Shown here: piece after piece, positions 1 through 64,000 of the stretch
Layout of the letters: the number at the start of each line of letters is the position of its first letter
How positions within the stretch are numbered: the first letter of the stretch is position 1
Source of the DNA: a virus
Lineage: Duplodnaviria; Caudoviricetes
IMG/VR virus record: IMGVR_UViG_3300033802_000250
Strand: one strand, 5' to 3'
DNA: 64,000 nt
Notes under the pieces: model-generated
Told to the model about the DNA's origin: nothing
What the model saw: only the letters and a program-made list of their open reading frames with translations
Databases searched by the model: none
Program-made: the position numbers and the translations under genes

Positions 1-259
1 TTTGGAGGAGATCGGCAACTTCATCCGTACCCGGCCCGATATATTCTATCGTGGTCGGTTCTCTCGGATTCTCCGGCGGAATAATGCGGATGTGTCCTTG
101 CTCATCCAAAGTCTGCAATGCACGATGTACGGTGGCATTCGAGTAGCCAGTATGTCTGGCGATACTCATCATGGATTCCTTCAATATGCCGTCGCGTTGG
201 GCGACTTTGATGTAATGAAGGATATCCTGAAGCGTCCGCTTATTTTGTGTTTTTCGCAT
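1..259 (-). CDS. Winged-HTH transcriptional regulator (runs off the window edge)
   Basis: Manual translation MRKTQNKRTLQDILHYIK...SMMSIARHTGYSNATVHRALQTLDEQGHIRI gives a classic HTH pattern; not in the ORF track. Confidence 0.7.
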   Translation of the reverse strand, partial: MRKTQNKRTLQDILHYIKVAQRDGILKESMMSIARHTGYSNATVHRALQTLDEQGHIRIIPPENPREPTTIEYIGPGTDEVADLLQ

Positions 260-328
260 CCTCACAGCCTTCTTTCATACTAGATGTTGAGGGATGCAAA
301 ACCAGTATAGCAAATGTTGGGGTAGGCA

Positions 329-871
329 TCAATCTGAGCTATCCGAGAAATTCTTGAGGGCTCGCATCATCTGTTTGCGTTCCTCCGTAGCCTCGGGGCT
401 CGTGACGATACTGATCGGGTCATCGGTCTGATAAGCGTCGCCTTCATAATCGACCTTTACGCCATCGAAGGCGATCAGCATTTGAGGCTTCAGGATCCCG
501 ATCAATTTGTTCAAAATTTCTTGCCGCGCCTCCTGCTTTTTCTTCGTTTTGACGAAGCGCAGATGCGCGTAATAAACTTCATCCTCCGGGATTCCGAGCT
601 TCTTCCACGCCAGTTTGAGCTTCTCTTTTTGGTCTTTGGTAATCGGATCTTTCGTCACAACCGCTACAATCGGTTTCATGGAACCAAAGCCAAATTCGAT
701 GGTCTTACCGGGGAACTTACGGATGGCGGCCTTATGCAAGTCGTCCAGCTTAACATAGTTGTGAAGATACGCATAGGCATATTTGCGATCCGGTTTCTCG
801 AATCCCTTGGTTACTTTAACGATGGACTCGCTTACTTCGTCCAGCCATGCCTGATTTTGGGCACGATACAT
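329..871 (-). CDS. Degenerate uracil-DNA glycosylase family 4-like protein
   Basis: ATG after AAGGAGGGG; GFGS..PIVAVV, LGIPEDEVYYA and ILKPQMLIAFDG align with the UDG fold; no Cys cluster or catalytic motifs. Confidence 0.5.
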   Translation of the reverse strand: MYRAQNQAWLDEVSESIVKVTKGFEKPDRKYAYAYLHNYVKLDDLHKAAIRKFPGKTIEFGFGSMKPIVAVVTKDPITKDQKEKLKLAWKKLGIPEDEVYYAHLRFVKTKKKQEARQEILNKLIGILKPQMLIAFDGVKVDYEGDAYQTDDPISIVTSPEATEERKQMMRALKNFSDSSD

Positions 872-882
872 ATCACCCCTCC

Positions 883-1329
883 TTACAAGACTGACATCGT
901 GGCTATCACTATGGTATAGAACGCGGAAAGAACAATCAATTCCCGCACACCGGATCCCGCGTTTGCCAACGAGAACATTGTCTGTTTCGGCCATAGCCAC
1001 GGTACGCCCATTTCAGTGAACGTATCCAGCATCAGGTGAACAATATACCCTGCGGCAAAAAACGCGGCGTGAAGCCATGATGCTGTAATAAACAGCCAAA
1101 TGAGGCTGGCGATGCTCATGCCGATCAGAGAATGCGTCACGTTCTTCCGGTGCGGCTTAAAGATGAGCCACAGCGGAAAAAACTTACCGAGCATGGACTT
1201 GGAATGATCGGTGTCCGGTAGCATCGTTCCTACAACACAGGACGCCATATACGGAGCCGCGAGGTCGTATTTCGCACAAACGGCGGCCCCAAGAATAAAG
1301 CCGGACACAAAATGCGTTCTCCCTGTCAT
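883..1329 (-). CDS. YdjM-like membrane metal-dependent hydrolase
   Basis: MTGRTH, LPDTDH, HRKNVTHS and HLMLDTFT..GVP motifs with hydrophobic helices. Confidence 0.85.
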   Translation of the reverse strand: MTGRTHFVSGFILGAAVCAKYDLAAPYMASCVVGTMLPDTDHSKSMLGKFFPLWLIFKPHRKNVTHSLIGMSIASLIWLFITASWLHAAFFAAGYIVHLMLDTFTEMGVPWLWPKQTMFSLANAGSGVRELIVLSAFYTIVIATMSVL

Positions 1330-1350
1330 CACACCGCCCCTTACTTGGTC

Positions 1351-1388
1351 GTTACACCTAGTATGGGCGGATGTAATGCAGATTATAC
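1351..1388 (-). promoter_or_regulatory. Repeated phage promoter motif (sigmaF/G-like)
   Basis: GTATA-N6-ATTACA-N3-GCCCATACTA-N3-GTAAC. Confidence 0.65.
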
Positions 1389-1925
1389 GCCGTCCACAAA
1401 TTCCACCTGATAATCCTGCATCTTCATTTGCGGTTCGGCAATGGCCGTGACGTTGCTGTCCTTCTTCAGCGTCTTGTGGATTTGCACCATCATCGGTACA
1501 CAATGCTTGAGTGTCAACGCCTTCATCTCCTTGACGGCTTCCGTTTTGCTCGCAAAGCCGCCTTTGACAAACTCCAGCCCGATGTACGACCATTTGTTGA
1601 GGCCGATCGGCACGCGCTGTGCGTAAGTATAGATCTGGTATTCCGTTTCCCACTTCCGAGCGCCCTGTTGCGGGAAATCTGCCGACTGGCACTTGCTTGG
1701 TGCCGACACTTTCTTCGGGCGCAACGGAACCACGCTCTGTACCGCCTCATAAGCAACGCCGTACAGGGCCGCCGCGACGCGCTTTGCGTGTTCCGGGCTG
1801 TACGCCTTCACCACAGCGGACGTAACCTGTACAGACTTGATTTTGCGCTGAGAATGCATGGTCGCCGCCGAAGCGGTTTGCTCAATCGCCGTCTTCGCCA
1901 ACTTCTTCGTTACCGTCGTCGCCAT
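1383..1925 (-). CDS. Hypothetical protein
   Basis: 180-aa ORF with GAGGAGG RBS. Confidence 0.75.
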   Translation of the reverse strand: MATTVTKKLAKTAIEQTASAATMHSQRKIKSVQVTSAVVKAYSPEHAKRVAAALYGVAYEAVQSVVPLRPKKVSAPSKCQSADFPQQGARKWETEYQIYTYAQRVPIGLNKWSYIGLEFVKGGFASKTEAVKEMKALTLKHCVPMMVQIHKTLKKDSNVTAIAEPQMKMQDYQVEFVDGV

Positions 1926-1945
1926 ATGTTATTGTCCTCCTCGTT

Positions 1946-3217
1946 TTAGATTTGAACGCCCAATCGTTCTTGGATCATGGATTTGAACAACACCTTTTCA
2001 GTGTCATCGGTAATGAGCCGGTAAATCGGCATCAATTCGTCGAGCATGTCGGCTTTGAGGCGTTGCAGTTTCTTGTCGTACTCCTCAAAGATCGACGAAG
2101 CCAGAAACATCCGGGCCGGGATGGCTTTGTCGGCGATGTATCGCCGAATCGCTTTACCCTTTTGGCCCATATAATTCATCTGCTCTGCCGGATCACGCGG
2201 CGTGGAGATAATGACGTACACCTTGAAGCCGCGAGCAAGCAGGCGGCCAATAGTGCGCTCCATCGCCTCCCGGCCCGCTTCGTCACCGTCGTACCAGAAG
2301 TAGATGTTCTTCGTGAGCTTCTCCAGAATGTCCATCTGTTCATCGGTAAACGACGTACCGCACGTTGCGATGGTGTTCTCGATACCGCATTGATGTGCAA
2401 TAATGACATCGGTATAACCCTCAACAACGAGTGCGTAACCGGCTTCTCGGATCGCCTTGCGTGCTTCGTTCAATCCGTAGAGAATCTGACCCTTCTTGTA
2501 GATCTCCGACTCTTTATCGTTGATGTACTTGGCCGAATGATCCTTGGAGCCTTTCTCATAATTCATGTCACGATATGCCATCGCAATCGTCTTGGCCTTT
2601 TTCGGATTCCAGCAGGGCTCCGTAATTCCAAAGACAAGGCGGCCTTCCAACAGCGTGCCAAAATAGGGATGACGGTATCCTTTTGGCACGAGCCCAATCC
2701 GCCATTTCTTAATGGCGTCCCGATGAATGCCACGGCTGTCCAGATAAGCGAGCATCTTCTCGCTTTTCAGGAGCGTTTTGCAGAACAGCTTGTTGTCTTC
2801 CGTCATCTTTTGCTTCATCTTTTCGAGCTTTGCGTCCACCTTGGCTTTGGGAATCGGGATACCCGCCCGCTCCATCAGGATGACGCAGGCTTCGATATAC
2901 GAACAACGTTCCATGTTCATCACAAAACCGATGACACTCGGGCCGCCATCTTCAATGGTTACGCCGTCAGGCAGGTGAAGCATGTGAGGGATGCGTTTCT
3001 CCTTGTTCTCCCATCGAGTGCCTGCCCGGCAAGCGTAACAATGATAGGTGTTGTTTTCCGTATGAAGATGCAGGCTCGGTGTCGATTCCTTATGAAAAGG
3101 GCAGATCGCTTTGTTGTTCGCGCCGAAAACGACACCGTATTCCTCCGCGACTTCCCTGAGATCATTCTCCTCAAGGATGCGATCTAGCAGTTCGTCAGTG
3201 ATCGTCCCAACCTTCAC
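1946..3217 (-). CDS. dnaG: DNA primase
   Basis: CHC2 zinc finger CPFH...CYAC, KYIN, VVEGYTDV and DGDEAG TOPRIM motifs; GTG start after GGGAGG. Confidence 0.93.
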   Translation of the reverse strand: MKVGTITDELLDRILEENDLREVAEEYGVVFGANNKAICPFHKESTPSLHLHTENNTYHCYACRAGTRWENKEKRIPHMLHLPDGVTIEDGGPSVIGFVMNMERCSYIEACVILMERAGIPIPKAKVDAKLEKMKQKMTEDNKLFCKTLLKSEKMLAYLDSRGIHRDAIKKWRIGLVPKGYRHPYFGTLLEGRLVFGITEPCWNPKKAKTIAMAYRDMNYEKGSKDHSAKYINDKESEIYKKGQILYGLNEARKAIREAGYALVVEGYTDVIIAHQCGIENTIATCGTSFTDEQMDILEKLTKNIYFWYDGDEAGREAMERTIGRLLARGFKVYVIISTPRDPAEQMNYMGQKGKAIRRYIADKAIPARMFLASSIFEEYDKKLQRLKADMLDELMPIYRLITDDTEKVLFKSMIQERLGVQI

Positions 3218-3245
3218 GGCCCAACCTCCCTCTCTGCAAACTTCA

Positions 3246-3269
3246 CTCTTTGCGTGACAACGCAAAGAG
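3246..3269. repeat. GACA-loop hairpin motif copy
   Basis: CTCTTTGCGT-GACA-ACGCAAAGAG, 10-bp stem. Confidence 0.85.
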
Positions 3270-3278
3270 AGCACCCCT

Positions 3279-3620
3279 TTACGGAGTGCCCTCTTTATTT
3301 TCGACAAGCGTAAGTGGCGTATAGGTAACGTAATTCATAAACCGGAGATCAAGCGGGAAGCGCCCCTTTTGGTAAAGTTCCCGTATGTACTCCAGAATGC
3401 CGGGAATGTGGATGTCCTCGAATCCGGCCTGCGTATAGAACGACTTGAAGCTGTTGCTTCCGATGTAGACGCGCGTGATCTTGTGCGCCGTCTCGCCCTC
3501 GAAGCATTTCCTCAGCTTCGCCTCGATTTTCGGAACTTCTTCGTCGATATCGAAATCGTGGTGAATCACCCACGCAAATCCTTCAATCTGCACTTCGTTC
3601 CCTGTGAGTGCGAAGTTCAT
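3279..3620 (-). CDS. Hypothetical protein
   Basis: 113-aa ORF with RBS. Confidence 0.7.
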   Translation of the reverse strand: MNFALTGNEVQIEGFAWVIHHDFDIDEEVPKIEAKLRKCFEGETAHKITRVYIGSNSFKSFYTQAGFEDIHIPGILEYIRELYQKGRFPLDLRFMNYVTYTPLTLVENKEGTP

Positions 3621-4227
3621 ACTTCAATTCTCCTTCTTCCGCCCCGACTTGTGTTTGGCCGGGGGCTCCGCTTACTTTGCTGTCGGGTTTGACCCAACGG
3701 CAGGATTGACGCTCACAACGGAGCGCGTACTGATCCGTGCCCGGCAGATGCTCCATATACATTTCACCGCCGCAATGGCACAGATGTTCTTGATCCATCT
3801 CGAAGAAGACGAGCGGTTTATGGTAAGCGAAATTCCACTTCCAGAAGGCGTCTTTCTCGCCGCACTCCTCGCAGACAACTTCGCATTCGGGCCGGTCGAT
3901 CAAATCATATTGCACATCGTTCCACTCCGACGACGGGAATCCGACAGCAACGCCGTCTACTGACATCTGAAGCAGATATCCCTGTGCATGATCCTGTCCG
4001 ATCTGAATATTCGGCGAACAAATCATCTTGTGCGCTTGTCCGCAATAAGGACACCTGAAGTGTAGATCCCGGGGCGGAACAACATGCGACATGTTCTTGA
4101 TCCGTTGACGACGGCGTTCCTGTTCCGATACTTCGTTGTTTTCAAGAAACTGCTCGTGATAATAACGGATCTGGAACTTGTGTTTGAACGGCAGTTTATT
4201 CCAAAGCCCCTTCAACCAGTTCAACAT
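3583..4227 (-). CDS. Zinc-ribbon hypothetical protein
   Basis: CPYC, CEEC and CHC..C motifs. Confidence 0.7.
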   Translation of the reverse strand: MLNWLKGLWNKLPFKHKFQIRYYHEQFLENNEVSEQERRRQRIKNMSHVVPPRDLHFRCPYCGQAHKMICSPNIQIGQDHAQGYLLQMSVDGVAVGFPSSEWNDVQYDLIDRPECEVVCEECGEKDAFWKWNFAYHKPLVFFEMDQEHLCHCGGEMYMEHLPGTDQYALRCERQSCRWVKPDSKVSGAPGQTQVGAEEGELKYELRTHRERSAD

Positions 4228-4233
4228 CAGGTA

Positions 4234-4563
4234 TCACTCCTTGATACGGGCTTCTCTGATCACTCCGGTTTCCCGATTCAGAACAAGCCCGATATTTCTT
4301 GGGATGCCGAGTTCCGCACGGATCTCATCCCAAACCGCTCGTTCTTCCAAAAAGATAGTTCCAAGTTCTTGCGTCATCATGGACAGCATTCCTTGGACTC
4401 CTTCGCGTTTCGCTTCAATCTTCCGCATTTTGTCCAGCAAGCTCGGCGGACATTGGTGCGTTTTTCCCGGGACAATCTGCGGAACCTTATCCCCCTCGAC
4501 AGTCGTTACCGTCTTGACGCCGAAATGGCTCCAAAAGCCAAGCAGTTTTTCGACGATTTTCAC
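4234..4563 (-). CDS. Hypothetical protein
   Basis: GTG start after AAGGAGG. Confidence 0.65.
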   Translation of the reverse strand: MKIVEKLLGFWSHFGVKTVTTVEGDKVPQIVPGKTHQCPPSLLDKMRKIEAKREGVQGMLSMMTQELGTIFLEERAVWDEIRAELGIPRNIGLVLNRETGVIREARIKE

Positions 4564-4576
4564 AATGAATGCCTCC

Positions 4577-5098
4577 TTATACTTCATGATACCAGCCAAG
4601 TACATGATTGCGAATGCGTAACTGCTTCTCGTGCGTATCAACCCATTGTGTGGAGAACCACTCGGCTTTCGTGTACTCCTCCACCATAATCGGTTCCCCC
4701 GTATCTTCCGTCGTTTCAACGGGCGGATCCACTGTTGTATCCCAAAAGAGCGGATTCCCATCCGCATCTTTTTTCTGTACCTCGACTTTGGTGTTTTCTC
4801 GATACGGGATAGGATCCAGATCCGGGATAACCGGTGCATCTTTGATGATTTCAAAGTGAGGCCAATACACATACCGGGCACAGATGGGCGTGCCGTCTTC
4901 CTGAATCAATTGGTAATCGCAATGGATACCTTCACTTGGTTTCAGTTCGCAGACGGCCCGCCGTTCATTCTTGAGCCCGTGTTCAAAGAACCGATTTTTG
5001 AAGTAGTCGCATTGATTATCAGCTTCCGTTGGGGTGGTGTAGCCGCGTGTGCGATCAAGACTCCCATTCAATTTCGGTCTCATCGTCAACAATCCCAT
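4577..5098 (-). CDS. Hypothetical protein
   Basis: 173-aa ORF in operon. Confidence 0.65.
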   Translation of the reverse strand: MGLLTMRPKLNGSLDRTRGYTTPTEADNQCDYFKNRFFEHGLKNERRAVCELKPSEGIHCDYQLIQEDGTPICARYVYWPHFEIIKDAPVIPDLDPIPYRENTKVEVQKKDADGNPLFWDTTVDPPVETTEDTGEPIMVEEYTKAEWFSTQWVDTHEKQLRIRNHVLGWYHEV

Positions 5099-5768
5099 CG
5101 TCAGGCTGAAGGTCTTGCTCCCTCAGCACCGTTTTCCCGCTGACAAGTTGGCTAATAAACGTCTTGTCGGCAGTTTGCGCCAGATGCGGCTGGTGCGTCA
5201 CCATGATAATTTGGCGATCAAATGTCTTGCCGATGAAGTCAACGAACTCGCCAAACTTCACGATGTAATCCTCTGATACGTGCTTGCCCGGCTCATCGAG
5301 CAAGATCGGGCCTTGTATCTTAGGATTATTATATACCACCATCGTTGCCACTTGGAGTGCCGTTGCGACAATGTCATTTACGCCACCGCCGCGCGAATCC
5401 TGCGGCTCGTTCTTGATCTTCTCGCCATTCGGATTCTCACTGACAACATAGAAGTTGGCAACCGGTTTTCCGCCGGATTCGGCCAGTTCGATCTCGAAGG
5501 TGAAGGACGGCCCGAATACGGATTGTAATGCCTTCGTAACAACCTTCTCCATCCGTTGCCTGCCGGATTCCCGGGCGGCATCGGCGGTTGCGATCAGCGT
5601 CGAAACCACCTTCTCCAGATGGAGTTTGGTTTGAGCCCGCTTGTCGATTTTGTCCTGCTCCGCATCGCGTTCCTCCACAAGCAGATCATGGGCCGCCTGC
5701 CGCTGAGCGTAATGCTTCTCCAATTCGTGGAGCCGCGTTTTAAACAACTCCGTGTAATGGCTCGCCAT
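5055..5768 (-). CDS. SbcC/Rad50 C-terminal half (ABC ATPase signature and Walker B)
   Basis: Short coiled coil, SRGGG signature, ILLDEP Walker B, IIMVTH H-loop; no Walker A. Confidence 0.88.
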   Translation of the reverse strand: MASHYTELFKTRLHELEKHYAQRQAAHDLLVEERDAEQDKIDKRAQTKLHLEKVVSTLIATADAARESGRQRMEKVVTKALQSVFGPSFTFEIELAESGGKPVANFYVVSENPNGEKIKNEPQDSRGGGVNDIVATALQVATMVVYNNPKIQGPILLDEPGKHVSEDYIVKFGEFVDFIGKTFDRQIIMVTHQPHLAQTADKTFISQLVSGKTVLREQDLQPDDGIVDDETEIEWES

Positions 5769-6490
5769 CAGAACACCTCCATTCTGTGAAAGACGACCTC
5801 CAGCTTATCAAGTGCCTTCGGCTTGTTGAAACGAATAGCATTTGCGATACGTTGCTCCCATTGTTCGGCGTGCGAAGGATCGCGAAGTTCAAATTCTGGA
5901 TCCACCCGAAGCAGGATCGACACCTGCCGTGGATAATCCATGAATAGCGTCTGCACCGACGCAATGCCTTCGATGGAAGTCAGCGCATGAACCAGTGTAT
6001 CCATGAAACTGACATTGACGACGTTATGCTCAATCGGCTGTTCTTCTTCCTGTGTTTGGCTTGCCCGCCGCTCAACAACCTTTAGGAACTGTTCGTAGAT
6101 GACATCCATGAGGAACTGGTAATCATCTTCGCTGAGTTCAAAATGCTCGCCGAGCGGCGATGAGGTGTGCCTTATCATGTTTCGGATAACCTGCTGGAGC
6201 AACTTCCGGTTGTTGATGTACGCCAATTGTCCATCGGCATAATATGCGTTGTAATCCTCGAAGAACGGCTTACCCGAATTAGGCTTGGTAGTTACGTGGT
6301 ACATTCCGCCATTGGTTTGGACAAATCCATCCAATGAATCGAACACCTGTTGCTTGATGTTCTTGAACAGATCGTCCACGTTTACGTTAAGGGACTGAAG
6401 AAATTCTGTACCGCCACTGTTGCTGTTTGATTTCTCTGGCGGCTCATTCGTCCTCGTCGTCTTCATCGTCATCACCCGGCAGGCATTCAC
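5768..6490 (-). CDS. Hypothetical protein (start uncertain)
   Basis: About 235-aa ORF coupled to its neighbours. Confidence 0.65.
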   Translation of the reverse strand: MNACRVMTMKTTRTNEPPEKSNSNSGGTEFLQSLNVNVDDLFKNIKQQVFDSLDGFVQTNGGMYHVTTKPNSGKPFFEDYNAYYADGQLAYINNRKLLQQVIRNMIRHTSSPLGEHFELSEDDYQFLMDVIYEQFLKVVERRASQTQEEEQPIEHNVVNVSFMDTLVHALTSIEGIASVQTLFMDYPRQVSILLRVDPEFELRDPSHAEQWEQRIANAIRFNKPKALDKLEVVFHRMEVF

Positions 6491-6707
6491 GGATGGACTC
6501 GATGGTTTGTTCGAGTTCCCTTTCCTTCTCCTCGATGGCCTTCTTCAGATCCTTGGGGTCAATTCCCTTCGCCTTCAGCCGGTCGATGGCCGCCTGACGG
6601 CGCTTCTTCGCTTCCTCCAGTCGGGTGCTGATCTTGGTTTGCTCCGTTTGCGCCGATTGAAGTTCGCGCTTGACTTCCTTCAGTTCTTGTTCCCACGTTT
6701 TTGCCAT
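6444..6707 (-). CDS. Small coiled-coil protein
   Basis: Heptad-rich with acidic tail; GGAGG RBS. Confidence 0.75.
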   Translation of the reverse strand: MAKTWEQELKEVKRELQSAQTEQTKISTRLEEAKKRRQAAIDRLKAKGIDPKDLKKAIEEKERELEQTIESIRECLPGDDDEDDEDE

Positions 6708-6919
6708 GCTGGATACCTCCCTATTTTCTTCACTACAAGATTGTCGCCGATGGTAATCGGCGGTTGTTTGGCTTCTGTGCCATCGTCATTCAGCAGTTGA
6801 ATGCGTAGCAAGGTAACGTTGGGATTGAGGGATGGAAAGGTGCGCAACACCCTCCACCCCCTGTTTTCGAGAAAGGGATGCCGGATGCGGATGACATCAT
6901 CAACATCATACAGCATCAA
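6680..6919 (-). CDS. Hypothetical protein
   Basis: 79-aa ORF overlapping its neighbours. Confidence 0.55.
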   Translation of the reverse strand: MMLYDVDDVIRIRHPFLENRGWRVLRTFPSLNPNVTLLRIQLLNDDGTEAKQPPITIGDNLVVKKIGRYPAWQKRGNKN

Positions 6920-9224
6920 TCACATGCTCCATATGCTCGGCATCCAAATCTTGCCGACACATCGGACATTTGTTGCCGAGCCGCGCAAAGATATCTTTGA
7001 CCTTTGTTTGAAGCGACGTTTCAATGTCCCTCCAATAATCCAGCGATTCATTGAAGGTGCGAATATCCGCATCCGCCGAATTCAACTCGTCATGAAGCTG
7101 TCGGAGTTCATAGAGTCCATCCATGAGGGCTTCGGCTTGCTCGACAAGAGTCTGCGCCTGCGACAAATCGCCGAAGCGGGATAACTGCTTCTCGTATGTG
7201 GAGACGGCGTCTTCCGCTTCAACCAGATCGGCGTACATCTCCTCAAGCTCATTTAGCTCCCGCGTAAGCTCCTCTGCCTTCTGGAAGTTTTGCTCCGCTT
7301 CATCCAGACGGTCAAAAGCCCGCAGGCGCTCCGTATACACCTTCACATCGCGGCTGGCCTCCGCCAAATCGTCAGCCATGATCTCCAGATCCCGGAGTTC
7401 TTCCGCCATGCGTTCCGCCTTCTCCAGCCGCTTCTCGGCTTTTGGCAGATCGGCGAACTCCTTGAGTTGTTTCTTGTAGGTGACGATGTCATTGTCCGCG
7501 CTAGCGATCTCGGCCTGCATGTCGCGCAGTTCGTCGAGTTCTTTCTCCTGCCGCTCCAGCTTTTGAATCAGAAGCGTCGCAAGATCAATTTGCTGTTTGA
7601 GTTGCGGAAGGTCGTCGTATTCCTTGAGCTTTTCGTTGAGTTCTTCAATCCGCTTTTCTGCGGCATTGATGTCTTTGGTCAGGTTCAGGAGATCTTTGCG
7701 CTTTTCTTTGATTGCACTATCGACAAAATGCACGCCTGTAAGTCGTCCAATAACAGCCGCTCTAACTGAAGGCGGCTCCGAGAGCAGGAAATGTCCATCC
7801 AATTGATACGCAAAGTTGAGAGAACGCTCAATTCCCGGAGCGAGTTCAACTCTTGGCATCTGGTGTGTATTTGCCACATCAATTGGAATATTGTTAGAGA
7901 AACCCTTGAACTCCTGCGTCTTCCCGTGAGCGTCACCCACAATGTAGCTTCCTGCGTCGGAGTTAGTGCGCGTTCTTGTAATAAAAGAACCATCGCTGAA
8001 ACGAACAGTGACCGTAGCTCTGGACTCGCCATGCCGGATAAAATCCGATCCCTTGGGCTCGTTGTAAAGCGCCCAACGGAGAGCCCGAATAATGGCCGAT
8101 TTTCCACTATCACTCGCCCCCGTAATTGCATTGAGTCCCTTCGGTGAGAACTCGATCTTCGTATGCTTGTGGCTTTGGAAATTTTCGATCTCGATCTCGG
8201 TGATTGCAATCGAGCGGCGTTTCTCGATGTAGCCGTCGAGCTTATTGTCTTGAATAGCCTTTTCGGCTTCAACAATGGCCTCGAACGCCGCATCCAGAAC
8301 ATCCTGCTCGATGTTGTTGCTCTTGGACAGTTCAGCCAGCACGTCTTTCGGATCGAAGGCATCGAACGTCATAGCATCCGCAATCGTTTGCTCGAACGCT
8401 TCCAGATAACGCTCATGCACCTTTGCTTCGTCGATGGGCGTGCGGTCAAATACCTCATCGCCCGGCATCGCCGTTGCGTATTCCACGAACGTCACGTCGA
8501 TCTTCTTCTTCGTAGCCTCGATGATCGCGTACTGCGGAATCCGGTCGATGTTGCCTTTAGAGCCTTCGTCACGCCCGGTGGAACCGGGGTTTCCGAAAAT
8601 CGTGCCGTTCTCCTCGTGGATTTCCATACCCGGATGATAATGACCATTCAGAACGACATGCGCTTTGGTGCGCACATCCTTCGTCAGCGTGTGGCGCACA
8701 TCCGGGTGGAACGGTTTCTGGAGCAACATGCCGTGCGAAAACAGCACGTTCCATCTGGCATTGTATGACGGATCCACTTGGTAATCAGCCGGGCTCGTAT
8801 CAATGTCTTTGTCGTATTCCCGGCCAAAGATTTCGACCGTCACGCCTTTGGCGTCGGTCAGAAGGTAACTGCGTTTGCGCGTCAGCAGTTTGACAAGGCC
8901 AGACTCCGACAGGACACCAATGGCCGTTTGGTCGATGGTGTCCATCGAATACCCGAATAGGTCGTGATTGCCGGGCACAAGATAGATCGGAATGCCAAGC
9001 TCACGGATGCGCCGGAAGATCTTCGCGTATTGTACGATGATCGAAAACGCGACGCGCGGCGTATCAAACAAGTCGCCGCCGAAGACAACCGCGTCCGGCT
9101 TCTCGTAGATGCACGCTTGCTCGAACTCCAGCATCTTCTTGTACAGCGCCAACGGATAATCGTCGATCCGGGATCCGGGGTTTCGGCCTTTGATGTGGTG
9201 GTCTGTAGCGTACAGGATCTTCAT
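6906..9224 (-). CDS. SbcD/Mre11 nuclease fused to SbcC/Rad50 N-terminal half
   Basis: DHH, GGDLFD, GNHD and GHYH phosphoesterase motifs, then IENFQSH, Walker A GASDSGKS, Q-loop and coiled coil ending in the zinc hook CPMC. Confidence 0.92.
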   Translation of the reverse strand: MKILYATDHHIKGRNPGSRIDDYPLALYKKMLEFEQACIYEKPDAVVFGGDLFDTPRVAFSIIVQYAKIFRRIRELGIPIYLVPGNHDLFGYSMDTIDQTAIGVLSESGLVKLLTRKRSYLLTDAKGVTVEIFGREYDKDIDTSPADYQVDPSYNARWNVLFSHGMLLQKPFHPDVRHTLTKDVRTKAHVVLNGHYHPGMEIHEENGTIFGNPGSTGRDEGSKGNIDRIPQYAIIEATKKKIDVTFVEYATAMPGDEVFDRTPIDEAKVHERYLEAFEQTIADAMTFDAFDPKDVLAELSKSNNIEQDVLDAAFEAIVEAEKAIQDNKLDGYIEKRRSIAITEIEIENFQSHKHTKIEFSPKGLNAITGASDSGKSAIIRALRWALYNEPKGSDFIRHGESRATVTVRFSDGSFITRTRTNSDAGSYIVGDAHGKTQEFKGFSNNIPIDVANTHQMPRVELAPGIERSLNFAYQLDGHFLLSEPPSVRAAVIGRLTGVHFVDSAIKEKRKDLLNLTKDINAAEKRIEELNEKLKEYDDLPQLKQQIDLATLLIQKLERQEKELDELRDMQAEIASADNDIVTYKKQLKEFADLPKAEKRLEKAERMAEELRDLEIMADDLAEASRDVKVYTERLRAFDRLDEAEQNFQKAEELTRELNELEEMYADLVEAEDAVSTYEKQLSRFGDLSQAQTLVEQAEALMDGLYELRQLHDELNSADADIRTFNESLDYWRDIETSLQTKVKDIFARLGNKCPMCRQDLDAEHMEHVIDAV

Positions 9225-9243
9225 GACTTCGCCTCCTTATTGT

Positions 9244-9609
9244 TTACTGTTCGCCGTCGCACTCCTCATACCCGATAATCTCGATGCCAACCAAATAGCT
9301 TTGCGCTTCCTCCAAATCAAGTTCGATTGGGCTTTTGGTCGGGTGAGTCAACCGGATATATTCGACCTCGACGTACTTCCCTTCTTCGTCTTCATATGGG
9401 ATGCAATGCGCGGCATTCTTGCCGCGTTCCATACACACGACAAGACCGGTGGACAAATCGGTGAAGTTGCCGAGAATGTCGCCACCGTAGCAGTCGCCGC
9501 CGAGTTCGCTGATGACTTCTGCGCGATGTTCCCCGCAAAGGAACTTGAGCAGTACGGTGTGTTTGACGATGTCGGCCTCAATGTCCGGCGCATCATACTT
9601 CTGAAGCAT
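9244..9609 (-). CDS. Hypothetical protein
   Basis: 121-aa ORF. Confidence 0.65.
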   Translation of the reverse strand: MLQKYDAPDIEADIVKHTVLLKFLCGEHRAEVISELGGDCYGGDILGNFTDLSTGLVVCMERGKNAAHCIPYEDEEGKYVEVEYIRLTHPTKSPIELDLEEAQSYLVGIEIIGYEECDGEQ

Positions 9610-10036
9610 CGTCCAGACCTCCTTCTTCGGCGGCGCATTCCTTTTCCGCTTCTGCGATTTGTTTTAGCGCCTTAACATACCACACGTTGCTGATTTCTTC
9701 ATCGGTGATGTCCTTGAGTTGATCCTGACTTTCGATGCGGCTCCACCAGCTTTCGCAACCATAAATGATTTTGTTGAGGTCGGGCACGAACATGGCGGGG
9801 TTGTGCAACGCAAAGTCGATCTCCAGCTTCTTGGTTTCCTGATTGTAAACCGCACGGATAGATTGCGCAACATCACCGATGTAGACGCCAAGGTATGTCT
9901 TGTTGCCGTATTCCCCGCCTGCCGGACGCACGCGAACCAAATCGCCGACTTTACAACCGTATTCCCGGGATTCGATGGCACGGCCCTGACCCCAATCAAT
10001 ACCATGAATTTCAATCGGATACTGGATTTTTGGCAT
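9593..10036 (-). CDS. Phage hypothetical protein
   Basis: 147-aa ORF with AAGGAGG RBS. Confidence 0.75.
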   Translation of the reverse strand: MPKIQYPIEIHGIDWGQGRAIESREYGCKVGDLVRVRPAGGEYGNKTYLGVYIGDVAQSIRAVYNQETKKLEIDFALHNPAMFVPDLNKIIYGCESWWSRIESQDQLKDITDEEISNVWYVKALKQIAEAEKECAAEEGGLDDASEV

Positions 10037-10047
10037 ATGAGTCCTCC

Positions 10048-10350
10048 TTAATGAACGTGATACAGTGGAATACCTGTGATGCGGGCAAAAGTATCCATCA
10101 CCTCGTTCACGAAGTGATCGTTGTCCTCCTTGGGCCTATGGAAGCTGATATGAATGCCAGCCGAATCGGTGTCTGCGCTGACGCCCTCGATGGTAAAAAC
10201 AATCAGCACGGCTTGTTTGCCGTTGCTCACAGCGATTCTGAATACTTGGTCGGTCTCCAGTTCGCTATCATCAGCCTCGACATCGTACCCCGCATCGTAG
10301 TAGTATTCGATGAACTCCGTCAGCTTCTCGCCCAATTCTTCATAACCCAC
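10048..10350 (-). CDS. Hypothetical protein
   Basis: 100-aa ORF. Confidence 0.7.
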   Translation of the reverse strand: MGYEELGEKLTEFIEYYYDAGYDVEADDSELETDQVFRIAVSNGKQAVLIVFTIEGVSADTDSAGIHISFHRPKEDNDHFVNEVMDTFARITGIPLYHVH

Positions 10351-10399
10351 GAGACCACCTTCGTTACATAATGTGTACCAAGAGGTAATGCATTATGCC

Positions 10400-10912
10400 T
10401 CAGTCCCACTCAATCGGTTCGTCGTCGTCCCAAATGATGGGTTCATCATCGGGAATGACGCGCTTCTTTTTCTTCTTGATGGACTTGGCTTTTTCCTTCT
10501 TCTTCAGCAGTTTGATGTCGTCCAGACCGACGCGGTACATCCGATGGCCGGTTTCGTCATAGGGCTTGTCCAACTTTAACTGGATCGGGTACAAGAACGA
10601 AAACGGCAAGTCGTTGATCGAAATGTATTCGACCGTTCCCTTGATGCCGAGCGACAAAACCTTCACGCGGTCGCCGACTTTCGGTACGAAATACCTTCTG
10701 CTCATCTGCTTCACCAACTCTCCGACAAAATCAGGATCGAGCATGATGGATGGTGTCCACGCTTCGGTTTTGGTTCCATCCTCCCACTCTACATCTACCC
10801 GTGACAACGGAGAAAAGATCTTCGGCACGCCGGTCACGACTCCTTTGCGCCGCCATACCCGATCCATCACCCGGTCGCCGACATAATAATGACCGCGTTT
10901 GCGCTTCATCAT
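10400..10912 (-). CDS. Hypothetical protein with two SH3/KOW-like repeats
   Basis: VGDRV...KGVV and VGDRV...KGTV repeats; K-rich then acidic tail. Confidence 0.65.
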   Translation of the reverse strand: MMKRKRGHYYVGDRVMDRVWRRKGVVTGVPKIFSPLSRVDVEWEDGTKTEAWTPSIMLDPDFVGELVKQMSRRYFVPKVGDRVKVLSLGIKGTVEYISINDLPFSFLYPIQLKLDKPYDETGHRMYRVGLDDIKLLKKKEKAKSIKKKKKRVIPDDEPIIWDDDEPIEWD

Positions 10913-11079
10913 TACACCTGCTTCCGTTTGGCGAAGCGATCCTCATCGGCTTTCACTTTGCGCATCAGTTTATGGTAAACCTTGTGCGCCGTGATGTTGG
11001 TGATCGGCCTCGTGAATACGATGAAGGCGAGCGCGGTGCCGAGAAAGCTGAAAATCAGCGTTGACAGCCAGTGAGGCAT
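10912..11079 (-). CDS. Small membrane protein (55 aa)
   Basis: MPHWLSTLIFSFLGTALAFIVFTR...; AAGGAGG RBS; not in the ORF track. Confidence 0.7.
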   Translation of the reverse strand: MPHWLSTLIFSFLGTALAFIVFTRPITNITAHKVYHKLMRKVKADEDRFAKRKQV

Positions 11080-11828
11080 CAATAATACCTCCTTTTGAAC
11101 CCCTTGGGATTCATGAACTGATACTTGATAATCTCCCGGGTCTTAAAGTCGTAGGCATAAGCGATGCCTTTTTGCAGATCAACCATCGTCAGACGACAAC
11201 CGAACCCGGCTCCGGTATCAATGCCCATTTTTCTCCGCTGACGCGAAAACCACACGGTCGCTTCATCCGACGAAATGTTGCGATGGATTTGGAATGTAGG
11301 GGTGTGCCCGAACACAATCACCTGATCGAAGGTATGATACATATTCGGATTCCGCCAAGCATCGCATCCGTTGTACAGATACTCATGAAGCTGGCGGCCC
11401 ATCGTCGGAATGCGCGGGTCGATCCCGGCATGAACGAAGATGAAATCTTCGGTTTCATAATACGGAATGATCGCATCCAGCACCGTATTGATCGTCTCGT
11501 TGACATGATCGACTCCATGTCTTTGCACGGCAAGTTCGATGGATTTGAGCGTCGTGATTCCGCCGACATCCGGCGATACAAAGAAATGATGCGGCAACTG
11601 ACTTGTCCGATACTTCATGTACCAGATATCATGGTTGCCGCCGACGATCTTGCATCCTTCTTCGATCAATTGGGCGCATTCTTCAAACACACCCCACGAA
11701 TCCAGTCCACGATTGACCAGATCGCCGCAGATAATCATCTGCTCGGGATCCGGGTCAACGTAATCCAGAAGTTCAACGAACTGGCGTCCGTTGCCGTGGA
11801 TGTCCGAGATTGCCCATCTGATTTCCAT
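11079..11828 (-). CDS. PPP-family Ser/Thr phosphatase (metallophosphoesterase)
   Basis: SDIHG, GDLVNRG, GNHD, FVHAG, FGHTP and IDTG motifs. Confidence 0.9.
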   Translation of the reverse strand: MEIRWAISDIHGNGRQFVELLDYVDPDPEQMIICGDLVNRGLDSWGVFEECAQLIEEGCKIVGGNHDIWYMKYRTSQLPHHFFVSPDVGGITTLKSIELAVQRHGVDHVNETINTVLDAIIPYYETEDFIFVHAGIDPRIPTMGRQLHEYLYNGCDAWRNPNMYHTFDQVIVFGHTPTFQIHRNISSDEATVWFSRQRRKMGIDTGAGFGCRLTMVDLQKGIAYAYDFKTREIIKYQFMNPKGFKRRYY

Positions 11829-11875
11829 TATGCTACCCTCCTCTAATTGGCGAGACCCCGCCAATTAGCGGGGTC

Positions 11876-12337
11876 TTACTTGCCGGATTCTCCGAAGCCT
11901 CCGTCGCCTCGATCTGAGTTGCTCAAACGCTTGACGATGGCGTTGTAATCCTCCCGATTGTCCAGTTCTTCGATTTCCGTCGCCTCGGAAAACGGCATAA
12001 AGATCAATTGTGCAGGGCGAGTGCCCGCTTTGATCCGACGCGGCAGGAACGAAAGATTCGTGACAATGATGCCGATGTCGCCGTGATAGCCGTGATCGAC
12101 CGTACCGGAATGAACAAGCCAACCGTTCAGGCTTTCGCCGCTACGTCCTTTGATGCGGCCCAAATGTCCTGCGGGGATATGTACGCAGGCGTTGGACAAG
12201 ACTTTGCGGGTCTGGAATGGCAGAAACCATTTGGTCTCAGCGGCAAACAGGTCATATCCCGCGTCTTTGCCCGGGCGTTTGTTCATGTATCCCGGTATGT
12301 CTTTTTTGAGACGGTACATGTACGTCTTGAACTGCAT
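11876..12337 (-). CDS. dut: dUTPase (trimeric)
   Basis: AGYDL, GRSG, GTVDHGYHG, AQL and RGDGGFGESG motifs. Confidence 0.93.
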   Translation of the reverse strand: MQFKTYMYRLKKDIPGYMNKRPGKDAGYDLFAAETKWFLPFQTRKVLSNACVHIPAGHLGRIKGRSGESLNGWLVHSGTVDHGYHGDIGIIVTNLSFLPRRIKAGTRPAQLIFMPFSEATEIEELDNREDYNAIVKRLSNSDRGDGGFGESGK

Positions 12338-12349
12338 GATGACCTCCTG

Positions 12350-12652
12350 TTACTTCTCCAGAATGTAGACGTAACGCTCATCCACGGGGTCTTTGAGGGC
12401 GATATTGAACTCCCGCAGTTCCATGTTGGCAAGAATTTGCGCGGCCTTCTCGATGACACCGGCCACGCGCTGACGATAAGCGGTGAGTTCTGCGTCGGCG
12501 GGAGTCGCATTTTGCAGGGTATAATCCGCAAACAGCAATCCCTTGTTTTTGCCGCTGGCGCGTTTCTTGATCCTCAGCGTTCGGATTTCACCCTTGCGCA
12601 CATGGTTGGCAATGCGGATGAGCGTATCCACAGTAACTTGTTCGCTTGGCAT
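12350..12652 (-). CDS. Hypothetical protein
   Basis: 100-aa ORF downstream of an extended -10 (TGCTATAAT near 12705). Confidence 0.7.
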   Translation of the reverse strand: MPSEQVTVDTLIRIANHVRKGEIRTLRIKKRASGKNKGLLFADYTLQNATPADAELTAYRQRVAGVIEKAAQILANMELREFNIALKDPVDERYVYILEK

Positions 12653-12714
12653 ATGGTCTCACATCCTATGCAGGAATTAGGGGGAGCGGGTTGGCTCCCC
12701 TGTCATTATAGCAT

Positions 12715-13323
12715 TTACGCGGCAGGGTCGTCCTCGTTTTCCTTCTCTTTGCGCTTGGCTTCGATACGCTGGATTTTCTTCTCCAGCCAATCCAGAAATT
12801 CTTCAGCCTGCGTTTGCAGAAGTTCGTTGAACTCCTCTGCCCCGGTTTGCTTTTCCATCCAAGTGTACAACTTGGCGTCGGATATCTTCGCGGCCTTTGC
12901 CATCCGCTTGATCTTGCCGATGATTTTCGGGTCTGCCAGATCCGGCTCGTAAATGAGCAGTTCCTCCTTCGTAACCATGTCAATGTTGAGATAGTCACGA
13001 AGGGCGCGGCCTTTGGCCCGGGTGAGAGCCATGCGCGGCGCGTGCGGGCCGACCATTTTGTTGCAGTTGCGTTCGCTGGCGTCCGCTTCTTCCATGCCGA
13101 CAATCTGGCCGTTCTTATCGTAGATCTCCGCGCGGGCAAAGGTTGTCCACTTGTTTTCCGCGCAGGGATACTGCGTAATATAGGCCCGGATGTGGCCGAA
13201 GTCGGGTTGCTGATGCGCCAGCGCCAGCAGGCCGGGATACTCCACAAATTCCTTGCCCTTGAGGTTCTTGATGTACTTCTTACGGAACTCATCCGTAAGC
13301 TCGGGGCGCTTCTTCTCGGCCAT
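12715..13323 (-). CDS. Hypothetical protein, possibly an ssDNA-annealing protein
   Basis: MALTRAKGRALR motif recalls Rad52/Redbeta-like annealases; unverified. Confidence 0.45.
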   Translation of the reverse strand: MAEKKRPELTDEFRKKYIKNLKGKEFVEYPGLLALAHQQPDFGHIRAYITQYPCAENKWTTFARAEIYDKNGQIVGMEEADASERNCNKMVGPHAPRMALTRAKGRALRDYLNIDMVTKEELLIYEPDLADPKIIGKIKRMAKAAKISDAKLYTWMEKQTGAEEFNELLQTQAEEFLDWLEKKIQRIEAKRKEKENEDDPAA

Positions 13324-13381
13324 TGATTTCATTCCCTTCTGTTACTTATTATATAACATATTGTAACACTCTGGCACAACT

Positions 13382-15343
13382 TTATACTTCCTCGATCAGC
13401 GAATCCGGGATCGTGTACAGGAAGCGCGATGGGCTTTTGGTTTCCCAAAGCCGTTGATAATTCATCCGTTGCCGTGCCATCGTGATATACAATAGCTTCT
13501 CCGCTCGGGTAATACCGACGTAAGCAAGGCGGCGTTCTTCCGCGATATCGCCTTCTTCAACAGCGCTGGCGTGCGGAAGCAATCCCTCCTCGAATCCGAC
13601 GAGAAAGACCACGGGAAATTCCAACCCTTTTGCCGTATGCAAGGTCATCATCTGCACCTTGTCGGCATCCTGCTTAGCGGATACCTTGTCAGCCTGTGCG
13701 GTAAGCGCTATTTGATCGAGGAAGTCCTGAACCGTTGGATGATTGTTCTCCTCCTCGTAACCTTTGGCGATCTTCACAAGCTCCATAATGTTGTCCACAC
13801 GCCGCTCGGATTCCTCGGAGCCTTCCTCCTTCAGTTTGTCAACATACCCGGTGTGCTTGAACACAAGATCAAGCATATCGCTGATCGGAGTGTCCGTGAC
13901 ATGCTTTCCGGCCTCATAAATCGTATTGAGCCGGACAACGATCTGCGTAAGCCCGGCGATAGCCGCCTGCGCCTTGACCGTTTTCGGTTTGAAATACTCC
14001 ACCGCTTCATACAAGCTGGAGTTTTCCTTGCGTTGTTTGCTGACGATGGCTTCGATGGTTGTCTTGCCGATGCCGGGAAGCATTCCAAGCACGCGCTCGC
14101 ACGCAATATCGTTGTCAGGGTTGATCGCAAGCTGAAGCCATGCAAGGATGTCTTTGATCTCCTTGCGCTCATAGAAGCTGAAACCGGACACCATATTGTA
14201 GGGGATCTGGTGGATCATCAGCTTTTCCTCGAACAGCCGCGACTGAACATTGGTACGGTAAAGAATTGCGAAATCGCCGTAGGAGTAGCCCTCGAATCGC
14301 ACAAGGTTATTGATCTCCTGCGCGACGAACTCGGCCTCCTCCATATCGGTGCGAGCGGAGAACTTGCGGATTTTGTCGCCGACCGAATTGTTCGAGAAGC
14401 AGGTTTTCTTCATCTGGTTCTGCGCGTTCTCCATCAGCTTGTTGCCCGCTTCGACAATGGTCTGCGTGGAACGATAATTCTGCTCCAGCTTGACGATCTT
14501 TGCGCCGGGATAATCCTGCTGGAAGTTCAGGATCTTCTGAACGTCTGCGCCACGCCAGCCATAGATCGACTGGTAGTCATCGCCGACGATGAAGATATTG
14601 TTCGCCTTCCCGACAATTTGTTTAACGATGCGGTACTGGCATTCGTTTGTATCCTGATACTCGTCCACCATGACGTACTTGAATTTCTTCTGGAACTTGC
14701 GACGCACGTCCGGGTACATCTCCAGTACATGAACCATGCGCATCAGCAGGTCGTCAAAGTCCATCGCGTTCAGGCGTTGAAGCCTGTCTTGGTATTCCTT
14801 GTAGACCTTGTAGAACGTATGATCTTTGTCATACAGGATGTGATTCCGGGCGTCCTCCGGCGTCATCATCTCATTCTTGCAATTCGAGATGCGGTCTTTG
14901 TAGATGCGCACGGCGGTCGCGTTGCTCTCCAGATTGAAGTCTTTCAGTACGCTACGGATGACCTTGTTTTGGTCATCTTCGTCATAGATCGTCCAATTCT
15001 TCTTCAGACCGGCCTCCGCATAGAACCTGTGAAGCCAGCGCACACACAGGCTATGGAATGTTCCGATGGTCAGCTTCTTGGTACTATCCGGGCCGACCAG
15101 TTTTCCGATTCGCTCCTTCATCTCATTGGCGGCCTTGTTGGTAAACGTGACCGCCATGATATGTCGAGGATCAACACCCTTCGCGATCAAATACGCAATG
15201 CGTGTGGTCAATACAAGGGTTTTCCCAGAGCCCGCGCCTGCAATGACGAGCGTGGGCTCCTTGAGCGTATCTTTCACAGCAACGCGCTGTTGGGGGTTCA
15301 ATCCTTTGAGCAACTGCTTTCTCTGCTCGATGGTCGTTGTCAT
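13382..15343 (-). CDS. pcrA: PcrA/UvrD SF1 DNA helicase
   Basis: AGAGSGKT, VDEYQD, VGDDYQSIYGWRGA, LEQNYRS, HTAKGLEF and YVGITRA motifs. Confidence 0.96.
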   Translation of the reverse strand: MTTTIEQRKQLLKGLNPQQRVAVKDTLKEPTLVIAGAGSGKTLVLTTRIAYLIAKGVDPRHIMAVTFTNKAANEMKERIGKLVGPDSTKKLTIGTFHSLCVRWLHRFYAEAGLKKNWTIYDEDDQNKVIRSVLKDFNLESNATAVRIYKDRISNCKNEMMTPEDARNHILYDKDHTFYKVYKEYQDRLQRLNAMDFDDLLMRMVHVLEMYPDVRRKFQKKFKYVMVDEYQDTNECQYRIVKQIVGKANNIFIVGDDYQSIYGWRGADVQKILNFQQDYPGAKIVKLEQNYRSTQTIVEAGNKLMENAQNQMKKTCFSNNSVGDKIRKFSARTDMEEAEFVAQEINNLVRFEGYSYGDFAILYRTNVQSRLFEEKLMIHQIPYNMVSGFSFYERKEIKDILAWLQLAINPDNDIACERVLGMLPGIGKTTIEAIVSKQRKENSSLYEAVEYFKPKTVKAQAAIAGLTQIVVRLNTIYEAGKHVTDTPISDMLDLVFKHTGYVDKLKEEGSEESERRVDNIMELVKIAKGYEEENNHPTVQDFLDQIALTAQADKVSAKQDADKVQMMTLHTAKGLEFPVVFLVGFEEGLLPHASAVEEGDIAEERRLAYVGITRAEKLLYITMARQRMNYQRLWETKSPSRFLYTIPDSLIEEV

Positions 15344-15354
15344 CGGTGTGCCTC

Positions 15355-16302
15355 CTATTCAAAGGACAATTTCTTGGCCCCCAAATTCTTCTTGATCGTC
15401 TTGATGTGTTCCTTCATGTTTTCAAACAAAACCGCAATGCGGCCTTTCTTGATAGCGGCCTTGCCAAGATTGCCGCTCCCCGCGAACTGATCGACGACGA
15501 TTTCGCCCGGGAGCGTTACAGCTTCGAGAATTTGCTCATAGAGCGATACAGGCTTTTCCGCCTGATGGATGCGCTCATTGCGCCCCGGCGGCTGGCAATC
15601 GAACTCCGTCGGAAGCATATAGGCGGTGCCGCTCATATAATGCGGCTCGCCGGTCGCCTTCGTCTTCTTGACATCGGGCCGGAGAGCGCGGGCTTTGCCC
15701 TTGGTGAAGAACATGATGTCCTCTGTATTCTTCGCCTTGCGGCCTGTGTTGGCAACAAAGGTGCCTTTCTTCCACGGCACCTTAGCGTAGTAGTAGAGTC
15801 CGCACTCCTCGGCCATTTTCTTGATCTGGTACAGGTATTCGTAATTGTTTTCGTTCTCTGCGGGCAGGACTTCCACCAGAAAACCTCCGGGCCGCAATAC
15901 CCGGGCCTTCTCTTTGAAGTCGTCCAGTGTATAGCGGAAACAATTATCCTCGTATGTGGATACGAATCCGCGATTACCGCCGCGATGCGACTTCTCATCT
16001 TGCCACGGATGATCGGTGACAATGGCATCCACTGAACCGTCCGCAAAGAACGAAAGATCCCTGCCGTTGCCGCGAAGGACAATGACACCGCCGCCGGTCT
16101 CCGGGTCGAGCGCACAATATACGCCTTTGGCGACACGCTTAAACAGCTTCGCCAGATTCGTATAGATACGCCCCCGGATTGTCGTCTCCGGCTTATCCGG
16201 GATCTCCTTGTAGATTTCTTGGATGTGCATCGGTCGCCCACGGCTGACCAGAATTTTATAGATGCGTCTTGCCAATACTTCTTCCTTTGTCAGTTTCGCC
16301 AA
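15355..16302 (-). CDS. N4/N6 DNA methyltransferase (beta class) with N-terminal HTH
   Basis: IVTDHPW (motif IV variant), HQAEKP, VVDQFAGSG (motif I). Confidence 0.85.
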   Translation of the reverse strand: MAKLTKEEVLARRIYKILVSRGRPMHIQEIYKEIPDKPETTIRGRIYTNLAKLFKRVAKGVYCALDPETGGGVIVLRGNGRDLSFFADGSVDAIVTDHPWQDEKSHRGGNRGFVSTYEDNCFRYTLDDFKEKARVLRPGGFLVEVLPAENENNYEYLYQIKKMAEECGLYYYAKVPWKKGTFVANTGRKAKNTEDIMFFTKGKARALRPDVKKTKATGEPHYMSGTAYMLPTEFDCQPPGRNERIHQAEKPVSLYEQILEAVTLPGEIVVDQFAGSGNLGKAAIKKGRIAVLFENMKEHIKTIKKNLGAKKLSFE

Positions 16303-16317
16303 TGTTACTCATCCCCT

Positions 16318-16737
16318 TCATATGTTTTGTCTCTCTCCGAAGGGATCCCGCCTGATATTCTCGTAGACAATCCATGCATCCTTGAGCATCAATTCATCCG
16401 GGAAACGTACATAAACGCGGGCGGCGGCAGGATCATTGTCCAGCACCGTCGCCTCAACCACTTCGTATCCCGTAATCGGCTTTGACAACACAAGAACGGG
16501 ATCGCCTTGCTTCAGTTTGGTCTTCTCATCGAATGCTTCTTCCTTGAGCAACTGATAGGCCGCCTGCCGATGAATCGAAGCTTGCTTGGGCTGTTGTGCT
16601 TCCAGAAGCTCGATGTGCCGCTCCAGCAGGATGCTTTGTCGCCCCACTTGCGCGGCCAGTTCACGAATGACATCAATCAGCATTGGAAGCTGTTGATCGA
16701 AAAAGCGCCGCCCATATCCCGTTTCATGAAACTGCAC
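16318..16737 (-). CDS. Hypothetical protein
   Basis: QFHETGYGRRFF N-terminus; GTG after GAGGTGA. Confidence 0.65.
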   Translation of the reverse strand: MQFHETGYGRRFFDQQLPMLIDVIRELAAQVGRQSILLERHIELLEAQQPKQASIHRQAAYQLLKEEAFDEKTKLKQGDPVLVLSKPITGYEVVEATVLDNDPAAARVYVRFPDELMLKDAWIVYENIRRDPFGERQNI

Positions 16738-17077
16738 CGGTTTCACCTCTTTCTTTAAGGAAATTGGCAAATTGCTCCTCAAAAACGCCAAGTCGAATCA
16801 CCGTGCGCAGGCTGAACGGAAGCCTGTACAGATCCGGGTTGGCTTTGATGAAGTCATAGAACAACTTGCACATGTCGAAATACTCCTCGAAGTAATCCGG
16901 CAGAATTGTACAATGTTCAATGAAGACTTGCAGGTAATCCGGGTTGTTGATTTTCTCCCGGTGCTTCATCACGAAGCGAGCAAAGTCTTCATCCTTGCCG
17001 AAGTTGTGGATGCGAACCAGCGTCTTGAGAAAGTCCACATCCACTGGCGGCCACTGCTTGCGAAAATCCTCCCCCAT
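16724..17077 (-). CDS. Hypothetical protein
   Basis: 117-aa ORF after the recA terminator. Confidence 0.65.
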   Translation of the reverse strand: MGEDFRKQWPPVDVDFLKTLVRIHNFGKDEDFARFVMKHREKINNPDYLQVFIEHCTILPDYFEEYFDMCKLFYDFIKANPDLYRLPFSLRTVIRLGVFEEQFANFLKERGETGAVS

Positions 17078-17100
17078 GAATCGTCCCTTCTCCAGTCCGC

Positions 17101-17127
17101 AAAAAGAGGGGCGATCTGCGCCCCTCC
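17101..17127 (-). terminator. Intrinsic terminator after recA
   Basis: GAGGGGCG/CGCCCCTC stem followed by a T run. Confidence 0.7.
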
Positions 17128-17129
17128 TC

Positions 17130-18380
17130 TTAATCCTCGGCTTTTTTCTTTTTGGATTTGCCCTTGGATTTGCTTTTCGATTTGTTGTCGTCCTTCGCCA
17201 TCTTTTCTTCTTCAGCGGCGATTTCGGCTTCGATAGCCTCCAGCTTGCGGATTTCCTCCATCTCCTCCTCGGACTGGTAGGTCGGAAGGAGTTGTCCCCG
17301 CGAAACGGCACCGGCCAATTCTTCGCGAAGCTGTGTGACGAACCAGTCGTTTTCGATCAGGAACTTGCGCAGTTCTGCGCGTCCGTTCCACTTGAGCGGC
17401 ACGTTGAGTTTCGGCTTGCCGTCTACAACGGCCTTCTTCGCCACAATCAGTTCTCCGTCTTCTTTCTCGTAGTAATACCACGCGCCGGAGTTACGGAGAA
17501 TGCCCGCTTCGGGAGCCTTGCTGATGATTTCGGAGACCTTATCTACGCCTTCGCCGTACTTGATGACGTATTGCCCCTTCTTGTACGGATTGTCATAGAC
17601 ACAACGGTTCTTCGCAATCCGTACGCCGATCTTCATGAACTCGTCATCGGGGTAGATCTTCTTCTCCGCATCATCGAAGACGAGTTTGTTCAGGCCGACG
17701 CGAAGTGATGAATAGTAGGCGAGCGCCCGGCCACCGGTCGTAACGTTCGGATCACCAAACATCACGCCGACGTTCGTGCGAAGCTGGTTGATAAAGATAG
17801 CATACAAGCCGCGCTTGGCGATGATAGCCGTCCATTTGCGCATCAGCTTGGACATCATCCGCGCTTGAAGCGCGATGTCCTGCTTTTCCATTGACTCGGA
17901 AAGCTCCTTCTTCGGAGTCAGACCAGCAACAGAGTTGATGGCGAATCCCTTGATGTCGCCGGAACGCAGATATGGTTCCATCCGGTCGATGAGCGTCTCG
18001 CCGCCGGACTCGTCCTGTTCGACAAGGATCAGACGATCCGGGTCGATACCATGTATCAAGCTGGCGTAGTCCATGTCGAACGGCTCCTCGGTCTCGCCCC
18101 AAACCCAAATGGCATCCGGGTCACGAGCCATATCCTCGCCGATGGTTTCTTCCACAAGAGAGGTTTTGCCGCTCGATTGCGGCCCGAAGATTTCGGTAAT
18201 GCGGCCCTTCGGAAAGCCGCCGCCGGTGATGAGGTTGAACTCCTGCGACGGCGTCGGCAAAAACTCCAGCGGCTTTGCGATGTCTTTGCCGTAGCCGACG
18301 ACAATAGAACCAGCACTTTTGTTTTGTGCGTCCATGATTTTCTGGAGACGCGCCTTCTTCTCAGCCAATGTAGAACCCAT
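17130..18380 (-). CDS. recA: RecA recombinase
   Basis: GGFPKGRITEIFGPQSSGKT, NSVAGL, ARMMSK, FINQLR and TTGGRAL motifs. Confidence 0.96.
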   Translation of the reverse strand: MGSTLAEKKARLQKIMDAQNKSAGSIVVGYGKDIAKPLEFLPTPSQEFNLITGGGFPKGRITEIFGPQSSGKTSLVEETIGEDMARDPDAIWVWGETEEPFDMDYASLIHGIDPDRLILVEQDESGGETLIDRMEPYLRSGDIKGFAINSVAGLTPKKELSESMEKQDIALQARMMSKLMRKWTAIIAKRGLYAIFINQLRTNVGVMFGDPNVTTGGRALAYYSSLRVGLNKLVFDDAEKKIYPDDEFMKIGVRIAKNRCVYDNPYKKGQYVIKYGEGVDKVSEIISKAPEAGILRNSGAWYYYEKEDGELIVAKKAVVDGKPKLNVPLKWNGRAELRKFLIENDWFVTQLREELAGAVSRGQLLPTYQSEEEMEEIRKLEAIEAEIAAEEEKMAKDDNKSKSKSKGKSKKKKAED

Positions 18381-18392
18381 GAGTGAAACCTC

Positions 18393-18701
18393 CTACTGCA
18401 AGATCTTTTGGAGATGGATGACTTTATTCAGGAGTGCTTTCTTTGCCACGGGATTGATGCCAAGATTTTGCACATCCTTGAGGATGTCCTCCAAAAGCCG
18501 TTTGGGATCGGATACGCTGATGGCTGATTTCGGCAGGATGTCAGCCTCCATATACTTTTGCCGAGCATCTTCGATGTCCTGCAATACCAGATGTTTTGCC
18601 TGTTCCGGCGATTTACCTTCAGAACGATAAGCATCCAGCAGATAAATAATCGACTGCTCGAACATTGCCTTTGCGCCTTCGCGCTTGCGATTCTTTGCCA
18701 T
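18393..18701 (-). CDS. Hypothetical protein
   Basis: 102-aa ORF; TAG stop in frame with the recA ATG. Confidence 0.75.
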   Translation of the reverse strand: MAKNRKREGAKAMFEQSIIYLLDAYRSEGKSPEQAKHLVLQDIEDARQKYMEADILPKSAISVSDPKRLLEDILKDVQNLGINPVAKKALLNKVIHLQKILQ

Positions 18702-18767
18702 AGCGACCTCCTTGTTTTGGAGGAATAAGGGGGCGGGGTTTCCGCCCCCGTTTACGCCGCGAGACGA

Positions 18768-19406
18768 TCAGTCTTCATCATCGTCGTAGAAGTCATCGTC
18801 ATCATCGTCGTAGTCCTCATCGTCATCCTCATCATCGTCGCGGGACTTGGCTTTGGACTTGGACTTGCCTTTGTCTTTTCCTTTGTCCTTGGACTTCGAC
18901 TTGGATTTGGACTTCTTCGACTTGCTGTCGTCTTCGTCCTCATCCTCATCATCGTCCTCGTCATCGTCGCGGGACTTGCCGCGCCGTTCAGAACGGGACT
19001 TGCCTTTCTTGTCGTCCTTGCCTTTGCCCTTCTTCTTTTTCTTCTTGTCGTCCTCGTCATCATCCTCGTCGATGGTCGAGGCGACAGCTTCCGAGAGGGC
19101 TTTCGGCAACAGGTTGACGCGGCCGCACTTGAAGCTGATCCGTTCTTCTTCGTCGCCGTCCTCGCCGCGATACACATCCAGATCGCAGTTCATGCACTCG
19201 ATCCAGTGGCCCTTGCCTGCGTACTCGCGTACATAGGCCGCATCGTGGCCGAAGATCGCGACAACCGGATAGTTGTACGGCATGTCGTCTTCCTTGACGA
19301 ATTGCTTCTTGCATTCCACGACGACTTTGAGGAATGCCTTTTCGCCATCCTTCTCGTTGTCGAAAAGGATGCGTTTGATCGTACCCGAAATTGTTGCGCT
19401 GAACAT
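18768..19406 (-). CDS. SSB-like OB-fold protein with D/K-rich tail
   Basis: ATISGTI...VVAIFG..A.YV.EYAGKG pattern; acidic C-terminus. Confidence 0.65.
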   Translation of the reverse strand: MFSATISGTIKRILFDNEKDGEKAFLKVVVECKKQFVKEDDMPYNYPVVAIFGHDAAYVREYAGKGHWIECMNCDLDVYRGEDGDEEERISFKCGRVNLLPKALSEAVASTIDEDDDEDDKKKKKKGKGKDDKKGKSRSERRGKSRDDDEDDDEDEDEDDSKSKKSKSKSKSKDKGKDKGKSKSKAKSRDDDEDDDEDYDDDDDDFYDDDED

Positions 19407-19443
19407 ATTCTGTTCAACCTCCTTGGATTGGTTTGTGATCGTT

Positions 19444-19480
19444 GTTACCCTTAGTATTACCAGTTGTAACGAAGTTATGC
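19444..19480 (-). promoter_or_regulatory. Repeated phage promoter motif
   Basis: GCATA-N5-GTTACA-N3-GGTAATACTA-N3-GTAAC. Confidence 0.7.
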
Positions 19481-19495
19481 ACTAAAGAAACAACA

Positions 19496-19522
19496 CCCCT
19501 GAACGGGACACCGTTCAAGGGG
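19496..19522. repeat. GACA-loop hairpin motif copy (terminator-like, after HU)
   Basis: CCCCTGAACGG-GACA-CCGTTCAAGGGG. Confidence 0.85.
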
Positions 19523-19551
19523 TTGCTCCTTCTGCCGGATCGAGCCGGAAA

Positions 19552-19830
19552 TCATCGCGCGATGGCGTCGTTCAGCTTCTTGGCGGCCTTGAACGAAGCC
19601 TTCCGGGATGCCGGGATCGTGATTTGTTCGCCGGTTTGCGGGTTGCGGCCCCGGCGGGCGGCGCGTTCTCTGACGCCGAAGGTGCCGAAACCGTGGATTT
19701 CGACCTTCTCGTCGGATTGCAGGCCGTGCGTGATGCACTCCAGCACTTGCTCCAGTTGCCGTTCAGCGGCGGCTTTCGACGGAGCGCCGTGTTCGCTCAC
19801 CAGACGTTGAATGATCTCTGCTTTTTTCAT
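19552..19830 (-). CDS. hup: HU family DNA-binding protein
   Basis: GFGTFGVRERAARRGRNPQTGE; sigmaA-like TTGTAA-N16-TATAAT upstream. Confidence 0.95.
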   Translation of the reverse strand: MKKAEIIQRLVSEHGAPSKAAAERQLEQVLECITHGLQSDEKVEIHGFGTFGVRERAARRGRNPQTGEQITIPASRKASFKAAKKLNDAIAR

Positions 19831-19943
19831 TGAGATGTTCCTCCTTAATGACATTGTCAATTGTGATTTCTGTGGCTATTATACCACATTGCCCTTATTT
19901 TACAAGGGGATGTTGCAATTTTTGTAGGTTTCTGTAACAGCCG

Positions 19944-20222
19944 TTACTGCTCGCTCATCGGGAGTAACGGCTGGAACAGGATCGTCGGAACGCCTTCGTC
20001 CGTGATCGTCACATCCGACAGCTTCGCTTCATAATCGGGAGCGCCGTTCGTGAACATCGTGAACGTCTGTCCGATGTACGGTCTCAAAGGCTCGAAGTCG
20101 ATGGTTTTGCCGTCTTCGGAGCGATGCACCGTACGACCATCCGGCAGGTGGTAGTGCGATACATAGCACTCCTTGCCCGGATCGTTCACACAGAAGACTT
20201 CAAGCTTCTGATTGTTTGACAT
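19944..20222 (-). CDS. Hypothetical protein
   Basis: ORF with GGAGG RBS. Confidence 0.65.
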   Translation of the reverse strand: MSNNQKLEVFCVNDPGKECYVSHYHLPDGRTVHRSEDGKTIDFEPLRPYIGQTFTMFTNGAPDYEAKLSDVTITDEGVPTILFQPLLPMSEQ

Positions 20223-20514
20223 AGATACCACCTCCTTCGACGAAGCGAATGAGAGAGGAGCCGTATTTCTCGATCTCTTGAAAATGCCTGTCGGGAATGA
20301 TCGTCACCGGCTCCACTCGTTGCAGTTGAACAAAGTCGGGGTTGACATCATACTCGACGCCGTTGATCGCGAGAGTCACAAATTCGTCCTCATTGATGCG
20401 ACGTTGTTTCTTCGCGATCTGATTGCGGATGACCAGATACTTGTCCGCCGCCGTGTAGAACTCGACCAATACACCGTGGCCGAACGAAATCAGCACCTTG
20501 ATGATGTGTTTCAT
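20200..20514 (-). CDS. Hypothetical protein
   Basis: 104-aa ORF coupled to the dnaE stop. Confidence 0.7.
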   Translation of the reverse strand: MKHIIKVLISFGHGVLVEFYTAADKYLVIRNQIAKKQRRINEDEFVTLAINGVEYDVNPDFVQLQRVEPVTIIPDRHFQEIEKYGSSLIRFVEGGGIYVKQSEA

Positions 20515-23500
20515 AATGCTTCTTCCTCCTCATCGTCGTCCTCGAAATACTTCGACAGATCGTCCTTCCGCTTCTTCTTACCCTTCAGTTTGTCTTCCAT
20601 CAGTTCTGCCATCGGATCCTTGCGCTTCTTCGGCTTCATCTGCTCTACGACGGGCAGTTCCGGCTCCTCTTGAGTCTGCGGCTTGGGCTCATCGTTGATG
20701 CCGAGTTCACGCTTCAGCTTTTTGGTCTTCTGCACGAGAATCTTGCTTGCAATGAACTTTTCTTGCCGCTCGCCCTTGTAGTAGGTTTCCTCCTTGTAGC
20801 CGCGCACAACCACAATATTGTCCTTGTACAAGTGCTGAGCGTATTCATCGTAAACATCCGGGAAGACCGTTACCTCGATGGGCTCCAACTGCGTCTCCAG
20901 TGTGAGGAAGGCCATCGGTTTGCCCTTCTTGGTCTTGATGATCTTGGCCGATATAATACGGCCTCCGATATCGTAGAAGACTTTATCCCGCCGCCGGGAG
21001 AGTTTCATATCTTGAAGCGGCGTAAACGGAAGGTCTTCATACGGGGAGCCGGACACATACACACCGATCAATTCACGCTCCATCTCCAACGCCTTCTTGT
21101 CGTTGAACTCCTTCTCGTTCCACTTCACCGAATGGGTTGCTTTCGCTTTGTCCTTCTCCAAAGTCTCCGGCGTACCCGTCCACACTTTGTCCTTGCGGAT
21201 GGTGAAATTGTAATAGTTCAGGAGCTTGTACCGGTTCTTTTCAAACCGGTCGAAACATCCGGCGGAGATCAGCGTTTGGTAGTGGTTGCGTTTGACTTGG
21301 CTTCCCTTGAACGTATGACGCTGTACGAAGTCGTCGAAGGATTGGTACGGGCCATTCTTCTCTCGCTCGTTGACGATTTGGTTGACCGTCGCTTGACCGA
21401 TTCCGGCAATCGACAGCAGGCCGTATCGGATGCCGTCTTTCTCCGGTGCGAACTCCGAGAACGAACGATTTACATCTGGCGGCAGAATCTTGATGCCGAG
21501 CCGCTTGGCTTCCTTCAGGTTGTCGAGCGTCTTGTCGGCCTTGTCGCCGCGCACGCTGAGAAGGGCGGTCATGAACTGCACCGGATAGTGGCACTTGAGG
21601 TATGCGGTCTGGAATGTTTCGTCCGCATAACACCCGGAATGCGGCTTGTTGAAGGCGTACCCGGCGAACTTCACCATCTGCTTGAACAGATTGCGGGCAA
21701 ACTTCTTGTCGTACCCCATCTTGAGTGCGCCCGGGATGACGTGTGCCGCCATCGCCTTCTTGGTTGCCTCCAGTTCGGCCTGAATTTCCGGCTTAGTCAG
21801 TTCGATGTCGTTCCCGTCATACTTGGATTTCACGCGGATGACTTCGTTGCCATCCTTATCTTTGAACTTGGGCAGGCTGTCGTATTCGGCAAGCAGTTTT
21901 TCCCACTTCTTGACGACATACTTGTGCCCATACATGAACTCGTCATACAGCTTCTTTACATCGGCGATCTTCTTCTTGCCGATGACGCGCCGGAAGCTGT
22001 CCGCGTGGCCGAGATTGTATCCGGCCACGCGCTGGACGATGCTCATGACCTGTTCCTGATAGATCATCTGCCCCCGAGACTTCCGCAGGAACTCGCGGAT
22101 TTCCGGGCGAACCTCCTTCATGTACTCCTGCGGCTTCCGGCTACCGTTGATGACGTACTGTTGAGCGATAGTATTACCATTCTCCAGCACGGCATCGAGC
22201 GGCCCCGGACGGTAAAGCGCCAGAATGTCGATGATCTCATCCTGTGTTTTGGGCTTAACCTGCATGGTGTACTTCGTAATGCCGCCACCGTTGATTTGGA
22301 ACAACCCATGTGTGTTGCCCTCTGCAATGAATTTGAACGTTTCCGGGTCGTCACGTCCGATTTCGTACAGATCGACTTCTTCGCCGGTACTGGAGCGAAT
22401 CAACTCCAACGTCAACGAAATGATGCGAAGCGTAGACGTACGGAGCAAGTCCATCTTCAGCAGGCCAACTTCTTCACAGTCGGGATAATCCCACATCGTA
22501 ATCGGCAGTACGGCCTTGGAATCTTCACGCGGCATGATCGTCGGGCAATCGAGCGCAAGCGGTCGCCGCGAGATGATGACACCGCCCGCATGAATGCCGG
22601 ACGTTTGGATACACCCTTCGATTTTGGCAAGCCGTTCGTTAAGCTCGGGATACTTCAACATGAGGCGACGGAACTCCTTGGATGCCTCGATGAACTTCGG
22701 CAACTCGGATCCATACTCCTCGTATTTTTCCGGCCTTTCGGCAATCTCCATCATCTTCTGGTAAGTACAATCCGACTGGTCAGGCATCTTGCCTTGGTCG
22801 CCCGCGATTTCCAGCACCGCGCCGATCTCGTCGGCGACTTTATATCCGTAGGCAACCACCTTACCGCTCTTGTCCTTCTTCTCCAGCGCCTTACAGATGC
22901 CGTTGACGGCAGAGCGAAGCTTGTACTTCGTAAAGGTAAGAATCTGCGCCACCCTGTCTCTGCCGTAGCGTTGCGCCACAAAGTCGAGAAGCATTTCATG
23001 ATTCGTCCCGTCGAAGTCGGTCGGTTACACCGCCCCTTTCGGGGTACTTTAACTCCACGTCACTGCGTGGACGGCCTAGACTATACCATCGTCTCCATAC
23101 ACCCTGCTCCGCCAAACAGGGCTTGTTTGTATGGTCACGCCCCTTGGTAGTCGTTGGGGGCTTCCCATATCCCAAATTGGGACTTAGGGCTATCCCTGCT
23201 GATTGCCCATTGTCACGATCCTGCTCGGTTGTACGTTCAGGATCATCCTCCAACTTATTTCTGCTCTCGCTCCGTCACAATACCCTTTCGAGTATTGCTT
23301 TGGCATGGAGGCTTTAGGGCTTCCCAGCATATTCGGGGTACGCACGCCACCTCTCGGAAGCGTGGGACTGTTTGATAATGCAGTAGCGTTCATACTTGCG
23401 TTCAAGGTATATAGTCGCATCGCGATACATATATTCTCCGGCAGTAATCAAATCATCTATGGCTCCAAATTGCAATTATCACGCTACAAGCATTATCTTC

Positions 23501-24927
23501 CAATCAATGTCCGGCGGACTGTTCCGATACGGATTCAGGAACCGCTCGAACATGAAGTCGTACTCGATAGGATCGAGCTTGGTGATGCCGAGCAGGAACG
23601 CGGTAATCGCGCCCGCCGCCGAGCCCCGGCCCGGGCCGACATAATATTGCGGATAGAACTCGTATTTGGCGTTTTCCGGGTCGGCTTTTAGCCACGCGGC
23701 GTTCGGTGCGTAGGATTTCCACTTCTTCCGGTTGGTTGCCCAAAGAATGATGTCCCACAGGATCAGGAAGTAGGAAGGGAACCCCTTCATGACGATAACG
23801 TCCAGTTCAGATTCGATGCGCTTGATGTACGTCTTGATGTTGATGCGTTTCTTCTTTTTACGCATCTTCTGGACGTATTCGAGGAGATTGTCATACATGA
23901 GTTTCCGCAGGTACGTTGTCGGAGTATGACCTTCCTCGCAGTATGGATACTCCGGCATCAGGTTTTTGCCGAGTTCCAGATCGACATTACACATGTCGGC
24001 GATTTTGCAGGCGTTCTCAATCGCCTCGTACGGGATGTTGTTCTCATCGGCCCAATCATACACTTCCTCCGCCGACGCTAGATGGTAGGTATTGGTGCCG
24101 AGATAAGGAGCGCATTCGTAAATGGTCTGTCTACGCCCCATCGCAACGAGCGTATGATGAGCATCCTTGTCTTCAGGCCGGACGTAATGCACGTCCTTGG
24201 CATAGACCAGCGGGATTCCCGTCTCCTCGCTCATCTGAATGAGTTGCATGTTGACCATATCCTGCTCCCGGCTACCATTATCCTGAATTTCCAGATAGTA
24301 GCCGTAGAACAGTTTGCTCCGGCGAATCGCTTCCTTCTTGGCCTTCTCATATTCCCCGGCGAGGAGCAGGCGCGGGATGTATCCGGCCAGACATCCGCTG
24401 GTCGCGATGATGTTCTTGCCGTAGCCGTTTTCCTCGATAAATTTCATATCCGTCCGGGGCTTTTTGTAGAACCCTACCGTATTGGCGTCGGCGATGAGCG
24501 CTTGCAAGGCGGCCCAACCTTCGTTGTTGACCGGAAGCATCGTGATGTGATAGATGCCGTCTTGGACTTCCTCATCCTCACTTTGCTTCGTCTTGCTTTT
24601 CTTGAAAGCGTCCTTCACTGTCCGGTCGGGGGATTCATACATTTCACAGGCCGGTATGAACTTGAGGCCATGCTTTTTGCACGCCTTCTTCATCTGAATC
24701 ACGCCAGATATGTTGCCGTGATCCGTCAGCACCAGCGTATCAATCCCGATTTCAGCCGCACGTTTTGCAAGCTCCTCGGGTTTCGCCGATGCGTCGCTGA
24801 TCGAATAAATACTGTGGTTGTGGATATGCACAACCCGCAGTTTATCCGGTCGTTTGCGCTTTTTCGTATTCAGTTTTTTGGCCTTCTTGGGTGTCGATTC
24901 TTGATGTTCGCAACATTCTTTCGCCAC
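20511..24927 (-). CDS. dnaE: DNA polymerase III alpha subunit, join(24927..23503,23021..20511), about 1311 aa
   Basis: PHP motifs HIHNH and TDHG, GRGSAAG, FERFLNP; splicing restores PDID|TDF; HAGGV, KMDLL, YAFNKPH and OB domain. Confidence 0.95.
23022..23502 (-). ncRNA. Group I self-splicing intron in dnaE (481 nt, no ORF)
   Basis: Exon 1 ends in U, intron ends in G; P AAUAUGCUGGGAA, Q GGCAAUCAGCAGG, R CAACGACUA, S GGUAUAGUCUAG. Confidence 0.92.
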
Positions 24928-25390
24928 TTACATCCCTCCTTCTTATCACCCCATACCATATTAGCATAGCGTATATGCGGGCAAGCAAGTAGGCGGTGTA
25001 GCTTTCGACAGTCCGGCATCCCTTTTCTTCATTGCAAGGCTTGCAACAACAAGCCAAATTGAACTTGAGCAGGGAACCGCCGAGACGCTTCGGAGTCATG
25101 TGGTCGATGGTCAAGAGTTCATGCCCTCTGTGCATTTGCCTTCCGCAGATATAGCACACGTAATTAGCCTCGGCCCACACTTCCTCTTTCATGCGCTTCT
25201 CGTCTTTGCTGTCGATTTGCAATTGAATGGTATCCTCAGACACCCACACACAGCGATGTTGTCGCACGAATGACTTCGCCTTCGGGAGCGTGGTATAGCT
25301 GTCGAGGACGCCATTCTTGTTCAGAACCTTAATCGTCGAAGACGAAGTCTTCTTCTTCGCCGCCCGGTTCTTCATTTGACCCTTCATCAT
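24842..25390 (-). CDS. HNH endonuclease (start uncertain)
   Basis: CYICG...TIDHMTPKRLGG...NLACCCKPCN..KG. Confidence 0.82.
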   Translation of the reverse strand: MMKGQMKNRAAKKKTSSSTIKVLNKNGVLDSYTTLPKAKSFVRQHRCVWVSEDTIQLQIDSKDEKRMKEEVWAEANYVCYICGRQMHRGHELLTIDHMTPKRLGGSLLKFNLACCCKPCNEEKGCRTVESYTAYLLARIYAMLIWYGVIRRRDVSGERMLRTSRIDTQEGQKTEYEKAQTTG

Positions 25391-26054
25391 CGGAGAACTC
25401 CAACAGTTCTTCTTCCTGTTGTGCGACTTTGGTTTGTTGTTTTTCCTCGATGACAAGCTTCACGCTTTGATTATGAACCGTCGTCGGGTTCTTTCTGAAC
25501 TCGGCGTCCTTCTGCTTGATTTGATCCAGCGTCGGGAAGCCGTGCGGCAGTTCGTCGAGATAAAATCCGTACGACAGCGTCGGGTCAATGGAGCAATCCA
25601 CAACACAGATGATATGCGAGTTCTTTGGCAGGCGGCCCTGTGTGTGTTTCAGGACAAACTCATATTCGTCCTTCTCGACACGGACAACGGGCCACCGCTG
25701 GCCGATACATCCGATCCAAAAATGCTCCGCCAAAACAACCGGATTCGCGCTGTGGATATCATTGACATAGATCGACCGGGAGGTGCCGGTCACTTCCGCA
25801 AGCGTGATCTTCTGTGTGCCATCACTGATGGTGCTTTTGCCGATGAGCTTGTGTTTGAGAACGCTCTCCGGCAAGCCCGCCGTGTTGACCCGCTTTTCCT
25901 CTGCGGGCTTGTGGGTCTTGATTTCGATAGCCTTGGCCTTTTTCTTGGGGGCGGTATCCAGCTTCTCGGCGGTAGCCGCCGACTCGGCCTTGGCTTTCTT
26001 CACGTCGGCGCGTACGGACTTCTTGGATGGCTTTTTGTCTTTCTTCTTGCCCAC
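25329..26054 (-). CDS. Hypothetical protein with K-rich N-terminus and acidic C-terminus
   Basis: 241-aa ORF with AAGGAGG RBS. Confidence 0.75.
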   Translation of the reverse strand: MGKKKDKKPSKKSVRADVKKAKAESAATAEKLDTAPKKKAKAIEIKTHKPAEEKRVNTAGLPESVLKHKLIGKSTISDGTQKITLAEVTGTSRSIYVNDIHSANPVVLAEHFWIGCIGQRWPVVRVEKDEYEFVLKHTQGRLPKNSHIICVVDCSIDPTLSYGFYLDELPHGFPTLDQIKQKDAEFRKNPTTVHNQSVKLVIEEKQQTKVAQQEEELLEFSDDEGSNEEPGGEEEDFVFDD

Positions 26055-26150
26055 GGTATCTCCTCCTTCGGAATGCTTCGCGGGTTATGGACTTGGTAAG
26101 CTCCACCGCCGCGATTCGGATCAGCAACTTTAACAAATCACGCATACGCA

Positions 26151-27236
26151 TCACCCAACCGCAAGCAGACAGGTTTGATCGGAACGCCCTTCGGGCTGGA
26201 TCGCAATCGGCTGTTGCTCATTGATGCCGATGGTAATCTGATCTGCATCTATCGCCTTCACAACATCCGTCATACGCCGAATGTCGATTTTGACATTGGT
26301 TTTCTTGCCCTTCACATCCGTCGGAATGGCCTCGTGGAAATCCGTTTTCTGCGTTCGTCCTTCCAGTATTACCTTTCCCTTTTCAACCTGTAATATGCCT
26401 TTGGCTTGACCGGCATCTTCCAGAATGGAAGTGCCGCGCTCCAGCACGCCGAGCAATTCATGTTTGTCGAGCGTAAAGCTCGTCATGAAGTCCTTCTTCG
26501 GCATTTTGATGGCCGGATATGAGCCGGAATACACCGGAATGTAATACGTGATATCGTTGTGTTTGACGATGAGCCGCGTATTGCGATCCGACTGGATCGT
26601 CACTTTGTCATCATCGCGCACCGTTTTGGCCGCATTAACCAGCGACTTCTTCGCCACGGTCATATTCATTTCCTTGGCCTCGATGGATTTCTTGCAATGC
26701 GCGATAATGTATCCGTTCATCGACATGAACTTCAGCCGCTTGCCATCACTGACAATATTGATGCCTTCAAGAAGCGGCGCTTCCGCGCCTCTGCGTTCCG
26801 GCTTTGTGGCAAACGCCACACCGAGTACAAGCCGCTTGAAGACTTTGCCCGCGAGGTCAATGCGAAGTTCTTCTTCGATTTTCGGCAGATCGGGAAACTT
26901 CTCGGGCTCCAATATGCCGAATTTCGGCTTGCCCCGGCTACTTTCGACCGTTACCCGTTCGTCGTCCAGCTTGACGGTGACTTCCTTCACATCCAGCTTG
27001 GAAATGTAGCCAATGAATCGGTCGCCTTCAATGACGGTATCGAACGGTTTCTTGACGGTTGCATCAATCCAGATTTCCGTGGAGTGCGCACCTTCCGTGG
27101 ACATCAGCTTCACCCGGTTTTTCTTCTTGTGACATTTGATGCGGATGCCGGGATGACCGCTGGTTTCCGTCCCGACCGTCGGCGCGATGACGGAGAGCGC
27201 ATACTGAAGTTCCTGTAGCAAGCATGTGAATTGCAA
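26151..27236 (-). CDS. dnaN: DNA polymerase III beta sliding clamp
   Basis: 361 aa; FPDLP, FAT...LEGIN and SGSYP patterns; close to dnaE. Confidence 0.85.
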   Translation of the reverse strand: MQFTCLLQELQYALSVIAPTVGTETSGHPGIRIKCHKKKNRVKLMSTEGAHSTEIWIDATVKKPFDTVIEGDRFIGYISKLDVKEVTVKLDDERVTVESSRGKPKFGILEPEKFPDLPKIEEELRIDLAGKVFKRLVLGVAFATKPERRGAEAPLLEGINIVSDGKRLKFMSMNGYIIAHCKKSIEAKEMNMTVAKKSLVNAAKTVRDDDKVTIQSDRNTRLIVKHNDITYYIPVYSGSYPAIKMPKKDFMTSFTLDKHELLGVLERGTSILEDAGQAKGILQVEKGKVILEGRTQKTDFHEAIPTDVKGKKTNVKIDIRRMTDVVKAIDADQITIGINEQQPIAIQPEGRSDQTCLLAVG

Positions 27237-27256
27237 TGCTGTCCCTCCCTTGCTGG

Positions 27257-27847
27257 CTATACTTTATACCATTCATCAAGAACGGTTTTGGTCAGACCGT
27301 AGTCGATCAAAACGAATCTGCCTTTGTAGTACCCCCATGACGAGGGGCGGACGATATCGCCGAGAACAAGTCCGTAGTCATACACCAGCGTCTGGATGTC
27401 GTACCACAGCTTGCTTTTGAATGTCTTCCGCATCTCTTGCTGGGTCTTCGGATTGGAGTTGTATTCAATCACCCTCTCGGTGTTGATCTGATGCCGGTGT
27501 TTGCCGCACATCGCAATGTAAATGTACCGAAGACGCCTTTTGAACACCCGCAAGTTTTCGCGTGCGCTCTCCGGCATTTCCTTCAGATTGCTGATGGGCG
27601 TTGCCTTTGCCATAACGAGAATCTCATCATCCGGCGTAATGTCGATGATCGGGCACAAATGCGTTACACCGCGTTCGCTAGTCGCATACTTCCAGATCTC
27701 GTATTCCGCACGATTCTGTGCAAGGCCGCGCATAAGTCGCTTGTACCGGCCTCTGGCAACTTTCGCAACACGGTTGCCCATCAGGTACACCGTCCGGCTG
27801 GAGCCTTTGCCGACGGGTTTCTGCTGGCTGATATCCGGCAGATTCAT
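27257..27847 (-). CDS. Protein kinase-like protein
   Basis: VGKGSSRTVY Gly loop, VAKV, helix-C Glu, GDI..SSWG, LIDYG. Confidence 0.75.
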   Translation of the reverse strand: MNLPDISQQKPVGKGSSRTVYLMGNRVAKVARGRYKRLMRGLAQNRAEYEIWKYATSERGVTHLCPIIDITPDDEILVMAKATPISNLKEMPESARENLRVFKRRLRYIYIAMCGKHRHQINTERVIEYNSNPKTQQEMRKTFKSKLWYDIQTLVYDYGLVLGDIVRPSSWGYYKGRFVLIDYGLTKTVLDEWYKV

Positions 27848-27874
27848 GACATCCCTCCTTTCTTGAAAAGCAAA

Positions 27875-27896
27875 GCTCCCCGTGACAACGGGGAGC
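27875..27896. repeat. GACA-loop hairpin motif copy (terminator-like, after groES)
   Basis: GCTCCCCGT-GACA-ACGGGGAGC. Confidence 0.85.
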
Positions 27897-27906
27897 GGAT
27901 AGCGCT

Positions 27907-28236
27907 TTATTCAATGATGGCGATGATGTCGCGTTCGTTGATCACGAGCAAATCTTCCTTCTTGCCGCCGATTTCTACGTTAATCGGCACGCCCGCGAGC
28001 CGCGAGTAGATAACCTTCTGGCCGACCTCGACTTCCATCGGCATTTTGACACCATTGTCCAGCCGTGCGCCGGGGCCTGTGACAACGACGGTGCCTTCAT
28101 ACTTCGGCTCCTGCGCATTGTGCGCGATGATGATGCCGGATTTGGTGACTTCTTCCGGCGGCGTCGGCTTGACGATCAGACGTGCGCCAAGCACCGTAAG
28201 GTTCTCGTATCCGGGCAGATGTTTGCATTGACTCAT
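27907..28236 (-). CDS. groES: Co-chaperonin GroES
   Basis: LGARLIV, TKSGII, GTVV..GPG, VEVGQKV and ERDIIAII motifs. Confidence 0.93.
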   Translation of the reverse strand: MSQCKHLPGYENLTVLGARLIVKPTPPEEVTKSGIIIAHNAQEPKYEGTVVVTGPGARLDNGVKMPMEVEVGQKVIYSRLAGVPINVEIGGKKEDLLVINERDIIAIIE

Positions 28237-28254
28237 GCTGTATTCCCTCCTGAA

Positions 28255-28824
28255 TTAGCTGGCGACCTCTTGAATAGTCGCGATGATGGTATTTTTGATC
28301 TCAGAAGGCTTGCGTTTGCCTTCGTTGAGTTCTTCCACGATGTCTTTGACGACGACATACCCGGTGCGGGTCTGCTCGTGATACCCGCTGGTTGCAAGGA
28401 AAAGAAGATCCAGCAGGTATGCCTGCTCCTCGTTGAGCATGTTGATATCCGGCATGGATAAATAGGCGAGCGGCAATTCCACCAGCTTGTTGCCCGGCTC
28501 GGCTTTGGCAATGGTCATGGCGGTATCATTGAGGAACCGCTCGAATGTTACCGGATCAAGCTCTTTGCTGAAGACGTTCTTCGTTACGATGCCGTCATAC
28601 AACGGAAACGAATACACGACTTCAGTACGGATGTTACCGTTGGTAAGCTTCACGCCGGTCACGCGAATAAATTTCTCGCCGCCTTCCAGCGGCTTGCGGG
28701 TCGTCCCGAGAAAGAATAACCTTTCGCCATTCGCCTCGTCAACGACTTTTTCGTACTGAGCCTTAAACAGCATGGAGTCTCCCTCCTTTACAGGTAATCG
28801 GAGATGACGCGGATATTTTTCCAC
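28255..28824 (-). CDS. Hypothetical protein
   Basis: 170-189-aa ORF. Confidence 0.7.
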   Translation of the reverse strand: MEKYPRHLRLPVKEGDSMLFKAQYEKVVDEANGERLFFLGTTRKPLEGGEKFIRVTGVKLTNGNIRTEVVYSFPLYDGIVTKNVFSKELDPVTFERFLNDTAMTIAKAEPGNKLVELPLAYLSMPDINMLNEEQAYLLDLLFLATSGYHEQTRTGYVVVKDIVEELNEGKRKPSEIKNTIIATIQEVAS

Positions 28825-29443
28825 ATCCGATTCATCTTGTCCTTGAACTCCGCCTTGTCGATCCCCATCAGAGTGCGGGGATGATAGACCGGAATAACGG
28901 GAATCCGGCGTTCAGAACCGTTTTGCGGATTTCCCATCTCGAAGTGGAACTCGCCGTCAATCGCATCATTGATTGAGATGTGTTCAGTGGCGAGCGAACT
29001 AATCGCAACACTTCCGAGCGCCACAATAGCGGCTGGCTGGAGTATCGCAATCTCATTGACAAGATGCACGTAGCATTCCTTAATGTGGCCCATCGTGACG
29101 CGGTCGGCCCGACATTTGACGGCGTGTGTCCAGTAGATGTCTTCGACATTCAGCGGAATGCGCGAAAGGAGCATCATCATCACGACCTGAACTTCGATGA
29201 TGGATAGATCGTCTTTACCGAGCGGCGGATAGTCGCTGACGACGACGATTTCAGGACGAAGCGGCCCGATCCCGGCTATCGGGACATGACAACCGTCACG
29301 AAGGGAACAAGCCGAGCAACTCGTGATCTTGTTCCCAATCATGTTCAGACGGTTGTAATAAGAGGACATGCCCTCGACAACCTTGGACACGTCCTCTTGC
29401 TTCAACCCGCTGTCGATCAGGTGATCAGCAATGGCAATTGCCA

Positions 29444-29444
<1 letters not shown>
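28788..29444 (-). CDS. UDG family 4-like protein with altered catalytic motif
   Basis: CSAC..C, YWTHAVKC, IVALG and YHP retained; motif A reads SDYP instead of GEAP. Confidence 0.75.
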
Positions 29445-30529
<1,085 letters not shown>

Positions 30530-30556
30530 ATGGATTCATTGCCTCCTTGGTAGATG

Positions 30557-30697
30557 TCATTTTTCTTTCTGGAAAGCGCGGATATAATCATCGTTGAGAT
30601 GACTCAACGGTTGATCCTCATGCCACCGATGTTTCAGTTTAGCCGTGTCGATCAGCATAAGGCAGATAGCACAGATTGCCGCCAGCACAAAGGTCAT
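30557..30697 (-). CDS. Small membrane protein
   Basis: MTFVLAAICAICLMLID... Confidence 0.55.
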   Translation of the reverse strand: MTFVLAAICAICLMLIDTAKLKHRWHEDQPLSHLNDDYIRAFQKEK

Positions 30698-30717
30698 AAG
30701 ATGCACCCCCTGAAGGG

Positions 30718-31686
30718 TTACGATCTTTGCTTCAGTTCCAACCGAATGCGTTCCATCGCTTGATTCAGTTGTTGTTGAAGCGCGTCCATTTTCTTGTGGA
30801 CGATGTCTTCGTACTCCTCCAGCTTCATTTGAAGCTGGACGAACCGCTCCGCGTAGCCCTTGACGGCCTTGACGCTGACCTTTTCTTGGCTCAGCAGGTC
30901 GGCAAAGTCCGCGATCAGTTCGTTTGCGGATTCCTGAATGTCGGCTTCGGCCCGGCGGGCGATCATATCCCGCTGTTCGACGGTGTCGATGACAGGGATG
31001 ATTTCGATGATGGACGTTTGGCTCTTGTCCATATGGTACGGAGCCAGATCCCGAATCACTCCGGCCAGCGCGTCGAGCGTAGCGCGTTGCGTGCGCGGAA
31101 GGAAGGTTGCTTTCCCGTTGGGCATGATGCTGACGTGATTCATCGCGTTGATAACGCGACGGGTGATGTTGTTGATCGTTTCCCGCGTGTGGTAGTTGAT
31201 CCACTCGTTGTACAGGTCGCGGGCGGTCTCCAGCACCTTGTCATACGGATATTCCGACAGGAATCCGTGTTGGAAATCCGTCGAGACCTTCTCGGTCTTG
31301 CGGTCGAGGATGATCCTCCCAATTGTATTATAATCAAGGCGCTCGTCCTTGTCATTGACGACCTCCCGCACCAGATGCCGGATGACGAGATTTTCGTCGG
31401 ACTTCACTTCACGAACCAACAGCCTTGCCTTTTGATCCTTCCTGCCGCCGTAGTTGATTTGAATCGAAGATTCGACCTCCTTGGATGCGCGGCGGAAAGC
31501 ATCATGCGCATAGATTTTGTCCGGGAGGAATTTCTTTGTATCCAGTCCGTTGTCGGCGAAAATCCGGGCCAGGTCATCTTTGTGAATCCGCAAGTCGCGG
31601 ATGGAATGGAATTCGAGGAACCCGAGCAATTCGGATGTCGGGATGTCCGCATTACTGCGGATGACTGCTGGTGCTGTCGTTGTCAT
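30718..31686 (-). CDS. Conserved hypothetical protein (DUF6744-like)
   Basis: DAFRRA motif and C-terminal coiled coil; family assignment from memory. Confidence 0.6.
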   Translation of the reverse strand: MTTTAPAVIRSNADIPTSELLGFLEFHSIRDLRIHKDDLARIFADNGLDTKKFLPDKIYAHDAFRRASKEVESSIQINYGGRKDQKARLLVREVKSDENLVIRHLVREVVNDKDERLDYNTIGRIILDRKTEKVSTDFQHGFLSEYPYDKVLETARDLYNEWINYHTRETINNITRRVINAMNHVSIMPNGKATFLPRTQRATLDALAGVIRDLAPYHMDKSQTSIIEIIPVIDTVEQRDMIARRAEADIQESANELIADFADLLSQEKVSVKAVKGYAERFVQLQMKLEEYEDIVHKKMDALQQQLNQAMERIRLELKQRS

Positions 31687-31757
31687 GCTTCAGACCTCCT
31701 TAATGAAAGATATCTATGTCATACGCAGGCCGCTGGCGGCAAAAGCCCGCGTTTGTT

Positions 31758-32354
31758 TTATTCGTTACCATCAGTATTTCCCGATGTAACGTTGGTTATA
31801 CATTCGTCGTCGCTGATGTAGCCTTCGGATGTGATGACGATAATTTGAAACTTCTTTCCGTCCGCTTCGATCTCATGTTTGCCAAGCAGACGGGTCGCTC
31901 TTGTGTTGACGGTTTCCCATTTGCCTTCGGACGATTTCCAATACACCGCAACGATGATATACTGCTTGCCGGTTTGGAGCACTTCAATAGAGGTTCTGTA
32001 TTCGCCGCCAAGCAGTTCTTCTTCGTAGAAGCCCACCATGTTGGGCAGGGTATAATCCTTCAGCGGCTTTGTGCCTCGCAAGAATCCGATGATGTCCTTG
32101 GCTTTGTCTTGCTGGATCACAATTACCGCCGTATCGTCGAAGTTCGGGTCACAGATGACTTCATGGAAAAACTGCTCTGTGACGAATGCTTCGATGCGAC
32201 GTTCGCAGTTTGCGCAGGACGGATATTGTATCGGAGCGTTCGGATCTACCTGCGGGCGCCACTCATTCGTCGTCAGATTCACGAGCACCGGCATACACTG
32301 GTACACACGAAACCAGTCATTGCCGCAGTACGGACAGACCTTGTTGTCAGACAT
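31758..32354 (-). CDS. Zinc-ribbon hypothetical protein
   Basis: CPYC and CANC. Confidence 0.7.
   Translation of the reverse strand: MSDNKVCPYCGNDWFRVYQCMPVLVNLTTNEWRPQVDPNAPIQYPSCANCERRIEAFVTEQFFHEVICDPNFDDTAVIVIQQDKAKDIIGFLRGTKPLKDYTLPNMVGFYEEELLGGEYRTSIEVLQTGKQYIIVAVYWKSSEGKWETVNTRATRLLGKHEIEADGKKFQIIVITSEGYISDDECITNVTSGNTDGNE
31764..31801 (-). promoter_or_regulatory. Repeated phage promoter motif
   Basis: GTATA-N6-GTTACA-N3-GGAAATACTG-N3-GTAAC. Confidence 0.65.
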
Positions 32355-32441
32355 GAGGATTCATCTCCTTTCAGCGGGTGGTAATCGGGTGTGGTAATCT
32401 TTATAACCACATCCTCATCTCGCATCGTACATTGCAAATCT

Positions 32442-32457
32442 TGACGCGACAGCGTCA
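32442..32457. repeat. GACA-loop hairpin motif copy
   Basis: TGACGC-GACA-GCGTCA. Confidence 0.8.
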
Positions 32458-32479
32458 TACAATTGATCGACATCGGGCA

Positions 32480-32950
32480 CTATCCGATTGTATCGTTAAG
32501 TGCCCACGGGACTTTGGCGACGAACCGCTTATCGAACGGCGCGATGACGAGGTGTTTGCGGCTTTCGAGTTCCCGAAGAATACCGGCCACACGGGATATA
32601 TGAATCTCGTGATGGTACTTCCGGTCTTCATAATGGTGCGGCGCACGCACACTCGGCTCTGCCGTCGAAAGAAATTCGTTCAGCCGTTTCTCAGCATTCG
32701 CCAGCAAGACTTCGCATCCGTACTTCACCCGGTTGTAGGCATCCTCCTCGCTGGCCGCGAAGATCAGAATTGACAACCGAAAATAACCGGGTTCGTGGAT
32801 TTGAACGATATACGGTTCGCCGTTCGGATCACCAACCATCGGCGCACGTTTGCTATGGGCGTTCTCACTGTCGTAGAAAGCAAACATATGCTCCAGACAG
32901 ACGGGTTCAGGAGGAAGGTATTCCTCCCGGTTCAGAATCGGGATGTTCAT
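32480..32950 (-). CDS. Hypothetical protein
   Basis: 156-aa ORF. Confidence 0.7.
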   Translation of the reverse strand: MNIPILNREEYLPPEPVCLEHMFAFYDSENAHSKRAPMVGDPNGEPYIVQIHEPGYFRLSILIFAASEEDAYNRVKYGCEVLLANAEKRLNEFLSTAEPSVRAPHHYEDRKYHHEIHISRVAGILRELESRKHLVIAPFDKRFVAKVPWALNDTIG

Positions 32951-33447
32951 TTCACAAGCCCCGCTTTGTCCTTGGCGTCCGATGCCACAATCAGCACTTC
33001 GTCCGGGCGGTCAAAGTCCTCATCCAGTACAGCAATGCGCCGGATATTGGATGGTTTGAAGTGCCGCCACGCCCCTGCTTCGTGACAGAACGCGACAAGG
33101 TTGTTGCCATTCCAATTGAACGGTTCAACAACACGCTTCGAGATGCCCTTCTTGTCGGAATAATACTCGATAGCGATCTTCTTGCGATTGATGGCGGCGT
33201 GAACAATATACGGAATAATGAGATCGCGATCTTCCGTATCCATGATGGCCGACGTGTTCGCCGCCTGCACCGACTGGCCGGGCCGCATGTACGATTTCTC
33301 AATCGGCGTGTTGATGAAGCGTTTGAATGTGCTGATCAGCACCTCGGAGCCGCCATCGGCCTGCTCCTGCTTCAGCAGTTGCGTCACTTGATGTTGCAAA
33401 CGAGCCAGCATTTGATAATCTTCTTCGGTATCAGCTACCAGTCGCAT
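32947..33447 (-). CDS. WYL domain protein
   Basis: AAINRKKIAIEY...RVVEP...LVAFC....WRHFKPSNI. Confidence 0.85.
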   Translation of the reverse strand: MRLVADTEEDYQMLARLQHQVTQLLKQEQADGGSEVLISTFKRFINTPIEKSYMRPGQSVQAANTSAIMDTEDRDLIIPYIVHAAINRKKIAIEYYSDKKGISKRVVEPFNWNGNNLVAFCHEAGAWRHFKPSNIRRIAVLDEDFDRPDEVLIVASDAKDKAGLVK

Positions 33448-33643
33448 TTGGAATCCCTCCTTACCATTCTTCGCCTTCGTTCCAGATCGGGGACGCTGGT
33501 GAAAGCATTGTACAGCGTCTCCATATCTTCCTCTGTGCCGTTGAGCAAAGAGATGAACAGCGTTTGTTTCGGTTTTCCGCCGTCTGCAAGATCACGCTCC
33601 GACGCCAACAGGGAATTTCGTCCCGTAGTAATGTCCAGATTCT

Positions 33644-34420
33644 TTAATCGTCTTCTTCTTCGACATCGGTCTCCTCCTCGTCTGTGTTCAAGTGCCGGTC
33701 GATGAAACCTTCCCACGGTTCGTTGGTTGCGATGTATTCTTCGAGCGATTTCTTGGCTCGCTCAATATCTATATCAATGTATTGAAGATCCATCGCAAGC
33801 GCAACGACTTCATCTTCAAGTTCGGCAAGCTGGTCTTCCAGAACCCAAAGGTATTCCGTTTCCGATTCCTCGTCGTAATTGGCAATGCGGTGCCTGAGTT
33901 CCTCAATGTCAGCGCGGTAGTCCTCATGCCAAATTTTCCGATGGTGGGTCAGAACCAGCCAGCCGCCTAAGCGCCCCGCCGTATGCCACGTTTTGACCCA
34001 GTCAAAGAGTTGCATGTAGCCGTAGTCGGCTTCGGCACCGACCAGACAGCAAAGCTCCTGTTCAAGAATACTGTGGTATTCGTTGTAGACCAATTCCGCG
34101 TTGCGCGAGCTTTTCTTCTCGAACGCTTCGACCTCCGGCGGAAAGTCCCAGCAGTAAAACTTGATGTTGAATTGGAACTGGCCTTCGTCGCAATGATGAC
34201 CTTGATGTTCTTTGATGATTTCGAGCGCTTCCTCCACTGTCAGCTTGGGAGCGGGTCGAAGTTCACTCAGCTTGAAGTGGACATGCGCCTGCGGAAAGCA
34301 GACGTAAATGCGCCCGTCGTCTTCGACCTCATGAATGAATCCCGGCGTGCCGGATTTGATAACGTTGCCTTCATAAACAACGTGATCTTTGATTGGTGTA
34401 ACCCATTTGTTTAACGACAC
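33644..34420 (-). CDS. Hypothetical protein
   Basis: 258-aa ORF with AAAGGAG RBS. Confidence 0.75.
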   Translation of the reverse strand: MSLNKWVTPIKDHVVYEGNVIKSGTPGFIHEVEDDGRIYVCFPQAHVHFKLSELRPAPKLTVEEALEIIKEHQGHHCDEGQFQFNIKFYCWDFPPEVEAFEKKSSRNAELVYNEYHSILEQELCCLVGAEADYGYMQLFDWVKTWHTAGRLGGWLVLTHHRKIWHEDYRADIEELRHRIANYDEESETEYLWVLEDQLAELEDEVVALAMDLQYIDIDIERAKKSLEEYIATNEPWEGFIDRHLNTDEEETDVEEEDD

Positions 34421-34437
34421 GTAGGCTCACTCCTTTC

Positions 34438-34475
34438 GTTACTGATAGTATCTCCACATGTAACGGTGATTATGC
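34438..34475 (-). promoter_or_regulatory. Repeated phage promoter motif
   Basis: GCATA-N6-GTTACA-N3-GGAGATACTA-N3-GTAAC. Confidence 0.7.
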
Positions 34476-34483
34476 AGAGCAAA

Positions 34484-34505
34484 GCTCCTCGGGACACCGA
34501 GGAGC
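34484..34505. repeat. GACA-loop hairpin motif copy
   Basis: GCTCCTCGG-GACA-CCGAGGAGC. Confidence 0.85.
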
Positions 34506-34540
34506 CGCCCAACATTTGCTATTCAGGTTTGCCACGCCCT

Positions 34541-34578
34541 GTTACTTGCAGTATTACCGAATGAAATACAGATTATGC
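34541..34578 (-). promoter_or_regulatory. Repeated phage promoter motif
   Basis: GCATA-N6-ATTTCA-N3-GGTAATACTG-N3-GTAAC. Confidence 0.6.
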
Positions 34579-34956
34579 GTACACTTCACGATAAACCTTG
34601 CTATTCGGCTTGAAGAACATGTCGTATATAACTTTGCGTAATCGACGATTGCCAAATAGATCAGCCGAAGGAACCGGTCGTTTGTGGTCGATATACATCG
34701 TGATAATAGTACGCTTCCTGTTGTCAATGACAATGTTCCAATCGAAATAATACCTAACTTCGATGTCCTCGCCTTTGCCCGGTCTGCCGTGTATGGAAAA
34801 CAACAACATGTAATTTGCCCGGCGGGCGAGTTCTTTCATCGTCGCCTGTTTTATGCGGCGGGCCGTCTTCTTGCATCCGACCCGCTCGCACATTCGCTGG
34901 CGATAGCGGTTAAGCAAATGATATGTCGGAGTGTAGTAACCGTACTCGTACCGCAT
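34573..34956 (-). CDS. Hypothetical protein
   Basis: 127-aa basic ORF. Confidence 0.7.
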   Translation of the reverse strand: MRYEYGYYTPTYHLLNRYRQRMCERVGCKKTARRIKQATMKELARRANYMLLFSIHGRPGKGEDIEVRYYFDWNIVIDNRKRTIITMYIDHKRPVPSADLFGNRRLRKVIYDMFFKPNSKVYREVYA

Positions 34957-34980
34957 TACACCTGCTCCTTGTGGCTGAAT

Positions 34981-35391
34981 TTATCCCTCCTCGTCTCCAT
35001 CGGGCGTTGCGTCCAATTCGTTGAGCTTGGCATACATCGCCTCGTGGTCGAAGGAGTACACCTCGTTGCCCTGCGAATCAAATATGCGAGCATCGTCGGT
35101 ATCGGGATCGAAGTTATCAAACAACTCCTTGTTCATCTCGTCGATAAGCTGTTGCAAATCGACACTGAGCGATACTCTGGAGACGATGCCGCCCCACTGG
35201 TAAACTGCAACGTATGGAAGGACTGTGGAGTCCTGAATAGCCACAGATACGACACGATGGTGAATCATGTCTTGTTCTTTGTTGGACTGGTCGGCCTGCT
35301 GATTGGCGCTGTTGATATCGAGCCACGCGGTTTGAATGACATCTTCCGTATCGCCATTCTCGTGGCCCACGACCAGATGAATATCAGCCAT
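34981..35391 (-). CDS. Hypothetical acidic protein
   Basis: ORF with GAGGTGA RBS. Confidence 0.7.
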   Translation of the reverse strand: MADIHLVVGHENGDTEDVIQTAWLDINSANQQADQSNKEQDMIHHRVVSVAIQDSTVLPYVAVYQWGGIVSRVSLSVDLQQLIDEMNKELFDNFDPDTDDARIFDSQGNEVYSFDHEAMYAKLNELDATPDGDEEG

Positions 35392-35396
35392 CGAAA

Positions 35397-36083
35397 TCAC
35401 CTCTCCTCCATTATACCAGACAATTGACGCCATTTTGTAACGGCTTTGCGGATGTCACCCATCATCTGCTTGAACGCGGTCTTGAAATCTTCACCCTTCT
35501 GCCGAATAACATAGCTCGGGTGGAAGGTGTGAATGACATAGATGGGCCACGCGAAGTCTTCGATCTTCCTCCATCTGCCGCGTTCCCGGGTGATCTTCAG
35601 ATCGTAGTCATTCATGACACTGTGCATCGCCGGATTGCCGAGCGTGACGATCACCTTCGGTTTGATCCACTGGATCTCACTGAGCAGATGCCGCTGACAT
35701 TTCTTGATTTCTTCTTTCGTTGGCGTTCGGTTCTTCTCCGGCCTGCACTTGACGGCGTTCGTGATGTAGATATCCTTCCGCTCCACCTCAAGTTTGTTCA
35801 GCATGAGCGTAAGCAACTGTCCGGTGTCACCGACAAATGGAACGCCTTTCTTATCTTCGTCCACGCCGGGTGCTTCGCCGACAAACATGATGCCAGATGA
35901 AAAGGATCCAAATCCCGGCACCGGCGCGTTACAGGTTTCGCTGAGCGAACACTTTGAGCAGACAAGCACATCGCGTTCGATTTCGTTTCTCATGCGTACA
36001 CTCTGCATCGCGGCGACATGGGCCAGCCGGACAACATCCGGCTTGAGGCCGAGCGCAAGCAGACGTTTGTTGGTTTCAGCCAA
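35397..36083 (-). CDS. Uracil-DNA glycosylase family 4
   Basis: CSKC..C, VGEAPG, PFVG, ITNAVKCRP and FHPSY motifs; TTG after AAGGAGG. Confidence 0.92.
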   Translation of the reverse strand: MAETNKRLLALGLKPDVVRLAHVAAMQSVRMRNEIERDVLVCSKCSLSETCNAPVPGFGSFSSGIMFVGEAPGVDEDKKGVPFVGDTGQLLTLMLNKLEVERKDIYITNAVKCRPEKNRTPTKEEIKKCQRHLLSEIQWIKPKVIVTLGNPAMHSVMNDYDLKITRERGRWRKIEDFAWPIYVIHTFHPSYVIRQKGEDFKTAFKQMMGDIRKAVTKWRQLSGIMEER

Positions 36084-36357
36084 AGTAATGCCCCTCCTTG
36101 TGCCACAGTTCTGCGGCAACGCTGTCTTCAACCGGCTCCGCGCCGCGCGGAATCCGGCCCACATCTGTCGGCAAAGTCGGGTCAATGGCACGGAAATAAC
36201 CGTTGATATACGCTCCGGCATAGTTCGTCAGCGGATGTACCCTGCGCTGAATCGTCCACAACTTTTGATGTTTGCCGCCGCATTTCGGACAGACAAAATC
36301 CTCGCCGTCTTTGACAACATAGATACGGGCTCGATTGGATCGGAGTTGTGTCATCAT
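36076..36357 (-). CDS. Small zinc-ribbon protein
   Basis: CPKCG. Confidence 0.6.
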   Translation of the reverse strand: MMTQLRSNRARIYVVKDGEDFVCPKCGGKHQKLWTIQRRVHPLTNYAGAYINGYFRAIDPTLPTDVGRIPRGAEPVEDSVAAELWHKEGHYFG

Positions 36358-36360
36358 GAG

Positions 36361-36573
36361 TTATACGCCTCCGATCAGATCATAGATCTCTGTCCGGTAG
36401 TTTTCGTAGACCCATTCCGCCAACTTATTGTCGTCTGCCCGGCATTCTTCCGGGATGTCGTCGGCCTGTTCGTCTTGGAGACTGAACAGCATCTTGCCCT
36501 GCCGGTCGAATACATAGGCTTCATGACGAAGCAAGCTGTAGAACGCTGTGATCGGAATTTGTTGCTCTGCCAT
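36361..36573 (-). CDS. Hypothetical protein
   Basis: 70 aa with GGAGG RBS. Confidence 0.65.
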   Translation of the reverse strand: MAEQQIPITAFYSLLRHEAYVFDRQGKMLFSLQDEQADDIPEECRADDNKLAEWVYENYRTEIYDLIGGV

Positions 36574-36615
36574 AAGAATCCCTCCTTCAAAAATAATCGG
36601 GGCCACTTGGGCCCT

Positions 36616-36870
36616 TTACGCAATAACTTCAATTCGGTGAATGTTGCTTACGGCCAGTTGCCGGATACCTTCAGATTCCGGGTCATATCCGACGACATGA
36701 AGTTTGTCAGCCCCACCGCGCACGCCGCGAACAAAGTGTATTGGCTTCAAGATGACTTGTCGGCCACCGCGTCCGGGAGTTAGATATTCGTATTCCACTT
36801 TCACCAGCCGATTGTTGAGCCCAGCCTCGGCCAGCGTAATGATGATTTCATGTTGCTCCTTCGTAATCAT
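36616..36870 (-). CDS. Stand-alone WYL-like protein
   Basis: VKVEY..RQVILKP...VVGYD...IRQLAVSNI. Confidence 0.6.
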   Translation of the reverse strand: MITKEQHEIIITLAEAGLNNRLVKVEYEYLTPGRGGRQVILKPIHFVRGVRGGADKLHVVGYDPESEGIRQLAVSNIHRIEVIA

Positions 36871-36892
36871 GGAAACCGGCCTCCTTTGTCGT

Positions 36893-36930
36893 GTTACCCA
36901 TAGGATTACCGGTTGTAACGACGATTATAC
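36893..36930 (-). promoter_or_regulatory. Repeated phage promoter motif
   Basis: GTATA-N6-GTTACA-N3-GGTAATCCTA-N3-GTAAC. Confidence 0.7.
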
Positions 36931-36986
36931 ATACAAACAGCGAACCCCCTACGGGGATTTGTTCCGCAGGGGGTTCAGAAGGAGAC

Positions 36987-37086
36987 TGGCGGTGGGTAAG
37001 GAGTTGAACCTTCATCGACGCCCACAATGTTTCAACGCACGCCGCGTCAGATTTGTTGGCGACGCCGCCTGCCGGGCGGCCACCGC
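36987..37086 (-). ncRNA. tRNA-like RNA D (anticodon arm replaced by a long irregular hairpin)
   Basis: GCGGTGG/CCACCGC closing stem, CCGCC/GGCGG D-like hairpin, AAGG-TTCAACT-CCTT T arm, 3' CCA. Confidence 0.6.
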
Positions 37087-37087
37087 A

Positions 37088-37176
37088 TGGTAGGGACGGG
37101 AGGGACTTGAACACCTCCAGCACCTTTCAGTTGTCCCCGATCACTTCGGGGTGGCTTTACCATTGCCTACATCCCA
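37088..37176 (-). tRNA. Atypical tRNA-like gene C (GUG at the anticodon position, A33, long variable arm, bulged T stem)
   Basis: GGGATG/CGTCCC acceptor, GGC/GCC D arm, CCCCG-AAGTGAT-CGGGG, TTCAAGT T loop, ACCA. Confidence 0.65.
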
Positions 37177-37179
37177 TAG

Positions 37180-37257
37180 GGGCTCTCACTGAGGGAATCG
37201 AACACCCCGCGCGGCGTCTGCGCAGACTGCGACGCGCCATCCACCAGATGAGTGAGA
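37180..37257 (-). ncRNA. tRNA-like RNA B
   Basis: TCTCACT/AGTGAGA acceptor, CATC-TGGTG-GATG D-like hairpin, TTCGATT T loop; no 7-nt anticodon loop and ends GCCC. Confidence 0.6.
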
Positions 37258-37258
37258 A

Positions 37259-37348
37259 TGGAGCGGGAGGGTGGATTTGAACCACCGAAGCTCCTCTGGA
37301 GCAGAGTCTTGCAGGACTCTTGCGTTTATCCGACTTCGCTACTCCCGC
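37259..37348 (-). tRNA. Atypical tRNA A (Cys-like GCA and U73, long variable arm, 6-bp stem with 6-nt anticodon loop)
   Basis: GCGGGAG/CTCCCGC acceptor, AGAGTC-CTGCAA-GACTCT, GCTCC/GGAGC variable arm, GGTGG-TTCAAAT-CCACC, TCCA. Confidence 0.75.
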
Positions 37349-37411
37349 AGAGTGTAACGACGCACCGAGAGGCAACCGCCCCCTTAGCACGCCGTTACAA
37401 TATTGGCAGTT

Positions 37412-37981
37412 TTACCTGCCAATCCTCGCTTCTATACTACCATCCTTCTCCACAATCGTCAATACACAATTGCGGAATAGTAGTGAAGCGCGTGTTGCCT
37501 CGTTATCCGGCGTTTCCTTGCTGGAGAAGCCGATACCGGGGTCAACCTCGAAGTGATGCACATAATGGGTTTGTCCGTTACATTTGATCACCCACGGCGG
37601 GATGTTGTACGGATCCTCATTATGTTTTTTGTTGAAGTGCACCACCACTCGCGTCTTCTTGTCCACCTTCACCAATACTTGTTCCATGTCCGATACCTCC
37701 TGTTTGTGGATAACTACGATTGTTCTTCCTTCGTCAGTTGTCATAAACGACACGTACGCTTTCGGAACAATGAAACAGGCCGGTGATCGGGCTTTGGGTC
37801 GAACTTTCGCACGCATTCCGCACCCCGGAACCACCTTCACGCCATCTGCAAAGTAATGTTCTCCTTTGTAGAGAACAACCCACGGATGCGGATTGACGCG
37901 ACAGAAGGTGATAGGCTGATACGAGAAAACGACCTTGGCGGGCGAGCCGGGCACCTAACGAAAGTCCAGCTTCTCCTTCAT
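37412..37981 (-). CDS. Tandem two-domain hypothetical protein with in-frame TAG at codon 9 and internal start at 37687
   Basis: AAGGAG-N9-ATG AAG GAG AAG CTG GAC TTT CGT TAG GTG CCC; two similar domains (PWVVLYKGEHYF and PWVIKCNGQTHY). Confidence 0.65.
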
Positions 37982-38033
37982 CTGACATCACTCCTTGAAA
38001 TGTATTTGGTAAACGCCTTGCGGCGGAGTACCC

Positions 38034-38708
38034 TTAGTCGGGCCATTCAATGGGGATATGTGATTGAATTGGAGGATCAAGTAGACGTTCTTCGGGCCAA
38101 TTTTTGTCTACTCTAGTCCTGAGAGTCTGATAATTTATACCACTACATTCAGACCATTCACTCATTGTTTTGGTTACGCCGTTAATCGTAATATAGCGTG
38201 TACATTCTCTGTTCCTTAATTGCTCCTTAGTTGTAGACCATTTACAATTAGACGGACTATATGGGCCATCACTCTCTATTCGATCAATGGTCTTACTGTC
38301 ATCATAGCCATTTTGAATTGCCCATTTGTAAAATTCATTAAAATCATCCCATTCAGGACAAACAGAAACACCTTTGGCACCATACCATTTGTAATCTTTA
38401 CTGTTTGGATTATTGCATCTTGTTCTCATGCCTTGCCAAATACGATACAATCGTGTTCCTTTTTGTAATCGACCGTTCTTCGATTGTCCATGCTTTGTGT
38501 ACTTGATGGATTTGATTGCACCTTCGCATTTTCTACATCTGGTCGCTTTAGGTATATCCTTTTGTATAATATTTCTAATTGTCCCGCATTTGCATCGACA
38601 TGCCCATACTGGTCTGTTTGTCTTCAAGTTATGATCATATACTCGATGCAATACAGTCCAATCATTGTATTTCTGCCCTTTTTGAATGTCAAGTTTCTTC
38701 ATGTGCAA
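38034..38708 (-). CDS. Free-standing HNH homing endonuclease, AT-rich
   Basis: CRCKCG, LYRIWQGMRTRC, YGAKGVSVCPEW, TIDRI..DGPYSPSNCKW. Confidence 0.88.
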   Translation of the reverse strand: MHMKKLDIQKGQKYNDWTVLHRVYDHNLKTNRPVWACRCKCGTIRNIIQKDIPKATRCRKCEGAIKSIKYTKHGQSKNGRLQKGTRLYRIWQGMRTRCNNPNSKDYKWYGAKGVSVCPEWDDFNEFYKWAIQNGYDDSKTIDRIESDGPYSPSNCKWSTTKEQLRNRECTRYITINGVTKTMSEWSECSGINYQTLRTRVDKNWPEERLLDPPIQSHIPIEWPD

Positions 38709-38723
38709 TCACCTTCAAAATCA

Positions 38724-38767
38724 TGGTGGCCTCGCTGGGGATCGAACCCGGGACACGCGATTTTAGA
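38724..38767 (-). pseudogene. 3' half of a tRNA starting at a CUA anticodon loop
   Basis: TCTAAA-ATCGC-GTGTC-CCGGG-TTCGATC-CCCAG-CGAGGCC-ACCA; 5' half not found. Confidence 0.75.
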
Positions 38768-38781
38768 TGGCAGAGGATAAA

Positions 38782-38857
38782 TGGTGCGCCCGGCAGGACT
38801 CGAACCTGCGCCTCCGATTTTAGAGATCGACGTTCTGACCAACTGAACTACGAGCGC
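38782..38857 (-). tRNA. Amber suppressor tRNA (anticodon CUA)
   Basis: Canonical 76-nt cloverleaf GCGCTCG TA GTTC..GAAC G TCGAT-CTCTAAA-ATCGG AGGC GCAGG-TTCGAGT-CCTGC CGGGCGC ACCA. Confidence 0.93.
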
Positions 38858-38861
38858 ATAT

Positions 38862-38949
38862 TGGGGAAACCGCGGACTCGAACCGCCGGACTCCGGTGGA
38901 GCGACCACCTTCAGGGAAACCCATCCCTTGATTAGTCCATTAGAATCCC
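38862..38949 (-). ncRNA. tRNA-like RNA G (no D stem, branched middle domain)
   Basis: GCGG-TTCGAGT-CCGC T arm, imperfect acceptor plus CCA, GGACT/AGTCC stem enclosing two hairpins. Confidence 0.55.
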
Positions 38950-38998
38950 ATAAAAGAGGCGGGCCTGAGCCCGCCGAGCGTGATGTCCTTGGATGAGT

Positions 38999-39655
38999 TC
39001 AGACCGCCTCCGGCGGTATAACTTTGACAGTGACACGTTTGACACCGAAATCCAGCGCCTTCGATTTACTGTCCATCAGGATATCAATACGGTGGCCTTT
39101 GATGGCTCCGCCCGTATCTTCAGCAGTATAGATACCCCAACTTTCGCCGTCCACGAACAATTCCACTTTGCTATGTAACGGAATGATCTTTGGATCGACG
39201 GCAATAATCTTCGGCGTAGAACTTCGGATATCGAGCCCTGTCGCGGTGATGCCGGAACAGCCCTTACAATCCTTGGTGTATGCTGTTGCGATGACGTTGT
39301 ATGTGCGTTTGGCTTCTTCGATAGCAAGGGCTTTTATCCGATAGGATTCTGCCTTCTTCTCCAACGATTCGATTTCGACCGCCTGTTCGGCGATCAGCGC
39401 ATCCTTGATTTCGATTTCGCGTTCGAGGTCGCTGATATCGTCCTCAAGCTTGCGGATGTGGCCTTTCAAATCCTCCACATTGGAAGCAAGTGTCAGGGCG
39501 GCGTCTTGGGCCGTATCGACCATCACTCCCAATTCCTCGGCGTACTGGTACATATACCAGTTCAGCCAAGTCAATGCCATGATCACGAGGATCATGATCG
39601 GTACAGGCTTGACAAGCCTTTTGTACCACGGCTTCCTAGTGTAGATTCTCTGCAT
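38999..39655 (-). CDS. 3D-domain peptidoglycan lytic transglycosylase-like protein with TM anchor and coiled coil
   Basis: ATAY, TATG, IAVDPKIIPL, AEDTGGAIKGHRIDI. Confidence 0.92.
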   Translation of the reverse strand: MQRIYTRKPWYKRLVKPVPIMILVIMALTWLNWYMYQYAEELGVMVDTAQDAALTLASNVEDLKGHIRKLEDDISDLEREIEIKDALIAEQAVEIESLEKKAESYRIKALAIEEAKRTYNVIATAYTKDCKGCSGITATGLDIRSSTPKIIAVDPKIIPLHSKVELFVDGESWGIYTAEDTGGAIKGHRIDILMDSKSKALDFGVKRVTVKVIPPEAV

Positions 39656-39781
39656 TTCGTTTATTCCTTTCTTGGGTCAAATTTCCCGGCCTGCTGTTAT
39701 GGACAAGCCGGGGATTTGGCTCAATAAGGACATCACTACTGCTGTATCGCCATTATACCACAAGCTGTCAAGTCGCCCGGT

Positions 39782-41566
39782 TTAATAGCCGTCATCTTCA
39801 TCTTCCCACAGATCGTCTCCGGGGTCGATCATGGCGGCACTTTGGGCGTTCTGAACAACCTGCGCAACCGCCGAGCCATTATTGCTTTTCGGTTGAGGTT
39901 GCGGATCAAATTTGTCTTTGTCTTTGATGATGTTGAAGATTTTCTCGGCGTTAGCTTCGTCCAGATCCGCTACGGACGAGATTGTCGTGATACTATCACT
40001 GAACGGCTCAACGCCTCCACGGGACGCCCATCCGTCGATGTTGATCAGGACTGTGGTGACGAAAAACTGCTTCTCCTCTTTCACCTTCTTAAAGTGATTA
40101 AGGAACTCTGGACTGACCGCCGCCTGACCATCGGTGATAAACAGAATGTCGCCCTTCTTGTACAACGAGTCTTCCAGACACTTCAACGCCCGTTCCAGCG
40201 GCATCATGAAGTTCGTGCCGCCATCAGCATTCATCTCGGCGATGTCGAGAACGTCCTGCGGATCGAGTTCACCAGCACGGATGTCCTTGGTCTGAAGCAC
40301 CTTGTCTTCATACGGGATATAAGCGAAATTTCGCTTCTCCTTCTGTGCGATTTCCAGCGTCGCAAGCGTAAGTGCGGTTGACCAGTCATCCTTGATGCCC
40401 CGCATGGAGCCGGACTTGTCATGACAGACAATGATCGGCCCGCGTCCGACGGTCTTGTTGTCTTCCTTCTTGTAAACCATCAGTTGCTTTTGATGATACC
40501 GCCGCATGAAGTCCTTCTTCATCACCGGATGTGTGAGCTTGGCAAGTTCGCTCGGCATGATGTTCTCCAGCTTGTTTCCGAGTTCAACCGTCTTGATCTC
40601 GTGACCATCCGGGATCCGCTTTTTCTTCTTGCGCATCGCCAGTGCTTTGAAACGCCCGATCAAGTCCGTGAGGTCTCTGAGCCGTCTGGAACGCCGCACC
40701 CGTTCGATAGCCTTCTTCCGCTGATCGAGGCTGATCTTGCGGTCGTGCGAGCCTTCGCCGAACCCCCACGCCTCAATGATGTCTTTCACTTCGCCAACCT
40801 GCACCGCCGCCGATTTGGTAGCCTGCTGAACGGCCTGTTGCATACCCTGCTGAAGCTGTTGCTGGCCGATATAGTTCTGCTCGTACGCTTCCACAATATC
40901 GTTCCAGTCCTGCTTGAGCTTCGCAAGCTCCATTGCCTGCTTCTTGGTCAAGCCCGGGCCGCCGGGGCCATTGAGCGCCTCCAGCGCGTCGATTTGCGAT
41001 TGAATTTGCGACATCTTGTTGAGCATCTCAATCAGTTCACCAGCGTCCGCGCCGTCCACATGCTGGCCGGTCTGCAACTTCTGGAGATATGCTTGCTTGT
41101 ACTGCATGATCTTCTCCATCGCAGAAGTCTGGAGAACTTCCGTCCCGATGGCGGAGGCCAGCAGATCAAATTGCGTGTGCTTGCGGAGATTTTGATACTC
41201 CTCCGTCTCCAGCAGTTGGCCCATCAGCTTGTGGTTAAGTTGCGATTTTGCCATCACTTCGTCTTCGTCTTTCAGGTTGACGTTGTACTTGAACAGGCTG
41301 TTGAAGATATCCTCCGACAAATGGTCGAACGGAGCGTACTCCTGAAGGCCCGCTTCCAGATTGTCGGCCATTGCCGGATATCGCTGTACGCAATCGTGAT
41401 AGATTTCACGGTCAATTTCATTGAGGTCAATGGAGTTCGGCGAGAGTTTCGTCGTCGGGTCTTCCTTGAGCCCGAGAATCTCATGGATCTTCTTGCCTCT
41501 GGCGGGCGCTTTCTCGACGATCTCCTCGCTGTCTTCGAGTTCAAAATCCTTGTCCATTACGTTCAC
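39782..41566 (-). CDS. vWA domain protein (ViaA-like)
   Basis: MIDAS motif DKSGS, GGT, ITDG; ELG...PSELA motif. Confidence 0.9.
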   Translation of the reverse strand: MNVMDKDFELEDSEEIVEKAPARGKKIHEILGLKEDPTTKLSPNSIDLNEIDREIYHDCVQRYPAMADNLEAGLQEYAPFDHLSEDIFNSLFKYNVNLKDEDEVMAKSQLNHKLMGQLLETEEYQNLRKHTQFDLLASAIGTEVLQTSAMEKIMQYKQAYLQKLQTGQHVDGADAGELIEMLNKMSQIQSQIDALEALNGPGGPGLTKKQAMELAKLKQDWNDIVEAYEQNYIGQQQLQQGMQQAVQQATKSAAVQVGEVKDIIEAWGFGEGSHDRKISLDQRKKAIERVRRSRRLRDLTDLIGRFKALAMRKKKKRIPDGHEIKTVELGNKLENIMPSELAKLTHPVMKKDFMRRYHQKQLMVYKKEDNKTVGRGPIIVCHDKSGSMRGIKDDWSTALTLATLEIAQKEKRNFAYIPYEDKVLQTKDIRAGELDPQDVLDIAEMNADGGTNFMMPLERALKCLEDSLYKKGDILFITDGQAAVSPEFLNHFKKVKEEKQFFVTTVLINIDGWASRGGVEPFSDSITTISSVADLDEANAEKIFNIIKDKDKFDPQPQPKSNNGSAVAQVVQNAQSAAMIDPGDDLWEDEDDGY

Positions 41567-41574
41567 TTCCCTTC

Positions 41575-41612
41575 GTTACCATTAGTATCCCCAATGGTAA
41601 CACGTCTTATAC
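41575..41612 (-). promoter_or_regulatory. Repeated phage promoter motif
   Basis: GTATA-N6-GTTACC-N3-GGGGATACTA-N3-GTAAC. Confidence 0.7.
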
Positions 41613-41842
41613 AAATTGGTCGAGGCCCACTTCCTCCCTGCTTACGCCGCGCCGCGCGATGAATGTATATTGATCGGGCTGAATGATGCGCCGATCTTTG
41701 TACTTGCCACGCGCCATTTGGTCGCTCTCACCAAGCCGCCAACCGCGCAACGTAACGCCGCCGGGCGTCTTAATGACATGATCGACGTAATTCACCTCTC
41801 TCGCAAACGAAATCGGGGCCATTATGGCCCCGTGTCATGAAA

Positions 41843-43186
41843 TTACCATTTGCGCTGAGCCCGCTGAGTCTTGCGCAGGCACTCCTCGTTGATCTTCGCC
41901 ATCATGTCTTCGACTTGCTGGATCATCTTCTCCAGCGGTCGTGTATCTACACCCGCCTTGCGTGCTTCTTTGATTTCGTCCTCCATTTTTACGAGGATTT
42001 CCTGAAGCGTCGCATTTGCGGTGACGGCTTCGCCAGCCATTGCTGTGCGGTTGTCTGCCATCGAGAAGACCTTGTCGTGAACTTCCTGCGCCTTCTTGAC
42101 GTATTCCTTCAGCGTGTTTTCATGCGGATTCTTGTACTTGCCGACTTCCTTCTCGACATGTTCGATGTCGGCCTTGGTATTGCCGAGAATATACGTCACG
42201 GCTTGGAAGTCGTCGTTGTTGACACGCATCCGACCGTTCAGCAGGGCGTGCGCCATCATGGCGACTTGGCCTTTGTAATACCTCCGGTCGGAGACGCTGA
42301 TGCCGTAATTCTGATTCAGGTCACGGATCAGCCGGTCGTAATTGGCTTCGATCATCGCCGGAAACTCGACCATATGGACGACCTTCTGCATCGCGTCGAT
42401 TTCTTCGAGCGTGAGTTTCGTTTTGATCGTCTTCTTCTTGATGGTCGGGTTCTTCTCCTCCCGCGCGGCGCGGCCCATGAGAATCCGGTTTTGCGGATCC
42501 TTCACGTAGTCCACCCAATGCCGGAAGATAAACCGGTCGAAGAACGCATTGAGATCTTCGGTGTCCGGCAGTTCGTTCGATGCCGCAATCGCCAGACGGC
42601 GTGCGACCTTCACTTGCTTGCCGTCGTTGTAGAAGTAGCCTTCGTTCAGGATCGACAGCAGGTAGTTCAGCGCCGGTTCGTTCGACTTGAAGATTTCATC
42701 ATAGAACAGAACGTGCGCTTCCGGTGAGCGACCGGTCGTGATGCGGAGGAACTGGTCATTTTCCATCGCCTTGATCGAATACGGGCCGACGATATCGGAC
42801 GGATCGGTCGTCCGGTTCATCATCCACTTGAAGGCAACGCCGTCTTCGATGCCTTGTACCACGAGTTCCGCCAGTAACGTCTTTGCCGTTCCCGGCGGGC
42901 CGATGAGAAGAATGTTCTCCTTGGCGATGAGCGCCAGCATGATGTCCTTCACGACAGCTTCCCGCTCGAACACGCGGTCGCAGATTTCAGAACCCAAATC
43001 CTTCAGTTTATCGACCGCATCGAGCGCGAGTTGTTCCAACGCCTGATAGTTGACCTTCTTCTTTTTCTTCTTCTTGGCGCGGCGCTCGGGCACTTCGTCC
43101 TGTTCCTCCTGCTCATCGTCTCCGATAACGAAGTCGCCGTCGTTGAAGTCGAGTTCTTCTTCTTGCGCCAGTACGGATTTTGCCAT
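41843..43186 (-). CDS. MoxR-family AAA+ ATPase (RavA-like)
   Basis: GPPGTAKT, DEIFK, AASNELP and AFFDRF motifs. Confidence 0.92.
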   Translation of the reverse strand: MAKSVLAQEEELDFNDGDFVIGDDEQEEQDEVPERRAKKKKKKKVNYQALEQLALDAVDKLKDLGSEICDRVFEREAVVKDIMLALIAKENILLIGPPGTAKTLLAELVVQGIEDGVAFKWMMNRTTDPSDIVGPYSIKAMENDQFLRITTGRSPEAHVLFYDEIFKSNEPALNYLLSILNEGYFYNDGKQVKVARRLAIAASNELPDTEDLNAFFDRFIFRHWVDYVKDPQNRILMGRAAREEKNPTIKKKTIKTKLTLEEIDAMQKVVHMVEFPAMIEANYDRLIRDLNQNYGISVSDRRYYKGQVAMMAHALLNGRMRVNNDDFQAVTYILGNTKADIEHVEKEVGKYKNPHENTLKEYVKKAQEVHDKVFSMADNRTAMAGEAVTANATLQEILVKMEDEIKEARKAGVDTRPLEKMIQQVEDMMAKINEECLRKTQRAQRKW

Positions 43187-43207
43187 GATTGTAAAACCTC
43201 CCTGAGA

Positions 43208-43750
43208 TTACTTGTATTTCTCCCACACGCCGCCAAGCGTGTCCGGGCTGTCCGGTTGTACTTTCGGCTTTCTGACGTAGTCCTGAAGATCGAGCATCTT
43301 CACCGCTTCTTCAGCGGAGTTTTCCACGTTGTCGGGCTCATCGTCCCATTGAACAGGTTGGCTCGGATCAATCGGATCTTCGGGATTTGCCGAAATGTTC
43401 GTGTTGACGTTTTCGTTCATGCTTTTGACCAGATCCGCAAATTTCTGCGGGTCGAAATCCGTGCCGTGTGCCTTCTGCATGTTGCGTGCGACACTTTTGC
43501 TGACCGTCGGCACGATAACGATCAGGATGCCTGCGACGGCCTGATTGAGCCCAGCGAATTTCTGGTGAAACTCCTGCGCGTTTTTCGTGTTCAGCAAATC
43601 CTTGATGAGTTCGCGGATATGTGCATACAGCGCCCGGGACGGGCCGACATCCGTGTACTGCGCCAGCGTCACCAACTCCTGCTGAAGCCCGGCGATGAAA
43701 TTGTCGAGCTTCATCAGTTGCTTCTTGGCGATGTCAATGTTCTGCGACAT
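43208..43750 (-). CDS. Hypothetical protein
   Basis: 180-aa ORF. Confidence 0.7.
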   Translation of the reverse strand: MSQNIDIAKKQLMKLDNFIAGLQQELVTLAQYTDVGPSRALYAHIRELIKDLLNTKNAQEFHQKFAGLNQAVAGILIVIVPTVSKSVARNMQKAHGTDFDPQKFADLVKSMNENVNTNISANPEDPIDPSQPVQWDDEPDNVENSAEEAVKMLDLQDYVRKPKVQPDSPDTLGGVWEKYK

Positions 43751-44165
43751 GCTCTTGCACCCCCTCTACCGTGGTATCGCGAAATTTGCGAAGTTCTTTG
43801 ATAACGCGCCGCTTTCGCTCCTCATTGTCGAAGTTGTGGTTGTCGTTGATCGACTGAAGCTGTGCGAGGGCGTGAACATCAAAGCCGTACATCCGCTTCA
43901 TCTTCTCCATGATGGGTTTGTCTTCCGTGAATATACTGCTGACTTCCTCGTCATTGTATCTCCAAGGAATATCCGTATAATCGAGGTGTTTGCAGATAAG
44001 ACCGACGACACAACATTGCGTAAAATCCGGGACAATGCCGAATCCATCAGGATCTTCTTTATCGCCGAAGTATCGGTTGGCGATGAGCGTCACCGCGCCA
44101 CTTTCGATGTCGGCAATAAGTTTGTCAATATTGGCCCGCTGTTTAGCGGTTCTGAGGTATGGCAT
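43734..44165 (-). CDS. Hypothetical protein
   Basis: 143-aa ORF with GGGAGG RBS. Confidence 0.7.
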   Translation of the reverse strand: MPYLRTAKQRANIDKLIADIESGAVTLIANRYFGDKEDPDGFGIVPDFTQCCVVGLICKHLDYTDIPWRYNDEEVSSIFTEDKPIMEKMKRMYGFDVHALAQLQSINDNHNFDNEERKRRVIKELRKFRDTTVEGVQEHVAEH

Positions 44166-44179
44166 GTTGCTTCCCTCCC

Positions 44180-44216
44180 GTTACTCATAGTGTTACCAAA
44201 TGTAATGGGGTTATGC
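44180..44216 (-). promoter_or_regulatory. Repeated phage promoter motif
   Basis: GCATA-N5-ATTACA-N3-GGTAACACTA-N3-GTAAC. Confidence 0.7.
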
Positions 44217-44220
44217 ATCG

Positions 44221-44541
44221 TCAGTGAAAAATCATCAGCTTTCCAGCGCGGAGTCCGATGTCGTCAACCTCCGCCTCCTGAATCATCATCGACACGTCGA
44301 TGCTATATTCGGTGGATACATTGTACGCCAGAATCACAAGCGGCTTGATCGTCAGCGCCATTTTTCCATCGGCAGAGATCAAGTAGTGGTATCCATAGTA
44401 GCCGCCTTTGCCACGTTCGTCTACCATTTTCCCTTCACCGCGTCCGCTGGTAAAGAACTTGACGTTCGGTCTCCAGCCGTGTGCGAGGAGTTGGTCGATG
44501 ATCTGCTGACGCTTTTGTTCGATCTGCTCGCTCTCCTTCAC
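44221..44541 (-). CDS. Hypothetical protein
   Basis: GTG after AAAGGAGGG. Confidence 0.7.
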   Translation of the reverse strand: MKESEQIEQKRQQIIDQLLAHGWRPNVKFFTSGRGEGKMVDERGKGGYYGYHYLISADGKMALTIKPLVILAYNVSTEYSIDVSMMIQEAEVDDIGLRAGKLMIFH

Positions 44542-44566
44542 GATATCTCCCTCCTTTCGACACATC

Positions 44567-44584
44567 ATCTCGCGACAGCGAGAT
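44567..44584. repeat. GACA-loop hairpin motif copy
   Basis: ATCTCGC-GACA-GCGAGAT. Confidence 0.8.
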
Positions 44585-44592
44585 ATGGTCGC

Positions 44593-44937
44593 CTACTCGT
44601 CAGGTTCATCGTCGTCATCGAGTTCATCGTCGTTGCTGAGAATTTCGTTATGGTTCAGATCAATTTGGATCGTTTCGGTCGGCGGCCAATCAATGAAGAT
44701 GCCATGCTTCTTCCAGATCTCGCTCGGAACGTGTATCATCGCATCGCCCCAATTGAACCAGTTGTCGATGCTCTTGGCAACCTGTTTGCCTTCGTCGGTG
44801 CTGAGATATTCAGCAACCGCCGCCCGCATGGCCTTCTCAATTTGTTCGGCGCTCATATTCTCCTTGGCCCGCAGGAGATCCACATGGACAACATGCTCAT
44901 CCCTGCGGGTCAGGATAAATATCTTAGTTCCATTCAA
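44593..44937 (-). CDS. Hypothetical protein
   Basis: TTG start; FNWGD motif; TAG stop. Confidence 0.65.
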   Translation of the reverse strand: MNGTKIFILTRRDEHVVHVDLLRAKENMSAEQIEKAMRAAVAEYLSTDEGKQVAKSIDNWFNWGDAMIHVPSEIWKKHGIFIDWPPTETIQIDLNHNEILSNDDELDDDDEPDE

Positions 44938-47144
44938 CTGCCTTCTCCTCCTTCCGCTTTTTCTTCGACTTCTTGGCGATCTCGCGATGAACTTGTGACG
45001 ATGCCTCATCGTTTTCAATGACAAAGTCGAATGCGGCCTGCTTGTCCTTCAGCTTGGTGAGAATCTGCTCATCGACCATACCACGATTGATGAGGTTGAT
45101 GATATAAACTCTGTCGTGTTTGGAATCCAGACGACGAATCCGGTATTTTCGCTGTTCCCAAATAGCAGGCGTGTCCGGCAAGTCATAATTGATGAGATAC
45201 CGGCCCGCTTGCAGATTGAGACCAGTGGATCCGGCTTGGTTTGCAATCATCACACGACATCGCGGGTCTTCATTGAATTTGCGTTTGCGGCGGTCTCGTA
45301 CTTTGTCACTGAGGCCGCCGACGTAACGCACCGCCTTGGTGAACTCGCTGACCGCACGGTGCAACAGCACCGTCATCCGGCGGCTTTCTGTGAAGATGAC
45401 GACCTTGTGGCCGCTATCTACGATCTCCTGCACGAGTTCAATGCAACGCTCGAACTTCGGGATACTCATTTCGTCCTTGACCATGAAATCCCGGTATCGC
45501 TCGCGTGTCGCTTCGTTCGGAGACATCTTCCATAGGTTCGGATGGTTGCTGGCGATGCGGCGCTGGCTCAAGACAGACTTCAGCCGGTCGCCGATCATCT
45601 TCGCCTCCATCTTCTTGCCGGACTGAAGCAACTTGTTACGGGCGTCGATCAGTTCCTTCTGATACTTCAGAAGTTCCTTGTCAGCCTTCAATTGCTTCGG
45701 ATGCGGATCAATGTAAATGTCGTCTTCCACGATCTTCGGAAGGGACATCTCGATCTCCTTGTCGGTGCGCCGGATAAAGAAGTTCTGCGTGCGCCGCCGG
45801 AGTTTGTCGAGATTCTTGTACCCGACAATATCCTTGTAATCGTTCATCACACAGAACATGTCGCGGAAATCACGCCAGTTGCCGAAGATTTCTTCGTTGC
45901 CGGTGCGCACAATACCAAAGATTTGATCCGGGTAATTCGTAATCGGCGTGCCGGATGCATAAATGATGTACTGGATGCCTTTGTTGTAGCCTTTCTTGTG
46001 CCGCTTGGTGCGGGGCTTAATGAGCATCGTAGCCGCCTTGTTTGTCTTCGAGAGCTTGTTGTTGATGAAATGTGCCTCGTCGAAGATAATCATGTCGAAT
46101 CCGACTTTTTCAAAAAGGGTTTCATTTTGCTGAAGCGCCTGATAGCTGGCGATCATGAACATCGCATCGGAGTTCCTGAAGTTCTCGATGAACTGGCGCT
46201 TCTGTTGATCGACCGTTACCGATACTTTCCGCTTGCCGCGCACGGTTTTGTATTTTGCACGGAAGTCGGAAAAGACGACGGCTTTCTCGTAGGTGAACTT
46301 ATGCACCTCGTCGCGCCATTGTGTGCGAAGCGGTGCCAACACGATGCAGAGGACTTTCTTCACGAGCCCTTCCTGCTGAAGCTGTTTGGCGGCCATAATG
46401 CATTGAAAAGTTTTTCCTGTCCTAGATACCGTCCCTTTCGGGATACTTTAACACCGCTCGAAGCGGTCGGAGTAGACTATATCATCACCGCCGTAAGGCG
46501 GGCCGTGCGTTTCGATTTAAGGGGTTTTCACCCACCTGCCTATCGGCAGGCCCTACTCCTATTGGCTGTTTCCAGCCCGATGGGATAGTCGTTGAACCTT
46601 CCCCATATCCATTCGGACTTAGGGGCTTGGATGCGTGGTTGCCCAATCCCACTCATTTTTTATGGTTAAGCCGCATTCACGTTTACCTTTCGGTTCCGTT
46701 GTAGCAGAGTGGGCTCTAAGGGTGTTCCCGCAGTTAGCACGGTTTTACATGGGCTACATGAGTTTAACCCATGAGGTCTCCGAGGATGACGATACGGCGC
46801 TTCTTCATGCTGTAACACATGAAATTAGCACCGAACAACTGGAAGTCGTACGGAGGGAGTTTTAACCCTTCAATGGGCACCGGCTTAATTTTCTTGAAGA
46901 CCTTCGGTGGCTTCGGCGGATCAATGCCAAGGATTTCGTGTCTTGGTGTCTTGTAAATCAGTTCGCCGTAGAACTCCTCGTCGAGATCCTCTGCGGATTC
47001 AATCGGGAGAATCCAGTACGGATCATCGTCGCCGCCCCACCGGGCTCCGTCGATTTTGCGTATTCGTTTCTGGTAGGGGAGATAGTACGGGACTTTGACC
47101 TCCAGAAGATCATCGTCCCGTCTATCCACAAAGATTCCCGGCAT
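44924..47144 (-). CDS. SNF2-family helicase, join(47144..46767,46420..44924), about 624 aa
   Basis: Splicing restores Walker A GDLMG|TGKT; DEAH, SGTP, GLNLQ and QRKYRIRR motifs. Confidence 0.92.
46421..46766 (-). ncRNA. Group I self-splicing intron in the SNF2 helicase (346 nt, no ORF)
   Basis: P1 CAUGGGU/GCCCAUG with U-G at the splice site; P AACUGCGGGAA, Q GGCAACCACGCA, R GUUCAACGACUA, S GAUAUAGUCUA; terminal G. Confidence 0.93.
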
Positions 47145-47174
47145 AGAAAAACCTCCCGGTGTCGCCTACAACGA

Positions 47175-47864
47175 TTATTGAGTTGCGGCTGTCGGCAAGC
47201 CCAAACGCTGGCGCAATGCCGCAATCTCCGCATCGACGGCCTGTCTGCCGGTAAGCTTGTTCAGATCCGTCTGAAGTTGACGCTCCGAACGATACAGTTC
47301 CATCGACGCTTGCACCCGAGCTTCCATCGTGGAAACACGCCGAGCCATCCGCTCGAAGTTGTTCATCACGCTGGATATGTTGATCTTGCCCATCGTGCGA
47401 TGGAGTTGCTCAAGCGCTTTGGCCGACTCGTGGCGCGAGACCAGAATACGATGGTCGTTCTTCGCCTTTTCGTAGTCGGCGCGAAGTTGGTCGTACTGCT
47501 GACGGAATGCGAGCGTATTGGCCCGCGCCGTCTCGTACTGCTGTTTGAACGCCTCTGCCTTCTGAAGCAAATGGTGCTTATCCAGCAGACAGCGTTCTGC
47601 CAAGCCTTCGTCGCCCAGTTTCAGGGCTTGTATGGCCTGTTCATCGCGTTGCTTTGCCAATGCTTCGGCGTCCCGATACTCCTTCAGGAGCTGGTTTTCC
47701 ACCGCCATCTGCAAAGCGAGCGCGTCGTGAGCCTTTTGGATGTCACGGCCCAAGTCCCGGAGATATTGGTTCAACATGACCGTCGGATTTTCCGCGCGGT
47801 CGATGATGTCGTTTACCCTTCCCCGGAACACGTCGCGAATCCTTGAGAAGATGCCCACGGACAT
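47175..47864 (-). CDS. pspA: PspA/IM30 family protein
   Basis: GIFSRIRD..N.IIDRAENP..ML.QYLRD and AIQALKLGDEGLA patterns; coiled coil. Confidence 0.88.
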   Translation of the reverse strand: MSVGIFSRIRDVFRGRVNDIIDRAENPTVMLNQYLRDLGRDIQKAHDALALQMAVENQLLKEYRDAEALAKQRDEQAIQALKLGDEGLAERCLLDKHHLLQKAEAFKQQYETARANTLAFRQQYDQLRADYEKAKNDHRILVSRHESAKALEQLHRTMGKINISSVMNNFERMARRVSTMEARVQASMELYRSERQLQTDLNKLTGRQAVDAEIAALRQRLGLPTAATQ

Positions 47865-47875
47865 CGCCTCCTTTT

Positions 47876-48763
47876 CTATTTGGTTGTGACGAAGAACTCC
47901 GCCTTGAATGGATGCTTTATGTTTCTCGCTATCCATATACCACGCGACACTGTGAACTCCACGATTTTATCGTCGTAGTAGTATTCGGCGAAGTACATTG
48001 TATTTGAAGTGTCGTAGGGATCGACACCGGGAAACAATTGGTCGTAGATGACATTCATCAGCCTTCTGCGGTCTTTCCATTCGGACTTGTAGATGTTTTG
48101 AATCTGCGGATGATAAACAACGTCAAGGATAATGAACTGCGTATCCTGATCGTTGAACATGCCAAACCATATGAGACCATCATGATCCTTCGGGATCCGG
48201 CCCACCATGTGGTTCCAATGTCTGAACATATTTCTGGAGTTATAAGCGTCGAAGATCGTCCATCCGGCGCTGTTTGCCGCCGCATATACCAAACGCATAT
48301 GCGGAATCCGGTGAAGGATGAAATCGTCGCTCACCACAAATCGTGACCTAAACTCCGAATCATTCAGATGGGTGAAATTGATGGTTTTCATCCGGCTACG
48401 AAGGAAAGCACTCGTGCTAAGGTTGGAGTTGCCTTGACTGGTCTGGAATGATGAAGCCGGATTGTTCCCATTCAGTCCTTCGTCGTTTATCAACTGATAG
48501 CCTTTCTGCAACTTCGATCTTTCAATGGTACGAAGCTTTGCTTTGGCCGCATCGAAATTGCTAAAGGTGCCGTAATGGGTTCCGCGCAATGTAGAACCGT
48601 TCCGACCGTGAAAAGCCATGAGGTAAAAGTCATTCGTGGTCGGATCCTGAGCAATCTCAAGGATATACACCTTGTCACTGTTGCCGCTTTGATAATGCAA
48701 ATCCACGCGGCCTATGAGCTTGCTCGGGCTTAACCGCTTTGTGTATCCCGGTAGCCTCGGCAT
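47876..48763 (-). CDS. WGR-domain protein with possible degenerate ligase-like C-terminus
   Basis: NSDKVY, FHGRNG and SKLQKGY motifs. Confidence 0.75.
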   Translation of the reverse strand: MPRLPGYTKRLSPSKLIGRVDLHYQSGNSDKVYILEIAQDPTTNDFYLMAFHGRNGSTLRGTHYGTFSNFDAAKAKLRTIERSKLQKGYQLINDEGLNGNNPASSFQTSQGNSNLSTSAFLRSRMKTINFTHLNDSEFRSRFVVSDDFILHRIPHMRLVYAAANSAGWTIFDAYNSRNMFRHWNHMVGRIPKDHDGLIWFGMFNDQDTQFIILDVVYHPQIQNIYKSEWKDRRRLMNVIYDQLFPGVDPYDTSNTMYFAEYYYDDKIVEFTVSRGIWIARNIKHPFKAEFFVTTK

Positions 48764-48809
48764 ATCACATCCTCCTCAATAAGATAGGGGCCGCCTTGGC
48801 CCCGGTCGT

Positions 48810-48847
48810 ATTAGTATCAGTATTTCACCGTGTAACGGCAGATATAC
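48810..48847 (-). promoter_or_regulatory. Repeated phage promoter motif
   Basis: GTATA-N6-GTTACA-N3-TGAAATACTG. Confidence 0.6.
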
Positions 48848-48853
48848 AATTCT

Positions 48854-48869
48854 GCCCGTGACAACGGGC
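48854..48869. repeat. GACA-loop hairpin motif copy
   Basis: GCCCGT-GACA-ACGGGC. Confidence 0.8.
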
Positions 48870-49273
48870 TATTCGCCCTTCTCTTTCAGACCGGGGCGGA
48901 TGCTTACCCCATTTTCTTGTTGTCGCACCAAAGCGCGATTGATCGCTTCAACCATACAGGTTGACAAAACCACCATATCTTCGGCGTTGTCAAGTCCGCT
49001 TTCATTGAGAAGCGTCAGTACGTCGGATATGGTCTTGTTCATGCGATCCTGCTTCTTGCGAAGCTCGCTCTGGCTCCGGCATTGCGACTCCACGAATTTG
49101 TAGAACGATGATTGAATGATATCCGCAAATCCGAGAATGATGACGTTGAAATTGTGTTTATCAGGATCAAGGCGGTTCAGAATATCGTTTGCGTTTTTCT
49201 GCCGTTGTTTCCGGCTTAGAACATCTTTGATTTCCGGTTCCAACACAATTGTCACCCCGTTCACAATTGTCAT
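48869..49273 (-). CDS. Hypothetical protein (possibly leaderless)
   Basis: ATG lies 7 nt after TGTTACAAT with no Shine-Dalgarno. Confidence 0.6.
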   Translation of the reverse strand: MTIVNGVTIVLEPEIKDVLSRKQRQKNANDILNRLDPDKHNFNVIILGFADIIQSSFYKFVESQCRSQSELRKKQDRMNKTISDVLTLLNESGLDNAEDMVVLSTCMVEAINRALVRQQENGVSIRPGLKEKGE

Positions 49274-49441
49274 TAGCTCTATTGTAACAGAAACGGGGTG
49301 AATAGAAAACAAACCTCCTGAAGAAGAAAAAGGCTATTCGGAATATCATATTGAAATATGATGTTCCGATTAATAAACGCATTTGGAAATGCTACTTTGA
49401 TTTTCTCTAACATCTTCATCAAATCAAATTTTTCACATATA

Positions 49442-49744
49442 TTATCCATTGAACTCTCCTTGCTTATCTTTCAAATGATCGAAATAGCCGCGAATAACTA
49501 ATCCATTATCAAATTGCACATATCCTTCTGTTACACCATGACCACAGCAAGCATTTCTTACACCGTCCAAATTAGCAATACATGGATCGTGTCCTTCTGG
49601 TGTTTTAAATAGTCCACATTTTTTACATGGTCTTTGATGGTAAGTGTCTTGTTCATTGTCTGCATAACACCATCTATCACCTAAATAAATAATTTCGTGT
49701 CCCATATCATAACTTTTTGCAACCATAAAAACAAACACTCCCAT
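49442..49744 (-). CDS. Cys-rich phage hypothetical protein in an AT-rich island
   Basis: RPCKKCG..TPEGHDPCIANL..VRNACCGHG. Confidence 0.75.
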   Translation of the reverse strand: MGVFVFMVAKSYDMGHEIIYLGDRWCYADNEQDTYHQRPCKKCGLFKTPEGHDPCIANLDGVRNACCGHGVTEGYVQFDNGLVIRGYFDHLKDKQGEFNG

Positions 49745-49863
49745 TGCGAGTCAATCCTTGTATCTACCTTATAAATGTACATGTCCAATCCTATTGCTAT
49801 CTTCCCCCTTATTAATTGAAGATTTATTAATCATCCTTTTCAACATGATTTTCCGAATAGCCG

Positions 49864-49951
49864 AAAAAAGACCGTCAGTATGGCGACGGGGCACGCAGGA
49901 GGTCTAACGTGTGGCTCCCCGATTACTGACGGTCGATGTGAAAGGGTTCCT
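49864..49951 (-). ncRNA. Candidate small RNA with anti-Shine-Dalgarno loop
   Basis: TATAAT upstream; GACCGTCAGTA/TACTGACGGTC stem followed by T6; apical GACCTCCT. Confidence 0.55.
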
Positions 49952-49988
49952 CAATCACATTATACACCAAATGAGAGAAATGAATACA

Positions 49989-50396
49989 TCATTTTTCCGT
50001 CTGGCCGAACAAAAGCATGTTGGCTTTGTCCACATACTGCATTCCCATTTCGCAGAACTTTTGCGCACGGGAGCTTGTCGATTCTGCTTGCAGGCAACGG
50101 AAACAGCTTTTGATTTCGCGGAGCGTCTGCATAAGCTCCCGTTTCTCACGTTCCCATTGCTGAAAATCTTCGCCGCCGAGAACGAGGTCGGGAAAGTGGA
50201 ATCCGTAACGCTCCAATTGCTCGAAGATATCCATCGCGTCGGAGTCGTACTCATCATAATCCTTCTCCGTCGGCGGAACAATCTTGCGGCCCTCCACAAT
50301 ACCGTCAGCAATCATCTGCACCTGTCGTTCCGTCAGCCGGATCATCGCCTGCTTGGGAGACAAATGGGTCAGCCGTTTGCCGAGCATTCTTGCCAC
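49989..50396 (-). CDS. Hypothetical protein
   Basis: 135-aa ORF. Confidence 0.7.
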   Translation of the reverse strand: MARMLGKRLTHLSPKQAMIRLTERQVQMIADGIVEGRKIVPPTEKDYDEYDSDAMDIFEQLERYGFHFPDLVLGGEDFQQWEREKRELMQTLREIKSCFRCLQAESTSSRAQKFCEMGMQYVDKANMLLFGQTEK

Positions 50397-50397
50397 G

Positions 50398-51225
50398 CTA
50401 TTTCACCTGCCTATAAACGATATGGTTCTTCGGCTTCAGCGTGCCAAGCTTCAGCAATTTGACCACTTGAAGCCATTGATCCCCGCTACGGAGCCAGTCT
50501 TTCGGGATGCCGTAATTCAGTGGGGCTTTGAGCCGCACTTTCATCGGCGTAATCCTTCCAGCCTTCATCATACGCGAGGCAACTTTCTTGATCCACACCG
50601 GATTCAGTTTGCGCCGTTTTTTCAATCCACGAACGATCATCAGCGCATCGCTGGTTCGGATAAGCGGTGCGCCTTGCTTGAACACAAACCACGGTTTCTT
50701 GGAAGGAAGATGAATGAAGTCCGTATAGAAAGCAAACCCTGCAACGGTAATGTCGATGGGTTTTCGCCGGTAGGCGTACGGATTGTCCTCCCAATCCTTA
50801 TCAAGACCATGTATGGTGACAAGCACATACAGATTCGCTCCGCGAAACTTGTGGTCTTCAACAAGAAGCCATTTGGAATAATGCCGCGCCGATTTGATAT
50901 CTACTTTGAAAACGCCGACCATCGGCGATCCGTCGATCTCGATGCCTTGCAGATCATTGCCATAATCCGTCTCATTGCGATCAGGATATATGTCATAATC
51001 AACCTCGACATCAATGCCGAAATTAGCTCGCAGAAATTTAGCAAAGCCTTCTTCTGCGAGCTTTCCTTCAACGGTATCGGCGATGAAATCGACGGTCTTA
51101 CGACCGCGTTTGCTTCCAAAATCGCGGTGACTTTGCGCCCGGCCTTTGCAGATCTCCTCCGCAAATGCAAAAGCGCGATCAACCTGCTTCGGGCTGATCC
51201 TGAACCGCGTCTTGATTTTGCTCAT
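50398..51225 (-). CDS. PD-(D/E)XK-like nuclease
   Basis: GKLAE, ND-L and VDIKS pattern typical of the restriction-endonuclease fold. Confidence 0.6.
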   Translation of the reverse strand: MSKIKTRFRISPKQVDRAFAFAEEICKGRAQSHRDFGSKRGRKTVDFIADTVEGKLAEEGFAKFLRANFGIDVEVDYDIYPDRNETDYGNDLQGIEIDGSPMVGVFKVDIKSARHYSKWLLVEDHKFRGANLYVLVTIHGLDKDWEDNPYAYRRKPIDITVAGFAFYTDFIHLPSKKPWFVFKQGAPLIRTSDALMIVRGLKKRRKLNPVWIKKVASRMMKAGRITPMKVRLKAPLNYGIPKDWLRSGDQWLQVVKLLKLGTLKPKNHIVYRQVK

Positions 51226-51685
51226 CGGATGCTTCGGCTTGCGGCGGCTCAATACCGCCCGCGCGTGCAAGCGGTGTAGAAATGGCTTGGTGATACGCCT
51301 TGTCCGACTCCTGAAGGATCTTCTTGTACGTTTGCGAGTTCAGGTGGATCGGATGCTGAACCACGACCGCATGACCCTTGAGACCTTCGGCTTTGATGTG
51401 CTTGACCTTTTTCCAGTCAATCGCGGAGCCGCGAATGCCGATGAGCGTGATGCGACCGTGGTTGATGAGTTGGGCATAGCCCTCCTCATTTGTGATAATG
51501 GAGCCGTCTTCGTTGCGCTTAGGCTCCAGACGATGGGCGTAGGCCAGCGCGTAAGCCTGATCCTCACGGTCGTACAGGATCGGCCATTCGCCGCCCTCCT
51601 GCGTCAGCAGACGCTTCTCGCGCAGTTCCTTCTCCTCGGCCTCGAAGACGGGATACCACCAAATACGGTGACGGGGTTTCTTCAC
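51179..51685 (-). CDS. Hypothetical protein
   Basis: 168-aa ORF. Confidence 0.65.
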   Translation of the reverse strand: MKKPRHRIWWYPVFEAEEKELREKRLLTQEGGEWPILYDREDQAYALAYAHRLEPKRNEDGSIITNEEGYAQLINHGRITLIGIRGSAIDWKKVKHIKAEGLKGHAVVVQHPIHLNSQTYKKILQESDKAYHQAISTPLARAGGIEPPQAEASDEQNQDAVQDQPEAG

Positions 51686-52281
51686 AGAAGTTCACTCGCT
51701 TTCCTGAGTTCTTCGACCGTGGTGGCCGTATTCACGCCGACGTTGAACTCCGCGATGAACGGATTTGCGATGAAGTCGTCCGCGACCAGAATATCTTTCG
51801 CGTACTCCTCCTGTTGCATGAGTTCGATGAACGTTTGCTTCGCGTCTTTCAACTCCAAACCATTCTCGCGAATGAGTTCGTGGGTCTTCTTCACCATCGG
51901 ATGATCGAAGTTGGGCCGGATCGCGACACCTTCAGTCATACCAATGGCCTTGATGAATCCGGCATACACGCCGACTGCAATGGCGATGCCTGCCATAATC
52001 TCGTTCGGCAGAAGCGGATATTTCGGATTTTGTTCGCCGCCGAGCCATACCCTCGCATACAACATCCAGTACGGATTGCGTTCCGTTACGTCAAGGAACC
52101 CCGGGTAGAACAGCATCGAATACGCAACAAGAAGTGCGCCGGACGGAACGTATTTACGCAGGGCAAATTGATCTTTGCCGAATCCGACAATGACACAGTC
52201 GTCCACGATGAACGACGGATCACGGTCACGATCCACAAGCGCAGACCGGAGCGTAGAGTAGATGTGTTGATAGTTCGGCAT
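51682..52281 (-). CDS. Hypothetical protein
   Basis: 199-aa ORF with AGGAGGT RBS. Confidence 0.75.
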   Translation of the reverse strand: MPNYQHIYSTLRSALVDRDRDPSFIVDDCVIVGFGKDQFALRKYVPSGALLVAYSMLFYPGFLDVTERNPYWMLYARVWLGGEQNPKYPLLPNEIMAGIAIAVGVYAGFIKAIGMTEGVAIRPNFDHPMVKKTHELIRENGLELKDAKQTFIELMQQEEYAKDILVADDFIANPFIAEFNVGVNTATTVEELRKASELL

Positions 52282-52305
52282 TTGGTCTACCTCCTATTGG
52301 TTGGG

Positions 52306-52875
52306 TTATACAATGATCTTGTTCCGACCCGCATTCTTGGCAAGGTAAAGCTTCTTGTCCGCACTATCCACAATCGCTCCGCTTTCCTGACTCAAGCCAA
52401 TGCCAATGCTGACGGTGATTCGCAGTTCAGGATGCGAATCAAAGACATGGGTGCGAACTCGATTTCGGATGTGTTCAGCAACAAGAACGGCCTGTTCCCG
52501 AGTGACTTGCGGGAGGATAACAACAAACTCCTCGCCGCCGAATCGGGCAACGATTCCGTTGCCCTTACATTCATCTTCGATCAGCATACCAATGACTCGC
52601 AGAACAGCATCGCCGAAGCAATGACCATACGTGTCATTGATTGACTTGAAATGATCCACGTCGATCATCAGAACGGCAAAGGGCTCCCGATGACTCGACA
52701 TTCTGCGGATTTGCATCAGCATGTCTTCAAAACCGCGCCGATTATACAGTTTTGTCAGCGGGTCGCGCGTAATCAAGTTGCGCACTTCCTCAAGCTTGCG
52801 GCGGTACTGTCTGCGATACCACAAGAACAGGGCCAGAAGTACAAGATTGTCAACGATCAGAATAATAAGCCACAT
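52306..52875 (-). CDS. Membrane-anchored diguanylate cyclase (GGDEF)
   Basis: TM helix, DPLTKLYNRR, DVDHFKSINDTYGH..GD, RFGGEEF; no RxxD I-site. Confidence 0.93.
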   Translation of the reverse strand: MWLIILIVDNLVLLALFLWYRRQYRRKLEEVRNLITRDPLTKLYNRRGFEDMLMQIRRMSSHREPFAVLMIDVDHFKSINDTYGHCFGDAVLRVIGMLIEDECKGNGIVARFGGEEFVVILPQVTREQAVLVAEHIRNRVRTHVFDSHPELRITVSIGIGLSQESGAIVDSADKKLYLAKNAGRNKIIV

Positions 52876-52894
52876 GATTTCACCTTTCCGGTGA

Positions 52895-54655
52895 TCACTT
52901 TGCGGCCTTTCGGATATCTTCCAGTTCAAGCTGAACAGACACTTTTCCCGAGCCTTTGGGATATTCGTTCAGGTTGGGGAAGAACGCGATGTCGATCTTT
53001 TGCGGTTTGCCCAGAGCGACGTATTTGTCATACAGCCAGAAGCCGATTGTCGAGAACGTTGTCTTGCCGTCGCTGAGCAAAGCCCACAAATGATTCTTCT
53101 CCTCTCCGACAGGCATCTCGCGGATCACCTTTAATTTTCTCATCATAAAAGTGGGCCGCTGATTTCCATTGCCAAAGGGTTCAAGCCTGCGGATATCCTT
53201 TACGAAGTCGATGTCGAGAATTTTGCCGTTTTCGATGATACAGTCAATGTACACCTTGCGTTGCAGGTCTTCGTTCGACAGAATCGTTTCGGCGTAAAGC
53301 TCAAGGCGTGCCCGTAATTGCTCGAAGTTGTCTTTATGGACGGATAGGCCACATGCCATTGTATGTCCGCCGAAACCTTCCATGATGCTCGTCTGATGCA
53401 TCAGCGCTCCGAACATGTCGAACCCTTTGATCGAACGTGCCGACCCTTTATAGATATCTGGTTCTTCGCTGTCTGACAGCAGGATGGCAGGTTTGTAGAA
53501 ATGGTTGGCGATCCTGCCTGCAATTAACCCAATGATGCCTTCCGGCACACCGGGATGATAATGCACAATGATCGCAGTTGGATCGTCCTGTTGTTCAGAC
53601 TCAATGGCCTCAATGATGGATTGAACGTACTTCTTGGTGAGTTTCTTTCGTTCTTCGTTGATTTCCACAAGCTTCTTCGCGCATCGGTAGGCATCAAGCT
53701 TGTTGTTGGAGATGAGCATCTCCACCGCATCCGTCGCCGATACAATGCGTCCGGCGGCGTTGATGCAGGGGGCAATCGTCCATCCGATATCCTTGGATGA
53801 CAGCTTCTTGTCGGCGAGATCATTGGCCCTAATTAACTGGTAGAGGCCACGATTCTTCGTTTTCTTCATCATCTTGAGCCCGAGTTTGCCGATTACACGG
53901 TTCTCATCAATGACATCCATTTGGTCAGCAAACGTGCCGAGCGCAACGATGTCCATATGAGCGTAAGCGGCGGCTCTGCCGGTGGGGTGAATCTTCTCGC
54001 ATACCGCACAAAGAATCTTGAACGATACGCCAACACCGGCAAGTGATTTGAATGGATACTTGCAATCCGGGCGCTTGGGATTGACAACGATAGTGTCAGG
54101 AATGAGATATGCCTCATTGGTGGCGTTGTGTACGACTTGTCCAATCTTCTGCAAGGCTTCATCGTATGCATCTACCGGTTGGGGTTCATGATGATCGGTC
54201 ACAATGATGTCCATGCCAAGCGATTTGGCAAACTGCACTTGCTCAATAGCCGTAATACCGGTATCGCATGTGATGATAAGCTGAACGCCCTGCTTGTGAC
54301 AGTCAGTGATCGCCTTGTTATTGACACCGTAACCATCCTTGAACCGGTCGGGCACGAAGTAGCTCACATCTGCTCCGAGTTCCCGGAGAATCATCACCCA
54401 TAGCGATGTGGAAGAAACGCCGTCGGCATCATAGTCGCCATAAATGCGAATCTTCTCGCCATTCTTGATGGCTTGTGTGATACGTTGTACGGCCTTCTTC
54501 ATGTCCTTCATCTTGTACGGGTTGTGGAGCTTCTTCTTCGTGATCTTGAGAAAGTCGGCAGGATCTTCAATCCCGCGCATCTCAAGCAGTTCGATTGCCG
54601 GATTCTCGCCGCTGATAACAGCATCATTGCATCTCCAGATGGTCTGTGCGCCCAC
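52895..54655 (-). CDS. recJ: Single-stranded DNA exonuclease RecJ
   Basis: YGDYDADG, TCDTG, TDHH, INAAGR, GSARS, GGH and EPFGNGN motifs. Confidence 0.95.
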   Translation of the reverse strand: MGAQTIWRCNDAVISGENPAIELLEMRGIEDPADFLKITKKKLHNPYKMKDMKKAVQRITQAIKNGEKIRIYGDYDADGVSSTSLWVMILRELGADVSYFVPDRFKDGYGVNNKAITDCHKQGVQLIITCDTGITAIEQVQFAKSLGMDIIVTDHHEPQPVDAYDEALQKIGQVVHNATNEAYLIPDTIVVNPKRPDCKYPFKSLAGVGVSFKILCAVCEKIHPTGRAAAYAHMDIVALGTFADQMDVIDENRVIGKLGLKMMKKTKNRGLYQLIRANDLADKKLSSKDIGWTIAPCINAAGRIVSATDAVEMLISNNKLDAYRCAKKLVEINEERKKLTKKYVQSIIEAIESEQQDDPTAIIVHYHPGVPEGIIGLIAGRIANHFYKPAILLSDSEEPDIYKGSARSIKGFDMFGALMHQTSIMEGFGGHTMACGLSVHKDNFEQLRARLELYAETILSNEDLQRKVYIDCIIENGKILDIDFVKDIRRLEPFGNGNQRPTFMMRKLKVIREMPVGEEKNHLWALLSDGKTTFSTIGFWLYDKYVALGKPQKIDIAFFPNLNEYPKGSGKVSVQLELEDIRKAAK

Positions 54656-54767
54656 TTGCTTCACCTACCCTTGCAATGTCACGTAAAGAGGCGATTTATG
54701 TAACGTCCCTCCCCCTTTATAATACACAACTTCGTCTGGATTTACCAGCCAAAACAGCGGCATTTTA

Positions 54768-54845
54768 TCAGATGAGAGCGACGAGTGCATACGAAATGAT
54801 TGCAACAGCAAGCAAAATCCACTGCAACCCAATGCGTCTGCGCAT
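54768..54845 (-). CDS. 25-aa membrane peptide
   Basis: TAGGAGGTG RBS; MRRRIGLQWILLAVAIISYALVALI. Confidence 0.6.
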   Translation of the reverse strand: MRRRIGLQWILLAVAIISYALVALI

Positions 54846-54856
54846 GAGTACACCTC

Positions 54857-55510
54857 CTAAGCGTAGTTTGGATACTTGATGACACGGAGTTGCACCCCGA
54901 GTTCTTCGCAGATGTTAATCATACCGCGCGTGCCGGGAGATGATCCATCCCAAAAACAAATGACGCCGCCGCGAAGATTTTTCACGAGCGTCGCCATGTC
55001 ACAATTGCGTAACATACCGGCGCGTTTGCCGTACCGATTCCAGTCAGCCGGGAAGTACGCAACATCATAGCCGCGCTCCTTCGCATAACGCTCGCCGAGT
55101 CTGTCGGCTCCTTTTGCGGTGCCGGATACAACAACGATCTGCTTCTTGATGCGGCGTGTAATCTTGTCCGCCTTCATCTTCAGCAGTTCGTAATCATCGA
55201 AGTCCCGGGAGCCCGCAATCACTAGGAAGAACGTATTTTCAATCAGATCGACAATCACATCACCATGACATGCGGCAGGCTTGCAAAAGCACGCAAGCGT
55301 TTTGTCCTTCAATTCATGAAGGGACAGTAAAAGCTCCGGTTGTCTGAGAATCCACTGGCGATAATTCTGTATAGCTTCTTCGCGAGTGGCGACTTTGAAC
55401 TTCGCCTTGGTGCCTTCCATGTGTGAAAACGGATTGCCCCATTTCGAGCCACGACCAATGTATTCATCAAACGGAAGCTTGTGATACTTATTAACGATTG
55501 TTGTTGCCAT
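54857..55510 (-). CDS. DUF4326 plus YspA/SLOG-like (DUF2493) fusion
   Basis: YIGRGSKWGNPF..LACFC.P..CHGD, then IAGSRDF, SGTAKGAD, FWDGSSPGT. Confidence 0.85.
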   Translation of the reverse strand: MATTIVNKYHKLPFDEYIGRGSKWGNPFSHMEGTKAKFKVATREEAIQNYRQWILRQPELLLSLHELKDKTLACFCKPAACHGDVIVDLIENTFFLVIAGSRDFDDYELLKMKADKITRRIKKQIVVVSGTAKGADRLGERYAKERGYDVAYFPADWNRYGKRAGMLRNCDMATLVKNLRGGVICFWDGSSPGTRGMINICEELGVQLRVIKYPNYA

Positions 55511-55545
55511 ACCCGTCGCATCCTTTCATTCCATAGTCATAACAT

Positions 55546-55559
55546 TCCGTGACAACGGA
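55546..55559. repeat. GACA-loop hairpin motif copy
   Basis: TCCGT-GACA-ACGGA. Confidence 0.75.
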
Positions 55560-55747
55560 GCAGACTATAAAACAAAGAAAGCGACGGGTTTCCGTCACTT
55601 CCTCCGTGGGGCTATAACGTTAACGTTTTGGATCGCCGTTCGATTGCCACGGTGCAATGGCAATACCAACAGCAATGGTAGGCGAAACGGTCAGCAAAGA
55701 CTTTATAAGCGGGAAGCCATTGCTGACAATCGAAGCAGTAACGAACG

Positions 55748-55969
55748 TTACTCATCTCCGACCGTTTCGACCGCTTCGAGTTGCGACTCCAGCTTTGCGA
55801 ACAGGGGCTTCAGGTCTTGGCCCAAGTTGTAGATGTGCGAGCCGCCGACGTTCTGGATGGACAGGGAGTTGTAGACCACTTCCTGCATTTGCTCAAGGCC
55901 GGACTTGATCTGCACAAGCGTAGCCTTGGCTTCATCCATCTTCTCTTGTTGCGGTGCCGTCAATGCCAT
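55748..55969 (-). CDS. Small coiled-coil protein (MALTAPQQ paralogue 1)
   Basis: 73 aa. Confidence 0.75.
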   Translation of the reverse strand: MALTAPQQEKMDEAKATLVQIKSGLEQMQEVVYNSLSIQNVGGSHIYNLGQDLKPLFAKLESQLEAVETVGDE

Positions 55970-56027
55970 AGTTTATCACCCACTTCTGGAGGGAGTAACA
56001 GGGCGGGTTTGCCGCCCAAAGGGAGAG

Positions 56028-56071
56028 TGGGGGAACGTCGGAGTCGAACCGACAATATGTACCCTTTCCCC
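56028..56071 (-). ncRNA. tRNA minihelix-like RNA (acceptor stem plus T arm)
   Basis: GGGGAA...GTCGG-TTCGACT-CCGAC-GTTCCCCCA starting 7 nt after TATAAT. Confidence 0.6.
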
Positions 56072-56273
56072 AAGAACATTATACATAAAATGAATGATAC
56101 GGGCTATGTGTTCCATAGCCCGGGCCGTTCTCGGCCAGCGAGTTTAGTGGTACATGAAGAATCAGGCCATGCGTCAGCATGTAATGGTGCCACTTCATTT
56201 CTAGGCCGTAGCCAGCCCGAGATTGTTCTCAATCACCGAAGATGCAAAGAACAGGAAATTGCGTCGCGGGCGC

Positions 56274-56536
56274 GACGGACTTCAAGGTTCAGCACCCATG
56301 CCCTTTATCGGTTATTCTGGCCATTACCGATCAGTGGACTTCGGAACGGTGTCGTTTACTGGATGAGGATACGTTTCGGAGACGGACTTGGTGCGATTTC
56401 CTCGCTTTGCCGTACCTTTTCTCCTCCTGCATACTGCCACCGGGTTTGCAAGACCCGCCTCGTCGTATGTCCAAGGTCTCTCTTGGCCTTTGAGAGACTA
56501 GCGACACCTGCATAGGTGCTGAATGTGAAGCCCGTC
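56274..56536 (-). ncRNA. Candidate structured ncRNA of about 260 nt
   Basis: About 27-nt imperfect terminal inverted repeat and several internal stems. Confidence 0.55.
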
Positions 56537-56543
56537 GAAGGGC

Positions 56544-56789
56544 TTAGTCACGGATGTTCTTGTTGACATACCGGACAATGTCACCGACGGTCTCCCAACT
56601 CATGATGGTTTTATATTCAACTTCGATATCGAACTCGTCCTCGATTTCCGTGGCGAGACGGATTCTATCAAGACTGTTCATGCCAATGTCATCGGTAAGA
56701 ATCGTGCCTTCTTTGACATCTTCGATGTCGATTTCTGCCCACTCCAGACAACGCAGGATGCGATCCATCGTGTTTTGGCGATCAGACAT
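56544..56789 (-). CDS. Acyl carrier protein-like
   Basis: DIGMNSLD...IEDEFDIEV...TVGDIV. Confidence 0.85.
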   Translation of the reverse strand: MSDRQNTMDRILRCLEWAEIDIEDVKEGTILTDDIGMNSLDRIRLATEIEDEFDIEVEYKTIMSWETVGDIVRYVNKNIRD

Positions 56790-56814
56790 GGATATCCTCC
56801 TTCTACAGAACCTC

Positions 56815-57084
56815 CTAAGCATCTTTGTCGGCGCTGAATACACAGGTTGCTCTTTCCATCGGCACATCTTCGTCCAGCCACCACGCCTCGCCATATTTGT
56901 TGTGATGGTCGGGAAGCTTGTATGCTTTGTCACCTTCAACAGCATATATGACTGAGCGCTGAGTCTTCACCGCCCATGCCATTGCCGCCATGAGCGTTGT
57001 GAATCCTCTCACCGGACGGTGAATACAGCCGGAAGCACTGTAGTTCTTGGCCTTCTTCGGTGTGGTCACATGGTAGAGAACCAC
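56815..57084 (-). CDS. Small hypothetical protein, possible ADP-ribosyltransferase-like fold
   Basis: LYHVTT N-terminal motif. Confidence 0.5.
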   Translation of the reverse strand: MVLYHVTTPKKAKNYSASGCIHRPVRGFTTLMAAMAWAVKTQRSVIYAVEGDKAYKLPDHHNKYGEAWWLDEDVPMERATCVFSADKDA

Positions 57085-57122
57085 AGTTGACACCTCCTCA
57101 CGACATATGCTGGTAAGCAATG

Positions 57123-57142
57123 CGCCCCGGGACACCGGGGCG
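57123..57142. repeat. GACA-loop hairpin motif copy
   Basis: CGCCCCGG-GACA-CCGGGGCG. Confidence 0.85.
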
Positions 57143-57148
57143 TCATGC

Positions 57149-57322
57149 TCAAGTCTGTTCGATCTTCTTGACTTGATCTTCGATCTGCTTGAAGGCGTCG
57201 AACAGATAGTTGCCGAAGCCACCCATCGTGCAATGCTTAGTATTCATCACCGTTTGCTTGAGGTCGGCAATTTGGGCTTTCAGCTTGTTCACTTCGGCTT
57301 GTTGCGGTGCCGTGAGTGCCAT
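57149..57322 (-). CDS. Small coiled-coil protein (MALTAPQQ paralogue 2)
   Basis: 57 aa. Confidence 0.7.
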   Translation of the reverse strand: MALTAPQQAEVNKLKAQIADLKQTVMNTKHCTMGGFGNYLFDAFKQIEDQVKKIEQT

Positions 57323-57380
57323 ATGCATCACCTGCTGACCAAAGAATGAGAGCGGGTTGGCTCACGACAATTGTACCATA

Positions 57381-57758
57381 TCACGACGGATCCTTGTTAC
57401 CTTCTGCCAACGACTTCATCACAAGATCGAGTTTGGTAAGAGCGACGCCGAGAGCGGCTTGGAGGCCGATAATCTGCCCGGTGAGTGTATGCTTGTTCAT
57501 GGTGCCGCTCTGGCTGAACGATTCAACCTGCATATTCGCCAGATTGCCGATCTCCTCCGTCGTCATGCCGGTGTACTCCATAAGAGTCTTGTGAATATAC
57601 TGGCCGGTCATGATGTTGAGATAGATCGCCATTTCGGTTGGGTCAAACCCTTCCTTCTCGTAGATCTTCTGCATACAGTCATTGAAGATGGGGTGAACGG
57701 ATTTGAACCGTTCAAACATCTGCTGGATCAGATTCGGATCCTTGTCTGTCGTCATCAT
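57381..57758 (-). CDS. Hypothetical protein
   Basis: 125-aa ORF. Confidence 0.7.
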   Translation of the reverse strand: MMTTDKDPNLIQQMFERFKSVHPIFNDCMQKIYEKEGFDPTEMAIYLNIMTGQYIHKTLMEYTGMTTEEIGNLANMQVESFSQSGTMNKHTLTGQIIGLQAALGVALTKLDLVMKSLAEGNKDPS

Positions 57759-58407
57759 AGCCTACCTCATAATATTCTTCTTCCGCGTAGAAGAAGTTCA
57801 TATGCTCGTCGGGTACGAGCAGTTCGCCGGGGATGGCCGGAACAGCGGCAAGCTTCGTGCCGCAATGGAAGCACTTCGACCATACATTGTGCGGCAACAG
57901 ATAGGAATTGCTGATCTCTCCGCACTTCGGACAGTGGTTTTTGCACCGGTAGGTTCGCTTTATTTCGCCGCCGATTTCTTTCAGCTTGATGCCGGTTGCA
58001 ATATGGTCGGGCACCTGCGCATTGGTCTTCTCCACAATCTGGAAGCCTGCTTCGATCAGCTTGTCGGCAACGCCCGGAATATCACCAATTTTGGTTGTGC
58101 CGCGCTCGGCATTGATGAACGGAAGCTGTCGCGGACGAGAAGCCGACTGTTCTTGTTGTGCTTTGGGCTTTTCCGGTTCAGGCATTTGTGTTTTAGCCGG
58201 AGGCTCCGCAATGGCTGTAACCGCGACTTGTTGTGTCCCTGCAACAACAGCGGGCGGCAATTCAGGGAGTGGGCCGCCTTCGCACAAACCGAAAGCGGCA
58301 AACATGCCTTTGATGACGGCCAGATCGTGTTCGTCATTCAGCCCCGTCGCACTGTAGATCAGATTCTTATCCTTTGTTTGAATCGTCAGTGAAACTTGGC
58401 TCGACAC
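57712..58407 (-). CDS. Zinc-ribbon hypothetical protein
   Basis: CPKCG...CFHCG. Confidence 0.7.
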   Translation of the reverse strand: MSSQVSLTIQTKDKNLIYSATGLNDEHDLAVIKGMFAAFGLCEGGPLPELPPAVVAGTQQVAVTAIAEPPAKTQMPEPEKPKAQQEQSASRPRQLPFINAERGTTKIGDIPGVADKLIEAGFQIVEKTNAQVPDHIATGIKLKEIGGEIKRTYRCKNHCPKCGEISNSYLLPHNVWSKCFHCGTKLAAVPAIPGELLVPDEHMNFFYAEEEYYEVGYDDDRQGSESDPADV

Positions 58408-58894
58408 GCGAGGCAACCCCTTTCTTTTCCAGTTGAATTTGCACAATGCGATGCTCAAAGAGCGATGACAATAATGCCATAATGAGGGCTATGTAAACGT
58501 CATGCTTATAAATCTTGGTTTGACCCATAAGCTGACGATCCTCAATAACGATGTTGATCACATCCAGAATGCCCTCCGAAAGTTCGTTGCGGAAGTCTAT
58601 CTGGTCAATCTGATCTTGTTCCGGCAGATGCCGGTCGATGGATGTTGCCGCACTCAGTATCATGCGGGCCAAAGCTTCGATGGGAACCAAAACGGATCCG
58701 AACGCATTGTTCTTGGAATACTTCGACAATGCCTCATCGAGCGTCTTGAATACAGCAAGCACCTTTTGGTTTTCCGCTTCGAGAGCCTGCTCAATATGCG
58801 AGGGCAATTGAGCAGATTCGGGGCTTTGTTGCATCTGGCGCTCCTCGCGTCTTTGCCGCAACTGGTCTATCGAAACCACTTTGTCCTTGCTCAC
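58367..58894 (-). CDS. Hypothetical protein
   Basis: GTG after AGGAGTGA. Confidence 0.7.
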   Translation of the reverse strand: MSKDKVVSIDQLRQRREERQMQQSPESAQLPSHIEQALEAENQKVLAVFKTLDEALSKYSKNNAFGSVLVPIEALARMILSAATSIDRHLPEQDQIDQIDFRNELSEGILDVINIVIEDRQLMGQTKIYKHDVYIALIMALLSSLFEHRIVQIQLEKKGVASRVEPSFTDDSNKG

Positions 58895-59154
58895 GACAAT
58901 CACTCCTGCGATAAAATGATGGGCCCGCAAAATGCAGGCCCGTTTTTGTCCCCCCTGTGAGACACCCGTCGGATACGACGAATGCCTCACGGGAAGAACA
59001 AAGAGTTCCCCCCGTCCAAACAGGAATCGAAAGGGTGGCTGGATAGCGGTGCAGACTACCCACATGAAGGTACGATGTGAAGCCGTGTTCCGCCGGGAAC
59101 GTAAGGGGTTGAAAACATTCCTGAGCGGCACATCATACCCTCATGTGAGGAGTC

Positions 59155-59595
59155 TTACGACTCCGCTTGTGCTTGAGCCGCGTCTTGACTGGCGGCTTCC
59201 GCTTGGTCTTGCAGAACTTTCAGAACAGCCGCGTCGCGCCTGCGGGAATAAATTTCCGCAACCAACGACATCAAATGCGCAATGGCGACGAGATCGGTTG
59301 AGCCGCGCGTCTTGTACTCGACCCGAACAGCGTCGATCTTCGCCAGCAGGTTGTCCGTCAGCAACCGCATTTCATCGTGGATCGCCTTGCGGTCTTCCTG
59401 CGATTTCGGCAACGTTGACATTGCCATCTCAAACGCCGTTTGGCCGAGTGCGGCCATCATGACGAAGAAGTCAACCTTGCCATCCTTGCCATTGTTCTTC
59501 GCATATTCGGTCAACGATGCCTTGATGTGGTCACTCAGCGACAACACGGCTTGCTCGGTGAAAGGCGTTTCGTAGGCGACAGCCTTGTCCGACAT
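59155..59595 (-). CDS. Hypothetical protein
   Basis: 146-aa ORF. Confidence 0.75.
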   Translation of the reverse strand: MSDKAVAYETPFTEQAVLSLSDHIKASLTEYAKNNGKDGKVDFFVMMAALGQTAFEMAMSTLPKSQEDRKAIHDEMRLLTDNLLAKIDAVRVEYKTRGSTDLVAIAHLMSLVAEIYSRRRDAAVLKVLQDQAEAASQDAAQAQAES

Positions 59596-59650
59596 CGTGT
59601 TACACTCCCCGTTGTCAATACTAGAGAGGACGATGAGTCCTGTCCTCTCT

Positions 59651-59680
59651 AGTATATTGTGACAATGTCGCCATTGTCAA
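59651..59680 (-). promoter_or_regulatory. sigmaA promoter with overlapping inverted repeat
   Basis: TTGACA-N18-TATACT; TGACAATG-N4-CATTGTCA. Confidence 0.7.
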
Positions 59681-59707
59681 CGACAACGAGTCAAAATGTA
59701 ACAGCGA

Positions 59708-60376
59708 TCAGTCTTCAACGAAGAAGTTGTCGTCTTTGTCACGGCGGCGATTGCTCGTCCTGCCGTTGGCCTTTCCGGCTTTGCCGGACTTCGACGGAAC
59801 CGAACGGCGGTCGCTACGCGCTCCGCTTGCGCGGCTGGAGCCGCCAGACTTGCCAGAGGACTTGTTGCCACGGCGCGGTGCGACTTCTTCTTCGTCGTCG
59901 TCGTCCTCTGCAACTTCGACGTCTTCGTCGATATCGAAGTCGTCATCCACTTCTACGCCGTTGTTCTTTCCGCCTTCGCCATGCGACAGCGGCGGGAAGT
60001 TTGCTTGGTCGATGACCAGCTCGAACGTCGTGTACGGCACGTTCGGAATGTCCCTCTTGCCGCTGGAGGTCTTCACCGTGATTGTCTTGCGCTTCTCGGT
60101 GGGCTTCAGCCAGCCGGACAGTTCGATTGCCTTGCCGCCGTGACCGTCGGATTCGTCTTCCGGCGCGAGATAGTTCCGCTCCAGCCAGCCGACCAGACCG
60201 TTTTCATCGGTGTTCGGATTGTCCCGGAAGCAGACCACGTCGATCCAGTCGTACTTGCCGTTCGGGAGCCGGAAATTCAGGCGACCACGGAAACAGGTAC
60301 GTTCTTGTTCGTCGTCGTCCTCATAGCCATAGACAGCACCATTGTACAGACGACCGCTCAACACCACGAGATTCAT
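59708..60376 (-). CDS. SSB-like protein
   Basis: MNLVVLSGRL...DWIDVVCF...IELSGWL; acidic and Gly/Ser/Arg-rich tail. Confidence 0.7.
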   Translation of the reverse strand: MNLVVLSGRLYNGAVYGYEDDDEQERTCFRGRLNFRLPNGKYDWIDVVCFRDNPNTDENGLVGWLERNYLAPEDESDGHGGKAIELSGWLKPTEKRKTITVKTSSGKRDIPNVPYTTFELVIDQANFPPLSHGEGGKNNGVEVDDDFDIDEDVEVAEDDDDEEEVAPRRGNKSSGKSGGSSRASGARSDRRSVPSKSGKAGKANGRTSNRRRDKDDNFFVED

Positions 60377-60437
60377 TTGCACATTCCTCCTTGAAATATT
60401 GGAATTGGTATTGCTGATGATGGAATCATCAAGCCTT

Positions 60438-60451
60438 CCCGCGACAGCGGG
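60438..60451. repeat. GACA-loop hairpin motif copy
   Basis: CCCGC-GACA-GCGGG. Confidence 0.75.
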
Positions 60452-60455
60452 GCCG

Positions 60456-60809
60456 TTATACAAACTCGATGGTGGAGTAGAGATAACGGTAGGTTTGATA
60501 CTTCAGGTTGTTGTAGATCAGCACCAGTTGGTTGCGCTCGATGTTGTTCAGCATAACAGAAGCCGGAATCAAAAGCTCCAGTTCCTCAAGAAGCGCGAAT
60601 GCGTCGATGTGGTTGAAGGTCTGCGGGCCTTGCGTGAACAGGCGATGGACGTACGGGATGATGGTGTCCGCAAGTCCGGGGTTCGAGTTGAGGATCTTCA
60701 TACCGAGAACCTCGAACTCGTTTTTGCTCATGCAGAAGCCGCTGAGTCCTTCTCCCCGTCCAAAGTAAACGGAATGGTAGCCGTTTTGAATCGGTGTAGA
60801 AACAGGCAT
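60456..60809 (-). CDS. Hypothetical protein
   Basis: 117-aa ORF. Confidence 0.65.
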   Translation of the reverse strand: MPVSTPIQNGYHSVYFGRGEGLSGFCMSKNEFEVLGMKILNSNPGLADTIIPYVHRLFTQGPQTFNHIDAFALLEELELLIPASVMLNNIERNQLVLIYNNLKYQTYRYLYSTIEFV

Positions 60810-61135
60810 GGGTACTCACCTCGCTCTTGCCAAATACGCAGTTTGGTGAACTTCTGGTAGTAGTTTTCCAAGTCACCGTACATAGCCTCGTACTGCAAAC
60901 GCAGGTTCATGTAATCGGTGACATAGCCATCCAGTTGATTGAACAGCATTTGAGAGTAGTTCACACCGTCGTCATCCGTATGACGCAATGCATCCTCATA
61001 CTTCTCCATCGCTGTTCTGATGCGTGCAATCGCGCGGGCCATGTCTTCCAACAATTTCGCGCGGTATGGATCGACAACGACCGGCGGTTTCTTGAATATG
61101 CGTGCCTTGATTGCTTGAACCCATTGCTGAAACAT
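60728..61135 (-). CDS. Hypothetical protein
   Basis: 135-aa ORF with AAGGAGG RBS. Confidence 0.7.
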   Translation of the reverse strand: MFQQWVQAIKARIFKKPPVVVDPYRAKLLEDMARAIARIRTAMEKYEDALRHTDDDGVNYSQMLFNQLDGYVTDYMNLRLQYEAMYGDLENYYQKFTKLRIWQERGEYPCLFLHRFKTATIPFTLDGEKDSAASA

Positions 61136-61166
61136 AATTACAGCCTCCTTGTGCGAAATACGAAAT

Positions 61167-61196
61167 CAGGGCGGCCCGGGACACCGGGCCGCCCTG
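61167..61196. repeat. GACA-loop hairpin motif copy
   Basis: CAGGGCGGCCCGG-GACA-CCGGGCCGCCCTG, 13-bp stem. Confidence 0.88.
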
Positions 61197-61202
61197 TCCG
61201 TG

Positions 61203-61697
61203 TCACGTACGACGTGCACGACCGAGCGTCGCAAGGTCGATGACCGATTCGGCGATGTACGCCGTCGCATCGACAATAGCGTGCAGAGCGCGGCCCGCCG
61301 TGCCGAACGTCGCGTCAAGAATGCGATCCAGACCGGTCTGTTCATCATGGTTTTGCTTGAGCTTGCGGCTCTGAGCTTTCGCCATAACCGGGGCCGGAGC
61401 GTCACTGAGGTTGTGAACCATTTTTTCGAGGTTTTTGATGCGATGATCGTGATCGTCGAGCCGCTTGTTGACGGACTTCATCACTTTATCGACGTACGCC
61501 TTTTGCTCGGCGGTCGCATCCGCAACACATTGCCGGATGAAGGCGCTTTGGTCGAACCGTTCACCGGACTCGCCGTCTTCGTTCTCATCGTCATCATATT
61601 CGTCGCCATCGACAACTTCGATGTCTTCGTCCTCGTCGATATCGAAGTCTTCGTCATTGACGTTGACGACATCTTCTTCCTCACGTTTCTTCGGCAT
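61203..61697 (-). CDS. Hypothetical protein with acidic N-terminus
   Basis: 164 aa with AAAGGAGG RBS. Confidence 0.75.
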   Translation of the reverse strand: MPKKREEEDVVNVNDEDFDIDEDEDIEVVDGDEYDDDENEDGESGERFDQSAFIRQCVADATAEQKAYVDKVMKSVNKRLDDHDHRIKNLEKMVHNLSDAPAPVMAKAQSRKLKQNHDEQTGLDRILDATFGTAGRALHAIVDATAYIAESVIDLATLGRARRT

Positions 61698-61986
61698 GGT
61701 CTCTCACCTCCTTTCGTGACAAATTTGTGAACATTCTGTGACAAGGGTTACAAATACGGAAAAATGCCGATTCTGTTATATATTTATGGAGGGGTCGTTC
61801 GAGGACTCAAACCCACAGGAGAAAACAAAACCACCACAGCCGGTCTGGTGGTACACGGTACGTTGCACCAGCGGTACGACTCCTCGCTGAAAAGCATAAT
61901 TGCGTAAGACAAAGCGTACTGGAACATAACCAGCGTACCAATTCGACTCGGGGGTCTATTCAAGGGGGCGGGAATGCCTCAATTCT

Positions 61987-62002
61987 TGCCGCGACAGCGG
62001 CA
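61987..62002. repeat. GACA-loop hairpin motif copy
   Basis: TGCCGC-GACA-GCGGCA. Confidence 0.8.
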
Positions 62003-62169
62003 GACAGGCACAAACAAATGGTGTGGGCAATGTTCAAATGCAACGTTCACACCTGTTTGGCAGGATGAATGTCATCGGTGAGATTCACCCTGCCAAACAG
62101 GCACCGATCAGACCATACAATGCATGATCGGTGCAGGATTTCCGATTGCGGTTGACAGTCAATGATGGC

Positions 62170-63093
62170 TTACGCAGATCGTGCGGCTTTGACGGCGAGC
62201 GCGTCGCACCGGTTGTTCAACTCGTCATTGGCGTGGCCTTGCACATGCTTGACCTTGACCTTGTGGCCGCCGTTCTTGATGAGTTCGACAAGCTCTTTCC
62301 ACATGTCTTTGTTGGCGACCGGTTTGTTGTCGGAGGTCTTCCAGCCATTCTTCATCCAACGCTTCAGGCGGCCTTCGCTGAACGCCAGCGCAACGTATTC
62401 GCTGTCCGTGTGGATATGAACTTCGCACGGAACCTTCAGCACCTTGAACACCTCGATGACGGCACGCAACTCCATTTGGTTGTTGGTGACACCTTTGGTC
62501 TTCACACCGCCGAACTTCACGCGCTCCTCATCTTTGTACCGCGCAATGAATGCCCATCCGCCGCGTGCGTTGCTTCTGCCGTTGCCTTGGCACGCGCCGT
62601 CCGTCCATGCCTTTACCACAGGCAATCCGCTTTCCGGCTTCTTTGCCATAAACATGTCCCATCCTTTCATAGCGTCGAGCAGATATTCGCAATCGTCGAT
62701 GAGCGATTGCCGCCCGCGCGTTACGTATTGTTTGATGATGTCGGCTTGGCAGTTCTGCGTGCGCCGACCACGAAACTTGTCCGTGAACTCCTCAAATTGC
62801 GAAGCAAACTTCACCAGTTCGGGATGATCGTCAAGATACTTGAGCCAGAGGAGTTTATACCACTGGCTCAGGAAGTGTGCGGAATACCGCTGACCGTTGA
62901 TGATGAGGTGTGTCGGTGCTTTGCCTTTGGCTTCTCTCACGGACATCGGTTTGATCTTTCCGAAACGCTTGGAAAGCTGATACCATTCTTCGATGGTTTT
63001 CGTCTTGCCAAAGAGGCGCACACGCGCATAATATGCAGAGAAGCGGGTGTCGCCTGCCGAACTGCATTCAAGGGTCTTCTTATGCTTCATCAT
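62170..63093 (-). CDS. rnhA: Ribonuclease HI fused in frame to an N-terminal NADAR-like phage domain
   Basis: TDGAC.GN, TNNQMEL, TDSEY, W..NGWKT, VANKDMW and N.RCDALA motifs; N-terminal CSSAGDTRFSA..IEEWYQ..K. Confidence 0.85.
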   Translation of the reverse strand: MMKHKKTLECSSAGDTRFSAYYARVRLFGKTKTIEEWYQLSKRFGKIKPMSVREAKGKAPTHLIINGQRYSAHFLSQWYKLLWLKYLDDHPELVKFASQFEEFTDKFRGRRTQNCQADIIKQYVTRGRQSLIDDCEYLLDAMKGWDMFMAKKPESGLPVVKAWTDGACQGNGRSNARGGWAFIARYKDEERVKFGGVKTKGVTNNQMELRAVIEVFKVLKVPCEVHIHTDSEYVALAFSEGRLKRWMKNGWKTSDNKPVANKDMWKELVELIKNGGHKVKVKHVQGHANDELNNRCDALAVKAARSA

Positions 63094-63469
63094 TGTCAGC
63101 CGCTTCCAAAACGGAGAAGAAGATAACTTCATGTTTCGGGAACGGTTCATCAACGCCTTCGAGGTAGATGTGATGGCGCGTCACCTTGTCCACGACACCT
63201 CTGCCGGAACGATCCATGCATTGGAGGGCTACAATCATGCCGGGCATGATTGCATCGTCGATGGTTTGCGGATTCCGCGTGACTTGTTCGGGCGGCAGTT
63301 CCATCATGCGGCGGAGATCCAGTATGATGTGCGGCAGTTGCCGGGCGATTTGCAGGGAATCCTTCAGGTCGAGATTCTCGACTTCAACTTCAAGCGAATC
63401 CAGCTTGAACTCTGCGGGCAACTCCGGTGCATTGATGGTCAGTCCGTTGATTTTCACCTTGTAATTCAT
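63080..63469 (-). CDS. Hypothetical protein
   Basis: 129 aa with AAGGAGG RBS. Confidence 0.7.
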   Translation of the reverse strand: MNYKVKINGLTINAPELPAEFKLDSLEVEVENLDLKDSLQIARQLPHIILDLRRMMELPPEQVTRNPQTIDDAIMPGMIVALQCMDRSGRGVVDKVTRHHIYLEGVDEPFPKHEVIFFSVLEAADNDEA

Positions 63470-63579
63470 GGCGATATGCCTCCTTGTGAAATTTGGATTA
63501 GAGCCGCATCTTGTTCGCTGGCCCTGCTCGTATGAACAAAAAAAGAGAAGGAGATCGGCCCCGGATCGGAGTCGATCAT

Positions 63580-63780
63580 TTAGCGAAGCCCGAGTTCTTG
63601 CTTCGCGGCTTCGATAAACTCACGCTTCACAACTTTGGACGCCTGCCGCCACGACACCATTTCCTGTTGGCGGGATCGGGCACGGTCGTACAAGATGTGA
63701 GCCATATGCACGATATCGTGGTCACGAATATGGTGGGAAACCATCGTTTCGTAATCCAGTTCATGCAATGCAATAGCCAT
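63580..63780 (-). CDS. Hypothetical protein
   Basis: 66 aa with AAAGGAGG RBS. Confidence 0.7.
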   Translation of the reverse strand: MAIALHELDYETMVSHHIRDHDIVHMAHILYDRARSRQQEMVSWRQASKVVKREFIEAAKQELGLR

Positions 63781-63812
63781 CGGAATATCCTCCTTTCGTA
63801 TCTCATCACATC

Positions 63813-63830
63813 CGCCCGGGACACCGGGCG
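63813..63830. repeat. GACA-loop hairpin motif copy
   Basis: CGCCCGG-GACA-CCGGGCG. Confidence 0.85.
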
Positions 63831-63891
63831 TTTTGTGTTGTAGTGACGTGAAAAGACATGAGGGGCCGCCTTCGGCGGCCCCCAATTGCGA

Positions 63892-64000
63892 TTACTGAGC
63901 GGCGCGTACACGCTCAACGTGGATGCGGCAAAGCTCATAGTGTGCTACTTGCAGAATGAACGCCTGCATTTCTGCCGGAACATTCGCGCCATTGACAAGC
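63892..64000 (-). CDS. 3' end of a CDS starting beyond the window
   Basis: ...LVNGANVPAEMQAFILQVAHYELCRIHVERVRAAQ* followed by a GC-rich hairpin. Confidence 0.55.
   Translation of the reverse strand, partial: LVNGANVPAEMQAFILQVAHYELCRIHVERVRAAQ

Follow-up and report, generated by a model that had tools for sequence, protein, structure and literature searches.

Weak intrinsic terminators assisted by NusA or NusG occur in Bacillus, and RNase III processing hairpins lie between the early genes of T7 and of the Bacillus phage SP82. RNase III substrates need about two helical turns. As the criterion for a lambda-type nut site we used a 5-bp hairpin with a GNRA-like pentaloop, a boxA, and one or two copies per operon. 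In the Thermus phage P23-45, the termination sites of a non-canonical, two-barrel virion polymerase share a conserved 26-nt motif, found at many early-region gene ends, where 3' ends have been mapped (bioRxiv 10.1101/2022.12.01.518664); the text of that study does not call the motif a hairpin. The hairpin promoters of N4, present in three copies near one genome end, have 3-nt loops with conserved tip bases on freely covarying stems, and are read by a T7-like polymerase (PMC4496689). Among the Ssn hairpin repeats (NTS and SRM), which are oriented and dispersed and carry a short conserved tag, the NTS conserve the stem sequence and an upstream CGTC tag and leave the loop free (PMC11893778).

Here we describe a family of small hairpins in a 64,000-nt stretch of viral DNA (the whole stretch analyzed, hereafter the window), which is the replication and early arm of a ~208-kb phage akin to Bacillus phage 0305phi8-36. 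The phage is a giant phage whose hosts are soil bacilli, and its relatives include 0305phi8-36, which is culturable. All genes of the window lie on the minus strand; they include genes for a DnaG-type primase and for HU-like, Cpn10/GroES-like, and RNase H-like proteins, and the end of the phage's RdRP/YonO-type RNA polymerase gene (PF05183) lies at the right edge. The element lies just past the ends of many early and replication genes, and its hairpin and fixed downstream box most likely indicate the point at which a transcript pauses, ends, or is cleaved. Our best reading, to which we assign a probability of roughly 45%, is a phage-specific RNA signal for pausing, termination, or attenuation. 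As a family, the hairpin with its fixed box has apparently not been described before.

The element resembles intrinsic terminators in being a GC-rich hairpin just past the stop codon, in having T-rich tails in 0305phi8-36 and at some window copies, and in its interchange with a generic hairpin at one orthologous site, but differs from them in its invariant loop and closing pairs, its TG box in fixed register, its lineage-specific middle loop bases, and the lack of a U-tract at most copies of the window's lineage. It is like the P23-45 motif, as described in the text of that study, in its conservation at many early-region gene ends of a phage with a non-canonical two-barrel polymerase; the two polymerases are no more than distant relatives, and it is for P23-45 that 3' ends have been mapped. 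With N4 promoters it shares a small hairpin, conserved tip bases, a freely covarying stem, a template-strand loop that a sheared G-A pair could close, and a T-rich spacer followed by a G at fixed distance; it departs from them in having 15 to 21 copies per genome, 4-nt loops, placement by stop codons, an RdRP/YonO-type polymerase, and a wobble bias favoring the transcript strand. Like the T7 and SP82 hairpins, it consists of repeated, similar hairpins in early gene spacers that would leave protective 3' hairpins, but its stems of ~8 bp fall short of the two helical turns of an RNase III substrate.

Other classes of repeat were rejected. The conservation pattern is the opposite of that in the Ssn-related repeats, as here it is the loop and tip that stay fixed and the stem that varies freely (PMC11893778), and no GIY-YIG ssn gene, of the kind (ssnA) associated with those repeats, was found among the ORFs scanned. 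A lambda-type nut site does not match a 4-nt loop (U-N-K-C) in this many copies per genome, and no boxA-like conserved block precedes the hairpin (alignment A2 shows no conservation in columns 1 to 9). REP- or MITE-type mobile repeats, whose copies resemble one another from end to end and mostly occur in either orientation, were discounted, as just 8 tip and 3 to 4 downstream positions are shared, the stems differ, and a single orientation is kept in two genomes, those of the window and of 0305phi8-36.

A one-strand hairpin family at gene ends

Scanning both strands of the window with the pattern CGNGACANCG gave 14 matches on the + strand and 0 on the opposite strand (loop starts at 3256, 10803, 19507, 27884, 32448, 34493, 44574, 48860, 55551, 57131, 60443, 61180, 61993, and 63820). 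These are exactly the places named in the original prediction, which had listed 13 intergenic positions, a weak copy inside a coding sequence, and none reversed. The N and N' of CG-N-GACA-N'-CG are complementary in 14/14 copies. First-order Markov sequences, with this complementarity required, contain a mean of 0.45 copies and never more than 3; even the most frequent of the 256 possible loops does not exceed 6 copies in any simulation, and the second commonest loop in the same CG-N-loop-N'-CG frame occurs 4 times in the window. Thirteen of the 14 copies fall within the ~8% of the window that is free of minus-strand ORFs, and their closing pair varies as had been claimed (T-A in 4, G-C in 5, C-G in 4). 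On the gene strand, 16 hairpins combine a TGTC loop with a stem of at least 4 bp, compared to 0 on the other strand, and among ~135 perfect hairpins in the window with stems of at least 6 bp, 11 have the TGTC loop and no other loop exceeds 3. Because all genes here lie on the minus strand, the window alone cannot separate an orientation that follows transcription from one that follows the replichore.

Relatives carry the same element. The middle bases of the loop come in one version per genome and differ between lineages, with TGTC in the window's, TGGC or TAGC in two others, and TCGC in 0305phi8-36. This uniformity within genomes, combined with lineage specificity, points to a co-evolving reader.

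A pattern search of 0305phi8-36 found 21 copies on the gene strand and 0 on the opposite strand. Their cores start a median of ~10 nt past a stop codon, the distance to the next start codon ranges from 25 to 492 nt, and in long spacers the hairpin stays beside the stop. In the window the median distance from stop to core is ~16 to 25 nt, with five copies further off. The location just past the stop codon on the gene strand is thus that of an intrinsic terminator, and the authors of the 0305phi8-36 study termed one such hairpin, after orf81, a terminator (PMC2147016). Since copies are anchored to the upstream stop and not to the next start, a gene-end signal fits better than either a boxB-type site or an N4-type promoter.

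The tails vary. T-rich tracts follow most copies in 0305phi8-36 (9 of them have 4 to 6 T), a U-tract is absent from most copies in the window's lineage, where 1/8 in the 44-64 kb interval passes a simple terminator scan, and copies in the L067 and L068 lineages are likewise mostly without one. Where a spacer also holds a phage promoter-like motif, the hairpin comes first in 5/5 clear cases. The spacer after the HU-like gene holds an ordinary terminator hairpin in 0305phi8-36 and a TGTC hairpin at the orthologous site in the window, with a common U-rich tail and the same downstream promoter motif. Elsewhere in the window, ordinary GC-rich hairpins fill equivalent spacers between stop codon and ribosome-binding site. 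Metatranscriptome contigs are short, and none spans or ends at a copy.

An invariant tip and box on a covarying stem

On the gene strand, the unit consists of a ~8-bp stem, the invariant tip CG-N-TGTC-N'-CG, a G at +12 that closes the stem, and a downstream box, TG(A/T), at +16 to +19. With this G and box, the unit is larger than the version first noticed. Over an alignment of 54 copies from six phages, the C, the G, the loop U and C, and then the C and G are invariant; G(+17) is conserved in at least 90% of copies, and T(+16) and G(+12) in at least 70% each. The tip comprises 8 invariant positions and the shared downstream positions number 3 to 4. A distant relative keeps G(+12) and the TG with a stem of just 4 bp.

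In the same alignment, 79% of stem cells are paired and covariation scores 0.61, where shuffles give 57% and 0.19, respectively; 0/500 shuffles reach the observed score, and slid-alignment controls score 0.11 to 0.24. The outer stems pair despite changing in sequence, as originally proposed. The reading as a structure-plus-sequence recognition element is supported by an invariant tip and box, by an outer stem that varies with compensating changes, and by middle loop bases that are uniform within a genome but change with the lineage.

At the 8th stem position, 20 copies have a C-G pair and 13 a U-G pair. Read on the transcript strand, the stems embed 18 G-U pairs (P = 0.0025) and 2 A-C positions, the latter equivalent to G-T on the template strand, where partner shuffles predict ~6.5 of each. 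This wobble excess mildly favors action at the RNA level. Of the mechanisms offered at the outset, an RNA site or an extruded template-strand DNA hairpin, the RNA side thus gains, although not in the form of boxB-like antitermination, given the anchoring to stop codons. Predicted free energies range from -4 to -31 kcal/mol; the transcript hairpins are stable, as in intrinsic terminators, though several copies are weak (-4 to -9 kcal/mol).

A candidate RNA signal at gene ends and its alternatives

If the element is an RNA signal for pausing or termination, the nascent RNA at a gene end would fold into the ~8-bp hairpin, and the tip (C-G, G-C, N-N', and the U-N-K-C loop) would be read specifically, probably by a phage-encoded factor, with the RdRP/YonO-type RNA polymerase encoded by the phage as the leading candidate. 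The U-G(A/U) box, 12 to 15 nt past the loop, would sit at about the active site of the polymerase once the hairpin forms. Hairpin and box would then cause a pause followed by RNA release with variable efficiency, leaving a hairpin-protected 3' end directly past the stop codon; the P23-45 termination sites offer a precedent. Many spacers are too short to hold a promoter past the hairpin; termination would then need to be leaky, and downstream genes without a promoter of their own would be expressed by read-through.

Several observations run against a termination signal. Besides the mostly missing U-tracts in the window's lineage and the several weak hairpins, the loop bases conserved from one lineage to the next are the very ones that read G-N-N-A on the template DNA strand, which fits a DNA mini-hairpin. 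The stems read on the antisense strand pair nearly as well (76% of cells). Finally, two window copies sit near the downstream start codon and far from a stop, both following another terminator-like hairpin.

RNA processing is the likeliest of the alternatives, though in itself improbable. A nuclease would read the hairpin tip in polycistronic RNA and cut at the U-G(A/U) box, with the upstream message keeping a protective 3' hairpin and the downstream one beginning just before a strong ribosome-binding site, a function like that of the RNase III sites of T7 early RNA. The fixed distance from box to tip suits this, as does the frequent abutment of the box on a ribosome-binding site (for example, in the 0305phi8-36 copies ahead of orf34 and the primase gene). 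Cleavage would also tolerate the weak hairpins without a U-tract of the L067 and L068 lineages, short spacers would require no promoter, and the wobble bias and stop-codon placement fit equally well. However, no candidate nuclease was found, the stems are too short for RNase III, and the T-rich tracts of 0305phi8-36, together with the swap for an ordinary terminator at the HU site, point to termination.

We consider an N4-like promoter doubtful. Here, supercoiling would extrude the palindrome, a phage polymerase would bind the template-strand G-N-N-A hairpin with its sheared G-A pair, and transcription would start at the conserved G ~5 nt past the stem, giving short leaders before ribosome-binding sites. 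The template loop is indeed G-N-N-A in all five lineages (GACA, GCCA, GCTA, GCGA), and stable DNA mini-hairpins are formed by GABA-type loops, which belong to the G-N-N-A class with its sheared G-A pair (PMC13037366). The order of hairpin, ~5-nt T-rich spacer, and G resembles the N4 layout (PMC4496689). In the window, a start codon lies 33 to 44 nt beyond the end of six or seven copies, and a distinct terminator-like hairpin stands between the polymerase gene and copy 1. Polymerases of the RdRP/QDE-1 type have a preference for single-stranded templates (bioRxiv 10.1101/2020.03.07.982082), and YonO has no known promoter (PMC5467207). Loop and spacing thus agree with the template-strand hairpin of the original prediction, but the copy number and the type of polymerase do not: the polymerase adjoining the window is RdRP/YonO-like, which led us to reject a T7-like virion polymerase as the reader, and no T7-like polymerase was found among the ORFs scanned, which cover part of the genome. 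Moreover, wobble pairs favor the opposite strand, 0305phi8-36 copies track stop codons rather than starts, the element always lies ahead of the other promoter-like motif, and an ordinary terminator occupies the orthologous HU site. Some copies also precede the gene for the polymerase; in 0305phi8-36 this is gp99, which the note in its record does not list as a virion protein.

Equally doubtful is a start signal, or a combined stop-and-start signal, for the RdRP/YonO-type single-chain polymerase, whereby the extruded template-strand mini-hairpin with its G-N-N-A loop would recruit the enzyme, transcription would start at the G of the TG box, and the RNA form of the same sequence would end the upstream transcript. 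If true, this polymerase family would gain its first defined promoter class, and hairpin promoters, known from N4, would have been invented independently a second time.

It is distinctly unlikely that the copies are ordinary intrinsic terminators of the host polymerase, sharing a tip through common descent or gene conversion with no dedicated reader. The 0305phi8-36 copies do look like textbook terminators, and generic hairpins occupy equivalent positions. But tip and box are held over 54 copies while the outer stems have fully diverged with compensation, which argues for selection on tip and box; in addition, the middle loop bases are uniform per genome yet lineage-specific, and many window-lineage copies have no U-tract. 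Least likely, and very improbable, is a DNA-level signal apart from transcription, for priming, nicking, or packaging on one strand of the arm: the strict orientation, the confinement to one arm, a 0305phi8-36 copy ~70 nt inside the terminal repeat boundary, and an encoded DnaG-type primase would suit it, but copies lie in gene-to-gene spacers directly past stop codons, and the element is absent distally on the same-strand arm beyond the primase gene, from the 10 kb sampled of the structural arm of the window's phage, and, by pattern search, from 0305phi8-36 below 144 kb except for the terminal-repeat copy at 71-80.

Context of the 14 copies

All copies lie on the minus strand and are numbered in the direction of transcription. 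Copy 1 (63805..63830; 7-bp stem, TGTC loop, TGAT box) follows the stop of the RNA polymerase gene (~63892) and a separate GC-rich hairpin at 63861-63883, with the next start codon 36 nt on. Copy 2 (61978..62002; 6-bp stem, TGAG box) lies within the long non-coding stretch that follows the RNase H-like gene. Copy 3 (61165..61196) has a 13-bp stem with G(+12) and the TGAT box within its 3' arm; it begins 16 nt past a stop, ends 41 nt ahead of the next start, and is the one copy of the 44-64 kb interval that passes the terminator scan. Copy 4 (60428..60451; TGAT box) begins 6 nt past a stop codon and has a stem of only 5 bp, which is short in three relatives as well. Copy 5 (57116..57142; 8-bp stem) begins 11 nt past a stop, with the next start 43 nt on, and copy 6 (55536..55559) has a 5-bp inner stem within a longer interrupted stem, another terminator-like hairpin ahead of it at 55572-55607, and the next start codon 37 nt on. 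Copy 7 (48845..48869; 6-bp stem) begins 2 nt past a stop and is followed by a phage promoter-like motif, and copy 8 (44559..44584; 7-bp stem) begins 12 nt past a stop, with a GTG start 29 nt on.

Copy 9 (34478..34505; 9-bp stem, U-rich tail) is flanked by two promoter-like motifs, and copy 10 (32433..32457; 6-bp stem) begins 25 nt past a stop codon. Copy 11 (27869..27896; 9-bp stem, U-rich tail) lies 16 nt past the stop of the Cpn10/GroES-like gene, with the next start 33 nt on. Copy 12 (19492..19524), after the HU-like gene and ahead of a promoter-like motif, has a U-rich tail and a long stem that contains a bulge and a single G-U pair. The weak copy 13 (10788..10810; 4-bp stem), inside a 170-aa ORF, keeps G(+12) and has TA as its box. 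Copy 14 (3241..3269; 10-bp stem) begins 16 nt past a stop codon and ends 35 nt ahead of the start of the DnaG-type primase gene; 0305phi8-36 carries its own version of the element at the equivalent position ahead of its primase gene.

A gene-strand hairpin family in the intergenic spacers

The large open reading frames of the window encode replication and repair proteins (a DnaG-type primase, an SbcCD-like nuclease, a UvrD-like helicase and RecA/UvsX), together with a split DNA polymerase III alpha, a MoxR ATPase and its vWA partner, an SNF2-related helicase and RecJ. All credible genes lie on the minus strand. Exact protein look-ups placed the window in a 208-kb metagenome contig. The closest record is Bacillus phage 0305phi8-36, a culturable phage with a polymerase III alpha 64% identical and a shared gene order. 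The window's phage encodes an RdRP-family (PF05183, YonO-like) RNA polymerase of 1205 residues, with the gene ending at about window position 63892, and its structural arm, which is transcribed oppositely, starts ~16 kb past the window's right side.

A pattern scan of the window returned 14 copies of CGNGACANCG, all on the + strand and all at the positions of the original prediction, with loops at 3256, 19507, 27884, 32448, 34493, 44574, 48860, 55551, 57131, 60443, 61180, 61993 and 63820 and a further copy at 10803. Both N positions are complementary in 14/14 copies, and the closing pair is T-A, G-C or C-G (4, 5 and 4 intergenic copies, respectively), as had been described. First-order Markov sequences with N-N' complementarity gave a mean of only 0.45 copies and a maximum of 3, and the largest simulated count for any loop in the same frame was 6. 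Among the ~135 perfect hairpins in the window with stems of at least 6 bp, 11 have the TGTC loop, with every other loop occurring at most three times. The predicted intergenic placement also held up, with 13 of the 14 copies falling within the ~8% of the window that is non-coding. Because the credible genes are all on the minus strand, the transcript reads C-G-N, loop UGUC, N'-C-G. One additional copy lies upstream of the polymerase gene; the element is absent, on both strands, from 10 kb of the structural arm and from 8.6 kb to the left of the window.

In one soil metagenome run, an insertion and a deletion in the 13-bp hairpin at window 61177-61186 turn the + strand loop from GACA into TGAC, and thus a natural changed-loop variant of this copy exists. 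Metatranscriptome contigs were short and of low depth around the copies, and none spans or stops at one. On the opposite strand of the copy at 63805..63830 (minus strand), the sequence 63813-63830 (+ strand) is followed by TTTTGTGTTG and passes a terminator scan; this copy could also stop antisense transcription.

Stem covariation, a fixed downstream box and strand evidence

Copies were aligned on the loop and numbered on the gene strand with the T of TGTC as +1. The window copies share a fixed downstream register, with G(+12) in 14/14, T(+16) in 13/14 and G(+17) in 12/14. In a gap-free alignment of 54 copies from six phages, the flanking C and G, the loop T and C, and the C and G that follow are invariant, G(+17) is conserved in at least 90% of copies, and T(+16) and G(+12) in at least 70%. 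Paired cells make up 79% of this alignment, compared with 57% in shuffles, and the covariation score is 0.61 versus 0.19 in shuffles, none of 500 of which scored as high (slid controls, 0.11 to 0.24). All four Watson-Crick pair types are seen at four stem positions; at the 8th stem pair, 20 copies have C-G and 13 have U-G. A typical element is thus ~29 nt long, with an 8-bp stem, a 4-nt loop, three variable bases, TG and then A/T; stems are longer than 8 bp in some copies.

Among stem positions flanked by Watson-Crick pairs, 18 read as G-U on the transcript strand and two as A-C, which would be G-T on the template, compared with ~6.5 of each class when 5' arms were re-paired with the 3' arms of other copies (G-U count, P = 0.0025). 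The bias is strongest in 0305phi8-36 (11 vs 0) and is not significant in the window's own lineage (6 vs 2). Paired cells, at 79% on the transcript strand versus 76% on the other, agree weakly with it. This bias provides moderate evidence that the transcript strand folds. Pointing away from transcript folding, the bases conserved in the loop coincide exactly with those required for G-N-N-A on the template strand, a class of sheared G-A DNA mini-hairpins (PMC13037366).

Relatives carry lineage-specific loops

We gathered relatives as polymerase homologues from a protein collection and scanned the polymerase-gene neighbourhood of each. The stretches whose polymerases are 90% and 61% identical to that of the window's phage (L066 and L067) hold 7 copies and 6 clear copies, respectively, with the TGTC loop. 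At 50% identity (L068) there are 6 copies with a TGGC or TAGC loop, and at 45% (L072) there are 9 with TAGC; the gene strand holds every copy in these four stretches. A fifth stretch (L073, 42%) has 0 copies and represents a lineage without such a hairpin family. The TGTC family is absent from 0305phi8-36, the right arm of which carries CG-N-TCGC-N'-CG 21 times, always on the gene strand and never on the other, most copies with a TGTA box at +16 to +19. Close relatives were found neither among phage records nor, by polymerase, in a plasmid collection; IMG/VR yielded only 0305phi8-36, and metagenome contigs yielded a single 8.5-kb contig (RecJ 69% identical) with one TGTC copy, in which the stem is 4 bp and G(+12) and the TG box are intact.

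Every lineage retains the TG box, the C-G and G-C pairs that flank N-N', and the first and last loop bases (U at position 1, C at position 4). The two middle loop bases, at positions 2 and 3, vary among lineages and are uniform inside one genome. This pattern of loop and box conservation bears out the proposal of a structure-plus-sequence recognition element. The sequence pattern indicates selection by a putative reader co-evolving with the phage; hairpin stability alone would not give such a pattern.

One 0305phi8-36 copy (record positions 71-80 and 212540-212549) lies ~70 nt inside the terminal repeat's inner boundary, which puts it ~70 nt from the genome's left physical end as well. The copy upstream of the window phage's polymerase gene (L062:5451-5460, in the stretch to the right of the window) occupies a comparable place.

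Placement relative to genes and promoter-like motifs

In 0305phi8-36, 12 copies have their core 5 to 14 nt after the upstream stop codon, and for four others this distance is 26 to 50 nt. The distance to the next start codon ranges from 25 to 492 nt, and in five spacers where it is at least 69 nt the hairpin remains beside the stop. In the window, stop-to-core distances are 2, 6, 11, 12, 16, 16, 16, 25, 38, 65, 73, 170 and 190 nt, with 447 nt for the additional copy that precedes the polymerase gene, and the next start follows the core by 29 to 292 nt. Both start-hugging window copies come after another terminator-like hairpin. The orthologous spacer after an HU-like gene has the same U-rich tail, promoter motif and start context in the two phages, with an ordinary hairpin in 0305phi8-36 versus a TGTC hairpin in the window. 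Ordinary GC-rich hairpins fill other stop-hairpin-ribosome-site spacers of the window.

Just upstream of ribosome-binding sites, the minus strand repeats a promoter-like motif (approximately TTACA, 4 to 6 nt, GG-N-A-ATACTA, 3 to 4 nt, GTAAC), found at 44166-44220, 41567-41606, 34421-34572 (two copies), 31764-31789, 19440-19470, 13293-13381, 10351-10399 and 48764-48868. Its GTTAC and GTAAC form an inverted repeat. The motif is clearly conserved in the window and matches the intergenic motif of 0305phi8-36 spacers, and judged by sequence it presumably corresponds to the published 21-bp phage-specific promoter candidates (PMC2147016). Where a spacer holds both element and motif, the hairpin comes first in 5/5 clear cases. 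Within 34421-34572, one motif precedes the TGTC hairpin by ~45 nt and another follows it; a very short transcript could start from the first motif and end at the hairpin.

Candidate functions of the element

The single-chain RNA polymerase encoded by the 0305phi8-36 group of phages is a relative of YonO and of eukaryotic RNAi polymerases, and no promoter or terminator is known for it (PMC2147016, PMC5467207). We tentatively favor, at a probability of about 45%, a phage-specific transcript pause, termination or attenuation signal whose reader would be a phage factor, with the RdRP/YonO-type polymerase as the most plausible candidate. The nearest precedent is the two-barrel polymerase of Thermus phage P23-45, whose termination sites share a conserved 26-nt motif (bioRxiv 10.1101/2022.12.01.518664).

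Many spacers are too short for a promoter after the hairpin, such that expression of the genes beyond it must rely on read-through, on cleavage or on initiation at the element itself. Cleavage would be provided by a site at which the tip guides RNA cleavage and stability, a reading we regard as unlikely, if the best of the alternatives. Initiation would be provided by an N4-like DNA-hairpin promoter for the phage polymerase; no promoter of any kind is known for YonO (PMC5467207), YonO relatives prefer single-stranded templates (bioRxiv 10.1101/2020.03.07.982082), and the template-strand G-N-N-A loop would suit it. The wobble bias toward transcript folding counts against this reading, which is somewhat less likely still.

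The copy after orf81 was called a terminator by the 0305phi8-36 authors (PMC2147016), and the copies could be ordinary terminators that are alike by descent. Plain termination fits poorly with tails that are mostly not U-rich and with several weak hairpins in the window's lineage, L067 and L068; a simple terminator scan accepts only 1 of the 8 copies in 44-64 kb, short spacers leave genes to be reached past the hairpin, and a conserved TG box is no feature of ordinary terminators. We consider this reading improbable. Least probable is a DNA-level signal without relation to transcription.

Elemental pauses of multi-subunit polymerases have the consensus G-10, Y-1, G+1. The element's register of G(+7), U(+16) and G(+17), which places the hairpin ~10 nt behind the 3' end, presumably fits this consensus, and we treat the fit as a lead.

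Adjoining the polymerase gene, L062:4224-5003 encodes a 259-residue protein in which residues 3-31 match the Rho_N motif with 33.7 bits, exceeding the Pfam cut-off. From its sequence, this protein is a possible nucleic-acid-binding partner and candidate hairpin reader.

Three other identities were considered and rejected. The TTG after the hairpin cannot be read as part of a sigma-A promoter, as at least five copies are followed within 10 to 20 nt by a ribosome-binding site, leaving no room for a -10 element and leader. The L068 tip (approximately TGGCAC, with TTGC later) resembles the familiar sigma-54 consensus with a spacing 3 nt too long, and the palindromic stem would go unexplained. Identity with Ssn/NTS repeats was rejected on comparison with PMC11893778. 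In SPbeta, no similar hairpin was found in the region between the published YonO-promoter primer-extension primers, a result of little weight.

Relation to published descriptions of 0305phi8-36

The 0305phi8-36 literature describes a 21-bp promoter motif and mentions single terminators (PMC2147016). The hairpin family is undescribed in the accessible 0305phi8-36 papers, which do not include the 2007 Virology genome paper, and a literature text search for the 0305phi8-36 core sequence gave unrelated matches only. The family offers a precise, mutable candidate signal of ~29 nt, present in 15 to 21 copies per genome, and as 0305phi8-36 and its host are culturable, it is testable at once. If the polymerase or a phage factor reads the tip, the family would be a further example of transcript ends controlled in a sequence-specific manner through a hairpin tip, and would supply a compact orthogonal part for engineering gene expression in bacilli. 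Even if the copies are leaky ordinary terminators, the published 0305phi8-36 transcript map, which took most element-bearing spacers as promoter-holding, would be corrected.

Other features of the window

DNA polymerase III alpha (minus strand, 20511-24927) is divided between two open reading frames (23479-24927 and 20511-22994) separated by ~480 nt, with an HNH gene upstream; in 0305phi8-36, a mobile intron interrupts the gene. An Rfam group I intron match (54 bits; 46451-46836, minus strand) adjoins the SNF2-related helicase reading frame, and several metagenome variants are missing precisely 46421-46767, which is what a mobile intron would predict. Two Rfam tRNA matches lie on the minus strand at 38785-38857 and 37262-37348. 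Finally, a metatranscriptome contig covers the non-coding stretch 56124-56358 (minus strand) at a depth of ~39, compared with 2 to 6 elsewhere. This stretch has no match in Rfam and runs up to an ordinary GC-rich hairpin near 56090-56113, and may be an abundant small RNA.

Follow-up and report, generated by a model that had tools for sequence, protein, structure and literature searches.

An in-frame amber codon at the start of a phage gene beside a suppressor-type tRNA(CUA) gene, a candidate gene-specific translational switch

A tRNA gene of the amber-suppressor type, tRNA(CUA), lies next to a gene with a conserved in-frame UAG near its start in the Caudoviricetes virus record IMGVR_UViG_3300033802_000250, of which a single stretch of 64,000 nucleotides was analysed here (hereafter the window). 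A tRNA-plus-amber-gated-gene module of the same kind was found in dozens of other phages, and those genomes that we examined use the standard code. This points to a gene-specific translational switch, of which we found no prior description. The pair was first noticed in a preliminary description made from the sequence alone, and its observation was correct in every sequence detail. Its interpretation, that the product is specific to this gene and depends on the suppressor rather than on genome-wide recoding, was supported by comparative evidence that was not available to it, with the refinements given below. The features of the locus are listed in Table 1.

Table 1 Features of the amber-gated locus in the window.
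Feature	Position	Strand	Description
tRNA(CUA)	38782..38857	-	Amber-suppressor type; 76 nt; anticodon loop CU-CUA-AA; A73; encoded CCA; the only canonical tRNA in the window
HNH-type homing endonuclease gene	38034..38708	-	Between the tRNA and the gated gene; GC lower, about 44%; context, probably an insertion, not a working part of the switch
Shine-Dalgarno (SD)	37991..37996	-	AAGGAG; 9-nt spacer to the ATG
Start codon	37979..37981	-	ATG; the only SD-served start codon of this gene
Prefix	37958..37981	-	Eight codons, MKEKLDFR
Amber codon	37955..37957	-	TAG; codon 9; followed by a purine (G)
Codon after the TAG	37954 (first base)	-	GTG without SD
Linker plus domain 1	37688..37954	-	Degenerate copy of the HFNKKH-type beta domain; signature motifs lost; under purifying selection
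Internal SD	37695..37701	-	AGGAGGT; serves ATG 37687; could yield domain 2 alone, independent of the TAG
Domain 2	37412..37687	-	Canonical HFNKKH...P.W...KETP domain; all-beta; no known fold
Stop codon	37412..37414	-	TAA; ends the 180-codon frame that follows the TAG
Cys-like tRNA	37259..37348	-	GCA in a 6-nt (or 8-nt) anticodon loop; U73; CCA; long variable arm; third recurring partner of the module

A tRNA gene search, which the preliminary description had proposed as a test, confirmed the tRNA(CUA): ARAGORN called it with anticodon CTA, and the Rfam tRNA model (RF00005) scored 71.6 bits over its full length (positions 1-71) against a gathering score of 29. The tRNA forms a canonical cloverleaf with a 7-nt anticodon loop, U33 and anticodon CUA. 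The tRNA is identical in L001, a syntenic relative (81% identical), and is covered in four independent metagenome runs. The Cys-like tRNA was reported by ARAGORN as '(gc)' and scored 43.6 bits with Rfam. The homing endonuclease gene matched phrog_374 and phrog_3377 (E 1e-53 to 1e-54), coincides with a dip in GC and is also present in L001.

The two domains of the gated gene are related, with a BLASTP match of domain 1 against domain 2 at E=1e-5 and 23% identity, and AlphaFold2 (AF2) models showed the same strand order in both (pLDDT 54-79 for domain 1 and 91.5 for domain 2). Pfam and PHROGs gave no family for the 180-aa protein. Structure searches with the model returned no match in the PDB (best Foldseek E 0.03), a best Z of 3.3 in the VIA-wide search, which is chance level, and only weak leads in the Atlas search (a feature match at 0.75 and TM 0.66 to a viral DUF2061 cluster); we assign no fold. 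Single-domain relatives, such as P0002, also exist.

The window itself uses the standard code. TAG is an ordinary stop for 11-18 of about 84 ORFs, depending on how ORFs are picked. Reading TAG as sense (83 versus 77 ORFs; coverage 0.921 versus 0.932) gained less than reading TGA or TAA as sense, and the ORF pairs joined by TAG (the RecJ region, the RecA region and two others) are separate genes. Of 14 window ORFs preceded in frame by a TAG, only this one has an SD and ATG upstream of the TAG and no SD-bearing start after it, and no other of the 84 ORFs shows this pattern.

The possibility that the TAG is a sequencing error or a private nonsense mutation had been named in advance as a way in which the reading could fail, and independent sequences speak against it. 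L001 keeps an M(M)EKLDFR-TAG prefix with two synonymous and no non-synonymous changes, although its GTG is replaced by GGC and an ATG lies four codons after the TAG. A 99.5-kb soil contig keeps both prefix and TAG unchanged, and a manure contig keeps the TAG with three prefix changes, all synonymous, whereas two further contigs were too diverged at 37909-38014 for the TAG to be read. Downstream of the TAG, dN/dS against L001 was 0.23 for domain 1 and 0.09 for domain 2. Coding constraint is thus observed on both sides of a conserved stop. A nucleotide search of the phage collection for close relatives gave only tRNA-level hits, and an exact tRNA pattern found nothing in viral contigs.

The canonical second domain defines a small, phage-only family of unknown fold, with invariant H-F-N-K-x-H, D, P-x-W, K, G-x-T-x-Y-V-x-H, K-E-T-P and T columns in about 75 aa. 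Domain 2 of the window protein carries every one of these columns and matches the family profile, whereas domain 1 does not. The family comprised 154 representative clusters; 347 relatives were found in viral contigs, of which 80 loci were read. A metagenome scan added one distant relative, and a scan of bacterial genomes found only 6 MAG contigs, so the family is phage-borne.

Alignment of homologues, to see whether the early TAG is conserved or a sense codon and whether this varies with the tRNA, had also been suggested beforehand. In 22 of 41 sequence clusters, a start codon is followed by 0-10 codons and then TAG, 7-12 codons before the conserved HFNKKH motif. Most of these have no start codon after the TAG (17 of the first 20 have no ATG), but a few have an ATG or an in-motif GTG after it. 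No cluster has an early TAA or TGA without a later start. An SD-like motif lies upstream of the pre-TAG ATG in 12 of 20, and the base after the TAG is a purine in 20 of 20 family genes. tRNA(CUA) lies on the same strand within 3 kb in 28 of 36 clusters, and the linkage is seen even where the gene is ungated. Among other isotypes within 1.5 kb, tRNA-Cys(GCA) or '(gc)' occurs in 18 of the 36 clusters and every other isotype in at most 6. The clusters are phylogenetically related, so these counts overstate independence; the tree is poorly resolved, with at least 2 state changes forced and 10 by parsimony. Sense-codon homologues read M-[SA]-Q-[IV]-E where gated ones read M-x-TAG-I-E. About 25 database gene calls are truncated at the first internal Met, and in the cultured Rhizobium phage RHph_I1_18 the family gene is unannotated; there SD-ATG-4 codons-TAG precedes it, tRNA(CUA) lies 30 nt downstream, and a Cys-like tRNA of the same kind lies beside the tRNA(CUA).

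In relatives, a PTH2-like peptidyl-tRNA hydrolase gene (PF01981, above cut-off in 5 of 5 tested) sits directly upstream of the family gene, in about 50 of the 80 loci, and PTH2 fusions also occur. This gene is itself amber-gated in 31 of 34 distinct sequences, of which 31 of 31 have a purine after the TAG and no ATG downstream of it that could serve as an alternative start, and usually no start at all. Where gene 2 overlaps gene 1, and so could be translationally coupled, it is ungated in 16 of 17 cases; where it is separate, it has its own TAG in 12 of 14. A family-specific HMM gave no hit in any frame of the window (best E 0.33), so this partner is absent here. A predicted complex of the PTH2-like and HFNKKH proteins gave no verdict (score 0.23) and is not evidence either way. 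A generic scan for other amber-gated genes in two module-bearing genomes (complete phage G003 and contig G001) was too noisy to define a wider regulon beyond the two module genes.

The explanation that we favour, with fairly good though not full confidence, is that translation starts at ATG 37981 and that the UAG is decoded by the phage's own tRNA(CUA), encoded about 0.8 kb upstream on the same strand. In this view the full-length two-domain protein (189 aa) would be made only in proportion to the activity of that suppressor, in competition with host RF1. The tRNA and the gated gene are two parts of a conserved module found in standard-code phages, which holds tRNA(CUA), an amber-gated gene for a small all-beta HFNKKH/KETP protein, usually an amber-gated PTH2-like peptidyl-tRNA hydrolase gene directly upstream (absent from the window), and often an unusual Cys-like tRNA(GCA). 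The analysis establishes the anatomy of the locus, the conservation of the TAG with purifying selection on both sides, the exclusive use of TAG as the gating stop, the physical linkage of the family to tRNA(CUA) and the standard code of the genomes examined. By contrast, we infer that the tRNA is charged and reads this UAG, that the gate works as a switch or as feedback on suppressor activity, and that the protein, whose function is unknown, acts on tRNA or peptidyl-tRNA, as suggested by PTH2 fusions and operon adjacency. No RNA run containing the locus was found, and no experiment shows that the tRNA is expressed, charged or reads this codon. The inserted residue, left unassigned in the preliminary description, is most likely Gln. 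This rests on the alignments alone, because the tRNA(CUA) has A73 and G1-C72, unlike the co-resident phage tRNA-Gln genes, of which it is not a copy, and a nearest-neighbour comparison with 223 co-resident phage tRNAs gave no consistent isotype. It should also be considered that an active suppressor would read through the phage's own TAG-terminated genes, and that domain 2 could be made from its internal start without any readthrough.

The strongest alternative, which we consider unlikely, is that MKEKLDFR-UAG is a genuine 8-codon upstream ORF, with ribosomes terminating at the UAG and restarting at the adjacent GTG (AUU, AUA or GUN in relatives), the tRNA(CUA) being nearby for another reason. 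That homologues might start at the GTG had been recognised from the outset as a possible objection. Reinitiation is mechanically possible in this lineage, given the GTG in the window and the later ATG in L001, and a restart at the GTG cannot be excluded. The codon after the TAG in relatives is mostly AUU or AUA, which are rare but known initiators; residues 1-20 (prefix and linker) are disordered in the AF2 model, so the fold does not need them; and conserved leader peptides can also show synonymous-only change. The search for a start downstream of the stop leaves this point undecided for the window gene, despite the absence of such starts in most gated relatives. However, reinitiation does not explain why all 22 family gates and all 31 PTH2-like gates are TAG and none TAA or TGA, even in AT-rich genomes where TAA dominates. 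Nor does it explain the tight linkage to tRNA(CUA), or why M-x-Q-I-E in sense-codon homologues is colinear with M-x-TAG-I-E. In addition, GTA, GTC, GTT, AAC, AGA and ACA, which also follow the TAG, are not start codons, and L001 lacks the GTG.

It is less likely still that the phage is a partial code-15 (TAG=Gln) phage, in which the main targets of the suppressor are late or structural genes outside the window and this gene is one recoded gene among many. Module-wise TAG recoding with suppressor tRNAs is documented in gut phages (bioRxiv 10.1101/2021.08.26.457843), only 64 kb of a genome of at least 209 kb was examined, and the window consists mostly of replication and recombination genes such as RecA, RecJ and UDG. 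Against this, TAG is a normal stop in the window, and two other module-bearing genomes read at length, G003 (163.8 kb; TAG is 62 of 254 stops) and G001 (142 kb, rated about 45% complete by CheckV), show no gain from reading TAG as sense. The terminases of G001 and of a further genome, G005, carry no internal stops, RHph_I1_18 is annotated normally under code 11, and in the family the TAG sits at one fixed N-terminal position and is not scattered at Gln sites. A pseudogene, private mutation or assembly error with a coincidental tRNA, although a single in-frame stop near a gene start is the commonest signature of such cases, is effectively refuted by the independent contigs from different studies, the purifying selection and the recurrence across clusters only 40% identical to each other.

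Several described systems are comparable in part. In crAss-like, Lak and other gut phages with code 15, a phage-encoded tRNA(CUA) also operates in a standard-code host, TAG is likewise probably read as Gln, and the proposed use is to make translation of certain genes depend on the phage's own tRNA. There, however, tens to hundreds of TAGs are scattered through late or lysis genes, the genome fragments under code 11 and TAG is depleted as a stop, whereas here only one or two small genes next to the tRNA carry a single TAG within the first codons. In prfB (RF2) autoregulation, an early in-frame UGA also acts as a sensor through competition at the stop, but prfB escapes by +1 frameshifting and its product is the release factor itself, while here escape would be by a dedicated suppressor tRNA; whether the product feeds back on UAG decoding is unknown, and the support for it (linkage to tRNA(CUA) in ungated cases, PTH2 fusions and adjacency) is circumstantial. 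Programmed readthrough in viruses (Qbeta A1 protein, MuLV gag-pol) likewise involves one conserved in-frame stop, but uses host near-cognate or natural suppressor tRNAs at the end of a complete upstream protein, giving two products in a set ratio; here the virus supplies a cognate suppressor and the stop lies at codon 2-9, so that termination yields only a tiny peptide. The lambda bar minigenes, with peptidyl-tRNA drop-off countered by Pth, offer an analogy only: they too are two- to nine-codon ORFs ending in a stop, and relatives of our gene have a direct genomic link to a PTH2-type hydrolase, but bar minigenes are not followed in frame by a protein domain or linked to a suppressor tRNA. Finally, the standard-code jumbo phage Xanthomonas phage XacN1 carries tRNA(CUA) genes, for which its authors read through the annotated TAG stops and found no target (PMC5852040). 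Candidates of the present kind are missed by such searches because the TAG lies upstream of the called ORF, not at its end, although the neighbourhood of the XacN1 tRNA-Sup genes holds no family member or obvious gated gene.

A more far-reaching reading, which we regard as tentative and less likely than not, is that of a self-contained, horizontally spreading 'orthogonal pair' in nature, in which a phage-borne suppressor tRNA has one dedicated regulon, a small amber-gated operon encoding a PTH2-like hydrolase and/or the HFNKKH protein that travels with a non-canonical Cys-like tRNA. Its products would act back on tRNA or peptidyl-tRNA metabolism, and the early UAG would work as a built-in sensor matching their dose to suppressor activity, either as homeostatic feedback or as a licensing switch. 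This would explain why standard-code phages carry suppressor tRNAs at all.

Suppressor tRNAs in phages are currently explained only by genome- or module-wide code change, and for standard-code phages their targets are openly unknown (PMC5852040). The locus described here and its relatives point to concrete targets, namely one or two small genes next to the tRNA, each with a single amber codon fixed in the first few codons, which gene callers miss or truncate; the occurrence of the module in RHph_I1_18 makes the question directly testable in a culturable phage-host pair. If confirmed, this would be a natural gene-specific tRNA/codon switch in a virus, and it would link suppression to peptidyl-tRNA hydrolysis, give a protein of no known fold a translation-related context, and offer compact natural parts for orthogonal gene control.

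The window is phage-like, with every gene on the minus strand and a GC content of about 52%, and it encodes RecA/UvsX, RecJ, UDG, VWA and 3D-domain proteins. A 208.8-kb metagenome contig carries this locus or a close relative of it (9 differences in about 1 kb across the tRNA-HNH part), so the phage is probably a jumbo phage. ARAGORN, one of the tools by which the preliminary description had proposed that its tRNA be verified, found one canonical tRNA, with anticodon CTA, and Rfam scored it at 71.6 bits over the full tRNA model. On the same strand, 0.8 kb further on and past an HNH homing-endonuclease gene, AAGGAG and a 9-nt spacer precede an ATG and seven codons (MKEKLDFR), which are followed by an in-frame TAG, a GTG, and 180 open codons ending at TAA. 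The protein is a tandem of two related beta domains (BLASTP E=1e-5; same strand order in the AF2 model), and the second domain is preceded by AGGAGGT and its own ATG. Every statement that the preliminary description made about the sequence was correct.

The HNH-type endonuclease gene (phrog_374) has a GC content of about 44% against 52% around it, and is conserved in L001 (a syntenic 7.9-kb contig) and in the metagenome contigs. The tRNA(CUA) is flanked by tRNA-like fragments with T-arm GGTTCGA motifs and 3' ends resembling ...CCA, but no complete cloverleaf was called in them; the downstream fragment abuts the start of the HNH gene. Past the gated gene lies a head-to-tail array of tRNA-shaped RNAs, in which the first unit has a 6-bp stem, the loop CUGCAA, U73, CCA and a long variable arm, and in which a weak tRNA-Sec-like match (23.5 bits) was also found.

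Coordinates of the features in the window and in the other viral loci
Sequence	Position	Strand	Feature
Window	38858-38935 and 38709-38781	-	tRNA-like fragments flanking the tRNA(CUA)
Window	38782-38857	-	tRNA(CUA)
Window	38034-38708	-	HNH-type homing-endonuclease gene
Window	37981	-	ATG preceded by AAGGAG
Window	37957-37955	-	In-frame TAG
Window	37954	-	GTG after the TAG
Window	37687	-	ATG of the second domain, preceded by AGGAGGT
Window	37414-37412	-	TAA ending the gene
Window	36987-37348	-	Array of tRNA-shaped RNAs
Window	37259-37348	-	First unit of the array, Cys-like tRNA
Window	36989-37086		Weak tRNA-Sec-like match
Window	52895-55525	-	RecJ-like ORF
L007	2808-2883		tRNA-Cys(GCA) linked to the module
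L017, L020, L023, L024, L032, L041, L042, L044, L049, L039, L081, L072, L047			tRNA-Cys(GCA) genes linked to the module
L014	2643-2999		PTH2-like gene directly upstream of the family gene
L022	2648-2989		PTH2-like reading frame with one further internal stop codon
L082	about 2985-2990		ATG-TAG start of the family gene
L002/L010 (complete phage G003)	4770-4843		tRNA with anticodon TCA
L116 (Xanthomonas phage XacN1)	36560-39053		Stretch with no annotated feature and no long ORF

Whether the TAG might be a sequencing error or a private nonsense mutation, and whether homologues instead start at the GTG, had been raised in advance as points that could overturn the reading, and both were examined in related contigs. 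L001 has the same gene order (VWA, 3D, tRNA(CUA), HNH, gene, odd tRNA, WYL, UDG) and its protein is 81% identical. It keeps ATG-ATG-GAG-AAG-CTA-GAC-TTC-CGT-TAG in frame, with two synonymous changes in the prefix and GGC in place of the GTG of the window. Among contigs from other studies that were compared with the locus, a 99.5-kb soil contig has 16 differences in 1.7 kb, none of them in the prefix or the TAG, and a manure contig keeps the TAG with three prefix changes, all synonymous (CTG>TTG, GAC>GAT, TTT>TTC). When compared with L001, dN/dS is 0.19 overall, 0.23 for domain 1 and 0.09 for domain 2.

Genome-wide recoding is not seen in the window either. TAG ends 11-18 of about 84 window ORFs, and reading TAG as sense gains less coding length than reading TGA or TAA as sense. 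Of the 14 ORFs preceded in frame by TAG, only the gene described here has SD+ATG upstream of the TAG and no SD-served start after it. The RecJ-like ORF begins with GTG immediately after an in-frame TAG, and two upstream pieces are joined to it by TAGs, but the profile coordinates indicate separate genes (a DUF4326/SLOG protein, then RecJ), so this is not recoding.

Domain 2 defines a small family with invariant H-F-N-K-x-H, P-x-W, G-x-T-x-Y-V-x-H and K-E-T-P columns in our alignment. The family has 154 representative clusters among 1.84 billion and 347 relatives in IMG/VR, but only three cultured phages carry it, as do only six MAG contigs among 185,579 species genomes. The AF2 model is confident (pLDDT 91.5) but matches no solved fold.

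To evaluate whether the early stop is a conserved TAG or a sense codon among homologues, a comparison that had been proposed beforehand, we read 80 viral loci plus 7 more from other collections, clustered them at 85% identity, and classified the N-terminus of each. In 22 of 41 clusters, the first in-frame stop upstream of the motif is TAG, which lies 7-12 codons before the motif and is directly preceded by a start codon plus 0-10 codons (typically M-K, M-S, M-Q or M-M). In 17 of the first 20 gated clusters there is no ATG between the TAG and the motif, and usually no start codon at all. The other clusters have a plain ATG, and no cluster has an early TAA or TGA without a later start. An SD-like motif sits 5-12 nt upstream of the pre-TAG ATG in 12 of 20, and the base after the TAG is a purine in 20 of 20. 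One lineage (locus L082) has ATG-TAG directly, a start-stop arrangement with an SD-like motif upstream and a tRNA(CUA) that ends 149 nt before the conserved HFNKKH motif (about 110 nt before the ATG). Database proteins with a sense codon at this site read M-[S/A]-Q-[I/V]-E, where gated ones read M-x-TAG-I-E. About 25 representative entries are gene calls truncated at the Met of the P-M-W motif. In Rhizobium phage RHph_I1_18 the gene is simply unannotated; there, SD, ATG, four codons and TAG precede the motif, with no later start.

A tRNA(CUA) lies on the same strand within 3 kb in 28 of 36 clusters, and within 1.5 kb in 24, and many of these loci have no other tRNA. Whether the codon at this site goes along with the presence of the tRNA was likewise a question set at the outset, and the linkage holds whether or not the gene itself is gated. 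The next most frequent neighbour is tRNA-Cys(GCA), found in 13 clusters, plus 5 with a 6-nt-loop Cys-like tRNA that ARAGORN reports as '(gc)', whereas every other isotype occurs in at most 6 clusters. The tRNA-Cys(GCA) genes linked to the module are often non-canonical, with loops that read CCGCAAG or CAGCAAA (C33 or A33 instead of U33) or that have 6 nt, or 8 nt (ARAGORN '(cgca)' in locus L047), and all have U73; whether they decode or serve another role is unexplained. The Cys-like tRNA of the window and the one beside tRNA(CUA) in RHph_I1_18 are of this kind. In the complete phage G003, a tRNA with anticodon TCA (called SeC by ARAGORN, possibly an opal suppressor) lies in the same 29-tRNA array as the tRNA(CUA).

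In about 50 of 80 loci, a PTH2-like peptidyl-tRNA hydrolase gene lies immediately upstream of the family gene. It matches PF01981 above the cut-off in 5 of 5 tested, and it is fused to the family domain in some proteins (P0003 and P0132). That gene is itself amber-gated in 31 of 34 distinct sequences, in the pattern ATG, mostly 1-3 codons (up to 8), TAG, then usually I or V, with no start after the TAG and a purine after the TAG in 31 of 31. In locus L022, the PTH2-like reading frame contains one further internal stop codon, which was not examined. Operon layout tracks gating: where the start of the family gene overlaps the PTH2-like stop, so that it could be translationally coupled, it is ungated in 16 of 17 cases, and where the two genes are separated it has its own TAG in 12 of 14. 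The window has no PTH2-like gene in 64 kb, and its version is the two-domain, self-gated form.

The module is also carried by genomes that were read at greater length. Complete phage G003 (163.8 kb) and the 142-kb contig G001 (about 45% complete by CheckV's estimate) both reach about 90-93% ORF coverage under code 11. Neither gains anything special from reading TAG as sense, and TAG ends 62 of 254 ORFs in G003 and 10 of 175 in G001. The terminases of G001 and of G005, another of the genomes examined, have no internal stops. These phages use the standard code.

Literature searches returned only genome- or module-wide recoding and general suppressor biology. For Xanthomonas phage XacN1, it is stated that no targets could be found for its two tRNA(CUA) genes by reading through annotated TAG stops (PMC5852040); just downstream of these two tRNA-Sup(CUA) genes lies a 2.5-kb stretch with no annotated feature and no long ORF, which may hold structured RNA. 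We found nothing describing this family, its N-terminal amber codon or the module, although a prior description cannot be excluded given the incomplete literature covered. The targets that we propose here are the HFNKKH gene and, in relatives, the PTH2-like gene.

The conservation of the TAG, its recurrence in the family, the linkage to the tRNA and the standard code were observed directly, whereas the decoding of the codon is our inference from them. The simplest account is that translation starts at the SD-served ATG and that the early UAG is decoded by the linked phage tRNA(CUA), probably as Gln. Synthesis of the HFNKKH protein would therefore depend on suppressor activity, and in relatives the same would apply to the PTH2-like hydrolase. 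The suggestion in the preliminary description of a gene-specific, suppressor-dependent product rather than genome-wide recoding is thus supported. Nonetheless, in the window specifically, a restart at the GTG after the TAG is possible, as is TAG-independent synthesis of domain 2 from its own ATG, and the model leaves residues 1-20 disordered. An early position makes failure cheap, since only a tiny peptide is released. Release on very short nascent chains is inefficient, and a 3' purine favours amber suppression; neither effect was measured in these genes.

Among other explanations, termination-reinitiation cannot explain the exclusive use of TAG, the linkage to the tRNA, or the colinear M-x-Q-I-E homologues. 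Partial code-15 recoding is contradicted by the codon statistics, although it is not fully excluded without the complete genome of this phage. An error or a pseudogene is effectively excluded.

What these proteins do is not known, and a feedback or dose-matching circuit analogous to prfB is attractive but speculative. Three things argue for a role tied to tRNA or peptidyl-tRNA, namely the linkage to tRNA(CUA) even in ungated members, the fusion and adjacency to PTH2, and the co-travelling Cys-like tRNA.
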